64,000 nucleotides of DNA from an uncultured Candidatus Saccharibacteria bacterium (GTDB taxonomy: Bacteria > Patescibacteriota > Minisyncoccia > Phycocordibacterales > UBA5272). The notes under the pieces are model-generated. The model saw nothing but the letters and a program-made list of their open reading frames with translations. It was not told the origin of the DNA and ran no database searches. The DNA lies in the NCBI GenBank assembly GCA_964635125.1, contig CAZWMQ010000001.1, positions 211,272 to 275,271 on the forward strand. The letters run 5' to 3'. Below, piece by piece: positions 1 to 64,000 of the stretch. Both the position numbers and the translations under genes were made by a program. Within the stretch, counting starts at the first letter, position 1. Each line of letters begins with the position of its first letter.

Positions 1-108
1 AAAGCCGGAAAGCCCGAAATGTATGCCAGCTTTGAAGTTATGAAAAAATATCAAAAAGAATTACAAGAGGTAGCAGGGAAGGCAGGGTTACAGAAGACAG
101 TGGAGAGA
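1..108 (+). CDS. 3' end of an unidentified gene (partial, begins upstream of window)
   Basis: Frame 1 is open from the window edge to TAG at 106-108 (...ASFEVMKKYQKELQEVAGKAGLQKTVER*). No recognisable motif. Confidence 0.3.
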
Positions 109-148
109 TAGGGAAATGTATTAAGAAATAAATATAATAATAAGTAAT

Positions 149-355
149 ATGTTAGGTTATATAGCTTTAGGAATTTTAATAGCAGCTTATGCTTTTCTAT
201 ATTTTAAAAAAGAAAATGTATTTTTTATAGTAAATTTAATAGCTTCGATAGGACTTTGCATACATTCAATTCTAATTTCTGATATTCCAAATTCTATAGC
301 TAATGGATTTATAGTTTTAGTACTTGGATTAACTATAATTCGAAAGTATAAATAA
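149..355 (+). CDS. small hydrophobic membrane protein (hypothetical)
   Basis: 68-aa ORF with two predicted TM helices. No recognised family. Confidence 0.3.
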   Translation: MLGYIALGILIAAYAFLYFKKENVFFIVNLIASIGLCIHSILISDIPNSIANGFIVLVLGLTIIRKYK

Positions 356-451
356 TTTAAAAAATAGAAACATAACAAAAATCTAATGTGTAAGCATTAG
401 CTTTTTGTTTTTAATTCTTTATATTTTGGTGTATAATAGAATAGTAAAGAT

Positions 452-541
452 ATGGAAGAATTACAAAAAGAAATCAAAGAGTTTATAAATGAGCGTGATT
501 GAAATCAATTTCATAATCAGTTATTAAAAATATTGGAATAA
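452..541 (+). pseudogene. MazG-like NTP pyrophosphohydrolase N-terminal fragment (truncated)
   Basis: ATG at 452. Translation with TGA=Trp is MEELQKEIKEFINERDWNQFHNQLLKILE*. It matches the conserved first helix of MazG/YpjD-type proteins (EFxxERDWxQFH) but stops at TAA after 29 aa. Confidence 0.35.
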
Positions 542-573
542 ATATAAAAAATATCTAGTCTGGTAAATGTAAG

Positions 574-1458
574 CTAATAATTTGTAATTAAAACTTCTTG
601 GGTCAATGCTCCATTTCTTGTGTTTGTATGATAATTTGAATTTGTATAATCCTTATCAATTCGGTGAACCTTGTATCCATTATTTTTAATCCAAGCATTT
701 AGTAAATCGTTCTTTTTTTCTTTGTGGGTTAATACATTTGATAAAGCAAATTTTATTTTTCGTTTATCTAAACTGTCTAAAATCGATAATAGCTTTTGCT
801 CTTGTTCGTTGTTCCAACCAGTAAAACCTCGTTTACCGTCATTGTATGTGCCAATAGTTATTAAATACGGCGGATCGCAATAAACAAAATCATCTTTGCC
901 AAGTACAGAAAAATCAAATTTATCAAAATCCACTTTGGTAAAAATAATTTTTTTACTATTGAGGGCATTTATGAAATCAATAAGATTTTTCTTGATATTC
1001 GCATTATAACGACTACGGTTTTTACCAAAAGGCGTGTTAAATTTATGGTCGCTATTAAATCTGATTTGATGGTTGAATGAAAAAAAGGTTAAAACCAAAA
1101 GATCAAGTGGATTTTTATTTTTATTATATTGCTCACGCAATTTTCCATAACCTGCCATGTTAGTAAGCGATAAATCAAATTTTTTGATTGTATTATCAAT
1201 GTATTTCAAAATTTCATTTTCAGGTTTTTTCGTCAAGAGTTGAAATATATCAATTAAATAAATCAAATTATCGTTTAATATAATTTCATTGGCTTTTATA
1301 TTGATACCTACATTCGCTCCGCCGGCAAACAAATCAACAAAACAATTTATCTTTTGAGGGAATAAAGGAAAAATTTGCGGTAAAATTTTATATTTGCCAC
1401 CGATATAATTTAATGGTGATTTGATAAAATTCGCCATAGTATTAAGTCCAAAAATCAA
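574..1458 (-). CDS. Dam-family (alpha-class) N6-adenine DNA methyltransferase, R-M associated
   Basis: Motifs PLNYIGGK / FVDLFAGGANV (SAM binding) precede DPPY (catalytic), which is the alpha-class order. Intact in the standard code. The likely start is MANFIK at 1434, just after the upstream gene's stop. Confidence 0.8.
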   Translation of the reverse strand: MIFGLNTMANFIKSPLNYIGGKYKILPQIFPLFPQKINCFVDLFAGGANVGINIKANEIILNDNLIYLIDIFQLLTKKPENEILKYIDNTIKKFDLSLTNMAGYGKLREQYNKNKNPLDLLVLTFFSFNHQIRFNSDHKFNTPFGKNRSRYNANIKKNLIDFINALNSKKIIFTKVDFDKFDFSVLGKDDFVYCDPPYLITIGTYNDGKRGFTGWNNEQEQKLLSILDSLDKRKIKFALSNVLTHKEKKNDLLNAWIKNNGYKVHRIDKDYTNSNYHTNTRNGALTQEVLITNY

Positions 1459-2848
1459 TTAAGCGAGTAATTGCATCCTTAAAGATTTCTGGTGCTTTAA
1501 TTCCAAGTATCAAATCGCCGTTTTTACTCAGAACAAAACCGACTTGAATTTCAAATTTTTCTGCTTTATCAATTCCGCCATACAAAACAACAGTACGAAT
1601 AATTGAAAAGTTAGGATAATTTGGCTTTATATACAAATTCTCAAAAGCATCAAAGAGCGATATCTGATCAATTCCAGTAAGTTTATTTTTATACATTTCG
1701 CCCTCAATATTCACGACTTGTTTTCGTAGCATATCTAAAATTGTCAAGTCTGGCAGATTGATAATTTTAGATTTGTCACCTGCTTTGTATTTTTCTCGGT
1801 CAATATATTTTTCAATGGTAATGTGTTCGCCCGTAGAAGCTAAAAAATAACCTCGCTCACTGCCAGCGTGATTTTCATAAATTGAATAACCTTCCGTAAA
1901 ACTCTCAACTACCAGATGAACGAAAATCGTGCCAAGTTTTTCGCCGTCTTTATCATATTTCCAATATTCTTGATGTGGTTTTGGCTGTGGAACAGACAAG
2001 GCATCTAATGAAATTCTGATTTGGTTGGCTATAAGAATAAACTTGTTCTTATAGCCTAGATGTTTCTGTGATAAGCCGTGTTTCGTAATTACAATTTCTT
2101 TGTTCCAGCCAAGTTTGCGTAATGTTGCTGAAATAATGCTTAAAGCTCCAATATTTGGGTCGTGTGATAATCCGCCAGACTTAAATAAACGACCTGAGAT
2201 TAAAATTTTATCGGTAATTTTTGTTATCTCAATCGGCACGTTACCTTTTGGCGGTTTTCGCATTGAGTTTTTGTAGTTAATCAATTCATCAACAGACGAA
2301 AACGGCTTAAAAATTTTGTCATCTAACTTTTTTCCCACAATCTCAACGCCGTTTGTTAAAAGCATTTTTGTGCCAAAAATATTAGTTTCGGTCGGCGTTT
2401 CTTTTTGATCAATTTGCAAGTTGTAAAGCATAACCTTGTGAACAGACGAATAAAAACTTTCCAAATAGACAAACTTTGAACACCTTTGATAAACGCCAGT
2501 GTTTCGGCTTTCACTATCATCGGTTTTAGTTTCCTCTATCGCATAATCTGGTTTATCGGTAGTTGGGTTAGGTTCTTTGTTTTGATAAAAAACCAGAAAA
2601 TCTACGAAACTTGAATAGCCACTAACTGTTTTGATATAGATTTTGTTAATACGATTACAGCGAAAACCCGTTAATTCGTAGGTAAAAGAAAATTTGCCAT
2701 TTTCTAAAATAGGTAAAATTCGTAAATTATCAACAAATCCTGAAAATTTATTATCATTGGCAAATTTTTCCAGAATTTGCCTCAAAACTTCAAGTTTTGG
2801 GCGTTCTTCGGTCAATATCCACAGATTTTTTGATTTATCCTCGTTCAT
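1442..2848 (-). CDS. putative type II restriction endonuclease (cognate R of the adjacent MTases); specificity unknown
   Basis: 468-aa ORF co-oriented with, and directly upstream of, the Dam-like MTase, and divergent from a second MTase. No motif I can assign. Intact in the standard code and GC-richer than the surrounding sequence. Confidence 0.4.
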   Translation of the reverse strand: MNEDKSKNLWILTEERPKLEVLRQILEKFANDNKFSGFVDNLRILPILENGKFSFTYELTGFRCNRINKIYIKTVSGYSSFVDFLVFYQNKEPNPTTDKPDYAIEETKTDDSESRNTGVYQRCSKFVYLESFYSSVHKVMLYNLQIDQKETPTETNIFGTKMLLTNGVEIVGKKLDDKIFKPFSSVDELINYKNSMRKPPKGNVPIEITKITDKILISGRLFKSGGLSHDPNIGALSIISATLRKLGWNKEIVITKHGLSQKHLGYKNKFILIANQIRISLDALSVPQPKPHQEYWKYDKDGEKLGTIFVHLVVESFTEGYSIYENHAGSERGYFLASTGEHITIEKYIDREKYKAGDKSKIINLPDLTILDMLRKQVVNIEGEMYKNKLTGIDQISLFDAFENLYIKPNYPNFSIIRTVVLYGGIDKAEKFEIQVGFVLSKNGDLILGIKAPEIFKDAITRLIDFWT

Positions 2849-2882
2849 TACGCCTAATTATAGCATAATAACAGGTTAAACT

Positions 2883-3719
2883 TTGCGGTTATGGTATAAT
2901 TTTTATATGAGTAGAGGGTACATAAATCAAATCTATAATAAAGATTGTGTAAGTGGTATGACCGACTTAATTCAATCTGCCATAACTGTTGATTTGGTTG
3001 TCGCTGACCCACCCTATGTTATTTCCAGAGAGTCAAATTTTCATACAATGAAAGACCGTAAGAACGCAAGAACTGGAACTGCATTTGGTGCTTGGGATGA
3101 AGAATTTGATAATAGCAACTGGATTGAGAAATCTTTTAGCGTGTTAAAAGACGGTGGCTCGCTGATTGTGTTTAATGACTTCAAAAAAGTTTCTGACATT
3201 ATTGCGATTGCTACAAAGTTTGGATTTGAATTCAAAGATGTAATTGTTTGGGAAAAAACGAATCCAATGCCTCGCAATCGTGATAGACGATATGTACCGT
3301 CATTAGAGTTAATGATCTGGTTTGTCAAAAAACAAAAAGCAAAATGGACGTTCAATCGACAGGACAGTTCTTATCAAAGCCCCGTAATGCGATATGCGTC
3401 TGAAAGTGGCGGTGCGTTTAAGCGTTATCATCCTACTCAAAAGCCCATTAAATTGATTGAGGAAATAATAAGAATCCATAGTAATTCAGGTGATTTGGTT
3501 CTTGATCCATTTATGGGTTCAGGAACAACAGCGATATCTGCATTAAACGCTGGTCGTAATTATGTTGGTTATGAACTGGATAAATCATACTTTGATGTTC
3601 TTACAAATCGCATAGCAGAACACACAAGCAATCATTCAAAAAGAGTTCTTATTGAAAAAGATGATTTTCCAGATATTAAAGTAAAGGTTGCACAGAAATC
3701 TTTATGGCAAAGTTATTAG
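2883..3719 (+). CDS. beta-class DNA methyltransferase (N6A/N4C, DpnA/M.MboIB-like)
   Basis: DPPY (aa ~43) lies N-terminal to HPTQKP and DPFMGSGTT, which is the beta-class motif order. Intact in the standard code, with 7 Trp all encoded by TGG. The start may be the internal MSRGY at 2907. Confidence 0.8.
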   Translation: MRLWYNFYMSRGYINQIYNKDCVSGMTDLIQSAITVDLVVADPPYVISRESNFHTMKDRKNARTGTAFGAWDEEFDNSNWIEKSFSVLKDGGSLIVFNDFKKVSDIIAIATKFGFEFKDVIVWEKTNPMPRNRDRRYVPSLELMIWFVKKQKAKWTFNRQDSSYQSPVMRYASESGGAFKRYHPTQKPIKLIEEIIRIHSNSGDLVLDPFMGSGTTAISALNAGRNYVGYELDKSYFDVLTNRIAEHTSNHSKRVLIEKDDFPDIKVKVAQKSLWQSY

Positions 3720-3855
3720 TCATTAATTATTTTTTTTATTCCTTTCAGTTTTGGTCGGTTATTTTGTGAGATTTTTTGTTGAAATAAAATACCTAGAAAA
3801 ATATTTAGTTTCTTTCTTCCCTTTAACTCCAAAATCTGCTATATTTAATCAAAAT

Positions 3856-4971
3856 ATGTCTTTATCTATTGGTATAGTTGGTCTGCCGAATGTTGGAAAG
3901 TCCACACTCTTTAATGCTTTAACTAAAAATTGTGTCCCAGCGGAAAATTATCCGTTCTGCACTATTGATCCATCGGTTGGTATAGTTGAAGTAGCTGATG
4001 AGCGACTTTATGCCTTAGCCAAAATGAGTAATAGCAAAAAAACCATCCCAGCCATTGTCGAGTTCGTAGATATTGCAGGACTGGTCAAAGGGGCAAGTGA
4101 GGGAGCAGGACTTGGTAATAAATTCTTACAACATATTCGTGATACCGATGCCATACTAGAAGTAGTGCGAATCTTTGAAGATGATAAGCAAATCCATGTC
4201 GAGAATAGAATTGATCCACTGCTTGATATACAGATAATCAATTTAGAATTAATCTTAGCAGATATTGCCACAGCCAATAAAAGACTTGAAGCAATTGAGA
4301 GAGATGTGAAAAAAGGAGATAAAGTTGCTATTAAATTTAAAGAAGCCATGCTAAAAATCAAAAAGTGTCTTGAAGAAGATAGACTTGCGAATAGACTTAT
4401 TGTAGAAAATAGATTAGACGAAGAAGAAATAAAATTAGTAAAAGAATTACATCTTATAACTATGAAGCCAATACTATATGCCTTAAACAAAAAAGCTGGA
4501 GCCAAAAATCTGGATGAGATAAATGATACAAGATATGAAGAGTTGATGAAATATTTTAAAGAGAATAATTTTAATTATTCTAAAATAGATGCGAAAGTGG
4601 AAGACGATTTAAAAGATTTTGAAGGAGAGGAAAAGGAATTAATGCGAAGCGAACTCGCTAACGGTGTCGTTGATGACGGGATTAAAGAATTAATAAATGA
4701 GAGCTATAAGATGTTAGGACTTGAGACTTATTTCACCACTGGTGAAGACGAGACTCGTGGTTGGACTATTAAAATTAACTCAACCGCACCTGTCGCAGCA
4801 TCTGCTATACATACTGATTTTCAAAATAAATTTATCCGAGCTGAAGTTGTGGCCTGCGAAGATTTACTTTCAGCTGGTAGCTATAAAGTCGCTCGTGAGA
4901 AAGGTCTAGTGCGAACCGAAGGTAAAGAATATATTGTGAAAGATGGAGATGTGATAGAGTTTCGGATATAA
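3856..4971 (+). CDS. ychF: ribosome-binding ATPase YchF/OLA1
   Basis: G1 motif [12 protein letters not shown], and [30 protein letters not shown]-terminal TGS-like VIEFRI. Confidence 0.85.
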
Positions 4972-5160
4972 AGTAAAAACCTAAACATTGTTGAGATGAT
5001 GGTCAAAGTTATGGAGGTTCTTCTATTTTAAAATCTGGTTATGCTGGCATACGAACTGATTTTATGGATGTGGATTTTGATAATTATAAGATAGTAGAAC
5101 AATAATATGTATTTGATTTAATACCTAATTTATGATATTATTTATTTCTAAATAAAACTT

Positions 5161-5403
5161 ATGAAAAAAGACATTCACGGACCGTATTTTGTAGAAGCAG
5201 TAGCTACTTGTGCTTGTGGGGCTAAATATATTGTAGGCTCAACCCAAGAGAAATTAGAAGTTGAGATCTGTTCAGCTTGTCATCCATTTTACACTGGACA
5301 AGAGAAAGTCTTAGATACTGCGGGACGAGTAGATAGATTCAAGAAGAAAATGGCTCAAGCTACCGTTAAAAAGTCTACAAAAAAGGTAACTAAAAAAGCT
5401 TAA
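5161..5403 (+). CDS. rpmE: 50S ribosomal protein L31
   Basis: MKKDIHGPYF...CSACHPFYTG, the L31 zinc-ribbon signature. Confidence 0.85.
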   Translation: MKKDIHGPYFVEAVATCACGAKYIVGSTQEKLEVEICSACHPFYTGQEKVLDTAGRVDRFKKKMAQATVKKSTKKVTKKA

Positions 5404-5478
5404 ATATTTTAAATAGAACATTCGTGAATATTTTTTGCGAGTGTTTTTATTTTGGAAATGTAATATAATAATAAAAAT

Positions 5479-6432
5479 ATGACTTATAGAGATGAAGATT
5501 TTAAAAATAATGATAAGACAAAATACACTTATCCTGCATATGAAGACCTCTTAAAAAAAGAAGTGGAGGCTAATTTGCTATTGTCTGATGAAGAAATGAA
5601 AGAAATAGCCGAAGAAGAAATTAAAAATATAAATATTCAAAAAGAAAATCTTTGGCAAGAAATGAGCGCAATTCTTGATAAGGATAAAGAGGAAGAAGAA
5701 AAACCTAAAGCCTTAATCTTAGAAATTGCTTCTGGAGCTGGAGGAGATGAATCATCACTTTTTGCCGCCGAGCTTGCGCTTATGTATCAAAATTTTGCTT
5801 TAAAAAATAAATGTAGCTTTGAAAAATTAGATGAATCAATCTCGGATGTTGGTGGATATAAAGATGTATCTTTTGAGATTAAAGGAGTAAGAGCTTGGGA
5901 TATATTTAAATATGAAATGGGTGTACATCGTGTGCAACGTGTGCCAGATACAGAGAAGAATGGCCGAGTGCATACTTCAACAGTGACAGTAGCCGTCATG
6001 CCAATTCGAAAAATAAAAAAGATAACTATTAATCCAGCAGATATTGAAATGGAGACATCACGAAGTGGTGGCGCAGGCGGACAAAATGTAAATAAAGTTG
6101 AAACGGCTGTTCGAATTATTCATAAGCCCACAGGGATTGCTGTTAAATGTACAGTCGAAAGAAGCCAGTTAAAGAATCGGGAAAAAGCGATGGAAATGTT
6201 ACAAGCCAGACTTGAGCAGATTGAAGAAGAAAAATTTGCTCAAGAAAACTCTGACAATAAAAGAGATCAAGTTGGAACTGGCGATAGGAGTGAGAAGATT
6301 AGGACTTATAATTATCCGCAAGATAGGATTACCGATCACCGAATTAAAGAATCTTGGCACAATTTGCCTAAAATCATGTCTGGCGAAATGGGGGAAATAG
6401 TTGAAGCCCTTCAAAATTATAAAGGTGAATGA
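5479..6432 (+). CDS. prfA: peptide chain release factor 1
   Basis: GGQ motif ([17 protein letters not shown]) and an RF1-type PxT tripeptide context (RVPDTE). Confidence 0.85.
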
Positions 6433-6525
6433 GGAAGTGAGGAGGAGGAATAATTATCAAATTTCTTATTTTTAGAGAAAATTATTTTCTTAACATTCAA
6501 TTCAGAAATTTGTTATAATAGAATT

Positions 6526-7281
6526 ATGAAAATATTAGTAGTCGAAGATAATCCTAAATTAAATGAGGCAATTATGCTTTATCTAGAAGAAAATGAAGTT
6601 GAGGTAGAAGCTGCTTTTAATGGTGTTCAAGCTATATCTAAAGTGAAAGATTTAAAGAAAGCTGGCTTTGAATACGATGTAATCATAATAGATAGAATGA
6701 TGCCAATGAAAGATGGGATTGAAGCTATGCGAGAGATTAAAAATATGGGAGTAGAGAGTGGATTTATTATTTTAACGGCTAAAGATACAGTTGATGATAA
6801 AGTTTTTGGTTTAGCCGCTGGAGCGGATGACTACATGATTAAGCCATTCAATGTTAAAGAATTAATGGCTAGGATTCATTCTATATATAGAAGAAATCTT
6901 CAAAAAAATAATTTAAATTATAACCATAGTAATAGTTATAAAGGTTTTCAACCTAAAGAGCTTATTCATAAAAATGATAATTTAGATTTTATTTTAAATT
7001 TAGATAATAATGAAATTGTCATAGACAAAGGTAAAAATACTGAGAAAGTAATCACCTTAACTAATAAAGAAGCTAATATTTTTGGAATACTTTTACAAGC
7101 TAATAGTAATATTGTTAGTAAAGAAGATATTTTAGTAAAGATTTGGAATGAAGATACTATTCCAAATTCTCGTTTTGTAGATGTCCATGTTCATAATTTG
7201 CGAAATAAATTATTAAAGAATAATTTTTGCGGTAAGATTGAAACATTGAGAAATTCAGGTTATAAGTTAGTTTTTAATTAA
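6526..7281 (+). CDS. two-component response regulator, OmpR/PhoB family
   Basis: Receiver domain (VVEDNP...D...IIIDRMMP), an Asn-rich linker, and a winged-helix C-terminus (VDVHVHNLRNKL). Confidence 0.8.
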   Translation: MKILVVEDNPKLNEAIMLYLEENEVEVEAAFNGVQAISKVKDLKKAGFEYDVIIIDRMMPMKDGIEAMREIKNMGVESGFIILTAKDTVDDKVFGLAAGADDYMIKPFNVKELMARIHSIYRRNLQKNNLNYNHSNSYKGFQPKELIHKNDNLDFILNLDNNEIVIDKGKNTEKVITLTNKEANIFGILLQANSNIVSKEDILVKIWNEDTIPNSRFVDVHVHNLRNKLLKNNFCGKIETLRNSGYKLVFN

Positions 7282-7294
7282 TCTAATTAAAAAA

Positions 7295-8281
7295 ATGAAA
7301 ATTAAACTTTCTTTTAAAAATTTATTTACAGCTACTAGATTTCGCTTAGATTTAATTGCTGGAATATTTGTAATTTTTATATTGTTTACTTTTTCTTATA
7401 TAGTTTATAATTTATTAACCGAAGATATTATTTTTCAAATTTCTCCAGTTTTTCGGTATTTAGAAAATCAGAATAATTTTAATCCAGGTAGTTTTTTTGG
7501 AGATTTGCAAAAACAAACTTTATTTTTATTGGTCGTCTCAGATACTATTATTTTCATAATTTCAATGGTCTTTTTTGATCGTATGGTTAAAAGAATGCTT
7601 AAGCCAATTGAATATGTAACTAAATTACAGCAAAGTTTCGCTTCAAATGTATCTCATGAATTACGGACACCGTTATCAATTATGAATATGCGAGGAGAAA
7701 TATTAATGAGTAAAATTAAAAAGGGAGAAAACAAAAACGATATTATAGATAATAATTTTATTCCAGAATTCAAAGAAGGGGTTTCAGTTATTTTAAGTGA
7801 AGTTAGTAATTTAAGTAATATCTTAGATGACTTATTATTTGAAGCTAGAATTAAATATTCCGAAGACAAAAGTGTGGCAGTAAATATTAATGAATTAAAG
7901 GATTTGATTTATAAAGTCTATAATAATCAATCTTATCTTAAATCAAAAGATGTTCGTTTCGAAGTATTAAATAAAATTAATGATTCTAACAAGAGTATTA
8001 AAACAAATACTTTACATATCGAGAGAATTTTTAATAATTTAATTTCTAATAGTTTTAAGTTTACAAACTTCGGCTTAGTAAAAGTGATTTTAGAAGAATA
8101 TAAATTATATAAGAATAACTATTTAAAAATAATAATAGAAGATACAGGTGTTGGTATTAAGGAAGAAGATTTGAAAATGGTTACTAATAGATTTTATCGT
8201 GGCAAGAATATTGAAAATGAAGTTTCTGGGAGTGGAATAGGTTTGGCTATAGTGGAAGATATTATTAAGAAATATAATTGA
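7295..8281 (+). CDS. sensor histidine kinase
   Basis: Two N-terminal TM segments, H-box SNVSHELRTPL and G-box DTGVGI...GSGIGLAI. It sits immediately downstream of the response regulator. Confidence 0.75.
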   Translation: MKIKLSFKNLFTATRFRLDLIAGIFVIFILFTFSYIVYNLLTEDIIFQISPVFRYLENQNNFNPGSFFGDLQKQTLFLLVVSDTIIFIISMVFFDRMVKRMLKPIEYVTKLQQSFASNVSHELRTPLSIMNMRGEILMSKIKKGENKNDIIDNNFIPEFKEGVSVILSEVSNLSNILDDLLFEARIKYSEDKSVAVNINELKDLIYKVYNNQSYLKSKDVRFEVLNKINDSNKSIKTNTLHIERIFNNLISNSFKFTNFGLVKVILEEYKLYKNNYLKIIIEDTGVGIKEEDLKMVTNRFYRGKNIENEVSGSGIGLAIVEDIIKKYN

Positions 8282-8357
8282 GATTTTAAAATTAAGAGTA
8301 AAGAAAATAGTGGTACAATTATAGTTATAAGTAAGATACCGATTCTTTCAAATTAAT

Positions 8358-10097
8358 ATGGATATTTTAAAAGAATTTTTAAAAAGTAAAAAAATAGAAT
8401 TTAGTATAAAGATTGAAGACTTAGAAATAAATAGCGAAGATACTAGCTTATTTAAAATTATCCCAGAAATTATTATTTATCCTAAAAATAAATTTGAGAT
8501 TGCTGAGCTATTAAAATTCATCAATAATCATCGAGGAGAGAATTATAATCTAGTCTCTAGATCTGCCGGAACAGATATGTCTGGAGGGGCCATTGGAAAC
8601 TCTATTATTCTATCAATGATAAAATATTTTAATCATATTATTCAGATTAATAAGGATGAGGCTTTCGCTATAGTTGAGCCAGGTGTATATTATCGGGATT
8701 TTGAATTAGAAACTTTAAAGCATAACTTATTATTACCAAGTTATCCTGCCTCTCGTGAGATTTGTACTGTCGGGGGAATGGTAGCCAATAACTCCGGAGG
8801 TGAGAAAAGTTTAATTTATGGAAAAACCGAGAAATATATTTTAGAGCTAGAAGTTGTCTTAGTAAATGGAGAAATTATTAATATTACACCTTTAACGGAG
8901 TATGAGTTAAAGAATAAATTAGATTCTCTAGATAAGAATTCTTTAGAATATAAAATATATAGTAAAGTTTCAGAATTAATTAATAATGAAAATAATCAAA
9001 CTTTAATTCAAAAGAACAAGCCACAGGTTACTAAGAACTCGGCTGGATATTATTTATGGAATATTTTAAGAGTTGAGAAAGGGGAAAAGATTTTTAATCT
9101 AAATAGATTAATTACAGGATCCCAAGGGACTTTAGCTATTATTACGAAGATTAAATTTAAATTAATCACTCCAAAACCGAAATCAATTATGCTTTTGACT
9201 TTTATTAGAAATTTGAAAGACTTAGGTAAAGTTCGTGAGATAGTTTTAAAAGGAGCTCCAGAGAGTTTTGAAAGTTATGATAATCAGACTTTTAAAGTAG
9301 CGATGAAATTTCTCCCAGCATTTTTAAAGAAAATTTTTAAAAGAAATAAAAAAGATAATCGTAAGATAAGTTTTCTAAGATTAGCGATATCATTTTGGCG
9401 AGAGTTTTATATGTTGATTACTTTTGGGATGCCAAAATTATTTTTAATTACTGAATTTACTGGAGATGATATTAACGAGATTAAGGAAAGAGCTAAGAGG
9501 ATTGAAGTTGAGTTGAGAGAGAGTTTTTTAAAGGGAAAGATTAAATCCAGATTAATAGAAAGTGATTTTGAAAAAGAGAAATATTGAACCATACGAAGAG
9601 AGAGTTTTAATTTATTAAGACAGAAAGTCCGTGGTTATCACACAGCTCCATTTATTGATGATATTATTGTAAGAGGGGAAAAATTAGAAAGCTTTTTAAT
9701 TGAATTAATTCCAATTTTAAAGAAATATAAATTACTTTATACTATCGCCGGACATGTTGGAGATGGGAATATTCACATTATACCTTTAATGAATTTTAAT
9801 AACAAAAGTATAATTAATAAAGATATAGAAATAATTAGAAATTGTAGTCAGGAAGTTTACAATTTAATTCATAAGTTTAAAGGTTCAATTACTGCTGAGC
9901 ATAACGATGGCTTAATTCGGACTCCATTTTTATATGAAATGTATGATAAAGAAATATTAAAAATGTTTAGAGAAGTTAAGAATGTTTTTGATGAAAGAAA
10001 TATTTTAAATCCGAATAAGAAAGTACCGAAGTTTGATGATTTTCAGAAAGAATTTGAAAATAATTTAAAATATTTAAAGTTTAGAGAGCAAGAATAA
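8358..10097 (+). CDS. FAD-linked oxidase (GlcD / D-lactate dehydrogenase-like)
   Basis: FAD-binding PCMH-type N-terminus (RSAGTDMSGGAIG...CTVGGMVANNSGG) and FAD-oxidase C-domain (GDGNIHIIPL, AEHNDGLIRT). One in-frame TGA at 9585-9587 joins track ORFs 8358-9587 and 9789-10097. Confidence 0.7.
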
Positions 10098-10106
10098 ATA
10101 AAAATA

Positions 10107-10140
10107 AAAGCCAGCATTTTATTGCTGGCTTTTTAATTTT
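10107..10140. terminator. bidirectional Rho-independent terminator
   Basis: Hairpin AAAGCCAGCA-ttttat-TGCTGGCTTT flanked by T/A runs, between convergent genes. Confidence 0.7.
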
Positions 10141-10147
10141 TTTTTCT

Positions 10148-10930
10148 TTATCTATTGCGACCTCGTTGGGCGCGACGGAGTTTTTTCTTTGATTTCTGAT
10201 TAGCTTTTTTAGTCTCAGCTAATCTTTTATCAAAGTCAATCTCTCTACCATTGGAATCAATTATTTTTTTCGCACAGAGGTCGATAATATCTCCAGGAAA
10301 TAGGTGACTACTCCACCATTTCCCAAGATAATTCATGTAGATTTTTTGATCTACAAGTTTTCCTCTTCGGTTGGCAATTGGGAGCCCTAACTCTTCTGCT
10401 TTTACTCCCCAATCATTAAGTTTAGGAAGAAAATAGGCAAGAGATTGGCCTTTTTCTACCACATAACGACATTTCTCAACCGAGCCCCAATCGGAGTAGT
10501 TAGAGAAATGAATCGGAGATAGCATGCCGTTTCCACAGGCGAGAAAGACAGTGTCTTTCTTACATGGGTCATTAACTATAATGATAAGCTCGTTTTTAAA
10601 CTTACCACCATAGGTTTTACCATCTCCAGACAAAACTTTTTCCACTTTACCAGACCCAAAAACGAATCTGATATTCTTCTCATTAGTCACACATTGATAA
10701 TGTGACATAATATTTTTGGTTAAAAGTTTACGATACTTTTGAACCAGGGCTTTTTGTCCGACGGTATCATTTTTTTCACCGAGATTATGGAATTCCTGTA
10801 AAGGAAATCCAATGGTGAAAGTCGTATCTATTGGCTTTACATCCCATATGGGGCTTTTTTCTTTATTTTTACAAGCAAAGAAAAAAGTTGATATTACGGC
10901 AATACTTAAAATAAAAAAAATTTTTTTCAT
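10148..10930 (-). CDS. lipoprotein, hypothetical (possible Cys-dependent hydrolase)
   Basis: Signal peptide with a lipobox-like FFAC, the motif LACGNG, and a basic C-terminal tail. No family assigned. Confidence 0.5.
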   Translation of the reverse strand: MKKIFFILSIAVISTFFFACKNKEKSPIWDVKPIDTTFTIGFPLQEFHNLGEKNDTVGQKALVQKYRKLLTKNIMSHYQCVTNEKNIRFVFGSGKVEKVLSGDGKTYGGKFKNELIIIVNDPCKKDTVFLACGNGMLSPIHFSNYSDWGSVEKCRYVVEKGQSLAYFLPKLNDWGVKAEELGLPIANRRGKLVDQKIYMNYLGKWWSSHLFPGDIIDLCAKKIIDSNGREIDFDKRLAETKKANQKSKKKLRRAQRGRNR

Positions 10931-11091
10931 TTTTTATATATTTAATTGGTTAATAGAGACTTCAGTTCTAAAAACTCTATTAACCAATTAAAAGGAGTTA
11001 AAGAACAATAATTTTCATATATTATCATAATATATTAAGGTTGTCAAGCAAAAAGTCTTTATTTTATATGTTAAATTTAAATTATAATTAT

Positions 11092-12168
11092 ATGAAAAAT
11101 GTAGCTATTAATGGTTTTGGAAGAATTGGGCGAGCTTATTTAAAATTAGTCTTGAGTGATAAAGTGGTAGAAGAGAATTTAAATATTGTGGCAATTAATG
11201 ATCTGGGTGATTTAGATAATTTAATTTATCTTTTAAAGTATGACACAGTTTATCGTCGTGATATTTTTAAAAGCATATCTAGTAGAGTGGTGAGTGATAA
11301 TGAGAAATATTTAGTAATTGAATTTATTGATAATAGTAAAAAAGAAATTCGATATATTTCGGAGAAAGATACTAGTAAATTTATTCAAAATAAGATCTGA
11401 GGTAATTTAGGAGTAGATATTGTAGTGGAGTCTACTGGATTATTTATTAGTGCGGATAAAGCTTATTTTCATATTGAAGCTGGGGCTAAGAGAGTGGTAA
11501 TCACTGCTCCTACGAAAGATTTAAAAGATGCGAAGCGAGTAGCCGACACAGTCTTAATGGGAGTTAATGAAGAATATTTAAAGAAAAATATAATCACTAG
11601 TAATGCTTCTTGTACCACTAACTCTATTTCTCCGGTAGTGGCTATTTTAGATGAGACTTTAGGAATTGAGAAAGCAGTTCTTAATACAGTTCATTCTTAT
11701 ACTGCTTCGCAAAAAATTGTCGACGGTCCAGATAATAAGAATTGACGATTAGGTAGAGCTGGAGCTCAGAACATAATTCCTTCAACCACTGGGGCGGCAA
11801 TTGCTTTAACTAAAGCCTTTCCTAAATTAGATAGTTTATTTGACGGTATTTCAATCCGAGTTCCAACTGTAGCTGGAAGTATTGCTGATCTTACTTTTGT
11901 TGCCAAAAGAGACACCACAGTTGAAGAAGTTAATCGTATTTTAAAAAATGCTTCCCAAACTGAGAAGTGAAAGAAATTATTAGCCGTGACCGATGAACAA
12001 TTAGTTTCTTCAGATATTTTAGGATTAAGATTTGCTAGTATTGTGGACTCCTTAAACACTAAAGTAGTCGGTGGAAATCTAGTAAAGGTTTTAGCTTGAT
12101 ATGATAATGAGATAGGATACACTAATACTTTAGTAGAGCATACGATGAAAGTAGCAAAAATAATTTAA
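11092..12168 (+). CDS. gap: glyceraldehyde-3-phosphate dehydrogenase
   Basis: NGFGRIGR and SNASCTTN. Four in-frame TGA codons at conserved Trp positions (KIWGNLGVD, DNKNWRLGRAGAQNIIPSTTGAA, VLAWYDNEIGY). Confidence 0.9.
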
Positions 12169-12172
12169 GTTT

Positions 12173-12490
12173 ATGAATTGGCTCATACCTTTATTTATTT
12201 TAATATTTTTTGAAGGTATCGCTGATATTTTAGCTAAGTATTGGTCATTAAGGGGGGGGTGATGGTTTGCAATGTTAGCCTTAATTGCTTACTTAGTCGC
12301 TAATTCTTTTTGGTTATTTGCTTTAAAAAATGGATCTGGCTTAGCAAAAGGGGCAGTGATATTTTCCATATCTTCAGCCTTAGTCGCTATATTACTCGGA
12401 GTGTTTTTATATAATGAAGATTTAACTAAGATTCAATATTTAGGAATTTTATTTGGTGTAATTTCGCTTATTTTAATTTTTTGAAAATAG
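12173..12490 (+). CDS. SMR-family small membrane transporter (EmrE/ArnE-like)
   Basis: About 105 aa with 4 TM helices and a conserved membrane-embedded Glu (IFFEGIADIL). Two TGA-Trp codons. It contains a G8 homopolymer. Confidence 0.55.
12252..12259 (+). repeat. poly-G (G8) homopolymeric tract inside a CDS
   Basis: aGGGGGGGGt in an otherwise roughly 30% GC genome, immediately followed by TGA TGG. Confidence 0.9.
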
Positions 12491-12535
12491 TCATATTTTT
12501 TATAGTATAATAAAAGTATATAAATAATATTAATT

Positions 12536-13144
12536 ATGAAGATATATTTAGCTACAGATCATGCCGGATTTGAAATGAAAGAAGCGGTTAAGCTTTATTT
12601 AGAAGTAGAGAAAGATAATCTCTTAAAAAGCTTAACTAAACTTGGAAAAGTTATTCAAGATATAGAGATTGTGGATATGGGAGCTTATAAATATGATGAA
12701 GGAGATGATTATCCAGAGTTTATTTCAGCAGCTGCTGGAGCTTTGTCTTCGGATATTTATTTAGGGAATCAAGAGAATCGAGGAATTATTTTAGGTGGAT
12801 CCGGTGAAGGTGAAGCTATGGTGGCTATGAAATATACGGGAATAAGAGCTGGAGTAATTAATAATGAAAATATGGACTTAGTAAAATTACTGCGAGAACA
12901 TAATAATGCTAATATTATATCGTTAGGAGCAAGATTTATCAGTACAGAATTTGCCAAAGAGGCAGTGAAGATATTTCTCTTAACTAATTTTGTAGAAATG
13001 AAAGATGGCAAGAAAACCAGACATAAAAGAAGAATTGATGAGATAGGGGAAATTGAAGAAGAGGAGATTGGTAAAGTTTCTAAAGATGCCCTTGAGGAAT
13101 TGTCGATTTTTGAATCGATGCGAAATGAAGTCAAAGATAATTAA
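12536..13144 (+). CDS. rpiB: ribose-5-phosphate isomerase B (RpiB/LacAB family) with an acidic C-terminal extension
   Basis: MKIYLATDHAGFEMKEAV... and GIILGGSGEGEAMVAMKYTGIRAG. Confidence 0.8.
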   Translation: MKIYLATDHAGFEMKEAVKLYLEVEKDNLLKSLTKLGKVIQDIEIVDMGAYKYDEGDDYPEFISAAAGALSSDIYLGNQENRGIILGGSGEGEAMVAMKYTGIRAGVINNENMDLVKLLREHNNANIISLGARFISTEFAKEAVKIFLLTNFVEMKDGKKTRHKRRIDEIGEIEEEEIGKVSKDALEELSIFESMRNEVKDN

Positions 13145-13147
13145 AAT

Positions 13148-13864
13148 ATGATTATTATTCCAGCTATTTTAGAAAAGGATTTCTTATCAATTGAGAAAGA
13201 TTTAACCAAATTAAGTAATTTAAAAGAGAAATATGGTTTAGATTTTCAAGTTATACAAATTGATATTGTTGATGGTAAATTCGCTAATAATCAGACTTAT
13301 CTTTTCCAAAATATAGATGAAGTAGAATTTGAACAAGTTAGATTAGAATTAATTAACTTTAGTCGATATTTTGAGATTGAATATCATTTAATGTGTGAAG
13401 ATCAATTGGAATATTTTAAAAAAGTTGTTGATCTGGGAGCGAAGAGAGTGGTAATTCATACTGATAATCTGAATAATATAGATATAATTGAAACTATCAT
13501 CGAGATAGCTAATAATAGAACTATTGAATTAATTATCACTAGTAAATTAAACTTTATGGAAGATAATAAAGAAAAGATTACTGAATTTCTCTCAACTTAT
13601 ACTGAAATTGATTTACAAATTATGGGAATAGATAATTTAGGATTACAAGGGCAGGTTTTTAATACGAAATGTTTAGAATTAGTTAAATATTTTAAAGATA
13701 TAAAAGGTCTAGAAAATTTAAAAATACAAATTGATGGTGGAGTTAATCAAGAGACTATTACTGAAATAACTAATTCTAAAGTCGATAAAGTAGTAGTTGG
13801 ATCATATCTAATGAAATATGACGATGAAGAATTTGTTAGAAATTATAAAAGTTTGAGAGTATAG
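13148..13864 (+). CDS. rpe: ribulose-phosphate 3-epimerase-like (divergent)
   Basis: TIM-barrel pattern IDIVDG(K)F, HLMCED and IQIDGGVN, resembling Rpe. Confidence 0.6.
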   Translation: MIIIPAILEKDFLSIEKDLTKLSNLKEKYGLDFQVIQIDIVDGKFANNQTYLFQNIDEVEFEQVRLELINFSRYFEIEYHLMCEDQLEYFKKVVDLGAKRVVIHTDNLNNIDIIETIIEIANNRTIELIITSKLNFMEDNKEKITEFLSTYTEIDLQIMGIDNLGLQGQVFNTKCLELVKYFKDIKGLENLKIQIDGGVNQETITEITNSKVDKVVVGSYLMKYDDEEFVRNYKSLRV

Positions 13865-13895
13865 GAAATACTTTATTATGCTATAATTTAAGGAT

Positions 13896-14558
13896 ATGAA
13901 AACTTTAACTCAAAATGAAGTTGAGGCCTTAAACCGTGTTAAAGAAGATGTAGAAATAACCATTGATGGTAAATTTCAAGATTTTAATAGTTTAGTAAAG
14001 AAACAATTGAAATCTTTAGCTTCTATTATGATTGCTTTATATTTCAAATCCTTAAATCATAATCCTAAAAATCCCAATTGGGCTAATCGAGATCTAGCAT
14101 TTTTTACTAATAATTATAGTAATATTGTCTCAAATATCGTAAAAGTTCATGCTGGATATGATGAGTTCCAGAATTTAGAAAAGTATTTAAAGGAGAATTC
14201 TTTTTTAAAATCTGAGAATACTTTTGGTGATGCCATTGGACATTATGTGGTAGCTCGCGAGTCTAACACTCATCATGAGAGATTCTTTTATGTGGTAGTT
14301 TCAGGATTAGATCTTTTAAATAATATTTCAGCTTTAGAATTTATTTTAAAAAATAATATGCGAAGAGTAATAATCTTAGCTTATACCAATAAAGAAGAAG
14401 AGGAGGTGAATAAAGAAAATAAATTAAATGGTCGATTGATTAATTTAGGATTTGATACTTTAGTGGTTGACGGAATTAATCCTGTAGCCATCTGTGAAGC
14501 AATTTTATATGCTAAGAAAATAGAAAAACCAAGTGTAATTTTAGCTAATTTAAATTAA
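13896..14558 (+). CDS. transketolase N-terminal-subunit-like protein (highly divergent)
   Basis: HNPKNPNWANRDLAFFTNNY resembles the transketolase N-terminal NP(x)NPxWxDRDRFVLS(N)GH, but I cannot find the TPP-binding GDG motif. Confidence 0.45.
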   Translation: MKTLTQNEVEALNRVKEDVEITIDGKFQDFNSLVKKQLKSLASIMIALYFKSLNHNPKNPNWANRDLAFFTNNYSNIVSNIVKVHAGYDEFQNLEKYLKENSFLKSENTFGDAIGHYVVARESNTHHERFFYVVVSGLDLLNNISALEFILKNNMRRVIILAYTNKEEEEVNKENKLNGRLINLGFDTLVVDGINPVAICEAILYAKKIEKPSVILANLN

Positions 14559-14562
14559 AAAT

Positions 14563-15600
14563 ATGTTAGAAAAAGATTTATTTAATAAAGGAATTCCAAA
14601 ATCTCAAAATATGATTGAGAATAGTTTTTTAACTTTAGCTAATTTTCAGGATGAGAATAACACAATTCTAAAAGTCGATAATTTAGAAGAAACAGTTCGT
14701 AATGTTAAGCATATTTTCCGAGCCGAAGAAGCTCTTCAGATCTCAGCAATTATTTCTAAAGAAAGATCTCAAAATGTTTTCTTAATTAACGAAGCTTATA
14801 ATGATAATTTAAAAAATAACAGTACTTCTTTAATGGATAATTTCTATAAATTATATGCTGGATTAAATAAAGTTATTCTAAGAGATTATAAAAATATAAA
14901 TGTTTCTATTTTAAATATGCAATGTCCATTAGTTCACGAGGAGAATAGTTTAGAAGAGGATTTGTATTTGCCGAGTTTAGAAACGACTAATGATATAGCT
15001 ATTTTAAGAAATTTAGGAGGAGTGAATATTTTCTCTCCGGCTGATGCAATTCAAGCCGAGTATTTATTAAAAGTCGTCGAGAAAGATTTATTTAAAAAAG
15101 ATAAAAGTAATTTCTCTTATTTTAAATTAATTAGTAGTCAAAGTCCGATAATTTATGATAGGAATTATTTTGAAAAAGATGGTCATATTAAGGAATGGTC
15201 TCCTATTCCGGAGATTATTTATATGTCACATAATTTAGAAGCTAATTATACTGTGGGGATTATTGCTACAGGTCCAATTCTTTATAATGCTATTTTAGCG
15301 GCGAAAGATTTAGAAAGTAATGGTTATAAAGTTCAAGTTATAAATATTTCTCTAATCTCTTCAAACAGTGAATATGTAAATAGTAAAATAAAAGAGTATT
15401 TGAATAATTTCTGTGAAAATAATAAGAATATTCTTACAGTTGAAGAACATTCTAAAGTTGGAGGAATCGGCAGTTTAGTCTCCGAAATTATTGCTCAAAA
15501 CAAAAGCTATACTACGATTAAAGTCGAAAGTTTAGGAATTGAAGATAATCTTTCTCCAAGAAATATTATTAGTAAAGCCGAAGAGTTGAGTGGATATTAA
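14563..15600 (+). CDS. transketolase C-terminal-subunit-like protein (highly divergent)
   Basis: TVEEHSKVGGIGSLVSE resembles the transketolase C-terminal domain. The catalytic motifs are degenerate. Confidence 0.5.
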   Translation: MLEKDLFNKGIPKSQNMIENSFLTLANFQDENNTILKVDNLEETVRNVKHIFRAEEALQISAIISKERSQNVFLINEAYNDNLKNNSTSLMDNFYKLYAGLNKVILRDYKNINVSILNMQCPLVHEENSLEEDLYLPSLETTNDIAILRNLGGVNIFSPADAIQAEYLLKVVEKDLFKKDKSNFSYFKLISSQSPIIYDRNYFEKDGHIKEWSPIPEIIYMSHNLEANYTVGIIATGPILYNAILAAKDLESNGYKVQVINISLISSNSEYVNSKIKEYLNNFCENNKNILTVEEHSKVGGIGSLVSEIIAQNKSYTTIKVESLGIEDNLSPRNIISKAEELSGY

Positions 15601-15635
15601 AATTAATCTAATTGTGTTATATTTCCATAATTATT

Positions 15636-17093
15636 ATGAGTGATTTTGATTTTAAAATTATTAAAAAATCTATTGAAGCTCCGCTTGCTAGAGTCGGAAT
15701 TATTCACACTCCACATGGAGATATTGAGACTCCAGCTTTTATTCCAGTTGGAACTAAAGCTACCATTAAAAGTATCTTGATTGAGGATTTTGAAAAATAT
15801 GTTGGAGCGGAAGCTCTGCTATCTAATACATATCATCTTTATCTTGAGCCAGGCGAAGAGATTGTTAAGTCTCAAGGCGGATTCGCTAAAATGATGAATT
15901 ATAATGGGCCAACTTTTACAGATTCGGGAGGGTTTCAAGTATTCTCACTCGGTGCGGCGATGGGAGTTGGAGTATCGAAAATATCTAAAAGAGAGGATTT
16001 AACTAATGAGAATATCGAAAAGAATTTGGAAAATAAAAATAATAAATTTAAGAATTTTATTTTAAAAAATAAATATTTATTTTTAGAATTATTAATCTCT
16101 CTAATGGTTGGGTTTATAGTAAGGGCCAATAGTGTAGATATGAATTTACTTTTAAATAGTGTGATTATGATTACTATTTTCTTAATAATTGATAATTTAT
16201 TTTTCAAAAAGTATCGCTTAAAAGATAAATTATTATTTAAAGAGTTAGAAAATAAAGCAAAATCTCTAGTAAAGATAACCGAGAATGGAGTCGAGTTTCG
16301 AAGTGTTTTTGATGGGTCGAAACATTTCTTTACTCCTGAGAAGTCAATGGAGATTCAACATGATCTTGGTGGAGATATATTTTTCGCTTTTGATGAATGT
16401 ACTTCACCCTTAGCAAATTATGATTATCAAGTGGAAGCTTTAAATAGAACTCATCGTTGAGCGAAGCGGTCTTTAAAAAGGCATCTGGAATTAGGGAAAA
16501 GTACAGCTACTGGAGAAAATCAAGCTCTCTATGCCGTAGTTCAAGGTGGAAAGTTTGACGAGCTTCGTAAAGAAAGTGCCAAAGTCTTAAGTGAAATGCA
16601 AGTTGCTGGAGTAGGGTTTGCTGGATTTGGAATTGGCGGGAGTTTTACGAAAAAAGATATGGCAAAAACCGTTAAGATTGCTACTGAAAATCTTCCAGAA
16701 GATAAACCAAGGCATCTTTTAGGAATTGGAGAAATCGAGGATTTATTTTTAGGTATTGAATATGGAATTGATACTTTTGATTGTGTCACTCCAACTCGGA
16801 TCGCTAGGAATGGTACCATCTATACCAAGAATGGAAAAATTAATTTATTTAATGCTAAATACAAAAAGGATTATAGCCCAATTTGTGATGATGAAAGTTG
16901 TTATACTCATCAATACACTAAGAGTTATTTAGCACATTTATTTCGCTCGCATGAAATGATTGCCTCAACCATTGCCTCAATTCATAATTTACATTTTATT
17001 GTGCATTTAGTGAAAGATATTCGGCAAAGCATATTAGAAGATAGATTTTTAGAATTTAAAAAAGAATATCTTAAGAATTATAAAAACAATTAA
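15636..17093 (+). CDS. tgt: queuine tRNA-ribosyltransferase with a ~105-aa internal insertion
   Basis: PVGT, TDSGGFQVFSL, EKSMEIQHDLGGDI, FDEC and RTHRW(TGA at 16458-16460)AKRS. Asp/Zn region VTPTRIARNG...C..C.C..H. Confidence 0.85.
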
Positions 17094-17170
17094 TATAGAC
17101 ATTTCAAATTTATGTGATATAATAAAGTTGGTTCTTTAATTTTAATTTTTCACCTATTAAAAACTTCAAA

Positions 17171-17560
17171 ATGAAAAGATTATTTTTTTATTGTACCCAA
17201 TCCACAAATTGTTTCGAAACAATTTTTGATTACGAAAAAGCTAAATTAGAAATTTATTTCAGTGGTACCCCTAAAGTTAATAATATATTAACTTTAGAAT
17301 CTGAAGCAGCAGCTATTGCTGCCAGGCAGTACTTAAAGTGTCAAAATTTTAAGTATATGAAAAGTCTAAATTGCCTTGATTTCGGGAATTTAGAGATTCT
17401 ACTTTCAGAAAAATCTTATGTAAAATCTTTAATTTTTCTTTCTAAAAATTTATTGCCCCAAAAATTTTTAAGAAGAGAGCGGATTTATGTTTCTGGTTAT
17501 AAAGATTTGATATTGTGGAAAATTCTTTCTAATAGAAATTTAAATTTCAATTTAGTTTAA
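17171..17560 (+). CDS. hypothetical protein
   Basis: 129-aa ORF. No recognised motif. Confidence 0.35.
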   Translation: MKRLFFYCTQSTNCFETIFDYEKAKLEIYFSGTPKVNNILTLESEAAAIAARQYLKCQNFKYMKSLNCLDFGNLEILLSEKSYVKSLIFLSKNLLPQKFLRRERIYVSGYKDLILWKILSNRNLNFNLV

Positions 17561-17645
17561 AATGATTGAAACCTCTTTCTAAAAAAGGGGTTTTTTTTAT
17601 TTTAAGAACCTTCAAAAAGTGTTTATTATTTGTTATTATAATAAA

Positions 17646-19700
17646 ATGATAAAAAACCCTACGAAATTTAAAATTGAAAGTAAGCTATCTCCAGCGGGAG
17701 ATCAACCTAAAGCCATCTTGGAAATTGTAAAGACTTTAGAAAAAAGTAAAACTAATAAAACCAAGATTACTTTGTTAGGTGCAACCGGAACAGGAAAGAC
17801 TTTCACTATGGCTAATGTTATCGAGAAGCTTCAAAAGCCAACTTTAGTGATTGCTCATAATAAGACATTAGCTGCACAGCTTGCTCAAGAGTTTAAGACT
17901 TTTTTCCCGAACAATGCTGTGCATTATTTCGTTTCTTATTACGATTATTATCAACCCGAGGCCTATATACCGAGAACCGATACTTATATTGAAAAAGATG
18001 CTCAGATTAATGAAGAAATTGACAGATTAAGACATGCTTCTACTCAATCTTTATTAACTAGAAATGATGTAATTATTGTTGCATCTGTATCTTGTATTTA
18101 TGGATTAGGTTCTCCAATTCAATATGAGAAAGTTAATCAGAGATTATCAGTTGGAGAGAAAGCTTCTAAAGTTGAACTAATGAAAAAGTTTGTCGAGATT
18201 CATTATGAAAGAACTAATGCTGATCTTATCCATGGAAAGTTCCGAGCTATTGGCAATCGGATTGATATTATGCCAATGAGTGAGACAATAATGTTACAGA
18301 TTGAGATCATTAATGGAATAATCTCAGAGTTAACCTTGATTGATCCAGTCTCAATGCGAGAGATTAAGAAAGTTCAAGAATATTTTATTTACCCTGCTAA
18401 GCATTTCATAGCCGACGAGATCACTAGACAAGAAGCCATTAAATTAATACAGAAAGAATTGAAAGAAAGAGTGAAAGAATTAGAAAAAGAAACTAAGAAG
18501 GGAAAAAATAAATTATTAGAGATTGAAAGATTAAAAAGAAGAACTCAATATGATATTTCTAGTATTAGAGAATTTGGCTATTGCTCTGGGATTGAGAATT
18601 ATTCTAGACATTTCTCTGCAAAGAAGGAAGGTGAAGCCCCAGACACATTACTTGATTATTTTAATATTAATGGACGAGATTTCTTAACTATGATTGATGA
18701 ATCTCATGTAAGCATTCCACAATTGCGAGGTATGTATAATGGAGATAGAGCCAGAAAGCAGACTTTGGTTGATTTTGGATTTCGCTTACCTAGTGCTAAA
18801 GATAATCGTCCATTAAGATATGAGGAATTTGAAGAGAGAGTTGATGAAGTGGTTTATGTTTCAGCTACTCCAGGAAATTATGAAAAAGAAGAATCAGTAA
18901 GAATTGTTGAGCAGATTATTCGTCCGACTGGATTAGTAGATCCTAAATTAGAAATTAAGCCGGTAATTGAGAAAGGTAAATATGAGGGTCAAGTTCAGGA
19001 CTTTATTAATGAATCAGTAAAAGAAATTAAAAACGGCGGTAGAGTTTTAGCCACAACCTTAACTAAGAAGATGGCTGAGGATTTAGCCGAATATTTAAAA
19101 GGTAAAAATCTACGAGCTGAATATTTGCATAGCGATATTAAAACTTTAGAGAGAATTGAAATATTAACCAGACTAAGAAAAGGGGAATTTGATTGTTTGG
19201 TTGGAGTTAATCTTTTACGAGAAGGCTTAGATTTACCAGAAGTGACTTTAATTGGAATATTGGATGCCGATAAGGAAGGATTTCTAAGGAGTGAGACTTC
19301 TTTAATCCAGACGATTGGGCGAGCCGCTAGAAATGTTAATGGTCGAGTTATACTTTATGCTGACCATTTAACTGGATCTTTAGATAGAGCAATTAAAGAA
19401 ACTGAGCGAAGAAGAAATATACAATTAGCTTATAATCAGGAACATAACATTACCCCAAAGACTATTACTAAGAAAATTCACGATATTACTGAAGAACTTA
19501 AAAAAGAGCATGATAGATCAGTAGAATTTAATTTAGCCATTGATGAGAAATTATTTAATCAAAATCCTAAGAAATTAATCAAAATGAAAGAAAAAGATAT
19601 GGCCGAAGCAGTGAAAAACTTAGATTTTGAGACGGCGGCTATACTTCGTGATGAAATAAATCTGTTAAGAAATAAAATAAATAAAAATACCACCCAATAA
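17646..19700 (+). CDS. uvrB: excinuclease ABC subunit B
   Basis: PAGDQPKAI, Walker A GATGTGKTFT, helicase motifs, and a C-terminal UVR domain (AAILRDEINLLR). Confidence 0.9.
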   Translation: MIKNPTKFKIESKLSPAGDQPKAILEIVKTLEKSKTNKTKITLLGATGTGKTFTMANVIEKLQKPTLVIAHNKTLAAQLAQEFKTFFPNNAVHYFVSYYDYYQPEAYIPRTDTYIEKDAQINEEIDRLRHASTQSLLTRNDVIIVASVSCIYGLGSPIQYEKVNQRLSVGEKASKVELMKKFVEIHYERTNADLIHGKFRAIGNRIDIMPMSETIMLQIEIINGIISELTLIDPVSMREIKKVQEYFIYPAKHFIADEITRQEAIKLIQKELKERVKELEKETKKGKNKLLEIERLKRRTQYDISSIREFGYCSGIENYSRHFSAKKEGEAPDTLLDYFNINGRDFLTMIDESHVSIPQLRGMYNGDRARKQTLVDFGFRLPSAKDNRPLRYEEFEERVDEVVYVSATPGNYEKEESVRIVEQIIRPTGLVDPKLEIKPVIEKGKYEGQVQDFINESVKEIKNGGRVLATTLTKKMAEDLAEYLKGKNLRAEYLHSDIKTLERIEILTRLRKGEFDCLVGVNLLREGLDLPEVTLIGILDADKEGFLRSETSLIQTIGRAARNVNGRVILYADHLTGSLDRAIKETERRRNIQLAYNQEHNITPKTITKKIHDITEELKKEHDRSVEFNLAIDEKLFNQNPKKLIKMKEKDMAEAVKNLDFETAAILRDEINLLRNKINKNTTQ

Positions 19701-19729
19701 CTTTTTATAGGATGGTATACAATTTTTTA

Positions 19730-20206
19730 TTAATATTCATAATTCACTAAACCTACTTCTTCTTTCCATTTTTTAAACCTATTTTTAGTGAGTTTTTTCT
19801 TCAAAAAGTCACATTTTAAATAATTCGAAGATTTTTCCTGATCTCTTCTTGATTCTTTATTGGAATTAAATAAAATTATTCCAATAATAGTTCCGACAGG
19901 ATTATCTTTATCAGCGGGAACCGGTTGTAAATGTTTTTCATTTGATTTGTCCCAGTCCCAACAATTGCACTCAAGAATTTCTAAAGCTTGGAGAAATTCT
20001 GATGCAGAAAGTACGGGTACATTTCTGTTCATCTCTACAAAACCTTTTTCGGCTTTTTGTCCAAATATTTTTTGTATATTTTCGCATATAGATAAGAAAT
20101 GTTTACTTGAAACATCTCCATAATTTACACCTCTACCGCTGTAAAAACTTGATCTGGTAGACATAACTGCCTTGTGAATTATTTCAAGAAGTTTTTCTGA
20201 AAACAT
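19730..20206 (-). CDS. hypothetical protein
   Basis: 158-aa ORF. No recognised motif. Confidence 0.4.
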   Translation of the reverse strand: MFSEKLLEIIHKAVMSTRSSFYSGRGVNYGDVSSKHFLSICENIQKIFGQKAEKGFVEMNRNVPVLSASEFLQALEILECNCWDWDKSNEKHLQPVPADKDNPVGTIIGIILFNSNKESRRDQEKSSNYLKCDFLKKKLTKNRFKKWKEEVGLVNYEY

Positions 20207-20376
20207 AATTTTGTTTTTAATTTTATGAAGAATTGTTATTTACCAGACATACAATATCAAATTTATTATAGTATGTCAAGGTATTTTAAATGAAATAAAT
20301 CTGTTAAAAATCAAGAGTAGCCAAAAAAAATAGATAATGTTAGACTTTAATTATACTAATAAAGTATAGAAAATAT

Positions 20377-20997
20377 ATGAAAAAGATAGATTTTAAAAAC
20401 AAAAAGACAACCTGGTGGTTAATTGGTTTATTAATAGTGATTATTTTACTTATTTTATTCTTTAAGAATTTACAAGGTAAGCCTTTCTTTAACAATAGTA
20501 ATCAGAATAATTTAGTTGATATTGCTAATAGCGAGGATTATTCTAAGTATGAAGGTAGTGCTAAAGCTAGCTTTGAAGGTGATCATAGTTTAGATTTTAA
20601 ATTTTTACATAAAAATGATATTGAGGTTGTTCAAGGAACAGGTGATCAAGTGAGATGATTTAAATTAGTCAATGCTTCTGGAACTAACGATGTAACTTTA
20701 TACTTCACTTATGAAGGCGGACGAGGTTATTCTGCAGATGACTATATTAATGAAGTATTTAAGAAAAATAATGCTTCAGTAACTGTGGAGCAAGTTAAAT
20801 TCACCGATAGTGATTCTCCAGTAGTTCAGCATGTAATTAATGATAATAATAGTGAATATTATGTTGAAGCTTTTCAAGGAGCTGATGGTAGCCCATGGAT
20901 TGCGATTGTTGAAAATAACAATGCTAATGATAATGATATGGCTAATGTGGCTAAGGATTTAATCCGAAGTTTAGAATTGGTTGCAGTTAAAGCATAA
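20377..20997 (+). CDS. hypothetical membrane-anchored / secreted protein
   Basis: N-terminal TM helix. One in-frame TGA at 20659-20661 joins track ORFs 20377-20658 and 20785-20997. Confidence 0.45.
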
Positions 20998-21060
20998 TCT
21001 AGTAATATTAAATTAAATTTAAAATAAAAATCTCTTTTAGAGTCAAAAGGGATTTTGTTT

Positions 21061-21453
21061 TTATAGTTTTTGCAGTACTATGATAATAGCTTTTTCAGCA
21101 ATCTTTTTTATGGATTTTTTTAGAAGTTCGGTATTATCGATTTGTATACCAGTTTCCTCAACTTCTAAATACTCTCCATGAACAGCTATTTGTTGCTGAA
21201 GCCAGTCCGTAGCTGTTTTAGGGTTGATAGTGGAATAATTAGTTAATTTCAGCCAAGAGAATTGCTTTAATAATTCCTCACTCATATTTTTTTTAACCTC
21301 TTCAAATTCTTCAACTATAATTTCTCCACAACTCGGACTAAATCCGAGCATAAATTTATAAAGATCTTGAAGATCTTTAATGCCAAAAGGCGATACAAAT
21401 TTTGATTGATAGCAAGAGAAGATTGTTCCAAGGTGAAATTTTCTTTTTTCCAT
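21061..21453 (-). CDS. hypothetical protein
   Basis: 130-aa ORF. No recognised motif. Confidence 0.4.
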   Translation of the reverse strand: MEKRKFHLGTIFSCYQSKFVSPFGIKDLQDLYKFMLGFSPSCGEIIVEEFEEVKKNMSEELLKQFSWLKLTNYSTINPKTATDWLQQQIAVHGEYLEVEETGIQIDNTELLKKSIKKIAEKAIIIVLQKL

Positions 21454-21507
21454 CGCATTTAAATTTTAAAATTAAAAATATTATTTCTTATTAAGAACGA
21501 TATATTT

Positions 21508-21532
21508 ATACTATATAACATTTATATAGTAT
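21508..21532. promoter_or_regulatory. perfect 11-bp inverted repeat (candidate operator)
   Basis: ATACTATATAA-cat-TTATATAGTAT in the divergent intergenic region, about 90 bp upstream of uvrA. Confidence 0.35.
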
Positions 21533-21623
21533 ATGCCAAGTAAGTTTTCTAGTTTTTGGAAATTAATAAAGAATTATTTTATGTGGCTCTTTACTTTCTA
21601 TATAAAAATGATATAATTGCGAA

Positions 21624-24332
21624 ATGTCTAAATCTAATTCTAATCAAAAAAATATTAAAATCCCAACCCTATCTTCACAAAATAATTCCAAAGTCAAAGC
21701 TAGCGATAAAATTATCGTTCACGGGGCCAAAACTCACAATCTTAAAAATATAAATGTAGAAATGCCGAGGAATAAGATGATTGTCTTCACTGGATTATCA
21801 GGATCTGGGAAATCCTCTTTAGCATTTGACACAATCTTTGCTGAGGGCCAGAGAAGATATGTAGAATCCTTATCAGCTTATGCGAGACAATTCTTAAATC
21901 AGATGGCGAAGCCAGAAGTTGATGAGATTATTGGACTTTCCCCAGCTATTTCTATTGATCAGAAATCAGCCGGGAGAAACCCTCGCTCAACAGTGGCTAC
22001 GATTACTGAAATATATGATTATTTAAGAGTATTATATGCGAGAGTAGGTAAGCCATATTGTATAAATTGTGGACATAAGATTGAGAAATTATCCAATGAA
22101 GAAATAATTAATTTTATTTTAGAGAAAATTAAAAAGATTGACTATCGGAAATTTGAAAAAGAAATTAAAAGTATTAAGGGAGTGAAATTTTCAAATTTCG
22201 GAGTTCGAATATTAGCTCCAATGATTAGAGGGCGAAAGGGGGAATATTATCAATTATTATATGATATGTTAGGAAAAGGATTTAAAGAGGTGGTGATCGA
22301 CGGGAAAACATATAATCTACGAGATAGAATCGAGTTAGATAAGAATAAAAAACATGAAATATCATTTTTGGTGGATTTTATTTTATTAGACGAATTGAAA
22401 TTAGTAGAATCTAAAAAAGATGCTTTAATTAGATTATCAGAATCAATCGAGAAAGCTCTATTTGAAGCAGATGGATTGGTAGAGATAGAAATGGTTAATC
22501 AAGATGGTGGAGTAGAAAAGTTTATTATGAGTAATAAGTTTGCTTGCTCTAATTGTGGATTTTCTTTTCCAGAGATTGAGCCGAGATTATTTTCTTTCAA
22601 TTCTCCATATGGAGCCTGTCCAACTTGTAATGGATTAGGAACTAAGGAATTCGGAGGATTAGACGAGTGTCCAGAGTGTCATGGTAAAAGATTAAGAAAA
22701 GAAGCTTTAAATGTATTCTTAGGAGATAAAAAGGAAGACAGAGTGAATATTGTAGATTTTACCGATTTAACTATTGAAGAAGCTAAGAGATTTATGGATA
22801 GACTTTATGAAATATTTACGAAGAAAGAATTAGAGATAACTAAAGTAGTCTTAAAAGAAATTGGCTCTCGAATTGATTTTATGTTAAATGTTGGCTTAAA
22901 TTATTTAACTTTAAATCGTAAAGCTGACACTTTGTCTGGTGGAGAAGCTCAGAGAATACGATTAGCTAGTCAATTAGGATCTCAATTGGTCGGAGCTTTA
23001 TATGTTTTAGATGAGCCAACTATTGGATTACATCAGAGAGATAATGATAAATTAATTCAAACTTTAACTCATTTAAGAGATATTGGAAACACTATTATTG
23101 TAGTTGAACATGATGAAGATACTATCTATGCCAGTGATTACATGGTCGATATTGGTCCAAAGGCCGGAGTGCACGGTGGAGAGATAATTGTTTCTGGGTA
23201 TTTAGATGAATTATTAATCGCTAAAACTAATTCATCAAAGTCAACAACTTTAGCTTATCTGCGAGGTGAGAAAGAGATTGAGATTCCTAAGAAAAGGCGA
23301 GATGGTAATGGGGCAAAGATTGTAATTAAGAATGCTAACTTTCATAATCTTAAAAATTTTAATGCGACTATACCATTAGGGAAAATGAATGTGATTACTG
23401 GAGTTTCAGGATCTGGGAAAAGTAGCTTTATGTATGGAGTATTATATAAGAATTTACTTGGAAGATTAGAGAGAAAATATCGCACTGCTAAAGTTTATAA
23501 TTGTGAAAGTGTTACTGGGACTGAATATATTTCAAGAGTGGTCTTAATTGATCAATCTCCAATTGGTAGAACTCCAAGATCTAATCCAGCTACCTATACC
23601 GGAAGCTGGACATTTATTCGAGAATTATTTGCGAATACTGAAGAGGCTAAGATTAGAGCCTGATCTCCAAGTAGATTTTCTTTTAATCGAAAAGGTGGAC
23701 GATGTGAAGTTTGTGAAGGAAATGGAACGATTGCGGTTGAGATGCATTTCTTACCAACCGTTCATGTAACTTGTGATGTTTGTAATGGTAAAAGATTTAC
23801 CAAAGAAACTTTAGAAGTTAAATATAAAGGTAAAAATATTTATGATATTTTAAAAATGACTGTGGAAGATGCTTTGAAATTTTTTGAAGATATTCCAGCA
23901 ATATATGATAGAGTAAAGACTTTATATGAAGTTGGACTTGGTTATTTAGAGCTAGGACAAAGTGCAACAACTTTATCCGGAGGAGAAGCACAAAGAGTGA
24001 AAATATCTAGTGAACTTTACCGTCGACATACTGAGAAGACTATTTATTTATTAGATGAGCCATCAATTGGGCTACATTATGAAGATGTAAAGAAATTATT
24101 AGAGATCTTAAATAAATTAGTTGAGAAAGGTCATACGGTAGTCTTAATTGAGCATAATTTAGATATTATTAAGAACGCTGACAACATTATTGATATCGGT
24201 CCAGAAGGTGGAATTCATGGAGGTAAATTAATGGCCACCGGGACACCTGAGTATGTAGCTAATATAAAAGAATCTTTCACCGGACAGTATTTAAAGAAAG
24301 TTTTAGCTAGAAGTAAACAAAGTAAGAAATAA
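21624..24332 (+). CDS. uvrA: excinuclease ABC subunit A
   Basis: Two ABC ATPase modules ([23 protein letters not shown] twice) and zinc-finger Cys clusters. One in-frame TGA at 23661-23663 joins ORFs 21624-23663 and 23742-24332. Confidence 0.9.
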
Positions 24333-24371
24333 TTATTTTTGATGGTATAATATTTATATAAATAAATATAT

Positions 24372-24869
24372 ATGAAAAATAAAAAAAGATTAATTATTTT
24401 AGTAGTATTATTAATAATTTTAATAGGGTTATTTCTAATAGGTAAAAATAAAAACAAAAGCAATAATATTAATAGTCCAAGTCAAAATACAAGTAATACT
24501 CAAGTAGATAATTTTGATAAAGAATTAGTGACTGGAATGGGAAATGAGCCAGGGTGGTTAATTAAAATAAATGGGCATATTCCTTACCAAGAAGAAGTTA
24601 TATCTAATATGACTTTGGATTACGGAGATTCTCTTTGGTCCGGAGCTTTGAGTTTGGTAAAGCAAGATAGCTATAAAAGTGGTTTTCAATATAAAGGAAG
24701 TGTTCATGAGATTGTTGAGAGTAAGGTATCTTCTACTACTAAAAATATAATAGTATCTCTTAAAAAAGAAACTTGTCATGATGATGCAGATAAAGTTCAT
24801 AATTATAAGATAGAGCTAAATTTTAACGGAGTAAAGACTTATAAGGGTTGTGCAGATGTATTAGAGTAA
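24372..24869 (+). CDS. hypothetical secreted / membrane-anchored protein
   Basis: N-terminal signal-anchor, 165 aa. Confidence 0.45.
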   Translation: MKNKKRLIILVVLLIILIGLFLIGKNKNKSNNINSPSQNTSNTQVDNFDKELVTGMGNEPGWLIKINGHIPYQEEVISNMTLDYGDSLWSGALSLVKQDSYKSGFQYKGSVHEIVESKVSSTTKNIIVSLKKETCHDDADKVHNYKIELNFNGVKTYKGCADVLE

Positions 24870-24892
24870 TCAGTATAAAATAATATAAAACA

Positions 24893-24928
24893 AAAACACT
24901 TTCAAAGATAAAAGTGTTTTTTGTTTTT
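24893..24928 (+). terminator. Rho-independent terminator
   Basis: AAAACACTTT-caaagata-AAAGTGTTTT followed by TTGTTTTT. Confidence 0.65.
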
Positions 24929-25007
24929 ATGGGGATTTATGATATAATTTTTTTGTTATTTTTATAGTTTTATATATAAAATATAAAATAGATTTAAAAA
25001 CAAATAT

Positions 25008-25072
25008 GCGTCGGTGGAATTAGCGTCAATTTACAGATGTAAATGGTCGCGCTATCTTTTATCAGGGCGACA
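25008..25072 (+). pseudogene. decayed partial copy of tRNA-Tyr (5' half)
   Basis: 16 nt (aaatatGCGTCGGTGG) are identical to the 5' flank plus the first 10 nt of the tRNA-Tyr 96 bp downstream. Further similarity (GTCAATTTACAGATGTAAAT...GTCGC) follows. It cannot form a cloverleaf. Confidence 0.4.
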
Positions 25073-25106
25073 ATAAACAATCCTGATAATTTTGAAAATT
25101 AAATAT

Positions 25107-25190
25107 GCGTCGGTGGTAGAGTGGTCAATTACAACAGACTGTAAATCTGTCGCCCTTCGGGCTCCGTTGGTTCAAATCCAACCCGGCGCA
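25107..25190 (+). tRNA. tRNA-Tyr (anticodon GTA)
   Basis: Cloverleaf: acceptor GCGTCGG/CCGGCGC; anticodon stem ACAGA/TCTGT with loop CTGTAAA; long variable arm GCCCttcgGGGC; T-arm TTGGTTCAAATCCAAC. CCA is not encoded. Confidence 0.8.
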
Positions 25191-25211
25191 CACATAGTTA
25201 AATAAGAAATC

Positions 25212-25601
25212 ATGTCATCAATATTCACTAAAATTATAAATCGAGAGATTCCAGCGGATATTTTCTATGAGGATGATAAATATATTGCGATCTTAGATAT
25301 TAATCCAATTCGAGATGGGCATATTTTGGTAATTCCTAAAAAAGAAACAGATTATATTTTAGATCTGTCTGAAGAAGAATATTTTGATCTAATGAAAATG
25401 TCTCGTAAAGTCACCGAGAAATTAACTAACAAATTAGAAGCAAAGACTGATCTAAAAAGAATTGCCATGGTAGTAGAAGGATTACAAGTTCCTCATGTCC
25501 ATGTTCATTTAATACCTTTATATAGTGACGACACAGGTCTCGCGATTGGGAAAAAGAATAAACTTACCATGGAAGAAGTTAAGCAGATTTTGTTTAATTA
25601 A
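25212..25601 (+). CDS. HIT-family (histidine triad) hydrolase
   Basis: HILVIPK and the histidine triad VPHVHVHLIP. Confidence 0.8.
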   Translation: MSSIFTKIINREIPADIFYEDDKYIAILDINPIRDGHILVIPKKETDYILDLSEEEYFDLMKMSRKVTEKLTNKLEAKTDLKRIAMVVEGLQVPHVHVHLIPLYSDDTGLAIGKKNKLTMEEVKQILFN

Positions 25602-25623
25602 TATTTTTATTTATAATGAGTCT

Positions 25624-26565
25624 ATGGAGAATATTATTATTTTATTTTATAAATATACTAAGATTGATAGTCCGGAGACTTTAAAAGAAATAGAAAAATC
25701 TGTTGGAGAAGTTTTAAATTTAAAAGGAAGAATCTTAATTGCTACGGAGGGGATTAATGGAACTTTGGAAGGGACTACTGAAAATATTGAAAAATATATA
25801 CAACATTTAAAGTCAATTAAAAAGTTTAAAGATATAAATATTAAAAAAAGTATTGGAACAATTGATCAGTCAGCATTTCCAAAACTATCTGTGAAAGTTA
25901 AAAAGGAAATTGTCTCGATTGGATTAGAAAAGACTATTAATCCGAATCGTCAAACTGGAAAATATTTAGAAGCTTCACAACTTAGAAAGTGATATCAGGA
26001 AAATAAGGATTTTGTAATTGTTGATATGAGAAATGATTATGAGTTAGCCTCAGGGTATTTTAATAAGACTATCAATCAAGAAATTGGATTTGATTTGAAA
26101 AATAGTCGTGATTTACCGAGTATGGTCTCAAAATCTAAATTAAATATTTATAAAGATAAAGATATCGTTACGGTTTGTACCGGAGGAGTGAGATGTGAGA
26201 AAATGTCAGCTTATCTTTTATCGCAAGGTTATAAAAATGTTTATCAGTTACATAATGGAATGCATACTTATATGGAGAAATATCCAGGGGAGGATTTCAA
26301 AGGGACACTATTCACTTTTGATAATCGATTAGTGATGGATTTTGGTGGTGAAAAAAGAGAAATAGTCGGAGAATGTCTTTATTGTAAAGATAAATGTGAG
26401 AATTATTTAAATTGTAGTAATAATGAGAGAATTAACATTGGTGATAAGTCTAAGAAATTATGTAATAAGAAAATTATTGTTTGTGAGAATTGTATAGATA
26501 AATTAAAGCAGAGTCAAGAAAATATTCTATGTGAAGATTGTCAAAGATATGAGAAAAGTATTTAA
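25624..26565 (+). CDS. trhO: rhodanese-domain tRNA U34 hydroxylase (TrhO/YceA family) with a Cys-rich C-terminal extension
   Basis: ILIATEGINGT, and the rhodanese active-site loop VCTGGVRCEK. One TGA-Trp (RKWYQENKDF). Confidence 0.65.
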
Positions 26566-27484
26566 AGTAATAGTTTATCTATTTGCAATCTGAGGATTTA
26601 TTTTAACCGGAGTATTTTTGGCGATGAAGTTTGGCTGGACTAAGTCTGATAGTTTAATTGATAAGCAATCTGAATATTTTAAGAAATTGCTAGACGAAGC
26701 TAATCTCGGGAATAAAGATAAGAGAATTGAGATTGCTAATCAGCATTTTTTAAATATTGAAAATATGCCTGAATGGTCAGTGATTAAAGAAGGTATTTTA
26801 AAAGATAAAGATATGATTGAGACAATTTCAGAAATGACTGGAGTTAGTCCTCGTTTAATTATTACTCCATTAATTGCTGAGCAATTAAGATTAATGACAT
26901 CACAGCGAGAAATATTTAAGAAATACTTTCAACCACTGGCCGTCTTAGGATCACAAACTCAATACAGTCTTGGCATATATGGAATTAAAGAAGCAACCGC
27001 TAAAGAGATTGAGAGAAATCTTAAAGATACGAATAGTCCATATTATCTTGGTATCAAATATGCTAGTCTTTTGGATTATGAAAATTCGACCAACACTTTA
27101 CTAGTTGATGCTTGAACATTGGAAGCAGTGAAAAATAATTCTACCACTTCTTCAACTACCGAAGACACTATCTTATTAACTGGGAGTGATGCCGATCGTA
27201 TTAGTCGTTTAACCAGTAGTCAAAATCATTTCTACTCTTATCTTTATGCTGCATTATATATTAAGGAATTGGAAGTCTCTTGGGAGAAAGTCGGGTTTCC
27301 AATTAAGGATAGGCCAGAGATAATTGCTACTTTATTTAACATTGGTTTTAATAATTCTCATCCTAATTCTAATCCACAAGTTGGTGGTGCTGAAATAGAT
27401 TTAAATAATGAGAAATACACTTTCGGATCAATTGCTTATTATTTCTATTATTCTGATGAGTTAAGCGATGTATTTTTAAGATAG
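26549..27484 (+). CDS. membrane-anchored protein, possible lytic transglycosylase-like domain
   Basis: N-terminal TM helix. A weak SLT-like pattern (IAEQLRL...GSQTQYSLGIYGIKEATAKE). Two TGA-Trp codons. Its start overlaps the trhO 3' end by 17 nt. Confidence 0.4.
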
Positions 27485-27521
27485 GATTTGAGTTATAATA
27501 TAAATATGAAAAATGCAATTA

Positions 27522-28310
27522 TTATTTTATCTTTAATAATTTATTAAATATATTTTCAAAATAATCAGTACCCATTGCTCCAGAAACTTTCTGAACAATT
27601 AATCTATTATCTTTATCTTTATAAACTATTACTGAGTATGGTGTCCCATCTAAGCCAGCCTCAGTTGCATCGTTTTGATCAGCTTCAAATTCTGTATTAT
27701 AAGTATAACTATTGTAGCAATTTTGAAATTCTTCTTTATTAAAATCTTTCAATACAGACTGATTCTTACTTTTAGTTAAATTATAAGCATATTCCACAAT
27801 ATCTGGTAAAATAGAATCATCTAAACCATTATTAGCTGGAGTAACATCATAAATTCTATCAATTGAATTAAGATAAACATTCTGTCCATAGAGTTCTCTT
27901 GAACAAAGTAAAGCATTAATCTCGAGAGGTGCTTTAGTGTGGAAACTTAATCCATAGTGACGATAAACTATGGCAATTTTCGACTTGGTGTAATCATTTG
28001 GATCTAAGCCATAATCTTTACGAATCTGCTCAACGGTATTTTGATGTAGCATTTTACAAAATGGACATTCCGGATCAGAGTAAATTATCCAGACTATTTT
28101 ATTATCAGGATTACCTAATATATATTCATCTTTTTGAAAAGCTAATCCATTGAAATATTTATCTTGATTCATAATTTGATTTAGAGCGTCTTCTTTAACA
28201 CTTTTTTTATTAATTAAAGAATAAGCTACAACTGACAAGGCTAAGATTATACTTGAGATGATAATAGCGATAGCAATTGGATTTTTAATTAAGTTTTTAA
28301 ATATTTTCAT
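27522..28310 (-). CDS. DsbA/BdbD-like thiol-disulfide oxidoreductase (membrane-anchored)
   Basis: N-terminal TM helix, thioredoxin CPFC active site, and the cis-Pro motif GTPYSVIV. Confidence 0.75.
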   Translation of the reverse strand: MKIFKNLIKNPIAIAIIISSIILALSVVAYSLINKKSVKEDALNQIMNQDKYFNGLAFQKDEYILGNPDNKIVWIIYSDPECPFCKMLHQNTVEQIRKDYGLDPNDYTKSKIAIVYRHYGLSFHTKAPLEINALLCSRELYGQNVYLNSIDRIYDVTPANNGLDDSILPDIVEYAYNLTKSKNQSVLKDFNKEEFQNCYNSYTYNTEFEADQNDATEAGLDGTPYSVIVYKDKDNRLIVQKVSGAMGTDYFENIFNKLLKIK

Positions 28311-28351
28311 AGATTATTTCTAGTCATTATAGCATATGATATACTTTTAAT

Positions 28352-28675
28352 ATGATTAAACTAATACTTACTTTTATCGCAGTATTTTTAACTACGAAGA
28401 TTGTGGGAGTTGGTTATATTGGTTGGAAGGTTTTAATAATATTTACTTTAATCTTAACTTTACTTAATTTTACGATTAAGCCAGTTTTAAGATTTATAAC
28501 TTGGCCGATTAATTTAATTACTCTTGGCTTAACTTATTTTATTATTAATGTTGGAGTTTTATTGTTAGCTAGTCATTTTACTAAAGGGTTTGTTTTTATC
28601 TCTATTAAACAGGTTATTATTTTTAGTATAGTTTTATCTCTAATTCAATGGTTATTTAATAAATTTGATTTTTAA
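28352..28675 (+). CDS. 4-TM membrane protein, phage-holin-4 / YvlD (DUF360) family
   Basis: 107 aa. ITWPINLITLGLTYFIINVGVLLLASHF matches the family core. Confidence 0.55.
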   Translation: MIKLILTFIAVFLTTKIVGVGYIGWKVLIIFTLILTLLNFTIKPVLRFITWPINLITLGLTYFIINVGVLLLASHFTKGFVFISIKQVIIFSIVLSLIQWLFNKFDF

Positions 28676-28749
28676 TTGAGATTTGTTATATTTAATTTTG
28701 AAAATTTCTTTTTATGAAAAATCCAAATTAAAAGGAGGTATTCAACACC

Positions 28750-28784
28750 AAAACCATCTGAAGTCTCAGATGGTTTTTTATTTT
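28750..28784 (+). terminator. Rho-independent terminator
   Basis: AAAACCATCTGA-agtc-TCAGATGGTTTT followed by TTTATTTT. Confidence 0.65.
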
Positions 28785-28816
28785 GATATAATAGAGAAAT
28801 ATTATATATTTAAGAT

Positions 28817-31735
28817 ATGACTAAGATAAATTATCAAGCTATAGAAAGCAAATGGCGAAAATATTGGGAAAGTATTAATCTAAATCAGACTAAGACCAGT
28901 TTCAAAAATGGTGAAAAGAAATTTTATATTCTAGATATGTTTCCATATCCATCTGGAGAAGGATTACATGTTGGACATCCTAAGGGTTATATTGCCACTG
29001 ACATATATTCTCGATATATGAAGATGAATAATTATAATGTTTTACATCCGATGGGATTTGATGCCTTTGGATTACCGGCTGAACAATATGCCATTAAACA
29101 TAAATTAAACCCTAAAATAGCTACCGAAAAGAATATTCAAAGATATAAAGAACAATTAGATATGCTCGGGCTAGATTATGATTGGGAGCGAGAGGTTAAT
29201 ACTACTGATCCTAATTTCTATAAATGAACACAATGAATGTTTAAGCAAATGTATAAAGTTGGCCTTACCTATCAATCTAATGAACCAATTAATTGATGTC
29301 CAAGTTGTCAGACCGGGTTAGCTAATGAAGATCTAGATGGTAATGTCTGTGAGCGATGTGGAAGTATAGTTGAGAAAAGACCACTTCGTCAATGGGTAAT
29401 TAGGATTATCGATTACGCCGATCGTTTATTAGATGATCTTGATAAATTAAATTGAGAACCACATATTAAAGAATTACAGAGAAATTGAATTGGCAAAAGT
29501 ATTGGGAGTGAGATAGAGTTTCAGATTGTGAGAGCTAATATATTTGGTTTTGATATAAGAACTAATTATGACACTGATGAAGAGTTATTTAAGACTGGTA
29601 GGAAAAGATCAGTAGCTATTATTAGAATTAAAGATACAGATAAATTTTTAGGATTTATTAAAAGAGACGATAGAGATATTCATTTAGCTGGTGGTGGAAT
29701 TGAGAAAGGAGAAAATTCTAGAGAAGCCGCTGAAAGAGAGGCTTTTGAAGAAATGGGAATTAAAAATCTCAATCATTTAGGAAGCCTCGGCTCATTTCGT
29801 GGTTTCGAGTATTACGAATTATTTGAGGTGGAAGAAAATTATAAAAAAAATTTATCAGGTTCATCAGAATTGGAAAGAGATGAAAATTCTTTTATTGAGT
29901 TTACAAAAGAAGATATATTAAAAAATAATTGGCAACAAGTTTCTTATGTTTTTAATAATTTAGACTCTTTGTTTAATAATAGTGTTTTAGAAAATAAATT
30001 AAAAATCTTCACAACTAGAGCCGATACTTTGTACGGGGCGACTTTTATGGCTATATCATATTCCTTAGCTAAACAATGGATTAAAGAAGGTTGAGTTCCT
30101 AGCGAGGAGATTAGAAAGTTTATTGAAAAATTAGAGAATGATGAGAAAGGTAGATCAGTAGAGTTTGATATGAATAAATTAGAAAAAGAAGGAATTGATA
30201 CGGGAATTAAGGCCATTAATCCAGTAAATAATGAAGAGATTCCAATTTATATTGCTAATTATATATTAAGTGATTATGGAACTGGAGCAATTATGGCTGT
30301 GCCAGCTCATGATGAGCGAGATTATGAATTTGCAAAGAAATATGGTTTAGAAATTAAAAAAATCATTCTTGGTGAGCATGATGAAGAGAATCAATTATTT
30401 ACTGGGCATGGAATATTAATTAATTCAGGAGAATTTGATGGAATGAATAGTGAAGAAGTTAAAATAAAAATTACCGAGAAAGTTCACGGAAAGATTGTCT
30501 CTCAATATAAATTAAAAGATTGAGTATTTGCTCGTCAACGATATTGGGGAGAACCATTTCCAATTGTTTTTGATGAAAATAATCAGAGTTTCGCGGTGGC
30601 TGATACTGAATTACCAATTAAATTACCAGAGATAGAAAATTATGAACCCTCTGGAGATGGACAATCGCCATTAGCTAAGATTAAAGATTGAGTAGAAGTG
30701 TATGGGTTTATAAATAGCGAAGGAGAGTTTGAGAGTTTAGAGAAAGATAATCCTAAAGCTAAAAAGTTTTACCGCGAAACCAACACTATGCCACAATGAG
30801 CTGGATCTAGTTGATATTATTTAAGATATATTGATCCAAATAATCAAGAGAGATTTGTAGGTAAAGAATTAGAAAAGGTTTGAGATCCGGTGGATTTCTA
30901 TGTGGGTGGAGCTGAGCATGCTACAAGGCATTTAATCTATGCCAGATTCTGGCATAAGTTCTTATTTGATCAAGGATTGGTCGAATATGATGAGCCGTTT
31001 TTAAAATTACAAACGGTAGGCTTAATAATGGCCGAAGATGGACGAAAGATGAGTAAGAGATATGGCAATGTAGTTAATCCAGATGAGGTGGTTAAAGAAT
31101 ATGGAGCTGATACTATGCGAGCTTATGAGATGTTCATGGGGCCATTTGAGAAATCTACTGCTTGAAGCACGAAAAATATCTTAGGAGTATATAGATTCTT
31201 AGAGAGAGTTTATGATTTATCTTTAAAGTTAAAAAATAATTATGGAAGCGATAATAGAGAAGTTGAAAGAGTAATTAACGAAAGTGTTGAGAAAGTTGGT
31301 AATGATATATTAGAGTTCAAGTTTAATACAGCTATCTCACAGTTGATGATCTGTTTAAATACTCTAGAAGATAATTTGAAAAAAGGAGAGAGTTTTTCTA
31401 AAGAAAGTTTAGGGAAGTTTATAAAGATACTTTCACCATTTGCGATATTTATTACCGAAGAGATTTGGCAAGAAGTATTAGGAAATCAAACTTCAATTCA
31501 TCAAGAATCTTGGCCAAAATTTGATAAAAATAAAACCATAGTAGAGGAGATAGAATTATCAATTCAAATTAATGGAAAGTTTAGAGGAACAATTAAAGTT
31601 AAAGTTAATTTAGATAAAGAGGAAGCAATGAAAGAAATTAAATCAACAGAAATCTTTAAGAAATATGTGGAAGATGAGAATAAGATTAAAAATATTATCC
31701 TAGTGAAAAATCGTTTAATTAATATCATTATTTAA
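28817..31735 (+). CDS. leuS: leucyl-tRNA synthetase carrying an internal Nudix-box insertion
   Basis: HIGH motif (HVGHPKGY) and KMSKR(Y). 12 in-frame TGA codons, all at conserved Trp positions ([43 protein letters not shown]...). The reading frame is continuous across track ORFs 28817, 29528, 30170, 30890 and 31343. Confidence 0.9.
29534..30001 (+). other. ~150-aa Nudix-hydrolase-like domain inserted within LeuRS, just before the CP1 editing domain
   Basis: It lies between [16 protein letters not shown] and [15 protein letters not shown] (the CP1 start). It carries a perfect Nudix box GX5EX7REUXEEXGU = [23 protein letters not shown], preceded by an IHLAGGG loop. Confidence 0.7.
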
Positions 31736-31852
31736 AATAGAGAAGTTAGAATTAGAATAGTTTTGACTATTTTGTCAAAGTATAGTAGTATATAGGTATA
31801 AAAGAAATATAAGTAAGTATTATTAAAAACAATAAAATAATTTTTTAAAAAT

Positions 31853-32893
31853 ATGACTGATAATCCAATCATAACCTTTAAGCCAAAACAAGTTTCAAAG
31901 AAGCTTCTTTCAACTTTAAATCCTAGGATGCGAGACATTATTACTAATCGTTATGGACTTGAAAGTGAGAAAAGAATGACTTTAGAATCAATTGGTCAAT
32001 CTTATAATATAACCAGAGAGAGAGTGCGACAAATTGAAAACTTTGCCCTATCTTCTATTAAAAAGACCGAAGAGTATAAAGATAATAGTTTTATTTTTGA
32101 GGAGTTAAAAGAAATTATTAAAAGTCTAGGTTCAGTAGTTAGAGAGGATGTTTTAATGAATCATATTTCTAAAGATAAAATAACTCAAAATCATATTAAC
32201 TTATATTTGATATTAGGAGGAAATTTCACTAAGATAAAAGAGAATGATGATTTTCATGCTCGTTGGAGTGTCGATGATGTAGTTTCTGTTTGTGTAGAAA
32301 ATGGCATATCTAAACTTTGTTATTCAATTAGAGAGGATGAATTATTAAAAGAGGGTGATGTTATTGAGAGATTCGTTACTAATTTAGATGATTTGGTAGA
32401 TGAATATAAAAATAATAAAGAAATAATTCAAAGATATTTAAAAACTTCTAAAGTAATTGATAAAAATGATCTTGGAGAATGGGGGCGGACAACTTCTCCA
32501 CATATCAATGCTCGAGGAATTAAGGATTATGCTTATCTTATTGTCAGAAAGAATGGCAAACCTATGCACTTTAAAGATGTGGCTAATGAAATTAGTAAAA
32601 TCTTTAAGAAAAGAGCTAATGTGGCGACATGTCATAATGAATTAATTAAAGATGATAGATTTGTTTTAGTTGGGAGAGGGATGTATGGATTGAAAGAATG
32701 GGGGCATGCGACTGGAGTAGTTCGAGATGTTATTACTCAGATTCTAAAAGAAGCAAAGCAATCAATGTCAAAAGAGGAAGTTATTAAAAAAGTTTTAGAA
32801 AAAAGAATTGTTAAACCAAATACTATTCTTATAAATCTTCAGAATAGTAAATATTTTTCTAAAGATAAAAATGGTAAATATACAATTAAATAA
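31853..32893 (+). CDS. sigma-70 region-4-like HTH domain protein
   Basis: N-terminal LESIGQSYNITRERVRQIENFAL, like sigma region 4.2, followed by about 250 aa of unknown function. Confidence 0.5.
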   Translation: MTDNPIITFKPKQVSKKLLSTLNPRMRDIITNRYGLESEKRMTLESIGQSYNITRERVRQIENFALSSIKKTEEYKDNSFIFEELKEIIKSLGSVVREDVLMNHISKDKITQNHINLYLILGGNFTKIKENDDFHARWSVDDVVSVCVENGISKLCYSIREDELLKEGDVIERFVTNLDDLVDEYKNNKEIIQRYLKTSKVIDKNDLGEWGRTTSPHINARGIKDYAYLIVRKNGKPMHFKDVANEISKIFKKRANVATCHNELIKDDRFVLVGRGMYGLKEWGHATGVVRDVITQILKEAKQSMSKEEVIKKVLEKRIVKPNTILINLQNSKYFSKDKNGKYTIK

Positions 32894-32987
32894 AGCTTAA
32901 ATTTTGTTAAATAAAAACCATTTTAAAAATTTAAATTAAGTGGTTTTGTTTTTATACAAGTGTATTTATATATGTTATAATTTTAAT

Positions 32988-34520
32988 ATGGAAAGTATTC
33001 AATTAATTATTGATATTGGGTTATTTTTAATATATTGTGCAGTATTTACTTTACTTTTGGCTTGGACTTGGAAGTTTTGAATGCTTTATGTAAATACTGA
33101 GTATATGAAATCTTTGAAATATTCATTATTAGAAATTAAATTACCTCGGGAGATTAATAAAAGTCCTGAAGCAGCGGAAATATTTTTACGAGCGGTTTAT
33201 GATGGAGGAGGACTTGGTCCATGGATAAAAGAGCAATGAAAAGGGGCCATGCCAGCGGTGACGGCTCTTGAGATAGTTTCTTTAGAAGGAGTGATACATT
33301 TTTATTTAAGATGTGAATCAAAGTTTAAACCAAGAGTTGAAGCCGCTATCTATTCACAATATCCGAATGTGGAAATAATTGAAGTTGAAGATTATGTTAA
33401 TTTGTTGCCAAAGATTGATAGGCATAATAAAGATGGGCATGGATTCTGAGGTAGTGATTGGAAATTATCTAAAACAGGTGGAATTGATGAATATGGTGAT
33501 GATAAAGAAAAGAAATTAGTGAAATTAGAATATGCTGGAGATATGTATCCTATAAAGACCTATAAAGATTGAGGATTAGATAAAGACCCTAAAGAAATGC
33601 ATAAGCACGACCCTTTAACTTATTTGCTTGAGCAATTTGGCTCAATTGGTGAAGGTGAATATTTCTGCCATCAAATCCTAATTCGTGATGCGGGTAAATG
33701 GAGTGATATTTATACTATTGAGAAAGACAAGAAAAAGGAAAGTGGAAAGAAATTGTCAGATTTAGTAAAGTTAGAAATAGATAAATATAAGAAGAAATGG
33801 TCTTTAAAGAAAAAAGGAGATAAGGAAAAAGATGAATGAGGTAATTATAAAGGTAAAACTATTAAAGATGCTGATGGAAATGAAAAAACAATTCCTTATG
33901 AATATACTGAAGATATTTTGACACCCAAAGCTATTCCACCGAACGAAAGAGAGGCAGATGCTAAAGAGAATTTAGAATTAATACAGAGAAAGATGGGTAA
34001 GCCACAAGTGATCGCTAAGATGAGGACTATTTATGTAAATAATGGTAAGACTGAAGCTAATATGGGTAGCCGTATTGCTATGTTAGGAGGAATTTTAAGA
34101 AGTTTCAATGAGGATGCTTTTAATACTATAGGTCCTGATATGTCAACTTTTCCAGATCCATTTGATTATCCATGGCAAGATCCGTATAAACATTATTCTG
34201 GGTGAAGAAAAGAGAATCTTTTCAATGCTTATATTTCTCGTGGGGGAATGTTCTCTTTGTCTGGGGGAATGGGGAAAGGATCTAAGAAGTTCTTAGATAA
34301 TGCTATGTTCAACACTCCTAATTATATTCGTAAAATATATACTGATATTTCAAATATATTATTTCATCCATTTTTACCAACTCGAAATAAATATGGCTAT
34401 ATCCTAAACTTAGAAGAATTAGCTACCCTTTATCATTTTCCAGGTGAAGTGGCGGCAACTCCTACTTTACCGAGAATTGATTCTACAAAGTCATCACAAC
34501 CATTTAATATTCCAACTTAA
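32988..34520 (+). CDS. Trp-rich membrane-anchored hypothetical protein (510 aa)
   Basis: ATG at 32988 with an N-terminal TM helix. Six in-frame TGA-Trp codons join track ORFs 33249, 33597, 33918 and 34248 in one frame. Confidence 0.5.
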
Positions 34521-34613
34521 TTTTTATATTTTTATTAATTTAAAAGTTTTATAGAAAAAATATTTATCATTTTTTAGATAAGTATTTTTATGTTATATTA
34601 AGCAATAAGATAT

Positions 34614-35741
34614 ATGCCACAAGATGATTTTCGAAATTTTTTATTAATTAGAAAGTTAGAAGAAGATAAGAAAAATCAGACTTTTTTTTCTAGATTGATT
34701 CAGATAAAATGATTGATATTATTAGTTATAATAATTGTTACTATAATTTATTTTATTTATTTTATTTTTTTTACTAAAGTTAATTTAAGTAACTTGTCAG
34801 TAGTTCAAGGATCTAACTTTTTTCAAATTAAAGACGGGGAGACTGTTAGTCAAGTCGGAGATTCATTGAAGAAATTTAATATTATTAAATCAGAGACGGC
34901 TTTTAAAATTTATGTTAAGACTTTTTCAAATCTTTCTCTAGTTCAAGCAGGAATTTATTCAATAAATAAAACTGACACTTTAGTCTCCTTAGCTAATAAA
35001 ATAATTAAAGCGCATTATGCTATACCTCCAGTTAAGATTACTATTCCAGAAGGAAGTGATAATTTAGAAATTGCTAAAATTATAAGCCAAGCTTTTAATG
35101 TTCCAAATAATTCTACTCAATTGGTTGATGATTATAGTATTACTAATATTTCAAATAAAATCTCTAATGATGAAGGGTATTTATTTCCAGAGACTTATGT
35201 ATTTTTACCAAATATTTCTTTAGATAAAGTGATTTCTAAGATGAAAAGTGAATTTTATTATAATTTAAAAAATATTTTTCAAAACGAAGCTACCGAATTA
35301 GGAATTTACTCTTTAGACTTGAATAAATTTAATATTAATGATTATTTTAATGATGGTGATGAGAGTGTTAATTTAAAGAAAAGATTTACGATTAAAAATG
35401 ATATTGGTACAATTACAGTTACTATTAAAGACGTTATTACTATGGCTAGTTATTTAGAGGGTGAAGTTAATAATGAAAATGATATGCGTAAAGTTTCTGG
35501 AGTATTATGGAATAGATTAAGATTAAATTATCCATTACAGATCGATGCTGCTACTAGTACTTATAAAGTTAAAGGTTTTACAACAACTCCAATTAATAAT
35601 CCTGGCTTAGTAGCAATTCGAGCAGCGATTAATCCTATTAATACTGGAGACATTTATTATTTGACTGGTAAAGATGGAAAGATGTATTATGCCAAAAACT
35701 ACACAGATCATCTTAGTAATATAAATAAATATTTAAGATAG
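34614..35741 (+). CDS. mltG: endolytic murein transglycosylase MltG (YceG family)
   Basis: N-terminal TM helix, ITIPEGSDNLEIAKII, GYLFPETY and LQIDAATSTY. One TGA-Trp near the start. The track ORF began at an internal TTG. Confidence 0.8.
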
Positions 35742-35787
35742 TATATTATTTTGAGTATTTAATTGTGTTATAATCAAAAAATATTTT

Positions 35788-36342
35788 ATGAAAGAAAGAA
35801 ATCTAGCTTTTATCGATGTGGAGACTACGGGGACTAATCCAGATCGCCATGAGATTATTGAATTAGCTCTAATTGTAGTTAAACAAATTGAAAGAGAAGG
35901 TCTAGGTCCTAAGATTGAGATTATTGGCGAATATGAATGGAAGATTAAACCAGAACATTTAGAGGATGCTGAAGAAGAAGCTTTACGTATCAATGGTTAC
36001 AATGAAGTTGATTGGATGTTTGCGGTATCTCTTAAGAAGGCTATGGAGGATTTTAATAATAAAGCTGAAAGTTGTACTTTTGTATCACATAATTTAACTT
36101 TTGATTATAGCTTTGTTCAGAAAGCCTATCAAAAGACTGATATTGAGAGTAAAATGCATTATGCAAAACTCGATACTATTTCAATTGCTTTTGCTCGCCT
36201 TTATGACGCACCTCAAGCTGATAAGTTTTCTTTGAAATTTCTTTGCGAATTATTAAAAGTCGAAAATAGTAAAGCACATACCGCCTTAGCTGATACAAGA
36301 GCGTTAGTTGAAGTGTACAAGAAATTAATGCGAGCGGTGTAA
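35788..36342 (+). CDS. DEDDh 3'-5' exonuclease (DnaQ-like)
   Basis: Exo I FIDVETTG, Exo II HNLTFD, Exo III HTALADTRAL. Confidence 0.75.
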   Translation: MKERNLAFIDVETTGTNPDRHEIIELALIVVKQIEREGLGPKIEIIGEYEWKIKPEHLEDAEEEALRINGYNEVDWMFAVSLKKAMEDFNNKAESCTFVSHNLTFDYSFVQKAYQKTDIESKMHYAKLDTISIAFARLYDAPQADKFSLKFLCELLKVENSKAHTALADTRALVEVYKKLMRAV

Positions 36343-36368
36343 TATAAATTTAATTGATATAAAAAAAT

Positions 36369-36986
36369 ATGAAAATAATTTTAATAGGCGGAGCACCAAC
36401 AACAGGAAAATCAACTTTAGCAAAGGATTTAGCTAAGCATTTCGATATTCCTTGGATTTCGACTGATCAAATAAGAGAAATTATGAAAGCCGTAGCAAAA
36501 GAAGAAGAATATAAGAATATTTTTAATACTAAAGGGTTTAATGTTAAAAGTTTTTATAAAAAATATTCTCCAAAAGAAATATCAAATATGGAATTTGAGC
36601 AAGGCAAGGAGGTTTGGAAAGGAGTAAAAGCTTTGATAAAACATGGCTGGGTATGGAGAGATGGATTTGTTTTAGAAGGTTTAAATATTTTACCAAGTTT
36701 AATAAATAGGGATTTTAAAGATGATAAGAATATAAAAAGTGTTTTTCTTATAGATAAAAATGAGGAAAGAATAAGAAAGGTAATTTTTGAGCGAGGATTA
36801 TGGGACGATCCAGAAAAGTATCCAGATTATATAAAAGAAAGTGAAATTGAATGGGTAAAATTATTTAATGATAAGATAACTAAAGAAGCCAAAAAATATA
36901 ATATGCCTTGTATTGAGGTTTTAGATCACAAAAAGGTATTTCAGAATACTTTAAAAATTTTAAAGGCAAAGAATAACACACCTTAA
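36369..36986 (+). CDS. P-loop NTPase / putative kinase
   Basis: Walker A GGAPTTGKST. No further family assignment. Confidence 0.5.
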   Translation: MKIILIGGAPTTGKSTLAKDLAKHFDIPWISTDQIREIMKAVAKEEEYKNIFNTKGFNVKSFYKKYSPKEISNMEFEQGKEVWKGVKALIKHGWVWRDGFVLEGLNILPSLINRDFKDDKNIKSVFLIDKNEERIRKVIFERGLWDDPEKYPDYIKESEIEWVKLFNDKITKEAKKYNMPCIEVLDHKKVFQNTLKILKAKNNTP

Positions 36987-37028
36987 AAAGGTTTTACTTT
37001 TTATATGTTTTAATATATATTTATTTTA

Positions 37029-38084
37029 ATGCAAAAAAGTAATTCAAAAAAGCAAAAAGTATTTGTTGGTATGTCGGGAGGTGTAGATTCTTCGGTCTCA
37101 GCTTTACTTCTGAAAAATCTTGGTTATGAAGTTACTGGTGTCTTTATTAAGGTTTGGCAACCCGACTTTATAGAGTGTACTTGGAGAGAAGATAGACAAG
37201 ATGCGATGCGAGTCTGTGCGCAATTAAATATACCTTTTATAACTTTAGATTTAGAGAAAGAATATAAAAAAGGTGTAATTGATTATATGGTGAGAGAATA
37301 TAAAGTCGGCCGAACTCCTAATCCCGATGTATTTTGTAATAAAGAAGTAAAGTTTGGAGCATTTCTTAATTGGGCGATCAAAAATGGAGCTGATTATGTT
37401 GCGACTGGACATTATGCTAGAATTAAAAATAAACAATTACTTCGCAGCAAAGATCTTAGTAAAGATCAAAGTTATTTTCTCTGGACTCTAAACTCTAAAC
37501 AACTCTCTAAAATATTATTCCCAGTTGGTAATTTATTAAAGACTGAGATACGAGAAATCGCTAAAGAAAATAATTTATATACTGCTAGCAAGAAAGATTC
37601 TCAAGGATTATGTTTTATTGGGAAAATCGAGATTAAAGACTTTCTTGGAAAATATTTAAAAAATAAATCTGGAATTATAATTAATGAAAATACTAAAAAA
37701 GAAAATGGTAAGCATAAAGGAATTGAGCTTTACACTATAGGTGAGAAAATTAATGGAAAATACATCGTTCGGAAAGATATAAAGAAAAATATTTTATATG
37801 TAGTTGATAATTTAGAAGAAGATAATTTAATAAATAACGAAATAAAGCTGACCGAGATTAATTTTACAGAAAATTTAAAAGTTAAGGGAATATATACACT
37901 TCAAGAGAGATATCATAGCCAAGAAGTTAAAATTAAAATAATAGAATTAAAAATAAATAAAAGTAGATCAGAATTATCTTTAAAATATAAATTATTAAGT
38001 TCTAATAATCTTCTATCTGTATCGGGACAATCTTTAGTGTTTTATAACAAACAAACCTTAATCGGCGGAGGGATTATTAAATAA
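37029..38084 (+). CDS. mnmA: tRNA-specific 2-thiouridylase MnmA
   Basis: PP-loop GMSGGVDSSV, and CNKEVKFGAFLNWA...GADYVATGHYA. Confidence 0.85.
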   Translation: MQKSNSKKQKVFVGMSGGVDSSVSALLLKNLGYEVTGVFIKVWQPDFIECTWREDRQDAMRVCAQLNIPFITLDLEKEYKKGVIDYMVREYKVGRTPNPDVFCNKEVKFGAFLNWAIKNGADYVATGHYARIKNKQLLRSKDLSKDQSYFLWTLNSKQLSKILFPVGNLLKTEIREIAKENNLYTASKKDSQGLCFIGKIEIKDFLGKYLKNKSGIIINENTKKENGKHKGIELYTIGEKINGKYIVRKDIKKNILYVVDNLEEDNLINNEIKLTEINFTENLKVKGIYTLQERYHSQEVKIKIIELKINKSRSELSLKYKLLSSNNLLSVSGQSLVFYNKQTLIGGGIIK

Positions 38085-38214
38085 TATTATTACGACATAT
38101 AAAAATAATTTGTAAAATCTATACTTACTAATTAGCTTGATATAATAATTGTATTACTAGCTATTATTAATAAACTTAAATGTTAGTAATTAATTTAATT
38201 AACAATTTATTTAT

Positions 38215-38898
38215 ATGAAAAAATATTTAGCCGAATTAGTCGGAACTGCAATTCTAGTTATAATTGGTTGTGGTACGGCGATTTTCGCTGGGAGTAGTGT
38301 AGGAGTATTAGGAGTTGCTTTAGCTTTTGGATTAGCTTTAGTTTTAGTTACTTATTTAATTGGTACTTTATCGGGGGCTCATGTTAATCCAGCAGTGACT
38401 ATCGCTTTAGCTTTAGTTCAAAAATTTCCTTGGAATAAAGTAGCTGGATATGTTATCGCTCAAATTTTAGGGGCATTAATCGGAGCGTCAATTTTATATG
38501 CTATAGCTTCAAATTTGGCTAATGCTAGTCAACTTATAATAAATGGAGGTTTTGCTACTAATGTTTTACATGGAGGAGTATCTGTAACAGCCGGTGCATT
38601 GGTTGAGATATTTATGACTATGATATTCTGTTTAGTAGTATTAGCTACCACTAGAAGTAATTGGCCATCAACTTGGACTCCAATTGCTTCAGGGCTTGCT
38701 CTATTTGCAGCTAATTTAGTAGCAATACCTTTGACCGGAGCTTCAATCAATCCAGCTAGAAGTATTGGTCCAGCTTTAGTCTCGGGTCACACTTCAGGAC
38801 TTACCTTATTTATAGTCGCTCCATTAGTTGGAGCAGTATTGGCTTACTTTGTACATATTTTTGTTATAGGGAAAGGGCATTTTCATTACGAAAATTAA
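38215..38898 (+). CDS. aquaporin / MIP-family channel
   Basis: Two NPA boxes (HVNPAVT and INPARS) and six TM helices. GC-richer than its neighbours, with 3 Trp all encoded by TGG. Confidence 0.85.
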   Translation: MKKYLAELVGTAILVIIGCGTAIFAGSSVGVLGVALAFGLALVLVTYLIGTLSGAHVNPAVTIALALVQKFPWNKVAGYVIAQILGALIGASILYAIASNLANASQLIINGGFATNVLHGGVSVTAGALVEIFMTMIFCLVVLATTRSNWPSTWTPIASGLALFAANLVAIPLTGASINPARSIGPALVSGHTSGLTLFIVAPLVGAVLAYFVHIFVIGKGHFHYEN

Positions 38899-38920
38899 TA
38901 AAGTATTTTTTTAAAAAAAA

Positions 38921-38950
38921 GAAAAGCCAATCTTTATTGGTTTTTTCTTG
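38921..38950 (+). terminator. Rho-independent terminator
   Basis: AAAAGCCAAT-cttt-ATTGGTTTTT followed by TTC. Confidence 0.6.
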
Positions 38951-39154
38951 CTTTATTATATTAATTATGATATATTTAAAGTTATATTGACGAGATGCTT
39001 ATCTTCTTTCCATCAGGTTTTGAGTTTTTGGGTGACTCAAGTCAATAATAATTTCGAAATTATTATTAATAAAATTTAAAAAACTTCTTAATATTACACT
39101 ATATTTTTAGTTTTTTTATTGTCTGTATTTTTTAATATCAACCTTTTATTTTAT

Positions 39155-42100
39155 ATGTCTAAGAGTAAGAACATTAATCAGAGTCTTTTAGTTGCTAATC
39201 TGCCTAAAAAGACTTTTTCTAATTTTAGAAAACCTTTCATTGAATTGCCAAATTTAGTTGAGAATCAATTAGCTTCTTTTAAAAAATTAATCGACGAGGA
39301 TTTAGGTTTAATTTTAAAAGAATTAAACCCTATTAAAGATTATACAGAAAAGAAATTTGAGTTAGAGATAACTTCCTTTGAATTAGCTGAACCTAAGATA
39401 ACTGAAGAAGAAGCTAAAAATAATAAATTAACTTATGAAACTCCATTAAGAGCTAGAATTTTATTAAAGAATAAAATATTAGGAACCGAAAAAGAGCAAG
39501 AAATTTTTTTAGCATCATTTCCCTTAATGACCGTTCACGGCTCATTTATTATTAATGGAGTGGAAAGAGTCATTATCCCACAATTAGCTCGTAGTGCCGG
39601 AGAATTTTTTAGTTTTGAAGAAATTAAAGGTAAAAAATATTTTGCCGCAAAAATTGTTCCTAATCGAGGGGCTTGGCTTGAAATTATAACTTCTGACGAT
39701 AATGAAATGTTTGTAAAAATTGATAAGAAAAGAAAGTTTTCAGTAGTTTCTTTTTTGCGAGCTATTGGATATGTAACAGATAAACAGATCTCCGAAGCTT
39801 TTAAAGAAATACCACTAGTCCATACTTATATTATGTCTTTAGTTGATAAAGATCCAATTAAAGTTGCCGAAGAAGCTTATATTGATATTTATAAAAAATT
39901 ACGAGATGGAGATTTGGCCTCAGCTGATAATGCTAAAGCTTATATTTCTTCTTTATTTACTAAAGAGAGATATGATTTATCGCCGATTGGAAGATTAAGA
40001 TTTAATAAGAGATTTGATTTATCTTTAGATAAGAAAGAGATGGCAAGATTAACTTTATCAAAAGAAGATATTGTTTTAATTATTAATCATTTAATTAAAT
40101 TAAATAACGATCCTGAAGCTGAGGCCGACGATATTGATCATTTAGCATCTAGAAGAGTTAGATTTGTGGGAGAAATGTTAGGTATGAAAGTTAAGAAAGG
40201 AATGCTACAAGTTAAAAGATATATACAAGAGAAGATGTCAGTGATTGATACTGATACAACTTTACCAGTAACAATTATTAACCAGAGACCTCTACAAGCT
40301 CGAATTAAAGAATTCTTTACCGTAAACCAATTATCTCAACTTATGAATCAGGAAAATCTTTTAGCAGAAATCGAAACTTTAAGAACCGTATCGGCACTTG
40401 GGCCAGGAGGAGTCTCTAAAGATAGAGCTGGGTTTGAAGTTCGCGATGTTCACACTTCTCATTATGGAAGAGTTTGTCCAATTCAAACTCCAGACGGAGC
40501 AAATGTCGGTTTAATTTTAAGATTATCGGCTTATGCTAAGATTAATGAGTTTGGTATTTTAGAAACTCCATATGTAAAAGTTGAAAAGGGAAAAATTACA
40601 AAAGAAATAGAATATTTAAATGCTTTACAAGAAGAGAATACAGTTATTGCACAAGCAGCTATTAATTATGATGAGAATGGAGTAATTAAGGATGAGTTAG
40701 TCCAAGCTCGTCGTGGTGCAAACCCAGCTATTGTTCATAAGAGTGAAGTTAGATATATTGATGTAGCTCCTAATCAGGCATATTCTATTGCTACTAATAT
40801 GATTCCATTTTTGGAACATGATGATGCAGCAAGAGCAAGTATGGGATCTAATATGCAAAGACAAGCTGTACCGTTAATTTTAGCTGAAGCTCCATATGTA
40901 GCTACTGGTATGGAAGAAGCAGCTTCAAAATATATAGGTAGATTAGTTTTAGCTGAAGAGGCAGGTGTGGTCAAGTATTTAGATGCAAATAAAATAATCA
41001 TAACTGATAATAAAAATAAAGATAAGACTTATAATTTAACGACTTTTTCTAGGACTAATAGTTTTACAGTATTTTATCAAAAACCAATTATTAATATTGG
41101 AGATAAAGTAAAAAAAGGCGAAGTTTTAGCCGACTCTTCATCATCTAATGGTGGTCAAATTGCTATCGGTCATAATATTAGAGTAGCTTTTATGAGTTGG
41201 AATGGAGCAAATTATGAAGATGCTATTATAATTTCTGAAAAATTAGTTAGACAAAAGAAATTCTCTTCTATACATATCGAAGAATTTATTTGTAATGTTC
41301 GTGATACTAAGTTAGGTGATGAAATCACTACTCACGATATTCCTAATGTTGGTGAAGCTAAGCTTAAAAATCTAGATGAGGATGGTATCATTCGTATAGG
41401 AGCGGATGTTAGAGCGGGAGATATATTAGTAGGTAAGATTACACCAAAAGGAGAAACTGAATTAACACCGGAGGAGAGATTGTTAAGAAGTATTTTCGGA
41501 GAAAAGATTAGAGATGTCAAAGACACTTCTTTACGATTAGATAATGGGAAAAGAGGTAGAGTTATAGGAATTAAAGTCTTTTCAAGAGATAGAGGCGATG
41601 TCTTAGATAGCGGAGTTATTAAAAGAATTCATATTGAGGTGGCTCAATTAAGAGATATTCAAGTTGGAGATAAATTGGCTGGACGACACGGTAATAAGGG
41701 TGTTATTTCAAGAATTTTACCTGAAGAGGAGATGCCATTTACTGCCGATGGTGAACCGATTGATATTATTTTAACCCCATTAGGAATTCCATCTCGAATG
41801 AATATCGGACAGATTTTAGAGATGCATTTAGGTTTAGCAGCTAAAACTTTAGATTATCAAGCTATTACTCCAGTTTTCGGTGGAGCTACTGATGATGAGA
41901 TTAAGGATGAATTAGAAGCTGCAGGATATGATAGAAGTGGAACAGTAGATCTTTACGATGGTAGAACTGGAGAAAAATTTGCTGATAAGATTGCGATTGG
42001 AATCATGTATATTCTTAAATTACATCATATGGTAGAAGATAAATTACATGCTAGAAGCATTGGTCCATATTCATTGATCACTCAACAACCATTAGGAGGA

Positions 42101-42421
42101 AAATCTCAAAATGGAGGCCAGAGATTTGGAGAAATGGAAGTCTGAGCACTTGAAGGTTATGGAGCAGCGCATACCTTAAGAGAGATGTTAACTATTAAAA
42201 GTGACGATATTGTTGGTCGAACAGATACTTACAATAGTATTATTAAAGGAGAACAGATTAAGAAGCCAAATGTCCCCGCCTCTTTAAATGTTTTATTAAA
42301 TACTTTACGAGGATTATCTTTAGATATAATTCCACTAATTAAAGATAATAAAAGAAATAAATTCAACAAAGAAGAGATTTATTTACAAGAAGATTTAATA
42401 GAATTAAAAGAAAATTTATAA
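39155..42421 (+). CDS. rpoB: DNA-directed RNA polymerase beta subunit
   Basis: Conserved blocks throughout. In-frame TGA at 42143-42145 is the universal Trp of [22 protein letters not shown] stop at 42419-42421. Confidence 0.95.
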
Positions 42422-42451
42422 TTCATCATAATAAATAATTAATATAAAAAT

Positions 42452-45400
42452 ATGAAAACTTTAGATACAACTAATTTCGATGCTCTACAAATAAAAATAG
42501 CTTCTCCCGAAGTAATTCGAGCTTGAAGTTTTGGTGAAGTTACTAAACCTGAAACTATAAATTATCGAACTGGGCGAAGCGAGAGAGCTGGGCTTTTCGA
42601 TGAGAAAATATTTGGTCCAGAAAAAGATTATGAATGTTATTGTGGTAAATATAGAAGAATTCGTTATAAAGATATTATCTGTGAGAAATGTGGTGTCCAA
42701 GTTACTAAATCAATCGTCCGAAGAGAAAGAATGGGTCATATTGAATTAGCTACTCCAGTTGCTCACATTTGGTTTTTAAGAAATATTCCTTCTAAGATAG
42801 CTTTAGTCTTAGGCGAAGCATCTGGACAGGTTGAGAAAGTTATTTATTTTGCTAATTATATTATCACTAGAGTTAATTTAGCGGAAAAAGAATTATTATT
42901 AAAAGATTTAGATAGTGAATTTAAAGCAAAAATTAAATCCGCTACTGATGATAAGACTAAAGAAAAATTAAAAGAATTATTCCAAGCAACTAAGAGAGAA
43001 ATCGATGAGATTAGACCGAATAAAATTTTAGATGAAGTTCTTTATCATAGATATGCTATGCGATATAGTTCGGCTTTTGAAGCTAGTATTGGACCGGAAG
43101 CAATTTATAATATTTTTAAAGAGATTAATTTAGATGAATTAGAAGCTTCTATTTTAAAAAGTTTAGAGAAGATTTCTTCATTAGATAGGTCTAAGCAAGA
43201 AAAAAGACTTTCATTAATTAGAGCTTTTAAAGTTTCAGAGATTAGACCAGAGTGGATGTTTCTAACCGCATTACCTGTAATTCCACCAGGAATTAGACCA
43301 ATGGTTACTTTAGAAGGAGGCAGATATGCCACCTCAGATGTAAACGATCTTTATCGAAGAGTAATTAATCGTAATAATCGTCTTTTGAAATTAAAAGAAA
43401 TTAATGCTCCAGATGTTATCTTAAGAAATGAAAAAAGAATTCTTCAAGAAGCGGTAGATGCTTTATTTGATAATTCTATGCGTAGAGGACAAGGGGCAAC
43501 TACTATTATTGGGCAAAGAAGACAATTAAAATCTTTAGCAGATAGTATAAAATCCAAATCCGGTCTATTTCGTCAAAATCTTTTAGGAAAGAGAGTTGAT
43601 TATTCTGGGCGAAGTGTAATTGTTATTGGACCAGATTTAGCCCTTGATGAGTGTGGATTACCTAAATATATGACTTTAGAGTTGTTTAAGCCTTTTGTAA
43701 TTTCTAAATTATTAGAGCGAGAATTTACTTTTAATATTCGAGGAGCTAATAAATTAATCGAAGATGGAATTCCAGAAGTTTGGGAAATCTTAGAAGAAGT
43801 AATTGAAGGTAAATATGTATTACTTAATCGAGCTCCGACTTTACACAGACTAGGTATTCAAGCTTTCAGACCTAAAATGATAGAAGGAAATGCAATTCAA
43901 CTTCATCCATTAGTATGTACAGCTTTCAATGCTGACTTTGATGGAGATCAGATGGCGGTGCATTTACCATTAGGTGAGGAAGCTCAGAATGAGGCTAAAA
44001 ATATTATGGCTTCGAATAAAAATTTATTAAAGCCAGGTTCTGGGGATTCAATTGTCAATCCAAGAATGGATATGTTACTTGGTTGTTTTTGGCTGACCAC
44101 TGAAGTTGAAGGATTAAAAGGAGAAGGAAAATATTTCGGTTCTCCAAATGAGGCAATCACAGCTAGTGAATTTGATTTAGTAGATATTAGAGCCAAGATA
44201 CAAGTAGTGCCATCTTCAAAAGAGAAGTATGCTAGGTTTAATGGAGAAAGATTTCAAACTACAGTCGGAAAACTTCTATTCAATTCAATTTTCCCAGATG
44301 ATTTTGAGTATATTAATGAGCAAGTTGGTATTAATTATATGAATAAGATTGTCGATCGTATAATTAATCAATATGGTTTTGAAAAAGCTCCAAAAATAAT
44401 TGATAAGATCAAATCTTTTGGTTTTAAATATGCTACTATTTCTGGAACAACTTGGGGAATTAATGCCGTTAGAGTTCCAAAAGACAAGAAAGAAATTGTT
44501 GACAGAGCTAAAAAAGAAGAAGAAAAGATAGTTGAATATTATGAACAAGGATTATTATCTGAAGAAGAAAGATACACTAAGGTAGTTGAAAATTGGTTAA
44601 AAACTAGAAAAGAAATTGAAGGCATCATGCCAACTGAATCTATAGATAAATATGGCTCAGTGTATAACTTAGTCACTTCTGGTGCCAGAGGATCTATGAA
44701 GCAATTAATACAAATTGGAGGAATGAAAGGTATCATTGTTAATTCCTCAGGAAAGAATATTGATTTTCCAGTAATTTCTTCCAATATAGAAGGACTTTCT
44801 CCAATTGAATATTTTATTACAACTTATGGAGCTCGTAAAGGAACATCTGATACCGCTTTAAAGACTGCTGAAGCTGGGTATTTAACTCGAAGATTGGTTG
44901 ATGTGGCTCAAGATATTATTATCACTGAAGCAGATTGCGGAACAAAGAAAACTGAATTAATGACTGCTGAGAATGTAATGGGTATTGAAATTCCATTAAT
45001 AAAAAATATTAGAGGCCGGGTCTTAGCTCAAGATTTAATTGGTAAAGATGGTAAAGTCTTATTCAAGAAGGGTTCTTTAATCAAGAAGACTGATCTTAAG
45101 AAGATTGAAGAAGCAGAGATTAAAGAAGCTCATATATATTCACCATTAACTTGTGAATCATTGTTTGGAGTTTGTCAGAAATGTTACGGAGAAGATTTAG
45201 CTCGTAATGAATTAATTAAAATTGGTGAGGCGGTTGGAGTAATTGCTGCTCAAGCGATCGGAGAACCTGGGACACAATTAACTATGAGGACTTTTCACTC
45301 TGGAGGTGTGGCTGGAGCTGATATTACTCAAGGGCTTCCAAGAGTAGCTGAAATCTTTGAGCGAAGAAATCCTAAGAATCCAGGAGTTATTTCATTATCG

Positions 45401-46057
45401 AATGGAGAAGTAGTAGAAGTCAAGAAAGATAAGAAAGATAAGAAGATTGTAGTAATGAGTGATGATGATGGATCTTATGATCAAGCTAAGAAAAAAGGTA
45501 TGAAAATAGAATATGAGATGTCATATTTTAGAAGAGCGATTGTTAAAGTCGGAGATAAAATTAAGAAAGGTCAAGCTTTAACGGACGGATCATTAAATAT
45601 TGAAGAATTATATGATTTAGCTGGTAAAGAAGTTTCTGAGAAGTATATTGTTAATGAATTAAATAAAGTTTATGAACTTCAAGGAGCATCTATTTCTCGA
45701 AAGCACATGGAATTAATTATTAAGAGAATGTTATCTCGTATTAAGATTAAAGATGTCGGAGATACTAACTTTACCCAAGGTGATATTGTTGAGATTGCTG
45801 ATTTTAAGATTGAGAATGAGAGAGTTAAAGCTGAAGATAAAAATATAGCCAAAGGAATAAATTTAATTTTAGGAATTTCAGATGTTGCTTTAACCACTAA
45901 TTCTTGGTTATCGTCAGCTTCATTCCAGCATACAACAAGAGTTTTAATAAACTCATCAACTCGAGGACAAATTGACAATTTGCGAGGTATAAAGGAGAAT
46001 GTAATTATTGGTAAATTAATCCCAGCCGGAACAGGGGTGAAAAATAAAGAGGAATAA
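42452..46057 (+). CDS. rpoC: DNA-directed RNA polymerase beta' subunit
   Basis: ATG at 42452. TGA at 42524-42526 is the conserved Trp of IRAWSFGEV. Zinc finger CYCGKY...CEKCGV, and NADFDGD. Confidence 0.95.
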
Positions 46058-46104
46058 GTTTATTAAATTATTATTAAATTATATATAATTATATTATAAA
46101 AAAT

Positions 46105-46146
46105 AAACCCTTGTTAGCTTAATTTAAGCTAACAAGGGTTTTAATT
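46105..46146. terminator. bidirectional Rho-independent terminator
   Basis: Perfect 18-bp inverted repeat AAACCCTTGTTAGCTTAA-ttt-AAGCTAACAAGGGTTT between convergent genes. Confidence 0.8.
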
Positions 46147-46372
46147 ATTTTCCCAATTTATTCCCCACTAATACTCCCAAAAAGAATATTAAATAGAGAA
46201 TTATTGTTCCAATAACTTTTTCTACCCCAAATAAGTTAGGGGTAAAAATTTTTGTAAATGATATTATGGTTGCCGAAACCAGCATTGGTATCAGCAGAAA
46301 AAATAAATCTCTTTTAGATAGTTTAAAAAAGATTTTTTTCTTTTTCGGGGTCAATTCTGTTTTAGTCTCCAT
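46145..46372 (-). CDS. small membrane protein (hypothetical)
   Basis: 75 aa with two TM helices. Confidence 0.35.
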   Translation of the reverse strand: METKTELTPKKKKIFFKLSKRDLFFLLIPMLVSATIISFTKIFTPNLFGVEKVIGTIILYLIFFLGVLVGNKLGK

Positions 46373-46507
46373 TTAGTTCTATTTTTTAGGTTTTTGAAAT
46401 TTTTTAGAACTTTTAATCTATCTATAATATACTCTATTTTTACATAAAAGTCAAGTATTATTTATTAGTTTAATTTATAAGTAATATTTGTTAAAATATA
46501 AATAATT

Positions 46508-48244
46508 ATGAATCCTAAAGATCAAGTTAAACAATCTCTCTCTATCTTAGATGTAATCTCTACTTATATTAAAGTTGAGAAAGCTGGCTCTCAATATAAA
46601 GCTCGTTGTCCATTTCATAATGAGAAAACTCCGAGCTTTTATATATCGATGGATCGTGGAACTTATCATTGCTTTGGTTGTGGAGAGCATGGGGATATAT
46701 TTTCTTTTGTAGAAAAAATGGAATCAGTACCATTTTATGAAGCTTTGACTATTTTAGCTGAGAGAGCTAATGTGAAGTTAACTCCCTTTAATAAAGAAAA
46801 AAAAGATAAAGAGGAGGATTTGATTAATTTACTTAGAGCCACTAATCAGCATTATATTGATAATCTTGAAAAGAGTGCCGAAGCCAAACTTTATCTTAGC
46901 GAGCGAGGATTAACCAAGGAGACAATTGAAAAGTTTAAGATTGGTTATAGTGTTGGTGGAACGGAAGGATTTCGAGATTTATTTATTAATTTATCTAAAG
47001 CTGGATTTGGCATTGAGAGTATGTTAAAGAGCGGGATGATAATTAAAAAAGACGGGGAAGATAAATATTTTGATAGATTTCGAGGAAGAATTATGTTCCC
47101 AGTTAAGAATACTTTTGGGAATATTGTTGGCTACTCAGCTAGAATTCTACCTAAATACGATGATGGAAAAGTTGGCAAATATATTAATTCACCAGAAACA
47201 GAAATATATCATAAGAGTAAGATATTATTTGGCTATGATTTAGCTAAGAATAGTATCGCCAAGAGCAAAGAAGTAATCTTAGTAGAAGGGCAAATGGACT
47301 TAATTATGTCTCATCAAGTTGGGATTACTAATGTTGTAGCTACTTCAGGAACTGCGGTAACCGAGGAACAGATACAAATCCTTAAAAGATTCGCTGATAA
47401 ATTATTACTGTCTTTTGATCAAGATTCAGCTGGAGAAACTGCCATGAAGAAATGTGCGATGTTAGCGATCAGCGGAGGATTAGATGTTTATGTAATTCCT
47501 AAGAAAAATGGAGTAAAAGATACTGCTGATCTAATCAAAGACTATGGCGGGGAAGAATGGCAGAAATTAATTGGTAGACGATTACCATTAATAGAATATT
47601 TAGTTAATAAAATTTTTGATGATATAAAGGATAATCGAGAAAGGAATAATGTTGTGAGGAAAGAAGTTTTGCCGTATTTAAGAATATTTCTTAGTGATAT
47701 GGAGAGAGCTTATTTTATAAATTACATAGCTAGTAAATTGAATATTAGTGAGGTAGATATTATAAATGATATTAAAAGAATTAAAGTAGAAAATATAGAA
47801 AAAGATCAAATTGAAGAATACAAGGAAAATTCATCTAAATTAATTCGTTTAGTTAAAAATATCTTAGCTATTTTAAAATGAAAAAATATAGAGACAAATA
47901 ATTTTAAACAAGATTATTATTCTGGAGCTCAGACAATAGACGAGAAAGAATTAGACTTAAACTATTTAAAAAGATTTGAAGAGACTGAATTAGAATTACC
48001 AGAAGAACTTATTGAAATTGAGATAGTGAAGATAGAAAAGGAGACTTCAACTAATTTACTTTACAAAGATCACCCTAATAAATTTATTAATGAAATGTTG
48101 TTAGATTTAGTTAAAGTTTTTAAATTAGAAATTATAAGAGAAGAGATTGATAATCTAAATAAGTTATCTGACAAGGGAGATGAGATTTTAAAGAAAATAA
48201 ATTCCTTACAACAAATAAAGCATAAGATTCAAAATCACTCTTAA
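46508..48244 (+). CDS. dnaG: DNA primase
   Basis: CHC2 zinc finger CPFHNEKTPSF...HCFGCGEHGD and Toprim EVILVEGQMD. TGA at 47879-47881 joins ORFs 46508 and 48026. Confidence 0.85.
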
Positions 48245-48368
48245 TATTTATATACTTGCTTTTTTTTAGAATATAATTTATACTATTAAAAATTTGACAA
48301 GAGCGTGTTTAGACTACCAGTTTTTTAAGTTTAAACTTTATTAAAATTAATTTTAAATATAAAATAAT

Positions 48369-49745
48369 ATGAAGAGAGCTTCAAAGAAAAAAATAAATAA
48401 AAAGTCTAATAAAAATAAAATAAAGAAAATAATTAGAAAAAGCTCAAAAAGTAAAACTAAGAAAAAGATTAGAAAAAATAAAAACAGCAAACTTATTAAG
48501 AAAAGTACTTTTGTTAATTTAAAATCTTTATCAACTAAAGAGAGAGAGATGGAAAAAGAAAGAAGAAAGATTAAGAATGCTAAAGATAAAAAAGAAAGAG
48601 AAAAAAGAATCGCTAAAAATAAAGAAGCTAGCGCTAAGAATAAGAAAAAGTTAAATAAATTTAAGAATAAAAGAGTTAAAACTTCAAATGAGAAATTAGA
48701 AAAAGAATTAGAAATAATTAAAAAAGGAAAAGAAAGAGGATTTATCACTTATGATGATATTATTAAAATTTTCCCAGATTTAGAAAAAGATGTTACATAT
48801 TTAGACGAGCTTTATGAGAAATTATCTGCCGCTGGAGTTGAGATTTTAGACGGAAGTAGTAATTTATTAAATATCGATGAAGATCTTAGTGATCTAGCTA
48901 GTAATGATATTAATCGAGATAGTATACAAATATATTTAAAAGAAATAGGGCAATATCCATTACTTACTTCTGAAGAAGAGGAGGAGTTAGCTAAGAGAAT
49001 TGAAATGGGTGATGAAGAAGCTAAGAATATTTTAATGAGAGCTAATTTAAGATTAGTAGTTTCTTATGCCAAAAAATACGCTAATAAAAGTCCTAACTTA
49101 ACTTTATTAGATTTGATCCAGGAAGGTAATCTAGGGCTTTATAAGGCAGTTGAAAAATATGACTTCAGTAAAGGATTTAAATTCTCAACTTATGCTTGTT
49201 GGTGGATTAGACAAGGAATTACTCGAGCTTTAGCTGATCAATCTAGAACTATTCGTATTCCAGTTCATATGGTAGAAACTATTGCGAAATACAAACAAGT
49301 TTTCCGAAGACTATCTCAAGACTTAGGCCGAGAACCATTAGCAGAAGAGATTGCTGATGAAATGGGTGTGGATGTAGAAAAAGTTCATGTGATTGAGAAC
49401 ATTGATCAAGAGACTTTATCGCTGGAAAAACCAACTGGAAATGATGACGATAAATCAACTTTAGGAGAATTTGTGCCAGACGATAAGATACTTTCACCCG
49501 ATCAAGCAGCAAGCAGACAGATTTTAGCTGATCAGATTAATGAGATTTTAATGGATTTATCAGAAAAAGAGAGAAAAATTGTTGAAATGAGAAATGGGCT
49601 AGGGATATATAATGGGGTAATGCATACCCTTGAAGAAGTTGGCGAGGAATTTCAGGTAACTCGAGAAAGAATAAGACAGATTGAAGCTAAAGTTCACGAG
49701 AAGATAAGAGAACATGAGAAAGCATATAGATTGAGAAATTTTTAA
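48369..49745 (+). CDS. rpoD: RNA polymerase sigma factor (sigma-70, primary) with a Lys-rich N-terminal extension
   Basis: Region 2 [18 protein letters not shown]...YACWWIRQ and region 4 [22 protein letters not shown]. Forms the dnaG-rpoD operon. Confidence 0.9.
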
Positions 49746-49764
49746 AATTTTTTAAAAAATAAAA

Positions 49765-49806
49765 TCAAAAAAAATGGAATTTATTAAATTCCATTTTTTT
49801 TATTTT
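49765..49806. terminator. bidirectional Rho-independent terminator
   Basis: AAATGGAATTTA-tt-AAATTCCATTT flanked by A and T runs. Confidence 0.7.
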
Positions 49807-49815
49807 ATCTATTTT

Positions 49816-50028
49816 TCATAGACTTTCATTATTATTCCCAGGTCCTTTAATAATCCAACGAAATAATAATATTAAAAGAATAACACAACAGAAAATAGTT
49901 CCAAAAAATACTATTTTTGCTGAGTTTAGATCGGTTGCCGGTATAGGCCCATTACCATATTTCAAATAAATTTTTGCAATTAGTACAGCAAAGACTACAA
50001 AAAAGACAATAATTATAACCTTTTTCAT
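49816..50028 (-). CDS. small membrane protein (hypothetical)
   Basis: 70 aa with two TM helices. Confidence 0.35.
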   Translation of the reverse strand: MKKVIIIVFFVVFAVLIAKIYLKYGNGPIPATDLNSAKIVFFGTIFCCVILLILLFRWIIKGPGNNNESL

Positions 50029-50137
50029 TGTTATTTTTTTAAATGAATAATTAAATAAATTACTTATTATATTATATCATAAATATATAGTTTAGTAAAG
50101 TCTATTAAAAAGCCTTATATTATAGTATTATTTTAAG

Positions 50138-51166
50138 ATGTTAATTGACCAAGTAAAGTTAAAAGTGAAAGCTGGTAATGGGGGAGACGGAGTAGTTAGA
50201 TTCCGAAGAGAGAAATTTATTCCGAAAGGTGGGCCATCTGGTGGAGATGGTGGGCGAGGTGGGGATGTCTATTTTCAGGTGGTAAATGATATCCAAGCCT
50301 TAGATCACTATCAAAATAAAAAAGATTGGAATGCAGAAAATGGTGAAAATGGACAAGCTAAAAATATGTTTGGGAAAAAAGCTAAAGATTTATATTTACC
50401 AATCCCAGTTGGGTCTATTGTCTATAACCAGACTTATGATATTAAAACTGAATATGATAAGGAAGGAGACTATTTAATCTTACGAGGTGGAAAAGGGGGC
50501 TTAGGAAATGAGAACTTTAAAACTTCTACTAATCAAGCTCCGAGGATTGCAACTTCTGGCGAGCGAGGAGAAGATGCGGTATTTGAAATACAATTAAAAA
50601 TGATCGCCGATATTGGTTTAATTGGGTTACCGAATGCTGGTAAAAGTTCTCTATTAAATACTTTAACTAATTCTCAAGCCAAAATTGGTAATTATGCTTT
50701 CACCACCCTGGAACCTAATCTTGGAGTTTATTATAAATTTGTGATTGCCGATATTCCAGGACTAATTGAAGGGGCAAGTACTGGTAAGGGCTTGGGAGAT
50801 AAATTTTTAAAGCATATTTCTAAAACTAAAATACTTTTTCATTTAGTTTCTGCTGAGAATGAAGATGTTGTCAAGGCTTATAAGATTATACGAGACGAAT
50901 TGAAAGACTATGATAAATTGAATCTTGAAAATAATTTATTAACTACCAAGGGAGATGAATTAGCTAAGAAAAGAGAAATTATTATTCTTACCAAGATTGA
51001 TGAAGTTAATGATAAGAAAGAATTAACTAAGAAAGTGACCGAATTAGCTAAAGTTTCTAAACATAAAAAAGATGATATTTTATTATTAACTTTATATGAT
51101 GATAAAGTTTTAACTGAATTTAAAAAGAAAATATCTCAGATTTTAAATATTAATAAAACAAATTAA
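50138..51166 (+). CDS. obg: GTPase Obg/CgtA
   Basis: Obg fold GNGGDGVVRFRREKFIPKGGPSGGDGGRGGDV, and the G domain GLPNAGKSSL. Confidence 0.9.
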   Translation: MLIDQVKLKVKAGNGGDGVVRFRREKFIPKGGPSGGDGGRGGDVYFQVVNDIQALDHYQNKKDWNAENGENGQAKNMFGKKAKDLYLPIPVGSIVYNQTYDIKTEYDKEGDYLILRGGKGGLGNENFKTSTNQAPRIATSGERGEDAVFEIQLKMIADIGLIGLPNAGKSSLLNTLTNSQAKIGNYAFTTLEPNLGVYYKFVIADIPGLIEGASTGKGLGDKFLKHISKTKILFHLVSAENEDVVKAYKIIRDELKDYDKLNLENNLLTTKGDELAKKREIIILTKIDEVNDKKELTKKVTELAKVSKHKKDDILLLTLYDDKVLTEFKKKISQILNINKTN

Positions 51167-51169
51167 TTA

Positions 51170-51638
51170 TTAATTTTATATTTTTAGATAAATCTTTAAA
51201 CTCAACTTCTATGTATTCTAAAGGAATTATTTCTTTTTCAGATCTATATTCTAGACCATTTCTTTTTTCAAAATCTTTCTTATCTAAAATATAAACGAAC
51301 CCTTTTTTATTTTTACTGGCCTGAAAAAGATTCTTATCACTATTAAAAGATATTTTTTTATTTCTAATACTAAAACTAGAAGTCGAACTTTCTTTTTATG
51401 AGAGATTATTTTTATGAATTAAAGATCTAAATATAGCAACTTCTGCAAAAGGTGTCGCGCACACAGCTGGTAAACCATCCTTTTCTCCATTATGATTAGC
51501 TTGTCTCGGTTCTAATTTATTTATTATAGTTTGAGAACCATGAAATAAAAATTTATTTTATTTTTCTAGAGATAGAAGTTTTTTCTTATTTTCGTTTATT
51601 TTTTCTATTTTATTTAATTTCTCCATAATATTAATATT
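51170..51638 (-). pseudogene. degenerate ORF / gene remnant (unidentified)
   Basis: The minus strand reads about 155 codons in a single frame (MEKLNKIEK...NKFLFHGSQTIINKLEPRQANHNGEKDGLPAVCATPFAEVAIF...KGFVYILDKKDFEKRNGLEYRSEKEI...), interrupted by exactly two in-frame TAA codons. Confidence 0.3.
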
Positions 51639-53147
51639 TTATTTCATTTTTTCTTTAATAATTTCCGTAAATAACTGTGGATTTCCAGATCCACGAGATT
51701 CTTTCATAGCTTGACCAACGAAGAACATGACTAATTTCTCATTCCCAGCTAATAGATCAACTCAAGGTTTTGGATTAGCGATAATTACTTTCTCTATTAT
51801 TTTAGACAATTCTTCAGTATCGTTTTTCTGAATTAATCCTTTCATCTCAGCAATTTCGCGAGCAGTCATATCATTATCAGTCATTTCAAGCATAGAGTCA
51901 TATGACAATTCACTCATCATATAATTAATTAAATCTTTCGCTCCACGGCTCGACAATTCATTATTATCTAACATCTCCATTATTTCTCGAAAATCTTCTT
52001 TATCAATAAAGTGGACTAAGTTCTCATCATTAGCACCTTGAACAATACTCAAAACATCACTACAGATATAATTAGTGGCTAAATTTAATAATTTATTTTG
52101 CTTTTTTAATTCATAATCATGACTTCCAACTTCTTTTTTAATCTCAGTAAAATAATTTAAAAGTTTAAAATTATTTAATAATATTTCTACATATTCATCT
52201 TTAATATTAATTTCTTTGAAATCTTCTCGGATTAATTCTAAACTAATCGGTAAATTATTTCTAATCTCTTCTAAATCATAAATACTATGTAAATATAGCT
52301 TTGGAAGATCTGGATCAGGGAAATATTTATAATCTTCTGAAGATTCTTTTTTTCTTTGGCTAACTGTGATTCTTTTATTTTCTTCAAATCCACGAGTCTC
52401 TTGAATTATTTCCTCACCTTTGCCAGCTTCTAGTAATTCAATATGTCTCTTAGTCTCATAACGAACAGAGTCTTCCACGGACTTAAAGGAATTAATATTT
52501 TTAACTTCAACCTTAGTGCCATATTTATTTTTATCTTTAGAAACTGAGAGATTAACTTCGATTCGCATTTGACCTTTACTCATTTCAGCTTCACTAGCAT
52601 CTAGCATTCTTAGAATTAACTGAAGTTCTCTAGCAAAATTACTACAAGCTTTCGCGGCGACTTCGACATCATTGAAAGTCTCTGTTTCGGTAACTAATTC
52701 CATTAATGGAACTCCAGAGCGATTGAAATCTATTAAAGTATCACTTGCTTTGTCATGAGTGGATTTGGCGGTGTCTTCTTCTAAATGTATACGAGTTAGA
52801 GGTCAATTGTGAATTCTTCCACCGGAAACAATTGGATATTTATATTGAGTTAATTGATAAGCCTTTGGCATATCTGGGTAGAAATAATGCTTTCGATCCC
52901 ACTCGGTAAAGTTCGCAATATTAGAGTTAATATAAAGTCCGATCTGTATCATTTTCTTGATGGCTTCAGAGTTTAAGGTTGGTAATGATCCAGGTTGAGC
53001 GGTACAGATTGGGCAAATATTTTTGTTAGGAGTTTCTTCTAAGGGGACATTAGAGCAGGAGCAGAACATCTTGCTATTAGTTTTAAGTTCAGCATGAATC
53101 TCTAACCCGATCATTATAAAGTAGTCATTATTTGTAGTAGTTTCCAT
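51639..53147 (-). CDS. gatB: Asp/Glu-tRNA amidotransferase subunit B
   Basis: IGLEIHAELKT, FYPDMPKAYQ and TRIHLEEDTAK, with a C-terminal GatB/YqeY domain. Two TGA-Trp codons join ORFs 52803-53147 and 51762-52703 and extend to TAA at 51639. Confidence 0.85.
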
Positions 53148-53151
53148 ATTA

Positions 53152-54081
53152 TTATTTTTTGATTATAGCATTTTTATATCTCTTATTCCAAGTGATTTGT
53201 CGCTTGGCATATTGATAAGATTTATTAATAATTTCTTTTTTCATTTCTTCATAAGTGATTTTATTTTCTAAATATAAAGTGGCATATTTATATTCTAAGC
53301 CAAGCGAGATTAATCAAGTAATTGGTATTTTTAAAGTATTGATTAGATATTTGACTTCATTAATTAAATTATTTTTACCTTTAGCTAATAATCTTTTTTC
53401 TAACCTTCTAGTAATTCTCTCTCTTAATTCTTCTTTATCTCTATCAATAAAAATAAACTCAGTATCATATTTCGGAACTTGATTTAACTTTTTAATTTCA
53501 ATATTTTCTCCAAGAGTTTTTTTATTTTCTAAGATTTCAATAATTCTAATTAATCTTCTTTTATTATTCCTTTCACTAGAGTTAGGATTATTAATTAATT
53601 CTTTATATTTATCTTTATTTAATTTTTGGATTCTTGAAAGTAATTTTTCTATATTTTCTTTTTCAAGATCTTTACGAAGTAGAGAATTAACTTTAGCATT
53701 TTTAGGTAATCCATAAAGAATAGCATCAATATATAGCCCAGTTCCACCGCAAAGGATTGGAATCTTATTTTTCTTTCGAATTTCTTTGACAGCAGAATTA
53801 GCAAATTTTAAATATTTAGTAACTGGAAAGTTTTGATTAGTTTTAAGATAATTTTTACTTACTTTAATTGGATCAATAATGTTTAAAGCATAGTGCCGAA
53901 CACCTTTCATTTCTTTTTTAGTAATTTTTCCAGATCCAATGTCAAGATATTTATAAATTTGTCTTGAATCTGTGGAGATAATTTCCCCATTTATCTTTTT
54001 AGCTAATTTAACTGCATAGTCGGATTTACCACTAGCCGTCGGACCAAGCACAATATAGAGTTTAGGTTTATTTTTATACAT
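53152..54081 (-). CDS. miaA: tRNA dimethylallyltransferase
   Basis: P-loop GPTASGKS, then YAKRQITWNKR after the TGA-Trp at 53314-53316. Confidence 0.85.
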
Positions 54082-54197
54082 AGTTATTTATAATAATATT
54101 ACAAATTAAAGCTTTTTTAAACACTTGACATATATATATATATATTATACTTATATAAGTTCTTTAAAAATATTTTTCACTTAAAAAATCATTAATT

Positions 54198-54395
54198 ATG
54201 GAAAGTAAAAATTTAAATCCAGAAAATAGCGACAATATTTTGGAAAAAAAGTTTGAATATGATATTTGGGGTCAAAGATCAGATGATCCCAATTATATGT
54301 GTGAACCTCAGCAGGTATTCGAAGAGGATTACGCTACGAAACATTTCAAATTATTTGTACCTTATGTGCTTTTAAACAAAGAAAATAAAAAGTAG
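54198..54395 (+). CDS. hypothetical small protein
   Basis: 65-aa ORF followed by a terminator. Confidence 0.3.
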   Translation: MESKNLNPENSDNILEKKFEYDIWGQRSDDPNYMCEPQQVFEEDYATKHFKLFVPYVLLNKENKK

Positions 54396-54416
54396 ATTGA
54401 TTATATTTGTTTTCTA

Positions 54417-54448
54417 ACCCTTGTAAAATTATAAGGGTTTTTTATTTT
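54417..54448. terminator. bidirectional Rho-independent terminator
   Basis: AACCCTT-gtaaaattat-AAGGGTT followed by TTTTATTTT. Confidence 0.65.
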
Positions 54449-55269
54449 ATATTTTTATCTAATATTAATCTTTTAAGTCCGTCCACATTATCATTATAGA
54501 TTTGTATACTTTTACCAAGTATGGCTGGCTTTTTTTCTATTAAATAATCATAAATAGCTAAGTCGCGAGCGAGCAATTCTCTTAAGAAAACTTTACTATT
54601 TATAAAAATATTCTGATAATAATTAGTATATGGGTAAGGTGCATTATAAGCGATAGCTTGAATGCCATTTTTACGAGCAATAAAGATCGCTCTTTCATTG
54701 TGAAACTTTTGAGAGATGATAGTGATTTTACTTTGATTAAAGACTTCATTACTTCTTAATACTGAGTCGAGAGTTCTTCGCCCACCATAATCAGAGACAA
54801 TCAGATCGTCATTTACTCCAATATTTAGTAAATAATTTCGCATGTATTTAGGTTCATTATAATGAACAGTTTCATTATCACCAGAGACTATAATATAAGT
54901 GATTTTCTGATCTTGAATTAGGTCTTTAGCTGTATTTAGGCGAGTTATAAAGAACCTACTAGTTTGGCCGGAACTTGTGAAAGGAGAAGTTCCTAGAACT
55001 AAACCAACTCTATTGGTTGGAAGACTATAAATATCATTATAAATATAAGGTTTAGCAAAGTTTGAAATGTAGAAATATATAATAGTTGAAATAATTAAGA
55101 ATAAGACTATTAGAAGTAATATATATAGTAAAATATCTTTTAATATTTTAAAAAAATTACTTTTCCAAGACTTTTTATTTTCCAAAAAAGTTAATTTCAT
55201 ATTTATAATCATAGCAATTTTTGGAAGATTTGTCAGTTCAAGTAGCAGGTTGCAAGTAACAAGCTTCAA
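54442..55269 (-). CDS. sanA: SanA/YdcF (DUF218) family membrane protein
   Basis: TM helix, then VGLVLGTS...IIVSGD...YNEPKYM...GVND..I..DY.GRRT.DS. The start is uncertain (possibly an internal Met). Confidence 0.65.
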   Translation of the reverse strand: MKLVTCNLLLELTNLPKIAMIINMKLTFLENKKSWKSNFFKILKDILLYILLLIVLFLIISTIIYFYISNFAKPYIYNDIYSLPTNRVGLVLGTSPFTSSGQTSRFFITRLNTAKDLIQDQKITYIIVSGDNETVHYNEPKYMRNYLLNIGVNDDLIVSDYGGRRTLDSVLRSNEVFNQSKITIISQKFHNERAIFIARKNGIQAIAYNAPYPYTNYYQNIFINSKVFLRELLARDLAIYDYLIEKKPAILGKSIQIYNDNVDGLKRLILDKNIK

Positions 55270-55502
55270 GAATCAGATTGTATTTTCTTGTAGCCTGAAG
55301 CTTGAATTTTATAACTTGTTCTAGGACTCGATCACTAAATATATTCACTCGCAAGCTCGTTCATTATTTCGCGACCCCGTCTAAATTGTCTCAGTTTTTT
55401 ATTTCTTTAAAATTAAAAACTGGCTTTGCAGACAATTTAGTTCGAGTCCTACTTTCTAGCCAAAAATATATTCTAATCTCTTTCAGAGTTTCTCATTATT
55501 TT

Positions 55503-55530
55503 TGTGCCGAAGGTGGGACTCGGTCACAAG
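55503..55530 (-). repeat. partial copy (about 30 nt) of the tRNA-Leu 3' half plus 3' flank
   Basis: tgtgccgaaggtgggactcg (20/20 identical to 55684-55703), then gtcacaag versus aacccacaag. Homology extends roughly 10 nt beyond the tRNA 3' end. Confidence 0.6.
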
Positions 55531-55685
55531 TATTTTTCCTGACGGAAAAATCTCGCAACCCCAGCTCGGTATTTTTGCCTTTCGCTTCACTCAAACAAAA
55601 ATATACCTGCGCCTTTCTCGTCCCAACCAAAGCCAAGCAGTTGGCTTTGTTCTTCAACCCAAATTTTTCGTAAACTCAAAATCTG

Positions 55686-55764
55686 TGCCGAAGGTGGGAC
55701 TCGAACCCACAAGCTTTCGCATGCGATTTTGAGTCGCACGTGTATACCATTCCACCACTTCGGC
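55686..55764 (-). tRNA. tRNA-Leu (anticodon CAA)
   Basis: Minus-strand cloverleaf: acceptor GCCGAAG/CTTCGGC, anticodon stem TGCGA/TCGCA with loop CTCAAAA, an extra arm, and T-arm GTGGGTTCGAGTCCCAC. CCA is not encoded. Confidence 0.75.
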
Positions 55765-55849
55765 AATTTATTCACATATTTTAGCATAAGTGATGAAATT
55801 TTTCATGCTATACTAAAAGTATAAATATAAGTTATTAGAAATTAATTTT

Positions 55850-57073
55850 ATGGCAGAATTACAAAATGCAGTCTATTGGATTGAAGTTGATAAGATATCT
55901 CCTAACCCATATCAACCACGACGAGAATTTGACAAGAAAAATCTTCAAGATTTAGCAGATAGTATTAAACAATATGGAGTTCTGCAACCATTAGTGGTAA
56001 CTCGTCATGAAGATTCACATGACGATGGATCAATTTCAGTCAATTATGAATTAATTGCTGGAGAGCGAAGATTGCGAGCTTCTAAATTAGCCGGTATAAA
56101 AGAAGTGCCTTGTGTAGTTAGAGTTGGAGATGATAATCGGACTAAGCTTGAATTAGCAATTATTGAGAACTTGCAAAGAGAAGATTTGAATGCTGTTGAT
56201 CGAGCTAAATCCTTTCAACAATTAGCAGACGAATTTAAATTATCTTGGGCTCAGATTGGAAAGAAAGTTGGTAAAAGTCGTGAATATGTTTCAAACACGG
56301 TGCGAATTTTAATGTTACCGCAGGAAATACTTGATGCTTTGATTGCTGGAAAGATCTCCGAAGGCCATACTAGACCATTATTAATGTTAGTTGATAGACC
56401 AGCTGAACAGATAACTTTATTTAAAGAAATGTTAATGCGAAAGATGACCGTTCGTGAAGCTGAGCGATTAGCTAGGAGAGTGGCATATGATAAGGTTCGT
56501 AAAAAGAGTTTAATGAGTAATCCAGAAGTTATTGATCTTGAAGAAAGATTAGCTGAAAGTCTTGGAACTAGAGTTCATATTGAGCCAAAAGATAAAGGTG
56601 GAAAGATTATGATTGATTATTTCTCTCATGATGAGCTATTAAATTTGACTCAATTAATTAAAAAGATTGGTAAAGAGAAAACCCATGAAGGAATGTTTGA
56701 TAAAATTAGAAAAGAAATGGACATAAGCCCCAATTCACCAATCGCTGAGGCGATAATTGAGCATGAAAATGAAGTAAAGAATAACATTCAAACTTTACCA
56801 GATATTATCGATCCCGAGGAGCATATCGGAGAAGTAATAATTGAGCCAATTAGAGATTTGAAGTTTAACAATCCCGAAGATCATGTAGGGGAGTTGCTAG
56901 TTAATAGAAGAAGTAAAGAGTCAGAGACGGATAGTTATGCTAATTTAGAAATAGCCGATAATAAAGATAAATTAGAAGAAAATAAGTTAGAAGATGATAG
57001 AAGTAAAGAAGAAGTAAATGCTTATGAGAATAGAGAAGACGATCTTTATGATTTAAAAAATTTTAGTTTGTAA
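55850..57073 (+). CDS. parB: ParB/Spo0J family partition protein with a long acidic C-terminal extension
   Basis: ParB box GERRLRAS and HTH. No adjacent parA. Confidence 0.8.
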   Translation: MAELQNAVYWIEVDKISPNPYQPRREFDKKNLQDLADSIKQYGVLQPLVVTRHEDSHDDGSISVNYELIAGERRLRASKLAGIKEVPCVVRVGDDNRTKLELAIIENLQREDLNAVDRAKSFQQLADEFKLSWAQIGKKVGKSREYVSNTVRILMLPQEILDALIAGKISEGHTRPLLMLVDRPAEQITLFKEMLMRKMTVREAERLARRVAYDKVRKKSLMSNPEVIDLEERLAESLGTRVHIEPKDKGGKIMIDYFSHDELLNLTQLIKKIGKEKTHEGMFDKIRKEMDISPNSPIAEAIIEHENEVKNNIQTLPDIIDPEEHIGEVIIEPIRDLKFNNPEDHVGELLVNRRSKESETDSYANLEIADNKDKLEENKLEDDRSKEEVNAYENREDDLYDLKNFSL

Positions 57074-57085
57074 TTAGTTTTATAA

Positions 57086-58651
57086 TTATTTAATTAAAAA
57101 TTTGTCTAAGGCCCCACCATATTCTTTAAGATAGTTTCTGATTTGTTTTTTAGCTAAGGAAGTGTAAGCAAAATCTAATCATTTCCTACTTGGCTTAGCA
57201 TCATGTTTAGTGATTATTTCTACAATATCACGATTTTTTAATTTAGTATTTAGTGAAACTATTTTTTGATTTATGATAGCTTTAGAAATATGGTTGCCAA
57301 TATCTGAATGAATATAATAAGCAAAATCTATAACTGTGGAGTTTTCAGGTAATTCTAAAATGTCTCCTTTTGGAGTATGTATAAATAATTTTTTATCTAA
57401 AATATTTTCTTTAATATCTTTCAAAAATTCATTATTTAGAGTCGTTTTTTCTATTTGTATTAAGTCTTTAGTTCAGGAGATCTTATCTTCAATATTTTTA
57501 GCTTTTCTTTTATCATATTTAGAATCAGTTTTAGAATTACCTAATTCTTTATAAAATAAATGTGAAGCAATACCATACTCTGCTTCCTCGTGCATTTTTT
57601 GAGTTCTAATTTGTACTTCAAAAGTCCCACCTTCGCCATCAAAGACCGTGGTATGTAGAGATTGATAACCATTTGGTTTTGGTATGGCAATATAGTCTTT
57701 AAATCTTCCCGGAACTGGTTTATAGAGGCCGTGAATCACTCCAAGCACTTGATAACACATGTTAATATCTAGAACTATAATTCTCATCGCTGCAATATCG
57801 TATATCTTTTGTATATCTCAATTATGCTTTTTAAGTTTCTCATAAAGAGAATAGAGATGTTTAAGTCGATAATCTATTTTTAGAAATTTAATTTCAAAAA
57901 TTCGTAATTCTGAACGAACTTTTTTTAATATATTTAAGAGGTAATTCTCAGAAGAGGATTTATTCTCTTCAAACATGACTTTAACTTTTTCATAATCTTC
58001 CGGATAAGCATAAGGGAAAGCATAATCCTCTAATTCACTTTTTAATTTTCCCATACCAATACGATCAGCAAGTCTCGCATGTATTTCCAGAGTTTCAATA
58101 GCAATTCTTTTTCTTTTGTCCTCTCTTAGATACTGTAAAGTTTGCACATTGTTTAATCGATCGCAGAGTTTAATTATCACCACCCGTATATCATTAGATA
58201 TAGCGATAAAGAATTTTCGCATACTCTCGACATGTCTTTCCATACCTTGATATTTAATAGTTCCAAGCTTAGTTACTCCTTCAATTAAGAATAAAATATT
58301 TTTTCCGAATTCTTTATCTATTTCTTCTTTTGTAATTTTAGTATCTTCTAAGACATCATGTAATAAACCAGCAACAATAGTCTCAGTATCCATATTTTGT
58401 TTAGCGATGTTAATAGCAGTATAGACTACATGATTAAAATAGGGCTCGCCACTTTTTCGCAATTGTCCCTCATGAGCTATCTTAGCAAAATTATAAGCTT
58501 TCTTAATTATTTCTTTATCACTTTTAGATATAGATTTATTCTTTGGTATAGATTTAAATATGTCTTCGGTGATCGGAGTTTTATAAATATCAATATTAGT
58601 TATAGTAGATTTTTCTATGTCAGTTGCTCCCAATTCATTTTTAGATGTCAT
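57086..58651 (-). CDS. rel: (p)ppGpp synthetase/hydrolase Rel (RelA/SpoT family), short form
   Basis: HD domain (HDVLEDT), synthetase ([10 protein letters not shown]...[16 protein letters not shown]) and TGS. Two TGA-Trp codons join ORFs 57818, 57473 and 57179, and the frame ends at TAA 57086. It lacks the usual C-terminal ZFD/ACT region. Confidence 0.85.
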
Positions 58652-58950
58652 TTTTTAATTTTAACATTAAAAAAAATCTAGTCAAATAAAAAACTCTACT
58701 AAACATTTAATTAGGTTAGCAGAGTTGGTGGTAAGTTTAAAAATTAATACCAACAGACATAATACTTTCCAAATATACTTTCTGTCGGCACAATCCAAAC
58801 CTCAGTATCTTTTTTCTTTAATTTTTTCAATAATCTATTCCTGAAATAGTTAGCTGAAATTTTAAAGAAAAAAAGTTTAACTTTTGGATCCATAATCGTT
58901 GATTTTACGGTACAAGGTTATACTATAAAAATATTATATTTTTGTCAAAT

Positions 58951-61167
58951 TTACTTTTTCTCTAATTTATGAGGATTATGATTTGGACAAGTTTTATTCG
59001 AGCATCGCTCCGGAATAGTCTTAGTTCCTTCCATCATTAATTCTCCACATATCTTACAGTATGCTCCAGTTGGGCGAGCTTTAATAGTATTTTTACAATC
59101 TGGATAATTAGAACATGCATAAAATACTCCATATCTCCCTCGTCGCTCTTCCATATAACCAGTCTCACATTTATTACATTTTACTCCAGTGTTTTTCTTT
59201 TGCTTCTCTTCCTCAGAAGTCTCAATATATTTACATTTAGGATAATTAGAGCAGGCGATGAATTTACCATATCTACCGGTTCTTTCGATTAATTTACCTT
59301 GTTCACATTTAGGACAAGTCTTACCAGTGTCTTTTGGGCCCTCTAATTCTTCACCATCTAAAGTCCTGGCCCCATCACAATCTGGATATCTTGAGCAAGA
59401 GTAGAATTTACCATTTTTAGATAGTTTAATAATCATTTTAGATTTACATTTTGGACAACGAATATCTTTGGGAGCCTCTCCAAAGTTATTCTGCTTTTCA
59501 ATTTTATCTTTGGCTTTAAGATCTTTCTCAAATGGTTTATAGAAATCAGTTAAGAGTTTGAGATAGGTTAATTTACCATTAGCAATCTTATCTAAATTAT
59601 TTTCCATTTCCGAAGTGAAGGAGTCTGAAATGTATTTAGCGAAATTTTCTTCTAAGAAATCTGAGACTACTTCTCCGGTATCAGTTGGGAAAAGAGTCTT
59701 ATTCATCTTCTCAACATAACCACGGTCCTCAATTGTTGAAATAATTGAAGCATATGTGGATGGTCGACCAATATCTCTTTTTTCTAATTCTTTAATTAGA
59801 CTGGCTTCACTATATCTTCCTGGGGGAGTGGTGGCTTTCTCAATTGAATTAATAGCATACAGCTTTAAATCATCCTTAAGAGATAATTTAGGTAAAGTTA
59901 TATCTTCACCTTTACCATGTGGATCAATCGCTAATCAACCATTAAATATAACTACGGAGCCATTTACGGAAAAGTCTGGATAACTCTTCTCCTGCTTTAT
60001 ATTAGCTGTAATTTTAGTTCTTAATAACTCAGCATCTCGCATCTGTGAAGCGACTGTTCGCATAAAGATTAAGCTATAAAGTCTCTTCTCGTCCGGAGAA
60101 TTTCCAAGATTGCTATTATTAAAGTGAGTTGGGCGAATCGCTTCGTGAGCTTCTTGAGCATTTTTAGATTTAGTTTTGTATTGTCTTATTTCTAAATATT
60201 CTTTACCATATTGATTATTGATAAAGTCTGAAATCTCTTTAATCGCGACTCCGGCTAAATTAGTTGAGTCAGTTCTCATATAAGTAATATATCCTTTTTC
60301 ATATAATTTCTGAGCGAGTATCATGGTTTTCTTTGGAGAATATCCCAATCTTGAAGAAGCAGTTTGTTGTAGGGTGGAAGTGGTAAAAGGGGCTTTTGGA
60401 GAGAGTTTAGCTTTAGTCTCTTTAATGTCTTTTACAAACCAGCTCCCAGCTTTACCTTTAATGACTATTTCTTTAGCTAAACTGGTCGCTTTAGCCTCAT
60501 CTAACTCTGGATTAAGACCTGGTTCAAGAGAACAGTCTAAGATTAATTTATATTTCTTAGATTCTTTCATTTTCCCAATGGTTTCCACTTCGGCAACAAT
60601 ATTAAAGTATTTTACCGGAATAAAGTTTCTTATTTCTCGCTCTCTTTCCATAATAATTCTTAGAGCAGGAGATTGGACTCTACCAGCGGACAATCCATAG
60701 CGAACTTTTTTTCAGATTATACCAGACAATCCATAACCGACTAAGCGATCAAGCACTCTGCGAGCTTCTTGAGCTTCTTTTAAATTTATATCAATCTGTC
60801 TTGGATTTTTTAAAGCTTCAATAATAGCTTCTTTAGTTATTTCGTGGAATACAGCTCGTTTAGATTTCTTCAGATCACAAGCCTCTTTGACATGCCAGGC
60901 AATGGCTTCTCCTTCACGATCGGGGTCGGTGGCTAAGATAGTTTCCGTAGCTTTATTGGCTAAAGATTTAATCTCAGCAATAACTTTCTCTTTACCTTTT
61001 ACTACTTCATAATGAGGAATAAATCCATCTTCAATATCAATGGCTTTCTTATTAGACTTTGGTAGGTCACGAATATGTCCAATTGAGGCTCTAACCGTAT
61101 AATCTTTACCCAAATATTTCTCGATAGTTTTAGCTTTAGAAGGTGATTCGACAATTAATAATTTCAT
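58951..61167 (-). CDS. topA: DNA topoisomerase I
   Basis: Toprim MKLLIVESPSKAKTI and the catalytic region. C-terminal C4 zinc ribbons. Two TGA-Trp codons join ORFs 60712, 59935 and 58951. Confidence 0.9.
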
Positions 61168-61303
61168 AAATAATTAAATAGATTAAAATAAATAGTTCCC
61201 ATTTAACTTAACTCAATTAGATTATTTTTGCAAATAATTGTTAATTTAGAAGTTAAATTAATTATTTTTTTATTATAACATAGGAGAAAAGTTATTATTA
61301 AAA

Positions 61304-61789
61304 TTAGTATAAGATGTTATTATGAAAATTAAATAAAATAGATAAGCATATAAGAATAATAGATATAATTATAATAATTTTATATTTCTTTTTAAATATT
61401 AAATATATTAAAATCAGAATAATCATGTTGAATATTATGAAAAAACTTTTGTATTCATTAGATACAAAAAATGCTTCCGAAGGATGTTCATAGGAGAATG
61501 GAGGGAATACAGAGCTTTTTGGTCCAAAAACGATCCAATTTACTAAAAAAGTAGGAAGAATTATAAGAATTGAGAGTATTTTTTTAAAGAGTGGGTCAAT
61601 CTTATTTAATAAATTATTTCATCTATATACATTATAAAACAGTAATGAAGTGATAAGTATTACAATTAATATGATTTTAATATTTGAGTAATCATAATTG
61701 CTATCTAGTTTGGTAGTAACTAAGATAATAGTTATAATACTAGCAATATAAATTACGATATTTAATAAACCATATAGTATATTTTTCAT
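61304..61789 (-). CDS. hypothetical multi-TM membrane protein (161 aa)
   Basis: Found only when TGA is read as Trp (one in-frame TGA). About 4 TM helices. Absent from the standard-code ORF track. Confidence 0.4.
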
Positions 61790-61811
61790 ATATTTAAATT
61801 ATACCATTAAT

Positions 61812-64000
61812 TTATTTAGCATATTCTGTAGCTTCAGCAAACTTGATAGATAATAATTTTGAACATCCTTCAGCTCCCACGGTTACTCCATATAAGACAT
61901 CACATTGATTCATAGTCTCGCGATTGTGAGTAATTACTAAGAGTTTAGATCTTTCGGCTAATTTTTTAATCATTTGCCCGTATTTGCGAGCATTAGCTTC
62001 ATCGAGGGCGGCATCAGTCTCATCAAGCACCATAAATGGTGGATGATTAATTGAGCTCATAGCGAAGATTAAAGCAATAGAGGAGAGAGCTCTTTCTCCA
62101 CCGGATAACATTTGTAAATCTTTCACTTTCTTTTGTGGAAGATTAATTTGTATATCTACTCCTGGTTCACCCTCATGTTCACTTTCAACTTCTAGCCCTT
62201 TCTCATCGGTTTTATTTTTAATAATATTTTTCTCAATAGCTAAGTTAGCTTTTCCACCAGGAAAAACTTCAGCGAAATAATTATTAAAGTTCTGATTAAT
62301 CTGATTAAGACCAGTATTAAAGTCAGAGAGTAAAGTGTTCTTAAGATCAATAATTAGATTTTCTAGGTTAGACTTAGAATGTTCCAGATCAGCGATCTCT
62401 TTGGTTAAGAATTCATCTCTTTCATTTAGAGATTCGTATTCATCTAAGACTTCTCCAGCATTTAAGACACCGGACTCTTCAATCCTAATCTTACTTCGCT
62501 CTATCTTTCTTCTTAATTCGCTTTGAGGTAATTGAGAGATTGATTTCTCTTCCTCTGATAATTCATTTAGATTAAAGTTTTTATATTTTAGAGATTTTTG
62601 TCCCAATAAGACACTCATTTCTCCTAATAAATTATTAAAGTCAGACTCTTCTTTCTCTAACTCAACTCTCTTTAGATTATGAGTCTCTCTTTGCGAATAT
62701 AGCTTTTCTAGATTTAATTTCAATTGTAATATCTCATTATCTAATTTATAAGTATGTTCTTTGGATTCAGTTTCTAATTTTTGCAATTCAGAGTTTTTAA
62801 TAGATAGTTTAGTTTCTATTTCTTGAATACTTTTTCCAACTTCTAATAAATTATTTTCTTTACTCTCTAAATCCTTTTTTAAGAGTTCAATATGTTCTTG
62901 ACTATTATCTTTCTCTTCTTGAATTTCTTCTTTAATTTCAGAATTATTTTCTTTAGTATCACCTTTAATTCTTTTTATAAAATCTTTTTCTCCGTAATTA
63001 GCTTTTTCAAGATTATTAGTTAATTCCAAATAATTCTTTTCTTGATTAAGTTTGAAAATATTTTCTCAGAGAATCTTACGATTATCTTCAAATTCTATCA
63101 AGTCCGATTTATTAATAATATATTTGTTTAAATTACTCTCTATGAAAGGATTAGTCTCACGAGTGTTTTCAAGATCTTTCCTAACTAAGAATTTTATTTC
63201 TAGATCTAGATTAATTTTTTCTTTATAGAGATTGTCTTTATCAAGATTAAGATCTCTTAATTTATCTTTTAAGTTATTAATTTCATTTTTTAGATTAGAT
63301 AAAAGAGGATTATTATTCTGATCTTGATTATTTTCACTCTCTTCTTGAAACTTTTTACTTCTTAATAAAGTGTGCAGTTTCTCTTCCTCAGTAGCAATGT
63401 TATTTTCAATATTATAGTCATTGATAATTTTCTTTTTCTCAGTTATATCAATATCTTCTTTACCTAAATATATTTTAAGCAGATCTGAAACTTGATTAAT
63501 CTCATCTTCTCTTTTTTCGAGTTCCTTAACTTGCTTACGGAGATAATTAAGGTGAGGCAGATTCTCTCGTCGATTAGACTCTATCTCTTTTAAATGCTCA
63601 CTTACTTTTTCTAATTTTCTAACTCCTTCTTTAATCCGGATATGATAGATTCTTAATCCTAGAGCATCTTCGATCATTTCTCTCCGTTCAATATTATTAG
63701 ACAATAAGATACGATCAGCTTCACCTTGATTAACAATAGTATGCCCTGAAGCAGAAATATTAGCCATCGCTAATAATTCTTGAACATCTTTCAGGCGGAC
63801 CTTAGTTCCATTAATTAAATATTCACTAGCCCCGTCCGAATATATTTCTCGAGTTAGAATAATCTCATCCATAGCTAAGAAATTATTTAAGATAGAGTTA
63901 GACTCTTCTAAATTATTAAATAATTTATTGTCTATTTTCTTATTACTATTATCTAAGATCAAAGAGACCGAGGCCCTTGAAAGTGAAGATAACCTCGGAG
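61812..64000 (-). CDS. smc: chromosome segregation protein SMC (5'-partial, short form)
   Basis: C-terminal head with LSGGERALSSIAL and Walker B VLDETDAALD. The N-terminal region YSDGASEYLINGTKVRL and coiled coils are present. One TGA-Trp at 63066-63068 joins the two track ORFs. It continues past the window end. Confidence 0.85.

Follow-up and report, generated by a model that had tools for sequence, protein, structure and literature searches.

Patescibacteria are already known for the use of UGA as a glycine codon. The Gracilibacteria/Absconditabacteria (JAEDAM01, table 25) share their phylum and a UGA sense codon with the locus described here and RF2 is absent there, but their UGA stands for Gly and not for Trp. 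The Mycoplasmatales/Entomoplasmatales (Bacillota) resemble it in UGA = Trp, low G+C content, the need for RF1 alone and a codon-capture scenario. However, they belong to an unrelated phylum and Mollicutes are without peptidoglycan, whereas the organism studied here has MltG, UppP, PBP2-type transpeptidases and a two-component system. In Mollicutes, TGA is the dominant Trp codon, while it is the minority codon here with 31% of the Trp codons.

Within Patescibacteria, reassignment of UGA to Trp was first reported in 2026, in family JAKLIH01 (PMC13092985; bioRxiv 10.64898/2026.05.24.727570). The gTranslate preprint reports it for genus GCA-2747955 (family GCA-2747955, order UBA9983_A) and mentions one further Minisyncoccia genome with table 4 (bioRxiv 10.64898/2026.05.24.727570). 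In the published table-4 lineages of the phylum, tRNA(UCA) is found in most genomes, prfB is absent and UGA stops amount to 0% (PMC13092985 Suppl. Table 2; bioRxiv 10.64898/2026.05.24.727570).

The window, a stretch of 64,000 nucleotides analysed as a whole, appears to represent another UGA-to-Trp lineage, apart from JAKLIH01 and GCA-2747955. It is similar to JAKLIH01 (Nucleic Acids Res 2026, PMC13092985) in phylum, class, UGA = Trp, 0% UGA stops, an A+T-rich small genome and a reassignment that arose once, at the root of a small clade. It differs in order (UBA9983_A instead of UBA6257), and no accession of the JAKLIH01 clade is found among its RpoB relatives. Moreover, the standard-code relatives of JAKLIH01 have 4-27% UGA stops compared to approx. 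1% in the sister cluster of the window. With GCA-2747955 it shares the order, the reassignment and code-4 and code-11 genomes as neighbours in the tree; the probable split from this genus is based on RpoB distances to GTDB species. The nearest GTDB species is at most 84% identical in RpoB and its cluster holds UBA5272, the namesake of another family. As no GTDB species representative is closer than 84%, a genus with existing GTDB members is not expected. The further Minisyncoccia genome of the gTranslate preprint could belong to the lineage of the window.

Gene calls and in-frame TGA codons

When TGA was treated as a sense codon, 51 ORFs covered 91% of the window, compared to 61 ORFs and 80% under table 11. 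This re-calling, as proposed in the earlier note, was carried out for the window and gave fewer ORFs at higher coverage. Fifty in-frame TGA codons were counted (at least 40 had been claimed), 47 of them in credible genes and three in doubtful ORFs. The 47 TGA codons lie in 22 of the 48 credible genes, in agreement with the claim that the standard code splits 20 or more genes. TGG is retained as a Trp codon as had been stated, with 107 occurrences in the same 48 genes. All of these genes end on TAA (42) or TAG (6) and none requires a TGA stop. Beyond UAA and UAG, no stop codon is needed. The G+C content is 30% overall and 21% at third codon positions. The features are summarised in Table 1.

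Table 1. Features of the window, their in-frame TGA codons and the context of these codons.
Feature	Coordinates	Strand	In-frame TGA	Assignment and TGA context
prfA (release factor 1)	5479-6453	+	6430-6432	Pfam PCRF, RF-1; RF1/RF2 and Pfam models end before the TGA
OmpR-type response regulator	6526-7281			Pfam; partner of histidine kinase
Histidine kinase	7295-8356	+	8279-8281	Pfam HisKA, HATPase_c; TGA = aa 329, inside HATPase_c (aa 239-349)
FAD-linked oxidase	8358-10097	+	9585-9587	Pfam FAD_binding_4, FAD-oxidase_C; TGG in 2/2 related loci
GAPDH	11041-12168	+	11398, 11743, 11968, 12097	
Small EamA-like membrane protein	12173-12490	+	12260, 12482	Pfam EamA; 12482 is the penultimate codon
Tgt (queuine tRNA-ribosyltransferase)	15612-17093	+	16458-16460	THR[TGA]AKRS
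Hypothetical secreted or membrane protein	20377-20997	+	20656-20658	206-aa ORF; no family match
UvrA	21624-24332	+	23661-23663	
TrhO-like protein	25525-26565	+	25990-25992	Pfam UPF0176_N, Rhodanese, Rhodanese_C
Hypothetical membrane protein	26531-27484	+	26591, 27113	
LeuRS with inserted NUDIX domain	28817-31735	+	12 codons	Pfam; also 10 TGG
Conserved hypothetical membrane protein	32940-34520	+	6 codons	
MltG/YceG	34614-35741	+	34710-34712	Pfam YceG, 172 bits; N-terminal transmembrane segment, variable site (W, Y, F, L or M in relatives)
rpoB	39119-42421	+	42143-42145	GEMEV[W]ALEGYGAA
rpoC	42452-46057	+	42524-42526	IRA[W]SFGE
dnaG	46508-48244	+	47879-47881	TGG in 12/15 related loci, TTT in 2
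gatB	51639-53147	-	52803-52805, 51762-51764	TGG in 4/5 and 4/7 related loci; others Y, F or V
miaA	53152-54081	-	53314-53316	Variable region (PDB alignment)
relA/spoT homologue	57086-58651	-	57818, 57473, 57179	
topA	58951-61167	-	60712, 59935	TGG at both sites in the single related locus covering them
Hypothetical membrane protein	61304-61789	-	61619-61621	No family match
smc, 5' part beyond window end	61812-64000	-	63066-63068	Pfam SMC_N on Logan calls; coiled coil, variable site (Ala or Val in two relatives)

The TGA codons could in principle be artefacts of sequencing or assembly, or else mark pseudogenes or selenocysteine/readthrough sites. The fragmented appearance of the table-11 gene calls is the one observation in favour of this. 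The window is identical to three independent Logan assemblies over 11,207, 8,584 and 3,109 bases, and sequencing or assembly error was rejected on these grounds. Furthermore, TGA is found specifically at Trp positions and in 22 genes including rpoB and rpoC, and the pattern recurs, with partly different sites, in two sister species that were sampled elsewhere. The artefact, pseudogene and selenocysteine explanations were excluded by the Trp-site alignments, the sister species and the independent assemblies, and their probability is regarded as negligible.

The residue encoded by TGA

Alignments with 49 related Patescibacteria loci were available for 27 TGA sites. Trp/TGG was the majority residue at 24 of them; among the remaining three, two were mixed and one was Ala. 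The rpoB site carries TGG in 43 of 44 related loci and the rpoC site in all 43; both had been placed at their exact coordinates in the earlier note. An NCBI-derived protein of 996 aa (P0003) terminates exactly at the rpoB TGA. In the conserved hypothetical membrane protein at 32940-34520, TGG is the commonest codon at all six sites. It clearly predominates at five of them (6-8 of 8-9 loci) and reaches 4/9 at the sixth, where the other loci have Tyr and Phe.

Eleven of the twelve LeuRS TGA sites are W-dominant among 80 diverse bacterial LeuRS genes, up to 80/80, with F or Y as alternatives and a profile like that of the TGG sites; 5-8 close relatives have TGG at these positions. Both LeuRS motifs named earlier, QRN[TGA]IGKS and IN[TGA]CPSC, are among the twelve.

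Solved structures of Tgt, RelA and GAPDH also have W at TGA sites. The Tgt codon is aligned to the W of RTYRWALRS and MSLRWAKRS; the reported Tgt motif aligns to W in Thermotoga and in E. coli-type Tgt. In RelA, 57473 is W in 3/3 and 57179 in 2/2 structures covering the respective site; with 57818 at a variable site, two of the three TGA sites align to W. All Trp codons of GAPDH are TGA, four as had been counted, and none is TGG. Position 12097 is the invariant W of xWYDNE and 11398 adjoins a conserved W, while 11743 and 11968 lie at variable sites (PDB alignments). In UvrA, three solved structures have Tyr at the aligned position (RGYxxxRFSFN), which is aromatic and not Gly.

In total, approx. 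30 TGA sites are W-dominant, approx. 6 lie at variable positions and approx. 10 have no usable homologue. The description "strictly conserved" was too strong. The MiaA motif RQIT-W had to be withdrawn as an example since its codon (53188-53190) is TGG.

UGA could alternatively stand for glycine (table 25) as in class JAEDAM01, which belongs to the same phylum, and ORF length in gene callers cannot separate tables 4 and 25. This reading was refuted by the alignments: no Gly-majority TGA site exists among the alignable sites of the 49 related loci and the 80 LeuRS genes, where Gly is confined to three single-sequence cells. The alternatives to W are aromatic (F, Y), and the relatives' TGG is one transition away from TGA. 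As no TGA site is dominated by Gly, table 4 applies rather than table 25, in line with every alignment test and with the earlier note, which had seen no TGA at a conserved Gly; there is hardly any probability left for glycine. The aligned sequences show that UGA and UGG replace one another at Trp positions, within the clade as well as in comparison with its relatives.

The source organism and its sister species

All of the closest RpoB relatives are Patescibacteria MAGs. The source is an ultra-small member of the Patescibacteria (CPR), class Paceibacteria/Minisyncoccia, order UBA9983_A, adjoining family UBA5272, and the window falls in a genus-level clade whose sister is the species cluster that includes UBA5272. 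Pfam confirmed the OmpR-type response regulator with its histidine kinase, YceG/MltG, a thioredoxin/DsbA-like and a DUF218/SanA-like protein. Two PBP2-type transpeptidases, MraZ and RsmH are encoded on the contig immediately left of the window, and UppP/BacA immediately right of it. The suggested cell-walled, signalling-capable bacterium outside the Mollicutes is confirmed by the envelope genes, the two-component system and the RpoB placement that had been recommended. The protein at 26531-27484 had been called lytic-transglycosylase-like; it has zero Pfam or NCBIfam matches and the label was dropped.

Two further species (L138 and L136) with 91-92% identity in RpoB also use sense TGA, for about 8% and 41% of their Trp codons. 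They form a monophyletic group with the window in 100/100 RpoB bootstrap replicates, and 13 species including UBA5272 are sister to it. The gene order from leuS to gatB is the same in the window and the sister species. Compared codon by codon (window/L136), Trp positions were TGA/TGA in 11 cases, TGG/TGA in 14, TGA/TGG in 10 and TGG/TGG in 25, and TGA was never found opposite a non-Trp codon. L138 has four TGA codons at Trp sites, one of which is the RpoB site of the window. When Trp codons of the 13-species cluster were compared with the window, no sense TGA was found in 509 comparisons. UGA = Trp is common to at least three species and originated on their common branch.

TGA stops are scarce in the sister cluster as well, with 2 of 175 genes compared to 21 of 313 in outgroup families (Fisher P = 0.006), although the sister-cluster counts come from the same ~14 orthologous genes in 13 species and are not independent samples. 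Both of these TGA stops are located inside terminator hairpins.

Decoding and course of the reassignment

RF1, which had been noted before, is the sole release factor encoded in the window; the prfA product scored 376 bits with the NCBIfam RF1 model and 223 bits with RF2 and has a PxT-type motif. No prfB was found within about 74 kb of one genome, and no tRNA-Trp gene with any anticodon in the window, in 10 kb of recovered flanking contig or in the fetched related loci.

Very probably, UGA is a Trp codon (table 4) in this Patescibacteria clade, with codon capture as the most likely route. Strong A+T pressure, reflected in the low G+C content, would first have left the wider family with hardly any UGA stops, and with their scarcity RF2 would have become dispensable. 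By analogy with other table-4 bacteria, RF2 (prfB) has probably been lost, and a tRNA-Trp(UCA) that reads both UGA and UGG has probably been derived from tRNA-Trp(CCA), by mutation or by duplication. With UGA decoded as Trp, transitions from TGG to TGA could begin to accumulate.

It is conceivable, but unlikely, that UGA is read not by tRNA-Trp(UCA) but by a near-cognate tRNA-Trp(CCA) whose anticodon stem is shortened to 4 bp, as proposed for Ca. Zinderia and Fastidiosibacteraceae XS4. Such a tRNA is present in many bacteria including the Paceibacteria order UBA6257, and no tRNA(UCA) was found in two of four JAKLIH01 genomes (PMC13092985). The modest TGA share (8-41%) would also suit less efficient decoding. 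However, tRNA(UCA) occurs in most table-4 bacteria and in most published Patescibacteria cases, and tRNA genes missing from MAGs are usually due to assembly gaps.

An ambiguous or transitional code, in which RF2 is kept and UGA acts as weak stop or Trp codon depending on context, is considered very unlikely. In its favour, TGA remains the less used of the two Trp codons, and lineages with interleaved code-11 and code-4 genomes have been described (gTranslate preprint, bioRxiv 10.64898/2026.05.24.727570). In addition, two TGA codons are located close to the end of their genes, six codons ahead of the TAA in prfA (6430) and one codon ahead of the stop in the EamA-like gene (12482); so close to TAA/TAG, sense and stop are indistinguishable and termination is possible in principle. 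Against this, TGA occurs twelve times in LeuRS, four times in GAPDH and also in RpoB and RpoC, where appreciable termination would be intolerable for essential genes. All credible genes can do without a TGA stop, and the sister clade is essentially free of such stops.

Returning to table 4, the codon shift appears unfinished. The TGA fraction of 0.31 in the window is low compared to 0.64-0.91 A-ending codons in other NNR pairs. Synonymous A/G sites are saturated between the window and the sister species, with P(A|G) at 0.62-0.80 in Lys, Glu and Gln codons, but at 0.27 in Trp codons. With TGA at 8%, 31% and 41% of the Trp codons in the three species, the reassignment appears to be at an early, still-spreading stage; the low share could instead reflect inefficient UGA decoding and not a young reassignment. 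UGA = Trp was already known in Patescibacteria, and here it is seen in what appears to be a further lineage, in which it seems to be still spreading.

In-frame TGA codons and the amino acid they encode

The G+C content of the window lies between 28 and 32% throughout. ORFs were called mechanically under two codes, with a minimum length of 100 aa and without overlaps. Read as a stop, TGA left 61 ORFs covering 80% of the window; read as sense, it gave 51 ORFs covering 91%. The latter set contains 50 in-frame TGA codons, 47 of them within 22 of the 48 genes considered credible and three in doubtful ORFs. The credible genes use TGG 107 times compared to these 47 TGAs, and they end on TAA (42) or TAG (6) but never on UGA. 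Two TGAs close to gene ends, in prfA and in an EamA-like gene, can be read either as sense or as stop. A mixed state, in which UGA generally serves as both, is unlikely because LeuRS contains twelve TGAs and GAPDH four. The earlier note had stated from the sequence alone that the standard code splits at least 20 genes, and table-11 calling indeed broke up 22 of the 48; its positions for the TGAs in rpoB and rpoC were exact. Three independent Logan assemblies (public assemblies, here of different sequencing runs) agreed with the window at every position over 11,207, 8,584 and 3,109 bases. Thus, the TGAs are not assembly errors and the in-frame TGA codons are real.

For the assignment of the codon, the window's RpoB was scanned against one genome per GTDB species, which gave 49 related loci with 10-kb flanks. 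All window proteins were aligned to these loci and the codon opposite each window TGA was noted. TGG/Trp was in the majority at 24 of the 27 alignable sites, two sites were mixed, one was Ala and none had a Gly majority. TGG was found in 43 of 44 related loci at the RpoB site, in 43 of 43 at the RpoC site and, for the twelve LeuRS sites, in 5–8 of the 6–8 loci covering each. The LeuRS sites were also compared with a panel of 80 diverse bacterial LeuRS genes taken from metagenomes; the scan behind this panel was dominated by one conserved peptide pattern and yielded just one close relative (L056, 68% identity). Trp dominated at eleven of the twelve sites (80/80, 80/80, 79/79, 77/79 and so on), Phe and Tyr were the only alternatives, again no Gly-majority column occurred, and the profile was the same as at the ten TGG sites of the enzyme. 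In solved structures, Trp is found at the TGA sites in THR[TGA]AKRS of Tgt and xWYDNE of GAPDH as well as at two of three sites in RelA, and Tyr at the UvrA site. An all-against-all "mini-Codetta" was confined to non-overlapping longest ORFs, since conserved genes had flooded the unfiltered version with their off-frame ORFs.

Based on the alignments to related loci, the LeuRS panel and solved structures, UGA stands for Trp and not for Gly. The earlier reading as table 4 instead of table 25 is therefore supported with minor corrections. The Trp sites had been described as strictly conserved, which goes too far: Trp dominates at about 30 sites, about six are variable and about ten have no usable homologue. 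The variable positions lie in the MltG transmembrane segment, in the SMC coiled coil and, with a single site per protein, in RelA, MiaA and GAPDH. While the Tgt site had been named correctly, the codon in the RQITW motif of MiaA, given as TGA, is TGG, and the TGA of this gene lies elsewhere (see table).

TGA use is patchy. It ranges from two stretches with TGG only to GAPDH, which has no TGG beside its TGAs. The first TGG-only stretch, a restriction-modification block, may have been acquired recently from a donor with the standard code. In LeuRS, a NUDIX hydrolase domain (Pfam PF00293, 38 bits, aa 262–336) is inserted between the catalytic core and the editing domain; this insertion is variable given that the enzyme spans 802–1095 aa in close relatives. 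About 105 aa, part of them hydrophobic and membrane-like, are inserted in Tgt and divide its alignment with each solved Tgt in two. Transketolase is encoded by two genes for the N-terminal and the C-terminal half, the former with only a faint Pfam match (Logan calls). Split transketolases are common in CPR bacteria and archaea.

Coordinates of features in the window and in loci fetched for comparison (L-numbers)
Sequence	Feature	Coordinates	Strand	Remarks
Window	TGG-only block	574-4971		0 TGA, 14 TGG; Dam-type methylase, restriction-enzyme-like gene, N4/N6 methylase, ychF
Window	prfA (RF1)	5479-6453		
Window	TGA near end of prfA	6430		6 codons before stop
Window	TGA near end of EamA-like gene	12482		1 codon before stop
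Window	Transketolase (two genes)	13896-15600		
Window	Tgt	15612-17093		
Window	Tgt insertion	~15950-16270		
Window	TrhO-like U34 hydroxylase	25525-26565		
Window	TGA-rich stretch	28-35 kb		19 TGA, 24 TGG
Window	LeuRS	28817-31735		
Window	NUDIX domain in LeuRS	~29600-29825		
Window	TGG-only stretch	35788-38898		0 TGA, 15 TGG
Window	MnmA	37029-38084		
Window	TGA in rpoB	42143-42145		GEMEV[TGA]ALEGYGAA
Window	TGA in rpoC	42524-42526		
Window	Doubtful ORF with TGA	49687-50028	-	
Window	MiaA	53152-54081		
Window	TGG in MiaA motif RQITW	53188-53190		
Window	TGA in MiaA	53314-53316		
Window	Doubtful ORF with TGA	55278-55673		
L047	prfB downstream of rpoC	19304-20002		SPF motif
L004	ORF with TGA "stop"	16939-17475		TGA within terminator hairpin
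L015	ORF with TGA "stop"	12453-12890		TGA within terminator hairpin

A three-species clade beside UGA-depleted sisters

All 47 close RpoB relatives were Patescibacteria MAGs. The window's RpoB shares 80.5–83.6% identity with a cluster of 13 species, which are 81–95% identical among themselves, followed by a next tier of at most 69%. This sister cluster includes UBA5272 (DHTA01) and a MAG labelled Ca. Elulimicrobiales; GTDB places UBA5272 in p_Patescibacteria; c_Paceibacteria; o_UBA9983_A; f_UBA5272 (supplement of PMC12455944). The gene order leuS – rpoB, rpoC, dnaG, rpoD, obg – gatB is identical in the window and the sister species. Pfam matches in the window comprised an OmpR-type regulator, a histidine kinase, YceG/MltG, a thioredoxin/DsbA-like and a DUF218/SanA-like protein. 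On the same contig, two PBP2-type transpeptidases, MraZ and RsmH are encoded directly left of the window and UppP on its right side. While Mollicutes (Mycoplasmatales) are Bacillota without peptidoglycan machinery, this organism belongs to the Patescibacteria and has YceG/MltG, PBP2 transpeptidases and UppP. Hence, the RpoB relatives and peptidoglycan genes agree with the earlier view that the DNA is not from a Mollicute, and the Pfam matches and flanking genes with its argument for a peptidoglycan envelope and signalling, except that the protein described as lytic-transglycosylase-like had no family match.

A search for RpoB homologues returned the window's own protein and two sorts of close match. 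In the protein collection, the former, derived from an NCBI assembly, is a 996-aa fragment ending exactly at the TGA (contig of 311,572 bp). RpoB with 92% identity was found in the Logan runs DRR438454 and SRR10831808, and with 91% identity, likewise cut at 996 aa, in SRR27197500. Genes on the matching contigs (L136, L137 and L138) are in pieces under table-11 calling. UGA and UGG replace each other as codons for Trp: at Trp sites compared between the window and L136, the codons (window first) were TGA/TGA 11 times, TGG/TGA 14 times, TGA/TGG 10 times and TGG/TGG 25 times, and in the aligned sequence no L136 TGA faced a non-Trp codon of the window. TGA accounts for 41% of the compared Trp codons in L136, for 31% of Trp codons in the window and for four of about 49 (8%) in L138, one of these being the window's RpoB site. 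In the RpoB tree, the three TGA users were monophyletic in 100 of 100 bootstrap replicates and sister to the 13 TGA-free species. The reassignment had a single origin in this three-species clade.

The share of A-ending codons in the window was 0.31 for Trp compared to 0.64–0.91 for the other A/G codon pairs. Between the window and sister species, synonymous A/G sites of Lys, Glu and Gln are practically randomised, with P(A|G) of 0.62–0.80 and P(A|A) of 0.70–0.83, and P(TGA | sister TGG) for Trp was 0.27. Either the sister cluster had split off long before the reassignment, or decoding is poorer for UGA than for UGG.

When Trp codons of the sister cluster were compared pairwise with those of the window, none of 509 comparisons showed TGA in the sister cluster. 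TGA-terminated ORFs made up only 2 of 175 genes in this cluster versus 21 of 313 in less closely related families of the order (Fisher P = 0.006, the sister genes being the same ~14 orthologous genes in each species). Both TGA "stops" lie within an intrinsic-terminator hairpin, AAAAACGGCTCAATTTGAGCCGTTTTT, and in L004 a TAA follows four codons past the hairpin TGA. The sister group is thus nearly UGA-free.

Two further candidates were discarded. Apparent TGA codons in rpoB of locus L026 were masked N bases, and L053 and L054 (8.5 kb left of the window), taken as strains with and without TGA, are identical in DNA and differ only in the code used by the gene caller. TGA-as-sense calls gave intact LysRS, RsmH, GreA and PBP there, table-11 calls two to three pieces each; databases keep both versions of such proteins.

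Release factors, tRNAs and decoding of UGA

The release factor encoded in the window is RF1, as previously noted, with 376 bits compared to 223 for RF2. No other release factor was found in the window and its flanks of about 10 kb. UGA stops are not needed. In outgroup families of the order, prfB (RF2, SPF motif) is located two genes downstream of rpoC, namely in L047 and likewise in L020, L027, L042, L024, L025 and L021. It is absent from this place in the window's family, where dnaG, rpoD and obg are found. The comparison does not demonstrate a syntenic deletion of prfB: the rpoC–prfB neighbourhood is not kept in this family, and its flanking genes differ from greA and lysS left of the window.

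By analogy with the well-studied table-4 lineages and two published Patescibacteria cases, UGA would be read by a tRNA-Trp(UCA), prfB would have been lost and the change would have proceeded by codon capture under A+T pressure. The chief rival mechanism is that UGA is decoded by tRNA-Trp(CCA) whose anticodon stem has 4 bp (PMC13092985). The window contains only tRNA-Tyr(GUA) and tRNA-Leu(CAA), and neither ARAGORN nor Rfam detected any tRNA-Trp there, in the flanks or in the 138 fetched loci. Four genes for tRNA anticodon-loop modification are encoded in the 64 kb, namely the TrhO-like U34 hydroxylase, MnmA, MiaA and Tgt. It is speculative that the reading of UGA and UGG could be influenced by MiaA and U34 modification.

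Relation to known reassignments

Stop-to-sense reassignments are rare in bacteria. Before 2026, UGA = Trp was known only from Bacillota, Pseudomonadota and Verrucomicrobiota and then from Actinomycetota (PMC13462651), and a 2026 paper in Microbial Genomics still named only these phyla. Family JAKLIH01 of order UBA6257 was added in April 2026 (Nucleic Acids Res, PMC13092985), followed in May 2026 by genus GCA-2747955 and one more Minisyncoccia genome (gTranslate preprint, bioRxiv 10.64898/2026.05.24.727570). UGA = Trp is therefore no longer unprecedented in the phylum, but the window lineage does not seem to have been reported so far. Since its clade adjoins family UBA5272 in order UBA9983_A, GTDB placement sets it apart from JAKLIH01; by an indirect comparison, that of accessions, no JAKLIH01-clade member was among the window's RpoB relatives. 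GCA-2747955 belongs to the same order as the window clade. However, no GTDB species representative exceeded 84% RpoB identity to the window, whereas congeneric-looking pairs in the group reach 93–95%. Membership in this genus is hence unlikely, judged by RpoB distance to GTDB representatives. The lineage probably represents an additional origin of UGA = Trp.

A more far-reaching scenario is put forward tentatively, as we give it rather less than an even chance: a third, independent UGA-to-Trp reassignment in Patescibacteria is under way, with 8%, 31% and 41% of Trp codons converted in three sister species, while the UBA5272 sisters have purged UGA as sense and stop and perhaps already lack RF2. 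If true, the sister cluster would be the "unassigned codon" intermediate of codon-capture theory, which was predicted but has rarely been observed.

Table-11 fragmentation lowers completeness estimates, and this may be the reason why the genome is missing from the GTDB species representatives. Patescibacteria are now the sole phylum known with tables 4, 11 and 25. The points of note here are the early stage of the reassignment and the UGA-depleted sister clade. Graded TGA use in close species beside nearly UGA-free sisters provides a natural series in which codon capture can be tested against an ambiguous intermediate, and a further origin in another family would support a repeated predisposition of small A+T-rich CPR genomes to UGA capture.

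What the first reader, a model, noticed from the sequence alone, without database searches (positions are those of the whole stretch)
452..3719. Left-end accessory island: complete type II R-M cassette (alpha Dam-like MTase + putative REase + beta MTase) of probable foreign origin, next to a MazG-like gene fragment
Two DNA MTases of different architecture flank a 468-aa ORF. One is alpha-class Dam-like (NYIGGK...DPPY). The other is beta-class DpnA/M.MboIB-like (DPPY...HPTQKP...FMGSGTT). A two-MTase DpnII/MboI/LlaDCHI-type layout would suggest a GATC-type target, but the middle protein (468 aa) is larger than those endonucleases, so specificity is open. The three genes are visibly GC-richer than the surrounding sequence. 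They contain no TGA-Trp codons at all: about 18 Trp, all TGG, and intact in the standard code. Native neighbours use TGA freely. Immediately to the left is a 29-codon remnant of a MazG-like pyrophosphohydrolase.
Basis: partly seen in the sequence, partly recalled or inferred. Interest (0 to 1): 0.5.

Follow-up and report, generated by a model that had tools for sequence, protein, structure and literature searches.

The report
Acquired BtsCI-like type IIS restriction cassette
A three-gene restriction-modification module, whose nuclease is a relative of the known enzyme BtsCI, was inserted by horizontal transfer into the genome of a tiny Patescibacteria bacterium that reads TGA as tryptophan; the module itself is an ordinary kind of bacterial defence system.

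The parts
113..3855 (.). Segment absent from the closest relative genome (L016). It holds the small membrane ORF, the MazG-like remnant, the three-gene R-M cassette and 136 nt upstream of ychF.
   Evidence: In blastn, window 7-110 matches L016 7893-7996 and window 3851-4187 matches L016 7996-8332. In L016 the 85-aa gene stops 3 nt before the ychF ATG. Linkage of the 85-aa gene to ychF is conserved in more than 20 more distant Paceibacteria loci, and none of them carries M1, R or M2.
149..355 (+). 68-aa predicted membrane protein (p68) of unknown function. It lies inside the inserted segment but is not part of the cassette shared with other genomes.
   Evidence: ORF listed. Only a weak Imp-YgjV match (E 0.032, below cutoff). 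Found only in the same genome's contigs L001 and L002.
452..541 (+). 29-codon remnant resembling the N-terminus of a MazG-like dCTP pyrophosphatase, with a TGA (Trp) codon at 500-502.
   Evidence: The four best PDB hits are all dCTPase/RS21-C6 (E 0.056-0.13), with EF..ERDW.QFH aligned. Pfam gives no hit. No continuation appears in any frame at 542-573 or 3720-3855.
574..1437 (-). M1: alpha-class (D12/Dam-family) N6-adenine DNA methyltransferase of 287 aa. It corresponds to the C-terminal domain of fused FokI/BtsCI-type methylases and is predicted to modify the CATCC strand.
   Evidence: PF02086 2.3e-39 and TIGR00571 171 bits. PADLOC PDLC03287 8.4e-107, positions 359-641 of 646. The short D12 methylases of the two-D12 cassettes hit the same half, and their long partners hit positions 1-339. 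57-58% identical to those short methylases. Gene start.
1442..2848 (-). R: 468-aa type IIS restriction endonuclease of the BtsCI/BsmI/Mva1269I group. It is a single chain with two PD-(D/E)XK-type sites: D98-X6-E105-X15-Q121-R122 (bottom strand) and P366-D367-X14-E382-G-E384 (top strand).
2849..2906 (.). 58-nt divergent intergenic region between R and M2, presumed to hold both promoters. There is no controller (C) protein gene.
   Evidence: Sequence (TATAAT at 2893-2898). The consensus promoter scan of the region is not above chance (19 found against 21.1 expected).
2907..3719 (+). M2: beta-class N6-adenine DNA methyltransferase of 270 aa. It takes the place of the FokI-N-domain-type methylase and is predicted, by elimination, to modify the GGATG strand.
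   Evidence: PF01555 3.4e-48. The best solved relative is M1.HpyAVI (5HEK), 5.7e-56. PADLOC MTase_II PDLC03371 1.3e-70. It is always divergent from R in the related cassettes L004-L011.

Best explanation
Window 574-3719 is a self-contained type IIS restriction-modification cassette of the BtsCI kind.

How it works:
- R is a monomeric endonuclease with two different PD-(D/E)XK-type active sites in one chain.
- By analogy with BtsCI, BsmI and Mva1269I, the N-terminal site (D98, E105, Q121-R122) nicks the bottom strand. The C-terminal site (P366-D367, E382, E384) then nicks the top strand, close to an asymmetric recognition site.
- Because the site is asymmetric, each strand needs its own methyltransferase. 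M1 (alpha/D12, the counterpart of the C-terminal domain of M.FokI/M.BtsCI) protects one strand and M2 (beta class) protects the other, both by N6-adenine methylation.
- The most likely site is GGATG/CATCC, cut as in BtsCI (2/0).

How it got here:
- The cassette arrived by horizontal transfer from the pool of standard-code bacteria, where close copies sit in Saccharibacteria-like and other genomes.
- It landed in the slot between a conserved 85-aa gene and ychF of a Parcubacteria/Paceibacteria-like host that reads TGA as Trp.

Shown: the identities of the three proteins, conservation of the catalytic residues, the fold, the insertion, and the mobility.

Inferred: activity, the recognition sequence, which methylase modifies which strand, and the cut position.
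For: - R matches the PADLOC REase_II profile PDLC03445 at 1.7e-65. That profile equals BtsCI, and P0181 is named BtsCI, with the published nicking variants as its cluster mates.
- Full-length BLASTP to BtsCI gives 34% identity at 2e-72, and all six mutagenesis-defined catalytic residues align. They are invariant across 47 homologues, except E384, where the family consensus is K.
- The BtsCI paper describes 463-472-aa homologues at 33% identity, each with two separate methylases matching the N and C domains of M.BtsCI, and predicts that they cut GGATG.
- Relatives of R at 56-64% identity (Riemerella, Bartonella and Psychrobacter plasmids) have exactly that pair: a long D12 methylase matching profile positions 1-339 and a short one matching 356-642.
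- M1 matches the C half as strongly (356 bits) as those short methylases do (365-378 bits).
- Prevotella intermedia Pin17FI and Pin25611FI have genes of the same sizes (R 466/475 aa, M 355 aa, M 311 aa) and a SMRT methylome showing m6A at GGATG/CATCC (PMC5608340).
- A beta plus alpha(D12) methylase pair modifying GATG and CATC has been shown experimentally in MhoVII (PMC12898733).
- Insertion.
- Mobility: the cassette is 90.4% identical in nucleotides to L004 over window 575-3704 only, with a different neighbourhood. It is 77% identical to the human oral metagenome contigs L005-L008, which give two further contexts, one beside a phage integrase.
- Cassette GC is 33-35% in hosts whose flanks are 42-50% GC. 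The L004 copy uses TGA as the M1 stop codon, so that host uses the standard code.
Against: - No biochemical or methylome data exist for this organism.
- The link to Pin17FI rests on gene sizes and architecture. I could not obtain its sequence.
- Identity to BtsCI is only 34%, and to the two-D12 cassette nucleases 56-64%, so the specificity could differ.
- M2's closest solved relative (M1.HpyAVI) belongs to a different system, so M2's target is assigned by elimination only.
- GGATG is not clearly avoided in the window. It occurs 43 times against 62.7 +/- 8 in dinucleotide shuffles, but the observed/expected ratio is 0.78 and the rank 58 of 512 under a Markov model.
- No flanking repeats, integrase or transposase were found to explain how the cassette inserted.
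- With only one close relative, the age of the insertion cannot be resolved.
Confidence: 0.85

Rival explanations
1. Same BtsCI-family cassette, but with a different recognition sequence from GGATG. For example, a shorter GATG/CATC site as in MhoVII, or another asymmetric site, with the swap to a beta-class M2 marking the change.
For: The FokI-N-type methylase is replaced by an unrelated beta-class enzyme. The nucleases of the beta-type cassettes form their own identity group, at least 73% identical to one another against at most 64% to the two-D12 type. A beta/alpha pair acting on GATG/CATC exists. Identity to BtsCI is 34%.
Against: M1 scores as well against the FokI/BtsCI-type C-domain profile as the methylases of the canonical two-D12 cassettes do. 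56-64% identity between nucleases usually goes with the same specificity (general knowledge of type II enzymes, not tested here).
Confidence: 0.25
2. A DpnII/MboI/LlaDCHI-type GATC system: a Dam-like methylase, a DpnA-like methylase and a GATC endonuclease, as the first reader tentatively suggested.
For: M1 passes the TIGR00571 dam-family cutoff, and its best solved relative is T4 Dam (2e-45). M2's best PDB entry is labelled 'DpnA' by its depositors.
Against: R has no similarity to any Pfam REase family, including the DpnII family, and is instead a BtsCI homologue with a BsmI fold. The gene order is M2 divergent from R-M1, not M-M-R. M1 matches the FokI/BtsCI-type C-domain profile at 356 bits, against 166 bits for the 259-position orphan-methylase profile PDLC03722, which may be T4-Dam-like given that T4 Dam chains are also 259 aa (an inference from length), and 58-59 bits for EcoDam and DpnM. 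Entry 5HEK is M1.HpyAVI, not a GATC enzyme (my knowledge of that entry).
Confidence: 0.03
3. The cassette is a decaying or domesticated relic. The methylases act as orphan or regulatory enzymes and R is inactive.
For: There is no direct evidence of activity. Small-genome episymbionts often carry degraded genes, and a truncated gene lies next door (452-541).
Against: All three ORFs are full length with intact SAM-binding and DPPY motifs. Both catalytic sites of R are intact, and R is 93% identical to a copy in another genome. None of the genes ends in TGA, which this host would read through.
Confidence: 0.1
4. The cassette is native and vertically inherited, and the closest relative lost it.
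For: Only one close relative (L016) covers the junction. Cassette GC is close to the host's.
Against: Adjacency or near-adjacency of the 85-aa gene and ychF, without any R-M gene, holds in more than 20 more distant relatives. A 90%-identical cassette sits in an unrelated context in a 44%-GC standard-code host, and homology stops at the gene ends. The cassette has no TGA-Trp, whereas 34% of native Trp codons are TGA.
Confidence: 0.04

Closest known systems
BtsCI (Ureibacillus thermosphaericus; GGATG 2/0), a type IIS REase of the BsmI/Mva1269I/BsrI group
   Same: Homologous over the full length (34% identity, 2e-72). Similar size (468 against 465 aa). The N-terminal TEERPK motif is shared. The bottom-strand site D-X6-E-X15-QR and the top-strand site PD-X14-E-X-E have identical spacing.
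   Different: BtsCI pairs with one fused two-domain D12 methylase (M.BtsCI, 62% identical to M.FokI). Here there are two separate genes, and the N-domain type is replaced by a beta-class enzyme. BtsCI has a roughly 31-aa insertion before the first catalytic site.
Cup_ORF1489 / Nfl_ORF1032 and Pin17FI / Pin25611FI-type systems (Campylobacter upsaliensis, Neisseria flavescens, Prevotella intermedia): a 463-475-aa R plus two separate D12 methylases
   Same: Same R size class and the same 33-34% identity to BtsCI. The family consensus PD-Xn-EXK is shared. The P. intermedia systems have methylome-confirmed m6A at GGATG/CATCC. Window R is 56-64% identical to nucleases from cassettes of this architecture (L012-L014).
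   Different: Those systems run M-M-R in one direction with two D12 methylases. The window has M2(beta) divergent from R-M1. I could not compare sequences directly with the named proteins.
BsmI / Mva1269I (GAATGC), solved structure 9EZD
   Different: BsmI is about 670 aa, shares only about 10% sequence identity and has a different recognition sequence.
MhoVII of Mycoplasma hominis (GATG/CATC)
   Same: It pairs a beta-class (YhdJ-like) with an alpha D12 adenine methylase, one per strand of a GATG-containing asymmetric site.
   Different: The MhoVII methylases are fused into one protein. Its nuclease (524 aa) belongs to a separate 'MhoVII family', and some relatives are annotated RE_AlwI. Window R has no RE_AlwI match.
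DpnII / MboI / LlaDCHI GATC systems
   Same: Two adenine methylases of alpha and beta class accompany one nuclease.
   Different: The nuclease family, gene order and nuclease size all differ. M1 is closer to the FokI-type C domain than to DpnM or EcoDam.

Membership tests
BtsCI/BsmI/Mva1269I group of type IIS REases (two catalytic sites in one chain) | Sequence homology to a characterised member | tested here: met
   BLASTP to BtsCI (P0181 = ACZ62642.1) gives 34% identity at 2e-72 over the full length. The BtsCI-derived PADLOC profile matches at 1.7e-65.
BtsCI/BsmI/Mva1269I group of type IIS REases (two catalytic sites in one chain) | Non-canonical bottom-strand site (S/K)(D/E)-X6-E-X14/15-QR near the N-terminus | tested here: met
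   The site is T97-D98-X6-E105-X15-Q121-R122. D98, E105, Q121 and R122 are invariant in 47 homologues, and they align with BtsCI D121, E128 and Q144-R145.
BtsCI/BsmI/Mva1269I group of type IIS REases (two catalytic sites in one chain) | Second, top-strand site PD-Xn-E-X-K/E in the C-terminal half | tested here: met
   The site is P366-D367-X14-E382-G383-E384, which aligns with BtsCI P387-D388-X14-E403-A-E405. The family consensus is EGK.
BtsCI/BsmI/Mva1269I group of type IIS REases (two catalytic sites in one chain) | Fold like the solved member BsmI | tested here: met
BtsCI/BsmI/Mva1269I group of type IIS REases (two catalytic sites in one chain) | Asymmetric recognition site, cleavage next to it, and strand-specific nicking by each site | not testable with these tools
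   This needs enzyme assays or run-off sequencing. Two strand-specific methylases next to R are consistent with an asymmetric site.
GGATG/CATCC-specific systems (FokI/BtsCI/Pin17FI isospecific) | Methylase homologous to the C-terminal (CATCC) domain of M.FokI/M.BtsCI | tested here: met
   M1 hits positions 359-641 of the 646-position fused profile PDLC03287 at 8.4e-107. That this profile represents M.FokI/M.BtsCI is inferred from three things: its length, the split N and C hits by the two-D12 cassette methylases, and the BtsCI paper.
GGATG/CATCC-specific systems (FokI/BtsCI/Pin17FI isospecific) | Methylase homologous to the N-terminal (GGATG) domain of M.FokI/M.BtsCI | tested here: not met
   No such gene is present. 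M2 is beta class (PF01555) and takes its place.
GGATG/CATCC-specific systems (FokI/BtsCI/Pin17FI isospecific) | m6A at GGATG and CATCC in host DNA; cleavage at GGATG | not testable with these tools
   No long-read methylome is available here. Site-frequency analysis is uninformative.
DpnII/MboI/LlaDCHI-type GATC systems | DpnII/MboI-family endonuclease of about 280-290 aa | tested here: not met
   R is 468 aa, has no Pfam REase hit and is homologous to BtsCI.
DpnII/MboI/LlaDCHI-type GATC systems | DpnM/Dam-type GATC methylase | tested here: inconclusive
   M1 passes the broad dam-family model. It is, however, far closer to the FokI-type C-domain profile (356 bits) than to DpnM or EcoDam (58-59 bits).
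MhoVII-type systems | Beta (YhdJ-like) plus alpha (D12) adenine methylase pair | tested here: met
   The classes of M2 and M1 were established. Here they are two genes rather than a fusion (one search gives the MhoVII architecture).
MhoVII-type systems | MhoVII-family nuclease (about 510-575 aa, related to RE_AlwI enzymes) | tested here: not met
   R is 468 aa, has no RE_AlwI match in Pfam and belongs to the BtsCI family. No direct sequence comparison with R.MhoVII was possible.

The most novel reading that the evidence does not exclude
The cassette is a hybrid variant of the BtsCI family. The FokI-N-type methylase has been swapped for a beta-class enzyme, possibly with an altered or shortened recognition site. 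It has crossed a genetic-code boundary, moving from standard-code bacteria into a Patescibacteria lineage that reassigned UGA to Trp only recently. The 84%-YchF relative still has TGG at the orthologous positions. The TGA-free cassette would then be a datable marker of gene flow into a recoded genome. The host would be a case of UGA-to-Trp in a phylum where the literature I could search does not report it.
Probability: 0.3. Interest if true: 0.6.

Novelty: new member of a known kind. Interest (0 to 1): 0.3.

Why it matters
- **Annotation.** The work puts a name and a mechanism on a large, widely transferred protein family. The word-indexed search gave 2,506 hits at E<=0.001 among the 8,000 candidates scored, and the exhaustive search gave 440 clusters at 50% identity. 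The family occurs in Bacteroidota, Saccharibacteria, Proteobacteria plasmids and streptococcal prophages. Public records that carry a name call these proteins 'hypothetical protein', and the window protein matches no Pfam or NCBIfam model.
- **Biotechnology.** BtsCI relatives are a source of strand-specific nicking enzymes. A variant with a different methylase partner is a cheap candidate for a new or relaxed specificity.
- **Biology of the host.** The cassette shows that a recoded (UGA=Trp) episymbiont-type genome still takes up defence modules from standard-code neighbours. It also gives a clean example of insertion at a conserved gene junction.

In itself the cassette is ordinary.

Tried and rejected
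- **Site avoidance.** GGATG/CATCC looks depleted against dinucleotide shuffles (43 against 62.7 +/- 8). Under a maximal-order Markov model the observed/expected ratio is 0.78 and the rank 58 of 512, and GATC is no more informative. I rejected this as evidence for specificity.
- **Composition as proof of foreignness.** GC, GC3 and the lack of TGA are only weakly distinctive. I kept them as supporting evidence only.
- **Flanking repeats or mobile-element genes around 113-3855.** Nothing convincing was found. The promoter and terminator scan is at chance level.
- **The rest of the MazG gene.** No continuation appears in any frame on either side of the cassette. No ERDW..FH-type gene lies near ychF in 160 related loci. 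Pfam gives nothing for the 29-mer.
- **Closer relatives of the host in metagenomes.** The best YchF identity was only 67%, so the insertion cannot be dated. L017 (89%) breaks inside ychF.
- **The BtsCI locus, to compare M.BtsCI directly.** It is not on record.
- **Names for close homologues.** None was informative.
- **Direct sequence comparison with Pin17FI, Cup_ORF1489, Nfl_ORF1032, M.FokI and R.MhoVII.** This was not possible, because those sequences were not retrievable with the remaining capped searches.
- **Sequence searches of R against PDB chains, Pfam and NCBIfam.** All returned nothing.


Full report
**1. What is in the sequence**

- On the minus strand a 468-aa ORF (R, 2848 to 1442) is followed 4 nt later by a 287-aa ORF (M1, ATG 1437 to 574). 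The listed 294-aa form starts at an upstream TTG and creates an apparent overlap.
- On the plus strand, 58 nt from the R start, lies a 270-aa ORF (M2, ATG 2907 to 3719). The TTG at 2883 gives the listed 278-aa form. Independent gene calls on the same contig use the ATG starts.
- M1 is an alpha-class D12/Dam-family adenine methyltransferase (PF02086 2.3e-39; TIGR00571 171 bits). M2 is a beta-class N6/N4 methyltransferase (PF01555 3.4e-48).
- The 29-codon ORF at 452-541 reads MEELQKEIKEFINERD-W(TGA)-NQFH. Its four best PDB matches are all MazG-like dCTP pyrophosphatases, but only at E of about 0.06. Pfam does not see it.

**2. The host and its genetic code**

- TGA is a Trp codon in the native genes. 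Five TGAs in the LeuRS N-terminus align with W in the Mycoplasma mobile enzyme. TGAs in RpoB, RpoC and GAPDH fall at conserved W positions. Five TGAs in AspRS, RsmH and a DsbA-like gene align with TGG in the closest relative.
- Across 48 native genes TGA:TGG is 50:96.
- By its YchF neighbours the host is a Parcubacteria/Paceibacteria-type member of the Patescibacteria. The closest match is 84% to a 'Candidatus Parcubacteria bacterium' MAG, followed by 58-64% to Paceibacterota, Taylorbacteria and Nomurabacteria.
- It has penicillin-binding proteins and MraZ/RsmH, so it is not a mollicute.

**3.

- The cassette has 12 Trp codons (13 with the TTG extension), all TGG, not about 18.
- A binomial with p = 0.34 gives P of about 0.005. 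TGA use is strongly clumped, though. Twelve of 32 native genes with at least two Trp have none. The native run 35788-38898 (RNase T-like exonuclease, a kinase-like protein, MnmA, an aquaporin) has 15 TGG and no TGA. Only 2 of 44 native runs of 13 or more Trp codons are TGA-free, and both are that locus.
- GC is 32.7% against 29.8% for the rest of the window. M1 is below the mean at 28.1%, and native ychF, rpmE and prfA are 35-37%.
- GC3 of R and M2 is about 2 sd above the native mean, and GC3 of M1 less than 1 sd.
- These signals point the right way but would not carry the case alone.

**4. Identity of the middle ORF**

- R has no Pfam, NCBIfam or PDB sequence match. It does hit one PADLOC type II REase profile, PDLC03445, at 1.7e-65.
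- An exhaustive search of 1.8 billion cluster representatives returned, among 440 relatives, a 465-aa protein, P0181.
- P0181 carries S120-D121, E128, Q144-R145, P387-D388, E403 and E405. These are the residues whose mutation produced Nt.BtsCI and Nb.BtsCI (PMC2831314).
- P0181 is recorded as ACZ62642.1 'BtsCIR' from Ureibacillus thermosphaericus, and its cluster mates are the published nicking variants. It fills the PADLOC profile end to end at 1100 bits.
- Window R aligns with it over the full length (34% identity, 2e-72). D98-X6-E105-X15-Q121-R122 sits on the bottom-strand site. P366-D367-X14-E382-G-E384 sits on the top-strand site, with the same spacings.
- In an alignment of 47 homologues these residues are invariant, except E384, where the family consensus is K, giving the EXK form.
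- R is therefore a BtsCI/BsmI/Mva1269I-group endonuclease. For that group, ordered cleavage (bottom strand first, then top) by two distinct sites has been shown experimentally.

**5. The methyltransferases and the likely target**

- The BtsCI paper noted 463-aa and 472-aa hypothetical proteins 33% identical to BtsCI. Each is flanked by two separate methylases matching the N and C domains of the fused M.BtsCI (itself 62% identical to M.FokI). The paper predicted that they cut GGATG.
- Relatives of window R at 56-64% identity have exactly that layout. They occur in Riemerella anatipestifer, a Bartonella plasmid and a Psychrobacter plasmid. Their long D12 methylase (352-354 aa) covers positions 1-339 of the 646-position fused profile PDLC03287. 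Their short one (284-308 aa) covers positions 356-642.
- Window M1 covers positions 359-641 with a comparable score (356 bits against 365-378) and is 57-58% identical to those short methylases.
- The window has no N-type methylase. M2, a beta-class enzyme, sits in its place. This holds in all the closest cassettes (L004-L011, R identity 73-93%).
- Prevotella intermedia Pin17FI and Pin25611FI have gene sizes that match the two-D12 layout (R 466/475 aa, M 355 aa, M 311 aa). SMRT sequencing showed m6A at GGATG/CATCC (PMC5608340).
- A beta plus D12 pair methylating GATG and CATC, one strand each, was shown experimentally for MhoVII. Its nuclease belongs to a different family (PMC12898733).
- From memory of the FokI literature, the C-terminal domain of M.FokI modifies CATCC.
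- Taken together: M1 most likely modifies CATCC, M2 by elimination modifies the GGATG strand, and R cuts next to GGATG. I put about 0.65 on GGATG. I leave about 0.25 for a related but different asymmetric site, because the methylase swap and the 34-64% identities allow it.
- GATC is not supported. R is unrelated to DpnII/MboI nucleases and the gene order differs. M1 is much closer to the FokI-type C domain than to DpnM or EcoDam.
- Counts of GGATG in the window are uninformative.

**6. Foreign origin**

- The arrangement is not an assembly artefact. It recurs on contigs from three sequencing runs.
- In the closest relative genome (L016) the 85-aa gene that ends at window 112 stops 3 nt before the ychF start codon. 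Window 7-110 and 3851-4187 align with L016 7893-7996 and 7996-8332. Window 113-3855 therefore has no counterpart there.
- The 85-aa gene lies upstream of ychF on the same strand in more than 20 more distant Paceibacteria loci, with 0-2.3 kb between them. None of those loci contains M1, R or M2. The cassette was therefore gained here, not lost there. The slot is variable in those relatives.
- The same cassette is 90.4% identical in nucleotides to one in another metagenome (L004). The homology runs from the M1 stop to near the M2 stop and no further. The neighbours there are an ABC transporter, CysRS and RecR.
- Copies at 77% identity occur in human oral metagenome contigs in two more contexts, one beside a phage integrase. 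A 66% copy lies in a Saccharibacteria MAG.
- More distant relatives sit on small mobilisable plasmids and in Streptococcus prophages.
- In those hosts the cassette is 33-35% GC against flanks of 42-50%. It keeps its own composition wherever it goes.
- The L004 copy ends M1 with TGA, so that host uses the standard code. This explains why the cassette contains no TGA-Trp.
- Segments 113-573 (a 68-aa membrane ORF and the MazG-like remnant, 21% GC) and 3720-3855 are also missing from L016 but are not part of the shared cassette. Their origin is unresolved. The TGA-Trp codon in the remnant suggests it once belonged to a gene resident in a recoded genome.

**7. Verdict**

- The system is a type IIS BtsCI-family cassette with a mixed alpha/beta methylase pair. 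It is a new member, at most a minor architectural variant, of a known kind.
- Activity, recognition sequence and strand assignment remain inferences. A methylome or simple expression tests would settle them.
- The more unusual thing seen along the way is the host's UGA-to-Trp code in a Patescibacterium, together with TGG at the orthologous positions in an 84%-YchF relative. A 2026 survey lists UGA-to-Trp only for Bacillota, Pseudomonadota, Verrucomicrobiota and Actinomycetota.

Noticed in passing
whole window; examples 28817-31735 (LeuRS), 39119-42421 (RpoB), 11041-12168 (GAPDH); L002 against L016: The host is a Parcubacteria/Paceibacteria-like patescibacterium that reads TGA as Trp (TGA:TGG 50:96 in 48 genes). 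In its closest relative (YchF 84% identical) the five orthologous positions examined are TGG. Nine real genes there contain no in-frame TGA and none ends in TGA. A 2026 paper (PMC13462651) lists UGA-to-Trp only for Bacillota, Pseudomonadota, Verrucomicrobiota and Actinomycetota, so this may be an unreported and recent reassignment. No tRNA-Trp gene lies in the window, and RF1 is at 5479-6432.
   Followed up: partly
window 28817-31735 (+), residues 262-336 of the 972-aa product: The leucyl-tRNA synthetase carries a NUDIX hydrolase domain (PF00293, 1.8e-9, above the gathering score) with a clear Nudix box ([24 protein letters not shown]). It is inserted between the catalytic core and the editing domain. 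The gene also holds 12 of the window's TGA-Trp codons.
   Followed up: partly
family of window 1442-2848 (P0001-P0120, P0121-P0270): The window's BtsCI-like nuclease matches no Pfam or NCBIfam model, and the public records that carry a name call its homologues 'hypothetical protein'. Yet there are 2,506 hits at E<=0.001 among the 8,000 candidates scored, and 440 clusters at 50% identity, across Bacteroidota, Saccharibacteria, Proteobacteria plasmids and streptococcal prophages. This is an annotation gap.
   Followed up: partly
L013 (Psychrobacter plasmid pPspP11G5c) 2530-3933 and 3989-5404: Two tandem paralogues of the nuclease gene (53% and 58% identical to window R) follow two D12 methylases on a 13.6-kb mobilisable plasmid. 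This could be a duplicated or heterodimeric form of the enzyme.
   Followed up: no
L015 (Streptococcus phage Javan105) 1640-9155: A 46%-identical homologue of R sits in a prophage next to an RloC-type anticodon nuclease and three DNA methyltransferases, forming a small defence cluster.
   Followed up: no
window 35788-38898 (+): Four consecutive native genes (RNase T-like exonuclease, kinase-like protein, MnmA, aquaporin) contain 15 TGG and no TGA, unlike the rest of the window. So TGA-Trp use is very uneven between genes.
   Followed up: partly
window 10148-10930 (-): A 260-aa lipoprotein-like ORF with no Pfam match has the highest GC3 of any sizeable gene in the window (0.31), with 5 TGG and no TGA. 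It is possibly another acquired gene.
   Followed up: no
window 113-573 and 3720-3855: The 68-aa membrane ORF, the MazG-like remnant and the 136-nt leader of ychF are also absent from the closest relative, but they are not part of the mobile cassette. In more distant relatives the slot between the 85-aa gene and ychF varies from 0 to 2.3 kb and often holds a roughly 192-aa flavodoxin-like oxidoreductase. This suggests a recurrent insertion slot.
   Followed up: partly
L008 3703-4650: In one human oral metagenome contig the 83%-identical cassette lies 450 nt from a phage-type integrase gene, a possible vehicle for its movement.
   Followed up: no

Follow-up and report, generated by a model that had tools for sequence, protein, structure and literature searches.

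A clade-restricted hydrophobic hairpin in a surface loop of a Patescibacteria tRNA-guanosine(34) transglycosylase, a possible membrane tether

Introduction

Canonical bacterial Tgt is represented by the enzymes of E. coli, Z. mobilis and T. maritima (TIGR00430, PF01702). The Tgt encoded in the 64-kb window, by which we mean the whole stretch of DNA analysed here, belongs to the same family, adopts the same fold and possesses the same catalytic aspartates (Asp96, Asp253 and Asp369); it differs in having 106 residues between FQVFSLG and KITE where each of the three canonical enzymes has about 3, a pocket motif GGSFTKxD in place of GGLAVGE, and a zinc motif C-x4-C-x2-H...H in place of CxCxxC...H. 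Ordinary CPR Tgts (404-425 aa, with a loop insert of 31-45 aa) share with the window enzyme the insertion point, the altered pocket motif, and both the start (xA[ML/F]GxGVSKIA) and the end (K[LM][AV]xI) of the insert, but their inserts carry a net charge of -2 to +2 and contain neither hydrophobic helices nor Lys-rich linkers. A literature search returned no description of the basic CPR Tgt insert, of Tgt insertions, or of queuosine in CPR.

Three further systems invite comparison. M13 procoat-type anchors are N-in/C-in hairpins inserted by YidC, and offer a functional analogy only: the window insert is predicted to have the same two hydrophobic helices, short neutral or acidic loop and basic flanks, yet its hairpin lies in the middle of a TIM-barrel enzyme rather than in a small membrane protein, and its first helix is short. 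For the eukaryotic Tgt homologue QTRT1/QTRT2, an association with the mitochondrial outer membrane has been reported, and this would set a precedent for a Tgt localised to a membrane; at the loop in question QTRT1 lacks a TM hairpin, and in phmmer it aligns like the bacterial enzymes. Finally, inteins also form in-frame insertions near the active site of housekeeping enzymes, but the window insert has neither their junction residues nor a family match and, at 106 aa, is smaller than a mini-intein. The earlier note's rejection of an intein was thus well founded: Ala107 follows Gly106, so that a Cys, Ser or Thr is lacking at the N-terminal junction, the insert ends in Ser-Leu-Val followed by Lys rather than in His-Asn, and neither the whole protein nor the insert matches an NCBIfam intein. 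An intron or RNA element was likewise rejected, given the absence of Rfam matches and the presence of coding constraint.

Results and Discussion

Reading frame and identity of tgt

The window protein scores 431.8 bits against TIGR00430 (equivalog cutoff 306.75) in a single stretch covering residues 10-483, and phmmer against solved structures retrieves Tgt entries of the PDB at E values of about 1e-84. The earlier note had argued from the intact catalytic motifs that the gene is not a pseudogene. The motifs are indeed intact, D96 (TDSGG), D253 (FDEC) and D369 (GIGEIED) being invariant across 60 aligned homologues; by alignment, they correspond to D102 (TDSGG), D156 (FDEC) and the nucleophile D280 (GxGxPxD) of Z. 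mobilis. The conclusion drawn from them holds solely under a code in which TGA specifies Trp; an in-frame TGA (Table 1) had been overlooked. Because the genome reads TGA as Trp (table 4), tgt is intact as one open reading frame; a table-11 listing breaks it into 15612-16460 and 16596-17093, and standard-code gene callers split it into products of 274 and 165 aa (P0047), so that public data annotate it wrongly, as two fragments. Within the window, TGA occupies canonical Trp positions in LeuRS (12 sites), RpoB (GEMEVWALE), RpoC, GAPDH (WYDNE) and TopA as well as at W275 of Tgt. The tRNAs in the window comprise tRNA-Tyr and tRNA-Leu only. [quoted passage not shown]

The pocket motif takes the form GGSFTKKD in the window enzyme, and GGSFTKxD is invariant across the CPR Tgts compared, and the zinc-site motif reads C417-x4-C422-x2-H425...H434. 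These sequence changes suggest that the substrate of CPR Tgt may differ from preQ1. An AF2 model of P0001, a relative 82% identical to the window Tgt, supports a (beta/alpha)8 barrel with a C-terminal subdomain (mean pLDDT 85), and its core superimposes on Z. mobilis TGT with a TM score of 0.93-0.94, normalised to the target. At the zinc site, some CPR relatives lack Cys altogether, for instance P0079 (SDDESWYTH).

Position, layers and composition of the insert

The insert, A107-V212, comprises 106 in-frame residues (15954-16271) that are free of stops in any genetic code; the segment is coding and not frameshifted. In phmmer comparisons with solved structures, query residues 17-105/106 and 209/212-483 align, and across the gap the chain numbering passes from 110 to 113 in 2ash (T. 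maritima) and from 100 to 103 in 10fb (E. coli), which leaves about 103-106 residues of the window Tgt without a structural counterpart. The size (about 105 aa against about 3) and position given in the earlier note are hence correct, but its notion of a single insertion into a canonical enzyme is not, since an alignment of 120 homologues resolves three layers: a loop insert of 31-45 aa found in all sampled Patescibacteria Tgts, approximately 35 residues of clade-specific, Lys-rich linkers, and a hairpin of 44 residues (Table 1). In the window Tgt, about 24 residues at the start of the insert and about 3 at its end, where it rejoins the enzyme at SLVKI, are the parts that derive from the shared loop insert. 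The same alignment shows the loop to be hypervariable in length, at 31-115 aa. We are highly confident that the insert is real, coding, layered, clade-restricted and prone to indels.

Table 1. Features of tgt and of its insert in the 64-kb window
Feature	Position	Strand	Remarks
tgt, tRNA guanosine(34) transglycosylase	15636..17093	+	485 codons + TAA, TGA read as Trp
N-terminal part of insert, A107-N130 (AAMGVGVSKISKREDLTNENIEKN)	15954..16025	+	from 120-homologue alignment
Linker 1, L131-K146, Lys/Asn-rich, low complexity	16026..16073	+	GC 0.06
Hydrophobic helix 1, Y147-R163	16074..16124	+	invariant E151, R163; near-invariant G159
Turn A164-N170, motif [ST/G]-x-D-[ML]-N	16125..16145	+	net charge 0 to -1 including R163; AF2 loop 166-170
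Internal imperfect direct repeat AATAGTGTAGATATGA / AATAGTGTGATTATGA (NSVDM / NSVIM)	16128..16170	+	copies 27 nt apart
Hydrophobic helix 2, L171-F190	16146..16205	+	N174, M178, F182, I185, D/E186 and LFF conserved
Linker 2, K191-K209, Lys-rich, opening with conserved KKYR	16206..16262	+	first 12 residues net +5
Rejoining segment SLVKITENGVEF	16263..16298	+	S210-V212 close the insert; KITExGVxF is the canonical Tgt beta-hairpin
In-frame TGA, Trp275 in RTHR-W-AKRS	16458..16460	+	column Trp-invariant in 60 homologues

The first residues of the insert (xA[ML/F]GxGVSKIA) are present in every sampled Patescibacteria Tgt, and the remainder of A107-N130 is conserved within the clade; AF2 assigns this part a pLDDT of just 41-55. 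The dN/dS ratios, which are approximate because dS is near saturation, amount to 0.03-0.05 for A107-N130 and 0.08-0.41 for the hairpin, whereas the enzyme core has 0.05-0.13 and the linkers reach about 1 (0.13-0.67 for linker 1 and 0.19-1.3 for linker 2). The codons of the insert had been described as very AT-rich, and its GC content is 0.22 compared to 0.35 in the rest of tgt. The internal direct repeat in the DNA of the turn and the start of helix 2 suggests growth through local duplication or slippage.

Properties of the hairpin

The two TM-helix-like stretches reported in the earlier note are readily recovered. Kyte-Doolittle means over 19 residues reach 1.72 (from F149) and 2.17 (from L171), while the maximum outside the hairpin is 1.42 and that of E. 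coli Tgt is 1.11; across the 11 proteins scored, the corresponding values are 1.7-2.7 for helix 1 and 1.6-2.4 for helix 2. Sums on the Hessa scale range from -0.3 to +4.8, the window helix 1 being marginal at +4.8 kcal/mol. This helix is short, with 16 hydrophobic positions of which just 11 lie between E151 and R163, and helix 2 counts 20 residues. In 14 sequences, the Eisenberg mean hydrophobicity is 0.82-1.03 for helix 1 and 0.62-0.92 for helix 2, with hydrophobic moments of 0.03-0.20 and 0.02-0.16, respectively. Both helices thus combine high hydrophobicity with a very low moment, i.e., they are non-amphipathic, and therefore cannot be solvent-exposed. In all eight genes examined, the flanks carry a charge of +3 to +6 (the last 12 residues of linker 1 contribute net +4 in the window) and the turn one of 0 to -1, which fits the positive-inside rule for an N-in/C-in topology with both halves of the enzyme in the cytoplasm. 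The AF2 model of P0001 contains helices at 146-165 (pLDDT 74-81) and 171-199 (pLDDT 82), joined to the barrel by segments of low confidence (pLDDT 41-69).

Among the 14 hairpin-bearing orthologues, E151, R163, D168, L172, F182, I185 and L188-F189-F190 are invariant, and M169, N170 and N174 are conserved in 12. Judging from this alignment, a conserved acidic residue in each helix together with the invariant or nearly invariant R163, D168, N170 and N174 makes a more specific pattern than that of a generic greasy anchor. Tgt is the sole otherwise soluble enzyme in the 64-kb window to possess an internal TM-like segment, and no widespread TM insertions in soluble enzymes were seen there.

Distribution, gain and loss

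The hairpin of 44 residues is present in the window Tgt and in about 14 relatives, in a clade labelled Paceibacteria or Nomurabacteria in public records, and persists across genes whose cores are 76-93% identical. The earlier note had named beforehand, as an observation that would count against its proposal, related orthologues in which the segment is a loop without hydrophobic helices. Many close orthologues indeed have such a loop (insert of 50-73 aa), and 14 carry the hairpin. Core identity between some of those lacking it and hairpin-bearing enzymes reaches 95.6-98.7%, so that the hairpin is a dispensable addition, and its repeated loss in near-identical relatives shows any benefit to be small or conditional.

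These hairpin-less sisters (P0010, P0012, P0013-P0029 and P0033; 433-455 aa), with up to 98.7% core identity and the same linkers, lack 35-50 residues, among them helix 1 and the greater part of helix 2, yet retain remnants of the helix ends, FFSIDIFFFKKYR and LLNSLFSFFKK. The clearest event separates L081 from L005, which are 94.7% identical at the nucleotide level and differ by a single in-frame indel of 105 nt bounded by TTTCTCTTCATAGAAATT and TTTTTCTTTATAGATATT. Another close pair, P0005 and P0033, has been remodelled by several indels.

A possible membrane tether and its alternatives

Our best explanation, which we consider to stand about an even chance of being correct as a whole, is that the segment is a translated, lineage-specific elaboration of a hypervariable Tgt surface loop between FQVFSLG and KITExGV, with the hairpin acting as a membrane tether. 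In one AT-rich clade, this loop acquired Lys-rich low-complexity linkers, and in a subset of the clade the 44-residue helix-turn-helix as well. The two helices, hydrophobic all round, would enter the cytoplasmic membrane as an N-in/C-in hairpin, with the neutral-to-acidic turn outside and the Lys/Arg-rich flanks inside, and flexible linkers, about 40 and 20 residues long, would keep the intact catalytic barrel close to the inner membrane face. Actual membrane insertion, taken by itself, is in our estimation similarly balanced between being right and wrong. Replication slippage or duplication, acting on repetitive AT-rich DNA, probably underlies both the origin and the loss of the hairpin. Where present, the hairpin is under purifying selection, yet it is dispensable, given its absence from very close relatives. 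Organisms of this kind are thought to depend on 7-deazaguanine salvage, and a conceivable benefit is the placing of Tgt beside an importer of the scarce 7-deazaguanine base; such a coupling of Tgt to base salvage is speculative and, at best, unlikely.

The most serious rival, which we hold to be somewhat unlikely, is that AT bias and slippage produced a Phe/Ile/Leu-rich loop without any role, a tolerated by-product of composition whose apparent constraint reflects selection against toxic variants. The low GC content of the insert, and of linker 1 in particular, is in keeping with this, as are the indel-prone direct repeats, the hypervariable loop length and the repeated loss of the hairpin between close relatives. 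Moreover, random stop-free sequences of 106 codons with the base composition of the insert yield at least one TM-like window in 34% of cases and at least two in 4.9%, so that in this AT-rich genome the mere presence of hydrophobic stretches is not very improbable. What exceeds chance is the recurrence of one homologous hairpin with many invariant positions in 14 orthologues of substantial core divergence. The dN/dS ratio of the hairpin is, in addition, near that of the core and below that of the adjacent linkers, and to leave two fully hydrophobic helices exposed would be costly.

A more far-reaching version of membrane attachment would make Tgt an integral membrane enzyme, in which the intramembrane residues E151, R163, N174 and D186 dock the base importer and salvaged 7-deazaguanine is handed over directly. 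We regard this as improbable. If true, it would be, to our knowledge, the first membrane-integrated bacterial tRNA-modifying enzyme, and would present the traceable birth of a TM hairpin from an AT-rich loop, with natural deletion alleles as controls.

The hairpin might instead be a soluble packing module, the two copies in a homodimer forming a buried four-helix bundle or packing on the barrel, so as to stabilise the dimer or shape tRNA binding. Bacterial Tgt acts as a homodimer, as established for Z. mobilis TGT, AF2 predicts a confident helical hairpin, and there are conserved polar or small residues within the helices (E151, G159, R163, N174 and D186). Yet helices that are hydrophobic all round (moment 0.02-0.20) would leave a greasy surface exposed even in a bundle, the flanking charges obey the positive-inside rule, the linkers are variable and of low model confidence, and the periodicity of conservation, which would appear as an i/i+4 stripe at a helix-helix interface, is not significant (p = 0.15-0.25). 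We judge this possibility to be decidedly improbable.

Exchange of the hairpin as a mobile in-frame cassette, moving between or into tgt genes, would account for its patchy distribution on the core tree. It would also fit the finding that hairpin identity does not follow that of the core (Mantel r = 0.08, p = 0.31), a low-power test that lends no support to strictly vertical inheritance. An imperfect direct repeat of 18 nt borders the 105-nt indel and might be taken for a target duplication, but it codes for homologous ends of the two helices, FLFIEI and FFFIDI, which is what a slippage deletion predicts. Outside tgt, neither the 64-kb window nor some 86 related loci contain a second copy of the hairpin as peptide or as DNA, inverted repeats are of the AT-rich, low-complexity kind with no convincing terminal pair, and Rfam gave no matches. 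A word-indexed search with the insert alone, which has low sensitivity for a short hydrophobic query, was likewise without matches. An exhaustive phmmer search with the hairpin over 1.84 billion representatives retrieved only P0121, a TGA-truncated Tgt fragment, a count that is not a measure of prevalence, since each 50% cluster is represented by a single sequence and ordinary CPR Tgts hide the full-length hairpin-bearing ones. A mobile cassette is consequently very improbable.

An assembly artefact or decaying pseudogene, to which the standard-code stop at 16458-16460 and the split public gene calls might point, can practically be dismissed, as the two independent Logan assemblies SRR11845633 and SRR11845619 are identical to the window across tgt, including the insert and the TGA (three identical assemblies, which settles the misassembly raised in the earlier note), TGA is read as Trp across the window, the core is under constraint (see the dN/dS ratios above), and the in-frame insert is conserved in 14 orthologues.

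Significance

The locus encodes an unusual variant of a known enzyme and not a new system. If the hairpin is a true anchor, an insertion of 44 residues turns a soluble, universally conserved tRNA-modifying enzyme into a membrane-tethered one, and natural sister alleles that either have or lack the hairpin, and are otherwise 95-99% identical, make its effect directly testable. If it is tolerated junk, the finding is a curiosity. The locus also documents how TM-like helices can be made and deleted inside essential enzymes in the AT-biased, slippage-prone loops of reduced genomes.

For the hairpin-less relatives, a retained amphipathic helix that binds the membrane was considered. Their remaining stretch is cationic (charge +4 to +6) and moderately amphipathic, but its moment of 0.4-0.6 does not exceed the 0.5-0.8 of core helices, and tRNA binding is an equally possible role for such a segment.

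The tgt gene and its genetic code

Score (431.8 bits on the equivalog profile TIGR00430, whose cutoff is 306.75), fold and catalytic residues place the window protein in the queuine tRNA-ribosyltransferase (Tgt) family. In the table-11 ORF list its gene appears as two ORFs in the same frame, split by a TGA where RTHR-W-AKRS has its Trp, which is invariant in 60 homologues. In-frame TGA codons occur in about half of the window's long ORFs and fall on textbook Trp positions in TopA, LeuRS (WTQW, NWCP, QRNWIG, MPQWAGSxWYYLRY), RpoB (GEMEVWALE), RpoC (IRxWSFGEV) and GAPDH (WYDNE). Hence, TGA means Trp in this genome (table 4) and tgt is a single intact gene, in agreement with the first report of UGA-to-Trp recoding in the patescibacterial class Minisyncoccia (gTranslate preprint, May 2026). 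Two near relatives (loci L004 and L007) use the standard code, since their tgt genes end with TGA. Public standard-code gene calls for an identical sequence (locus L083) divide tgt into 274-aa (P0047) and 165-aa products, and a sister Tgt, P0121, ends prematurely at the same TGA in the public records; any table-11 annotation of the source MAG will hold many such split genes. The window's RF1-type release-factor gene has a GGQ motif, RVPDTE at the PxT position and an acidic tail with a TGA codon. No RF2-like gene was seen in the 64-kb window, which is consistent with table 4 and uninformative at that scale.

Coordinates of features in the window
Feature	Position	Strand	Remark
RF1-type gene	5479-6453	+
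gap	11068-12168		TGA at Trp
tgt	15636-17093	+	485 aa, TGA = Trp
Table-11 ORFs of tgt	15612-16460; 16596-17093
Loop insert A107-V212	15954-16271
Conserved first part of insert	15954-16025
TGA splitting tgt	16458-16460
preQ1-pocket motif	16635-16658		GGSFTKKD
Zinc-site motif	16884-16937		CDDESCYTH...AH
ORF in tgt-uvrB slot	17171-17560	+	129 aa, no Pfam match
LeuRS gene	28817-31735	+	972 aa, 12 TGA at Trp
LeuRS NUDIX insert	~29600-29824
510-aa protein gene	32988-34520	+	six TGA (Trp) codons
rpoB	39155-42421		TGA at Trp
rpoC	42452-46057		TGA at Trp

A layered loop insert

Alignments to solved Tgt structures omit query residues 107-211, where T. maritima passes from 110 to 113 and E. coli from 100 to 103. 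The earlier note had described an in-frame insertion of about 105 residues at this point, with two TM-like stretches and AT-rich codons, and the description holds: the insert measures 106 residues, its GC content is 0.22 against 0.35 in the remaining gene, and its two hydrophobic stretches have Kyte-Doolittle 19-residue means of 1.72 and 2.17. It is not a misassembly, since two assemblies built independently from other runs match the window at every base across tgt, and an artefact or pseudogene is exceedingly improbable; the note's denial of a pseudogene stands for the intact 485-aa gene, provided that TGA is read as Trp, the standard code splitting it. An intein, likewise denied there, is ruled out by wrong junction residues, an absent domain match and insufficient length, and an intron or RNA element by the lack of an Rfam match and the presence of coding constraint.

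An alignment of 120 homologues revealed three layers. The first is an insert of 31-45 aa, present at the same point in all sampled Patescibacteria (CPR) Tgts, with xA[ML/F]GxGVSKIA(T/K) as its start and K[LM][AV]xI as the rejoining motif. The second is a Lys-rich low-complexity addition (insert 50-73 aa, net charge +5 to +13) in one AT-rich clade, whose MAGs are labelled Paceibacteria, Nomurabacteria, Elulimicrobiales or 'Saccharibacteria'. The third consists of two hydrophobic helices (insert 99-115 aa), carried by the window protein, the homologues P0001-P0009 and P0011, the fragment P0121 and the loci L001-L004, L014 and L030, which in several cases encode the same proteins.

The conserved first part of the insert, whose homologous region was covered in CPR loci L001-L080, shows a dN/dS of 0.03-0.05 in the window's clade, and despite this strong constraint its AF2 pLDDT is 41-55; perhaps it folds conditionally, for example as a contact for tRNA or a partner. 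We found no literature on it.

Unlike the fold and catalytic residues, the zinc and preQ1-pocket motifs differ from canonical Tgt in the window protein and all its CPR relatives. The pocket motif GGLAVGE is replaced by GGSFTKKD in the window protein (GGSFTKxD is invariant among these CPR Tgts), and the zinc site CxCxxC...H has degenerated, to C-x4-C-x2-H...H in the window protein and with no Cys at all in relatives such as P0079. These motifs suggest that the CPR group as a whole uses another base as substrate and may have a subdomain that lacks zinc.

Properties and possible role of the hairpin

The AF2 model was made on P0001, which is 82% identical to the window protein with equal numbering through the hairpin. 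Its barrel is confident (mean pLDDT 85; TM 0.93-0.94 to Z. mobilis TGT), and two helices are modelled in the insert (146-165 and 171-199, pLDDT 74-82), with a five-residue loop between them and low-confidence linkers outside. In 14 orthologues both helices have a mean hydrophobicity of 0.62-1.03 (Eisenberg scale) and a hydrophobic moment of 0.02-0.20; being hydrophobic on every side, they cannot be solvent-exposed. The 12 residues on each side of the hairpin carry a charge of +3 to +6, and the turn (R-x-x-[ST/G]-x-D-[ML]-N) a net charge of 0 to -1, in 8/8 genes examined. Under the positive-inside rule, such charges are expected of an N-in/C-in hairpin, the sole topology that keeps both barrel halves cytoplasmic.

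We give about an even chance to the reading that the hairpin enters the cytoplasmic membrane in this N-in/C-in orientation and thereby tethers Tgt. As a caveat, helix 1 has just 16 hydrophobic positions, with a Hessa-scale sum of +4.8 kcal/mol in the window, and the sums of both helices in relatives range from -0.3 to +4.6. M13 procoat-type hairpins with a short acidic loop are typically inserted by YidC, and by analogy YidC might mediate insertion here. More speculatively, the tether might hold Tgt close to a base importer. Eukaryotic QTRT1/2 has been reported to be membrane-associated at mitochondria, a possible precedent. We found neither the CPR loop insert nor a Tgt with a hydrophobic hairpin described in the literature.

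That the hairpin is instead a tolerated by-product of composition is the next most probable reading. Random stop-free sequence of the insert's composition gives one or more TM-like windows in 34% of trials, and two or more in 4.9%. The dN/dS of the hairpin (0.08-0.41) is near that of the core (0.05-0.13) and lower than that of the adjacent linkers (0.13-1.3), figures that are rough because dS is near saturation. Positions E151, R163, D168, L172, F182, I185 and L188-F189-F190 are invariant, and G159, M169, N170, N174, M178 and D/E186 nearly so; the many polar residues among them suggest an element more specific than a generic anchor. It is unlikely that the helices form a soluble bundle or a packing module in the homodimer. 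An amphipathic membrane-binding helix was considered for the corresponding segment of hairpin-less relatives, which proved cationic and not unusually amphipathic. There was no sign in the window of a genome-wide habit of TM insertions: apart from Tgt, none of its soluble enzymes has a TM-like segment in its interior.

Distribution and origin

In a core-only tree, proteins with and without the hairpin are interleaved, robustly so in two cases: the core of P0004 is 98.7% identical to hairpin-less P0028 compared with 90.5% to the nearest carrier, and that of P0005 is 95.6% identical to hairpin-less P0033 compared with 88.0%. The hairpin is real, translated, constrained, clade-restricted and dispensable, and the Tgt around it, in which it occupies a long flexible loop, is otherwise intact. 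The tgt genes of L081 (encoding P0004) and L005 are 94.7% identical in DNA, and a single clean indel, 105 nt long and in frame, sets them apart. It has TTTCTCTTCATAGAAATT and TTTTTCTTTATAGATATT at its ends, repeats that encode the homologous helix ends FLFIEI / FFFIDI and are a classic sign of deletion by slippage. The P0005/P0033 pair shows several indels and one diverged stretch, and within the window's hairpin there is a direct repeat of 16 nt (NSVDM / NSVIM). We infer that the hairpin was born by local duplication in AT-rich loop sequence and was repeatedly deleted or remodelled.

An exchanged cassette is very improbable. No second copy was present in the window or in ~86 loci, there were no real terminal inverted repeats, and a search of 1.84 billion representatives returned a single match, another TGA-truncated Tgt. 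Hairpin and core identity were uncorrelated (Mantel r = 0.08, p = 0.31) in a test of low power, because of which exchange by recombination among relatives might still have occurred. Natural pairs of alleles with and without the hairpin make its role easy to test.

Neighbouring genes

Upstream of tgt lie rpiB, rpe and split transketolase N and C genes, a synteny kept in L081-L084; in L085/L086 a DUF4015 gene separates tkt-C from tgt. The tgt-uvrB slot is variable, holding DUF1653 and PGA_cap in L081 (5460-6734 of that locus) and ASCH and DUF1761 in L085/L086 (L085 2978-3817). The 510-aa protein matches no Pfam family at E <= 0.01 and has a single TM helix, at its N terminus. An inserted NUDIX hydrolase domain (PF00293, 38.2 bits against a cutoff of 21.1; residues 262-336) separates the catalytic core of LeuRS from the editing domain and has a perfect Nudix box.

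Follow-up and report, generated by a model that had tools for sequence, protein, structure and literature searches.

The locus studied here is leuS, located on the + strand (nucleotides 28817–31735) of a 64,000-nt stretch of DNA, hereafter referred to as the window. It encodes a bacterial-type leucyl-tRNA synthetase (LeuRS) of 972 amino acids and is open when translated with genetic code table 4 (TGA=Trp). The reading frame contains 12 in-frame TGA codons; upon aligning the protein with 62 relatives, all 12 were found at invariant, nearly invariant or consensus Trp columns. As a separate observation, the window points to recoding of UGA as Trp in a Paceibacteria-like lineage, a case missing from a 2026 review of the phylum. 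A HIT-family gene is located 3 kb upstream of leuS.

The initial annotation considered the synthetase to be intact, taking into account its HIGH and KMSKR motifs and the TGA-encoded Trp residues at conserved sites, and the analysis of the whole protein bears this out. It scores 915 bits with the leuS_bact model TIGR00396 (cut-off 548.4), it contains the Pfam domains tRNA-synt_1, tRNA-synt_1_2 and Anticodon_1 as well as the CP1 editing domain (PF13603, 195 bits), and it matches T. thermophilus LeuRS (1H3N) with E=2.5e-171. In an alignment of 63 sequences, the HIGH motif HVGH (aa 51–54; 28967–28978, + strand) has H51, G53 and H54 invariant and V52 nearly so, and all five residues of the KMSKS-type motif KMSKR (K744, M745, S746, K747 and R748; 31046–31060, + strand) are invariant. 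The threonine-rich editing motif of CP1, TTRADT (aa 399–404; 30011–30028, + strand), shows T400 invariant and T399, R401, D403 and T404 nearly invariant. The CP1 motif with the conserved editing Asp (aa 488–502; 30278–30322, + strand) aligns to its T. thermophilus counterpart; G488, G490, A497, H498, D499, R501 and D502 are invariant, and AHDERD is conserved at aa 497–502. Architecture and motifs are thus like those of the known bacterial enzymes from T. thermophilus (1H3N/2BYT) and E. coli (4AQ7/4ARC), with which the leuS product has in common HIGH, the zinc-binding CxxC pairs, a CP1 domain with TTRxDT and AHDxRD, KMSKS, the anticodon-binding domain and the C-terminal domain. It differs from them in its short leucine-specific region and in approximately 153 additional residues located between T. 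thermophilus hairpin residues 236 and 240. Every aminoacylation and editing motif is retained, and the protein is predicted to act as a normal LeuRS.

The additional residues were delimited by comparison with L004, the closest relative, which is syntenic with the window (core 83% identical, 76–80% nucleotide identity) and does not carry them. In a BLASTN alignment, 464 nt of the window (29530–29993, + strand; approximately aa 241–393) find no match and stand in place of 29 nt of L004 (4424–4452), a net gain of 435 nt that keeps the reading frame. At the protein level, the first CP1 hairpin has about 153 residues where its tip in L004 has 8; when compared codon by codon, L004 reads VDAEKNNLNIDKLK where the window reads VRAN[...]LENKLK. 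The alignment to 1H3N is consistent with this, query residues 1–237 corresponding to residues 1–236 and query residues 392–741 to residues 240–581, so that here the insert stands in for a hairpin tip of three residues. None of the 17 matched LeuRS sequences with solved structures (PDB) covers query residues 238–391. The span initially assigned to the insert, 29534–30001, is hence right to within a few bases. As to the site, it was correctly described as in frame and just ahead of the threonine-rich motif of CP1, but the insert occupies the tip of the first CP1 beta-hairpin and not an inter-domain junction. The GC content is 0.28 in the insert and 0.32 in the rest of leuS.

The insert consists of a linker of roughly 20 residues followed by a complete Nudix fold. 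With the Pfam NUDIX model PF00293 (cut-off 21.1), the insert alone scores 42.0 bits (E=1.1e-10) and the full protein 38.2 bits. The Nudix box G-X5-E-X7-R-E-U-X-E-E-X-G-U comprises aa 293–315 (29693–29761, + strand), exactly where it was first placed, and includes all the metal-binding Glu residues. Its G, E, R, E, E, E and G positions are invariant in the 26 LeuRS-embedded Nudix domains that could be aligned (26/26). An HMM built from LeuRS-embedded Nudix domains matches the leuS ORF with E=4e-31 and detects no second Nudix gene in the 64,000 nt; a match of this strength, and the sole one in the window, excludes chance. When the isolated insert was modelled with AF2, the core was predicted with pLDDT above 90 and showed the alpha/beta/alpha Nudix fold (core aa 262–390; 29600–29986, + strand), while the N-terminal linker (aa 241–261; 29537–29599, + strand) remained below 50. 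The full-length structure was modelled on a relative, P0004, which bears the orthologous insert (pLDDT 86.8, pTM 0.76). In this model, the Nudix domain is folded, the linker equivalent (residues 245–254 of P0004, pLDDT below 50) is disordered and the LeuRS core is intact. In spite of its low pLDDT, the linker sequence is conserved among the orthologues with an insert at this site. Profile, box and models all agree with the earlier proposal of a whole Nudix fold with an intact catalytic box, and we consider it probable that the domain is catalytically active. A word-index homology search with the insert alone retrieved only itself, as the table-11 fragment P0001, such a search being too insensitive for so divergent a domain; its relatives came instead from full-length and HMM searches.

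An artefact, whether through chimeric assembly or through an intein or an intervening sequence that is lost on the way to the mature protein, has nothing in its favor beyond the odd architecture and is hardly credible. The sequence is identical in the Logan assembly of SRR11845619, obtained with a second assembler, and orthologous inserts are present at the same codon position, with 54–59% identity, in four further sequences of other assemblies (P0004, P0005, L002 and L003). A scan of GTDB genomes returned two loci with an insert at this site, the source genome itself not being among the matches. The reading frame is continuous and the insert is under purifying selection: between L002 and L003, dN/dS is 0.16 in the insert and 0.07–0.10 in the flanks, and dS is lower in the insert (0.38) than in the flanks (0.85–1.36). 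The invariance of the catalytic residues together with the dN/dS of 0.16 indicates selection on the function of the domain itself. Pfam detects no Hint/intein domain in the leuS product, and the borders (VRA|NIFGF… and …VLEN|KLK) contain neither Cys/Ser/Thr nucleophiles nor His-Asn; an intein was therefore rejected. Rfam finds no intron in the window. A transposon-like or repeat-bounded insertion is not supported either: a repeat scan revealed no terminal inverted repeats or target-site duplication bracketing 29530/29993, only short AT-rich chance matches. The insert resembles Rickettsia palindromic elements and inteins in being in frame within an essential gene, in being tolerated at the protein surface and in its patchy occurrence among close relatives. 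Unlike them, it is a complete conserved enzyme, with no palindromic or terminal repeats and no splicing motifs, and unlike inteins it would be expected to persist in the mature protein.

The initial annotation knew of no described LeuRS with a Nudix module. We also found no paper describing one; the open-access literature yielded no description of a fusion of Nudix to LeuRS or to any other aminoacyl-tRNA synthetase, or of such fusions or insertions in CPR bacteria, which is absence of evidence. The architecture is, nevertheless, not singular. Of the 120 nearest LeuRS clusters, 51 have a representative with a Nudix domain, and these domains are distributed over three loops: the hairpin described here (site A), a loop inside CP1 (site B) and the leucine-specific domain region (site C). 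Nudix is by far the commonest cargo; ASCH, serine-hydrolase, DUF559 and methyltransferase domains are also found at those loops, and Ham1, HAD and GNAT domains are added in more distant relatives. Presence and absence of inserts are interleaved throughout the tree of the LeuRS core. P0050 and P0053, with cores 96.8% identical, differ in that only one of them carries an insert, and P0020 and P0026 (91.6%) carry different cargo. In several pairs the Nudix domains are more similar to each other than the cores (95% vs. 83%), and the distribution of two Nudix types does not follow the core. As Nudix and core histories disagree, and as pairs 91–97% identical differ only by their inserts, the inserts behave as exchangeable cassettes. 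These pairs, together with the nearest relative L004, which does without the domain, identify it as accessory cargo and not as part of the fidelity machinery. Swapping of small enzyme domains in three loops of LeuRS is common in Patescibacteria (CPR), and apparently undescribed.

We considered next which substrates the Nudix domain may act on. ApnA hydrolases are marked by a Tyr that lies in the X-loop, about 17 residues past the Nudix box (PMC5389931, citing Dunn et al., 1999). The leuS product has Tyr332-Tyr333 in this region, at +17/+18 after the box (29810–29815, + strand). Among 48 LeuRS-embedded Nudix domains, 43 have a Tyr at +15 to +19, exactly at +17 in 28 of them, and Pro, the ADP-ribose marker, is present at +14 to +18 in none. 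In profile comparisons, the lupin Ap4A hydrolase 1F3Y is the best match of solved structure (E=1.6e-12); fold and profile searches also bring up MTH1, MutT, Dcp2, RppH and YtkD/BsRppH. No NCBIfam equivalog of a characterized Nudix enzyme reaches its cut-off with the insert: the best score is that of the YffH/AdpP subfamily (TIGR00052, 28.9 bits vs. 79.55), the RppH models (18–23 bits vs. 116–259) and the YtkD model (25.6 bits vs. 154) are below theirs, and no dedicated Ap4A-hydrolase equivalog was seen among the matches. Three subfamilies are not supported: ADP-ribose pyrophosphatase, on its TIGR00052 score and since no Pro is found about 16 residues past the box; NADH pyrophosphatase (NudC), since SQPWPFPxS is absent from aa 316–393 and NF001299 scores 11.9 bits vs. 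158; and the 8-oxo-dGTPase MutT (TIGR00586, 17.4 vs. 97.9; NF008044, 17.6 vs. 148).

Identity to the lupin Ap4A hydrolase 1F3Y, C. elegans 1KT9, T. thermophilus Ndx1, DIPP1/NUDT3 and yeast DDP1 is only 18–23%, and these Ap4A/DIPP-type enzymes are free-standing, whereas the insert is embedded in another enzyme and reaches the cut-off of no family-specific model. RppH, BsRppH (YtkD) and Dcp2 match consistently, though weakly, in sequence and fold, at scores far below the curated cut-offs. In our own reading of its sequence, E. coli RppH also has the +17 Tyr, so this residue cannot separate free ApnA from RNA-end substrates. RppH of E. coli is itself an Ap4A-degrading Nudix hydrolase (PMC10148737). 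The domain seems most like hydrolases of the ApnA/DIPP/RppH type, and its assignment to the ApnA class is tentative, at somewhat under an even chance. Hydrolysis of Ap4A or Ap3A, one of the activities initially suggested, is nonetheless the best supported substrate class, in view of the +17 Tyr, the lack of the Pro marker and the match to 1F3Y.

Dinucleoside polyphosphates are side products of enzymes that form aminoacyl-adenylates. Ap4A has aminoacyl-tRNA synthetases among its main sources and is broken down by Nudix enzymes (PMC10148737). In keeping with such a substrate, the Nudix subfamily found here also occurs fused to HisRS. The interpretation towards which we lean, at slightly better than even chance, is that selection maintains the insert as a genuine Nudix pyrophosphohydrolase, most likely active, within an intact LeuRS, where it serves as an accessory and exchangeable module for Ap4A-type clean-up beside an adenylate-forming enzyme. 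By its flexible linker of about 20 residues, the Nudix domain would hang off the first CP1 beta-hairpin at its tip and work as an autonomous enzyme, co-expressed with the synthetase and tethered to it. Its likeliest substrates would be dinucleoside polyphosphates (Ap4A, ApnN), Np4-capped or 5′-polyphosphorylated RNA ends being also possible, and it may clear an adenylate-derived by-product or alarmone at its place of origin. Against this interpretation stand the failure of any characterized Nudix equivalog to reach cut-off, the occurrence of the +17 Tyr in RppH and the upstream HIT-family gene, whose product could already cover hydrolysis of Ap(n)A or aminoacyl-AMP. The rapid gain and loss of the domain also argues against it: LeuRS does not need the domain, and the association could reflect a permissive loop and co-expression alone rather than a specific tie to leucylation.

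Other functions have to be weighed against Ap4A-type clean-up. In relatives (P0130 and P0141), Ham1 (ITP/XTP pyrophosphatase family) and HAD phosphatase domains are found beside Nudix in the same LeuRS, which argues for sanitation of the nucleotide pool instead: a MutT/ITPase-like NTP pyrophosphatase would clear damaged or non-canonical (d)NTPs, LeuRS providing constitutive expression or proximity to the ATP site. Fold and profile searches with the domain also match MTH1 and MutT. Furthermore, a study (10.64898/2026.07.13.738296) describes Patescibacteria as unable to synthesize nucleotides, in which case salvaged pools may need cleaning. We regard sanitation as unlikely, albeit worth keeping in mind. 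Removal of a 5′-pyrophosphate or of Np4/NAD-type caps in the manner of RppH or Dcp2, possibly from the tRNA bound to the synthetase, appears quite unlikely. CP1 of LeuRS binds the tRNA 3′ end, the 5′ end of a bound tRNA adjoins the acceptor end handled by CP1, and insertion sites lie in or beside this domain; the best matches in sequence and fold include Dcp2, RppH and YtkD/BsRppH, and the closest Nudix relatives are fused to further enzymes acting at tRNA ends, namely RNase PH (P0125), HisRS (P0129) and a GatA-like amidase (P0127). These fusion partners are, however, few, with one representative each, and may therefore be coincidental. Mature tRNA is normally 5′-monophosphorylated, the RppH models score about 20–23 bits against cut-offs of at least 116, and the insert has no evident RNA-binding extension.

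A further reading takes the domain for a selfish or neutral passenger, either a mobile cassette that keeps the frame or a fusion that is tolerated, without any LeuRS-related benefit; it may even be a non-catalytic ligand sensor. Turnover is very fast, Nudix and core histories are incongruent, the cargo at the same loops is heterogeneous and even includes a domain with an endonuclease fold (DUF559), and dS of the insert is below that of its flanks in the L002–L003 comparison. We nevertheless judge this reading improbable, since the catalytic residues are invariant and dN/dS is 0.16, neither terminal inverted repeats or target duplications nor intein or homing motifs were found, the GC content of the insert is near that of the rest of the gene, and the strong over-representation of Nudix as cargo is hard to square with neutrality alone. 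The proposal of the initial annotation that the domain hydrolyses mis-activated aminoacyl-adenylates freed by the synthetic site, thereby taking part in pre-transfer editing, can draw upon its position adjoining CP1. It is, all the same, very improbable. Nudix enzymes cleave the phosphoanhydride bonds of NDP-X compounds, whereas the bond in an aminoacyl-AMP is an acyl-phosphate, outside Nudix chemistry. In addition, the post-transfer editing motifs of CP1 are intact, near-identical LeuRSs and L004 manage without the domain, and Nudix domains occur at three unrelated loops and, within the same subfamily, in HisRS (P0129), a synthetase without an editing domain.

Should Ap4A-type dinucleotides prove to be the substrate of the Nudix domain, the protein would be a natural fusion of the source of an alarmone with its sink, and a simple system in which to ask whether synthetase-made ApnA is signal or waste, a matter still debated (PMC10148737). 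Whatever the substrate, an essential translation enzyme whose loops carry differing cargo in near-identical relatives is unusual for aminoacyl-tRNA synthetases and bears on the packaging of functions in genome-reduced symbionts. Moreover, it provides three naturally validated permissive sites in LeuRS for engineered domain insertions. Within this large set of LeuRS genes from Patescibacteria (Paceibacteria/Parcubacteria-type), to which leuS of the window belongs, inserts in the three domain-accepting surface loops are gained, lost and swapped among close relatives, probably via homologous recombination through the conserved LeuRS flanks. A broader and more doubtful proposal is that patescibacterial LeuRS serves as a ‘hot-swappable’ scaffold: three loops would accept interchangeable in-frame cassettes that pass from strain to strain over the time that species take to diverge, the Nudix cargo removing Ap4A-type by-products or alarmones, or RNA/tRNA 5′ caps, at the synthetase. 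Were this true, it would represent a new form of accessory-genome variation inside a core gene. A parallel is the IleRS with a GNAT domain (NF040702, ‘ileS_w_GNAT’), likewise an essential class I synthetase bearing an extra small enzyme domain. Synthetase, cargo and position differ from those described here, where the cargo is in the CP1 hairpin and polymorphic among close relatives, and NF040702 is in the match list of the leuS product solely through the shared class I core. The LeuRS–Nudix fusion is already visible, unnamed, in public protein sets.

The leuS gene (28817-31735, forward strand) stays open only if TGA is taken as a sense codon, and its translation with table 4 yields a protein of 972 aa in which the HVGH (aa 51-54) and KMSKR (aa 744-748) motifs can be read. 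The protein scores 915 bits with the NCBIfam model for bacterial leuS (TIGR00396; cut-off, 548), and Pfam recognizes in it the class I catalytic, LeuRS editing and anticodon-binding domains. Upon alignment with 62 relatives, the 12 in-frame TGA codons (W137, W140, W160, W213, W224, W426, W569, W625, W661, W666, W689 and W783) all fall in columns where Trp is invariant, nearly invariant or the consensus residue; hence, TGA stands for Trp in the window, and not for Gly. The initial annotation, which described an intact LeuRS with both signature motifs and 12 TGA-encoded Trp residues, is thus borne out.

The limits of the insert in this enzyme were set by comparison with L004, the closest relative compared, a locus on a Logan contig from SRR27197493. 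Both sequences are collinear over 11 kb, with 76-80% nucleotide identity and the same neighbouring genes, and the leuS gene of L004 encodes 828 aa, without the insert. BLASTN pairs L004 1-4423 with window 25123-29529 and L004 4453-10737 with window 29994-36335, leaving 29 nt of L004 as the counterpart of window nucleotides 29530-29993, an in-frame gain of 435 nt net; at the codon level, about 150 aa lie in the window between the shared flanks. Alignment with the Thermus thermophilus LeuRS, whose residues 1-236 and 240-581 match query 1-237 and 392-741, respectively, shows that the insert takes the place of a beta-hairpin tip directly before the threonine-rich editing motif. The 17 matched LeuRS sequences of solved structure all leave query 238-391 uncovered.

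When analyzed alone, the insert matches Pfam NUDIX (PF00293) with E=1.1e-10 and 42 bits (cut-off, 21.1), and the Nudix box (aa 293-315) lies exactly at the nucleotides first assigned to it (29693-29761, forward strand). Its AlphaFold2 model, for which 26 LeuRS-embedded Nudix domains were aligned, has a mean pLDDT of 81.6, with values mostly above 90 for residues ~30-158 (protein aa ~262-390) and below 50 for the first ~22 residues. A Foldseek search of the PDB with this model gave 510 matches at E<=1e-3; all of those among the matches listed are Nudix proteins, the best target-normalised TM-score being 0.78, for DIPP3-alpha. A whole Nudix fold, as had been proposed, is hence predicted for the insert. 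The related LeuRS P0004 carries, in the same hairpin (site A), an insert like that of the window, plus a second Nudix domain. Its full-length model (pLDDT 86.8, pTM 0.76) shows a confident LeuRS core, two folded Nudix domains and a disordered linker (245-254).

A reading of the insert as an artefact was rejected on several grounds. Window 25114-40094 is matched at 100% identity by the independent Logan assembly of SRR11845619. An orthologous insert is found at the same position in the relatives P0004 and P0005 (58 and 56% identity over the insert) and also in two MAGs that are GTDB representative genomes, named 'Patescibacteria group bacterium' (locus L002) and 'Candidatus Nomurabacteria' (locus L003). 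Both observations rule against an assembly chimera, which the initial annotation had named as a possible refutation. Selection also counters an artefact: between L002 and L003, dN/dS is 0.16 for the insert (pN 0.06, pS 0.30) and 0.07-0.10 for the flanking LeuRS sequence, and all 26 aligned LeuRS-embedded domains keep, without exception, the seven residues that define the Nudix box. Signs of an intein or of a repeat-bracketed element were likewise not found: the window LeuRS gave no Pfam match to Hint/intein, intein nucleophiles are absent at the insert boundaries and a repeat scan detected no terminal repeats bracketing the insert. The insert and the rest of leuS have similar GC contents (0.28 and 0.32).

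A search with the whole LeuRS returned Parcubacteria/Paceibacterota-type LeuRS sequences, and one or more Nudix domains are present in 51 of the 120 best cluster representatives (two domains in five of these). When the inserts were mapped onto the insert-free relative P0002, three insertion hot spots emerged: site A; site B, a loop within CP1 after the AHDxRDxxFA motif, where most ~960-aa proteins carry their Nudix domain; and site C, in the region occupied by the leucine-specific domain in other LeuRSs. Cargo other than Nudix comprises, at site A, ASCH (P0021, P0026), an alpha/beta serine hydrolase (P0011) and DUF559 (P0102); at site C, ASCH (P0025, L003) and a methyltransferase (P0026); and at site B, two inserts to which no family was assigned (P0112, P0121). 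The 1212-aa LeuRS of L003 has all sites filled, with Nudix at A and B and ASCH at C. A set of 1.84 billion representative proteins, searched with an HMM built from the site-A inserts, gave 422 matches at E<=1e-3; LeuRSs or their fragments account for 10 of the 23 matches at E<=1e-10, and some LeuRS matches have two or three Nudix copies. Among the matches, P0130, a LeuRS of 1610 aa, has two Nudix domains together with Ham1 and HAD; P0141 and P0179 combine Nudix with Ham1 and a serine hydrolase, respectively; and P0138, a fragment of a class I synthetase, bears both GNAT and Nudix. Members of this Nudix subfamily also lie between the two domains of RNase PH (P0125), C-terminally in a GatA-like amidase (P0127) and in HisRS (P0129), and fused to methyltransferases (P0140, P0195, P0203). 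Outside LeuRS, the closest Nudix relatives are fused mostly to tRNA- or RNA-handling enzymes.

In a neighbour-joining tree of 123 LeuRSs (799 core columns), insert-bearing and insert-free enzymes are intermixed at every depth. P0050 and P0053 (core identity 96.8%) differ by the absence or presence of a site-B Nudix, as do P0071 and P0077 (90.6%); P0099 has an extra site-B Nudix with respect to P0102 (95.6%), and P0020 has a site-B Nudix where P0026 (91.6%) has a site-A ASCH and a site-C methyltransferase. These indels are clean, with LeuRS sequence conserved at either side. Nudix identity may exceed core identity (95 vs 83% in P0068/P0079; 91 vs 81% in P0078/P0095), and the closest core partners may carry different Nudix types (core 85%, Nudix 64% in P0068/P0091; core 89%, Nudix 68% in P0075/P0081). 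Synonymous divergence between L002 2505-2972 and L003 4001-4468, the insert, is 0.38, against 0.85-1.36 in flanking leuS. These mismatches and the lower insert dS indicate cassette histories partly independent of the hosting gene. The low dS, together with Nudix domains more conserved than the core in other pairs, suggests recent lateral cassette exchange, or unusual constraint; homologous recombination through the conserved flanks would be the simplest mechanism for such exchange. The window's insert shows no sign of recent transfer when compared with that of P0004 (insert 61%, core 73% identity). As the nearest relatives of the window LeuRS (P0002, P0003 and L004) lack the insert, it was either lost on their branch or gained on that of the window.

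With its catalytic box intact and under selection, the Nudix domain is taken to be an active pyrophosphohydrolase. No NCBIfam Nudix equivalog reached its cut-off (best scores: YffH/AdpP, 28.9 bits vs 79.55; YtkD, 25.6 vs 154; RppH models, ~23 vs 116). For a profile of the LeuRS-embedded domains, the best solved relative was the lupin Ap4A hydrolase 1F3Y (E=1.6e-12), followed by an uncharacterised Nudix protein, ADPRase, Dcp2, MutT, DIPP and RppH. The loop that touches the 'X' moiety lies ~17 residues past the Nudix box and is marked by Tyr in ApnA hydrolases, by Pro in ADP-ribose pyrophosphatases and by SQPWPFPxS in NADH pyrophosphatases (PMC5389931). The window domain has Y332/Y333 at +17/+18 from the box; Tyr is present at +15 to +19 in 43 of 48 LeuRS-embedded domains (exactly at +17 in 28), and the ADP-ribose-type Pro in none of the 48. 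Aminoacyl-tRNA synthetases are a main source of Ap4A, which Nudix enzymes cut asymmetrically to AMP and ATP (PMC10148737). These lines of evidence agree on an ApnA-type substrate; as each is weak and structural scores are nearly flat between Nudix subfamilies, we propose this class tentatively, as plausible and still short of probable.

The Ham1 and HAD co-insertions in relatives would fit a function in nucleotide-pool sanitation, which we consider rather doubtful. Processing of RNA or tRNA 5' ends, to which the similarity to RppH/Dcp2 and the occurrence of the subfamily in RNase PH, HisRS and GatA-like fusions could point, appears quite improbable. Pre-transfer editing of aminoacyl-adenylates, one of the roles initially envisaged, is unlikely, since its chemistry is unfavourable and the domain is missing from near-identical LeuRSs. 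A HIT-family gene (PF01230/DcpS_C; 25212-25601, forward strand) is located about 3 kb upstream of leuS. HIT enzymes cleave Ap(n)A and aminoacyl-adenylate-type compounds, and this gene may overlap with or complement the ApnA-directed role proposed for the Nudix domain.

Synthetases that carry additional domains are already known, as exemplified by the NCBIfam model for IleRS with a GNAT domain. What is new is the Nudix cargo, its location within CP1 loops, the three independent sites and the strain-level polymorphism. The initial annotation knew of no described LeuRS with a Nudix module. In the open-access literature we indeed found no description of such a fusion, or of domain turnover in CPR synthetases. 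Public protein collections do contain the architecture, many matches of the whole-LeuRS search already coming with PF00293 precomputed and under names such as 'leucyl-tRNA synthetase'; the window gene is thus not its first instance.

TGA is read as Trp (code 4-like) in the window, and about half of its ORFs of at least 90 aa have in-frame TGA, among them 28817-31735, 11041-12168, 57086-58651 (reverse strand) and 32940-34520. TGA occurs at LA[W]YDNE and KN[W]RLGRAG in GAPDH, and at SRK[W]LDF in RelA/SpoT. The leuS gene of L004 has 13 in-frame TGA codons, the recoding being common to L004 and the window; those of L002 and L003 encode Trp only by TGG. As a 2026 review of the phylum mentions as sole recoding that of UGA to Gly in the Gracilibacteria lineage (PMC13293708), a recoding of UGA to Trp in a Paceibacteria-like lineage may not have been reported before. 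A release-factor gene (5479-6453, forward strand) is of the RF1 type (prfA models, 371-376 bits, just below cut-offs; prfB, 223 bits), which is consistent with loss of UGA recognition, without proving it. Neither prfB nor tRNA-Trp(UCA) was found within the window, whose only tRNAs are tRNA-Tyr and tRNA-Leu(CAA).

Besides LeuRS, another housekeeping enzyme has an inserted segment: Tgt, the tRNA-guanine transglycosylase (15612-17093, forward strand; 493 aa; TIGR00430, 432 bits), contains ~115 extra aa, largely hydrophobic (…LFLELLISLMVGFIV…IMITIFLIIDNLFF…), relative to the 368-position model. Region 574-4971 comprises four ORFs without TGA codons, with a raised GC content (0.34). Judged by eye, three of them look like a restriction-modification cluster, with two DPPY-motif DNA methyltransferase-like ORFs flanking a 468-aa ORF, and the fourth looks like a YchF-type GTPase; part of this region may have been horizontally acquired. 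The ORF at 32940-34520 (forward strand; 526 aa, six in-frame TGA codons) carries a hydrophobic segment at its N-terminus, and NCBIfam gave no match to it at E<=1e-5; L004 has a gene of similar size at the matching position.
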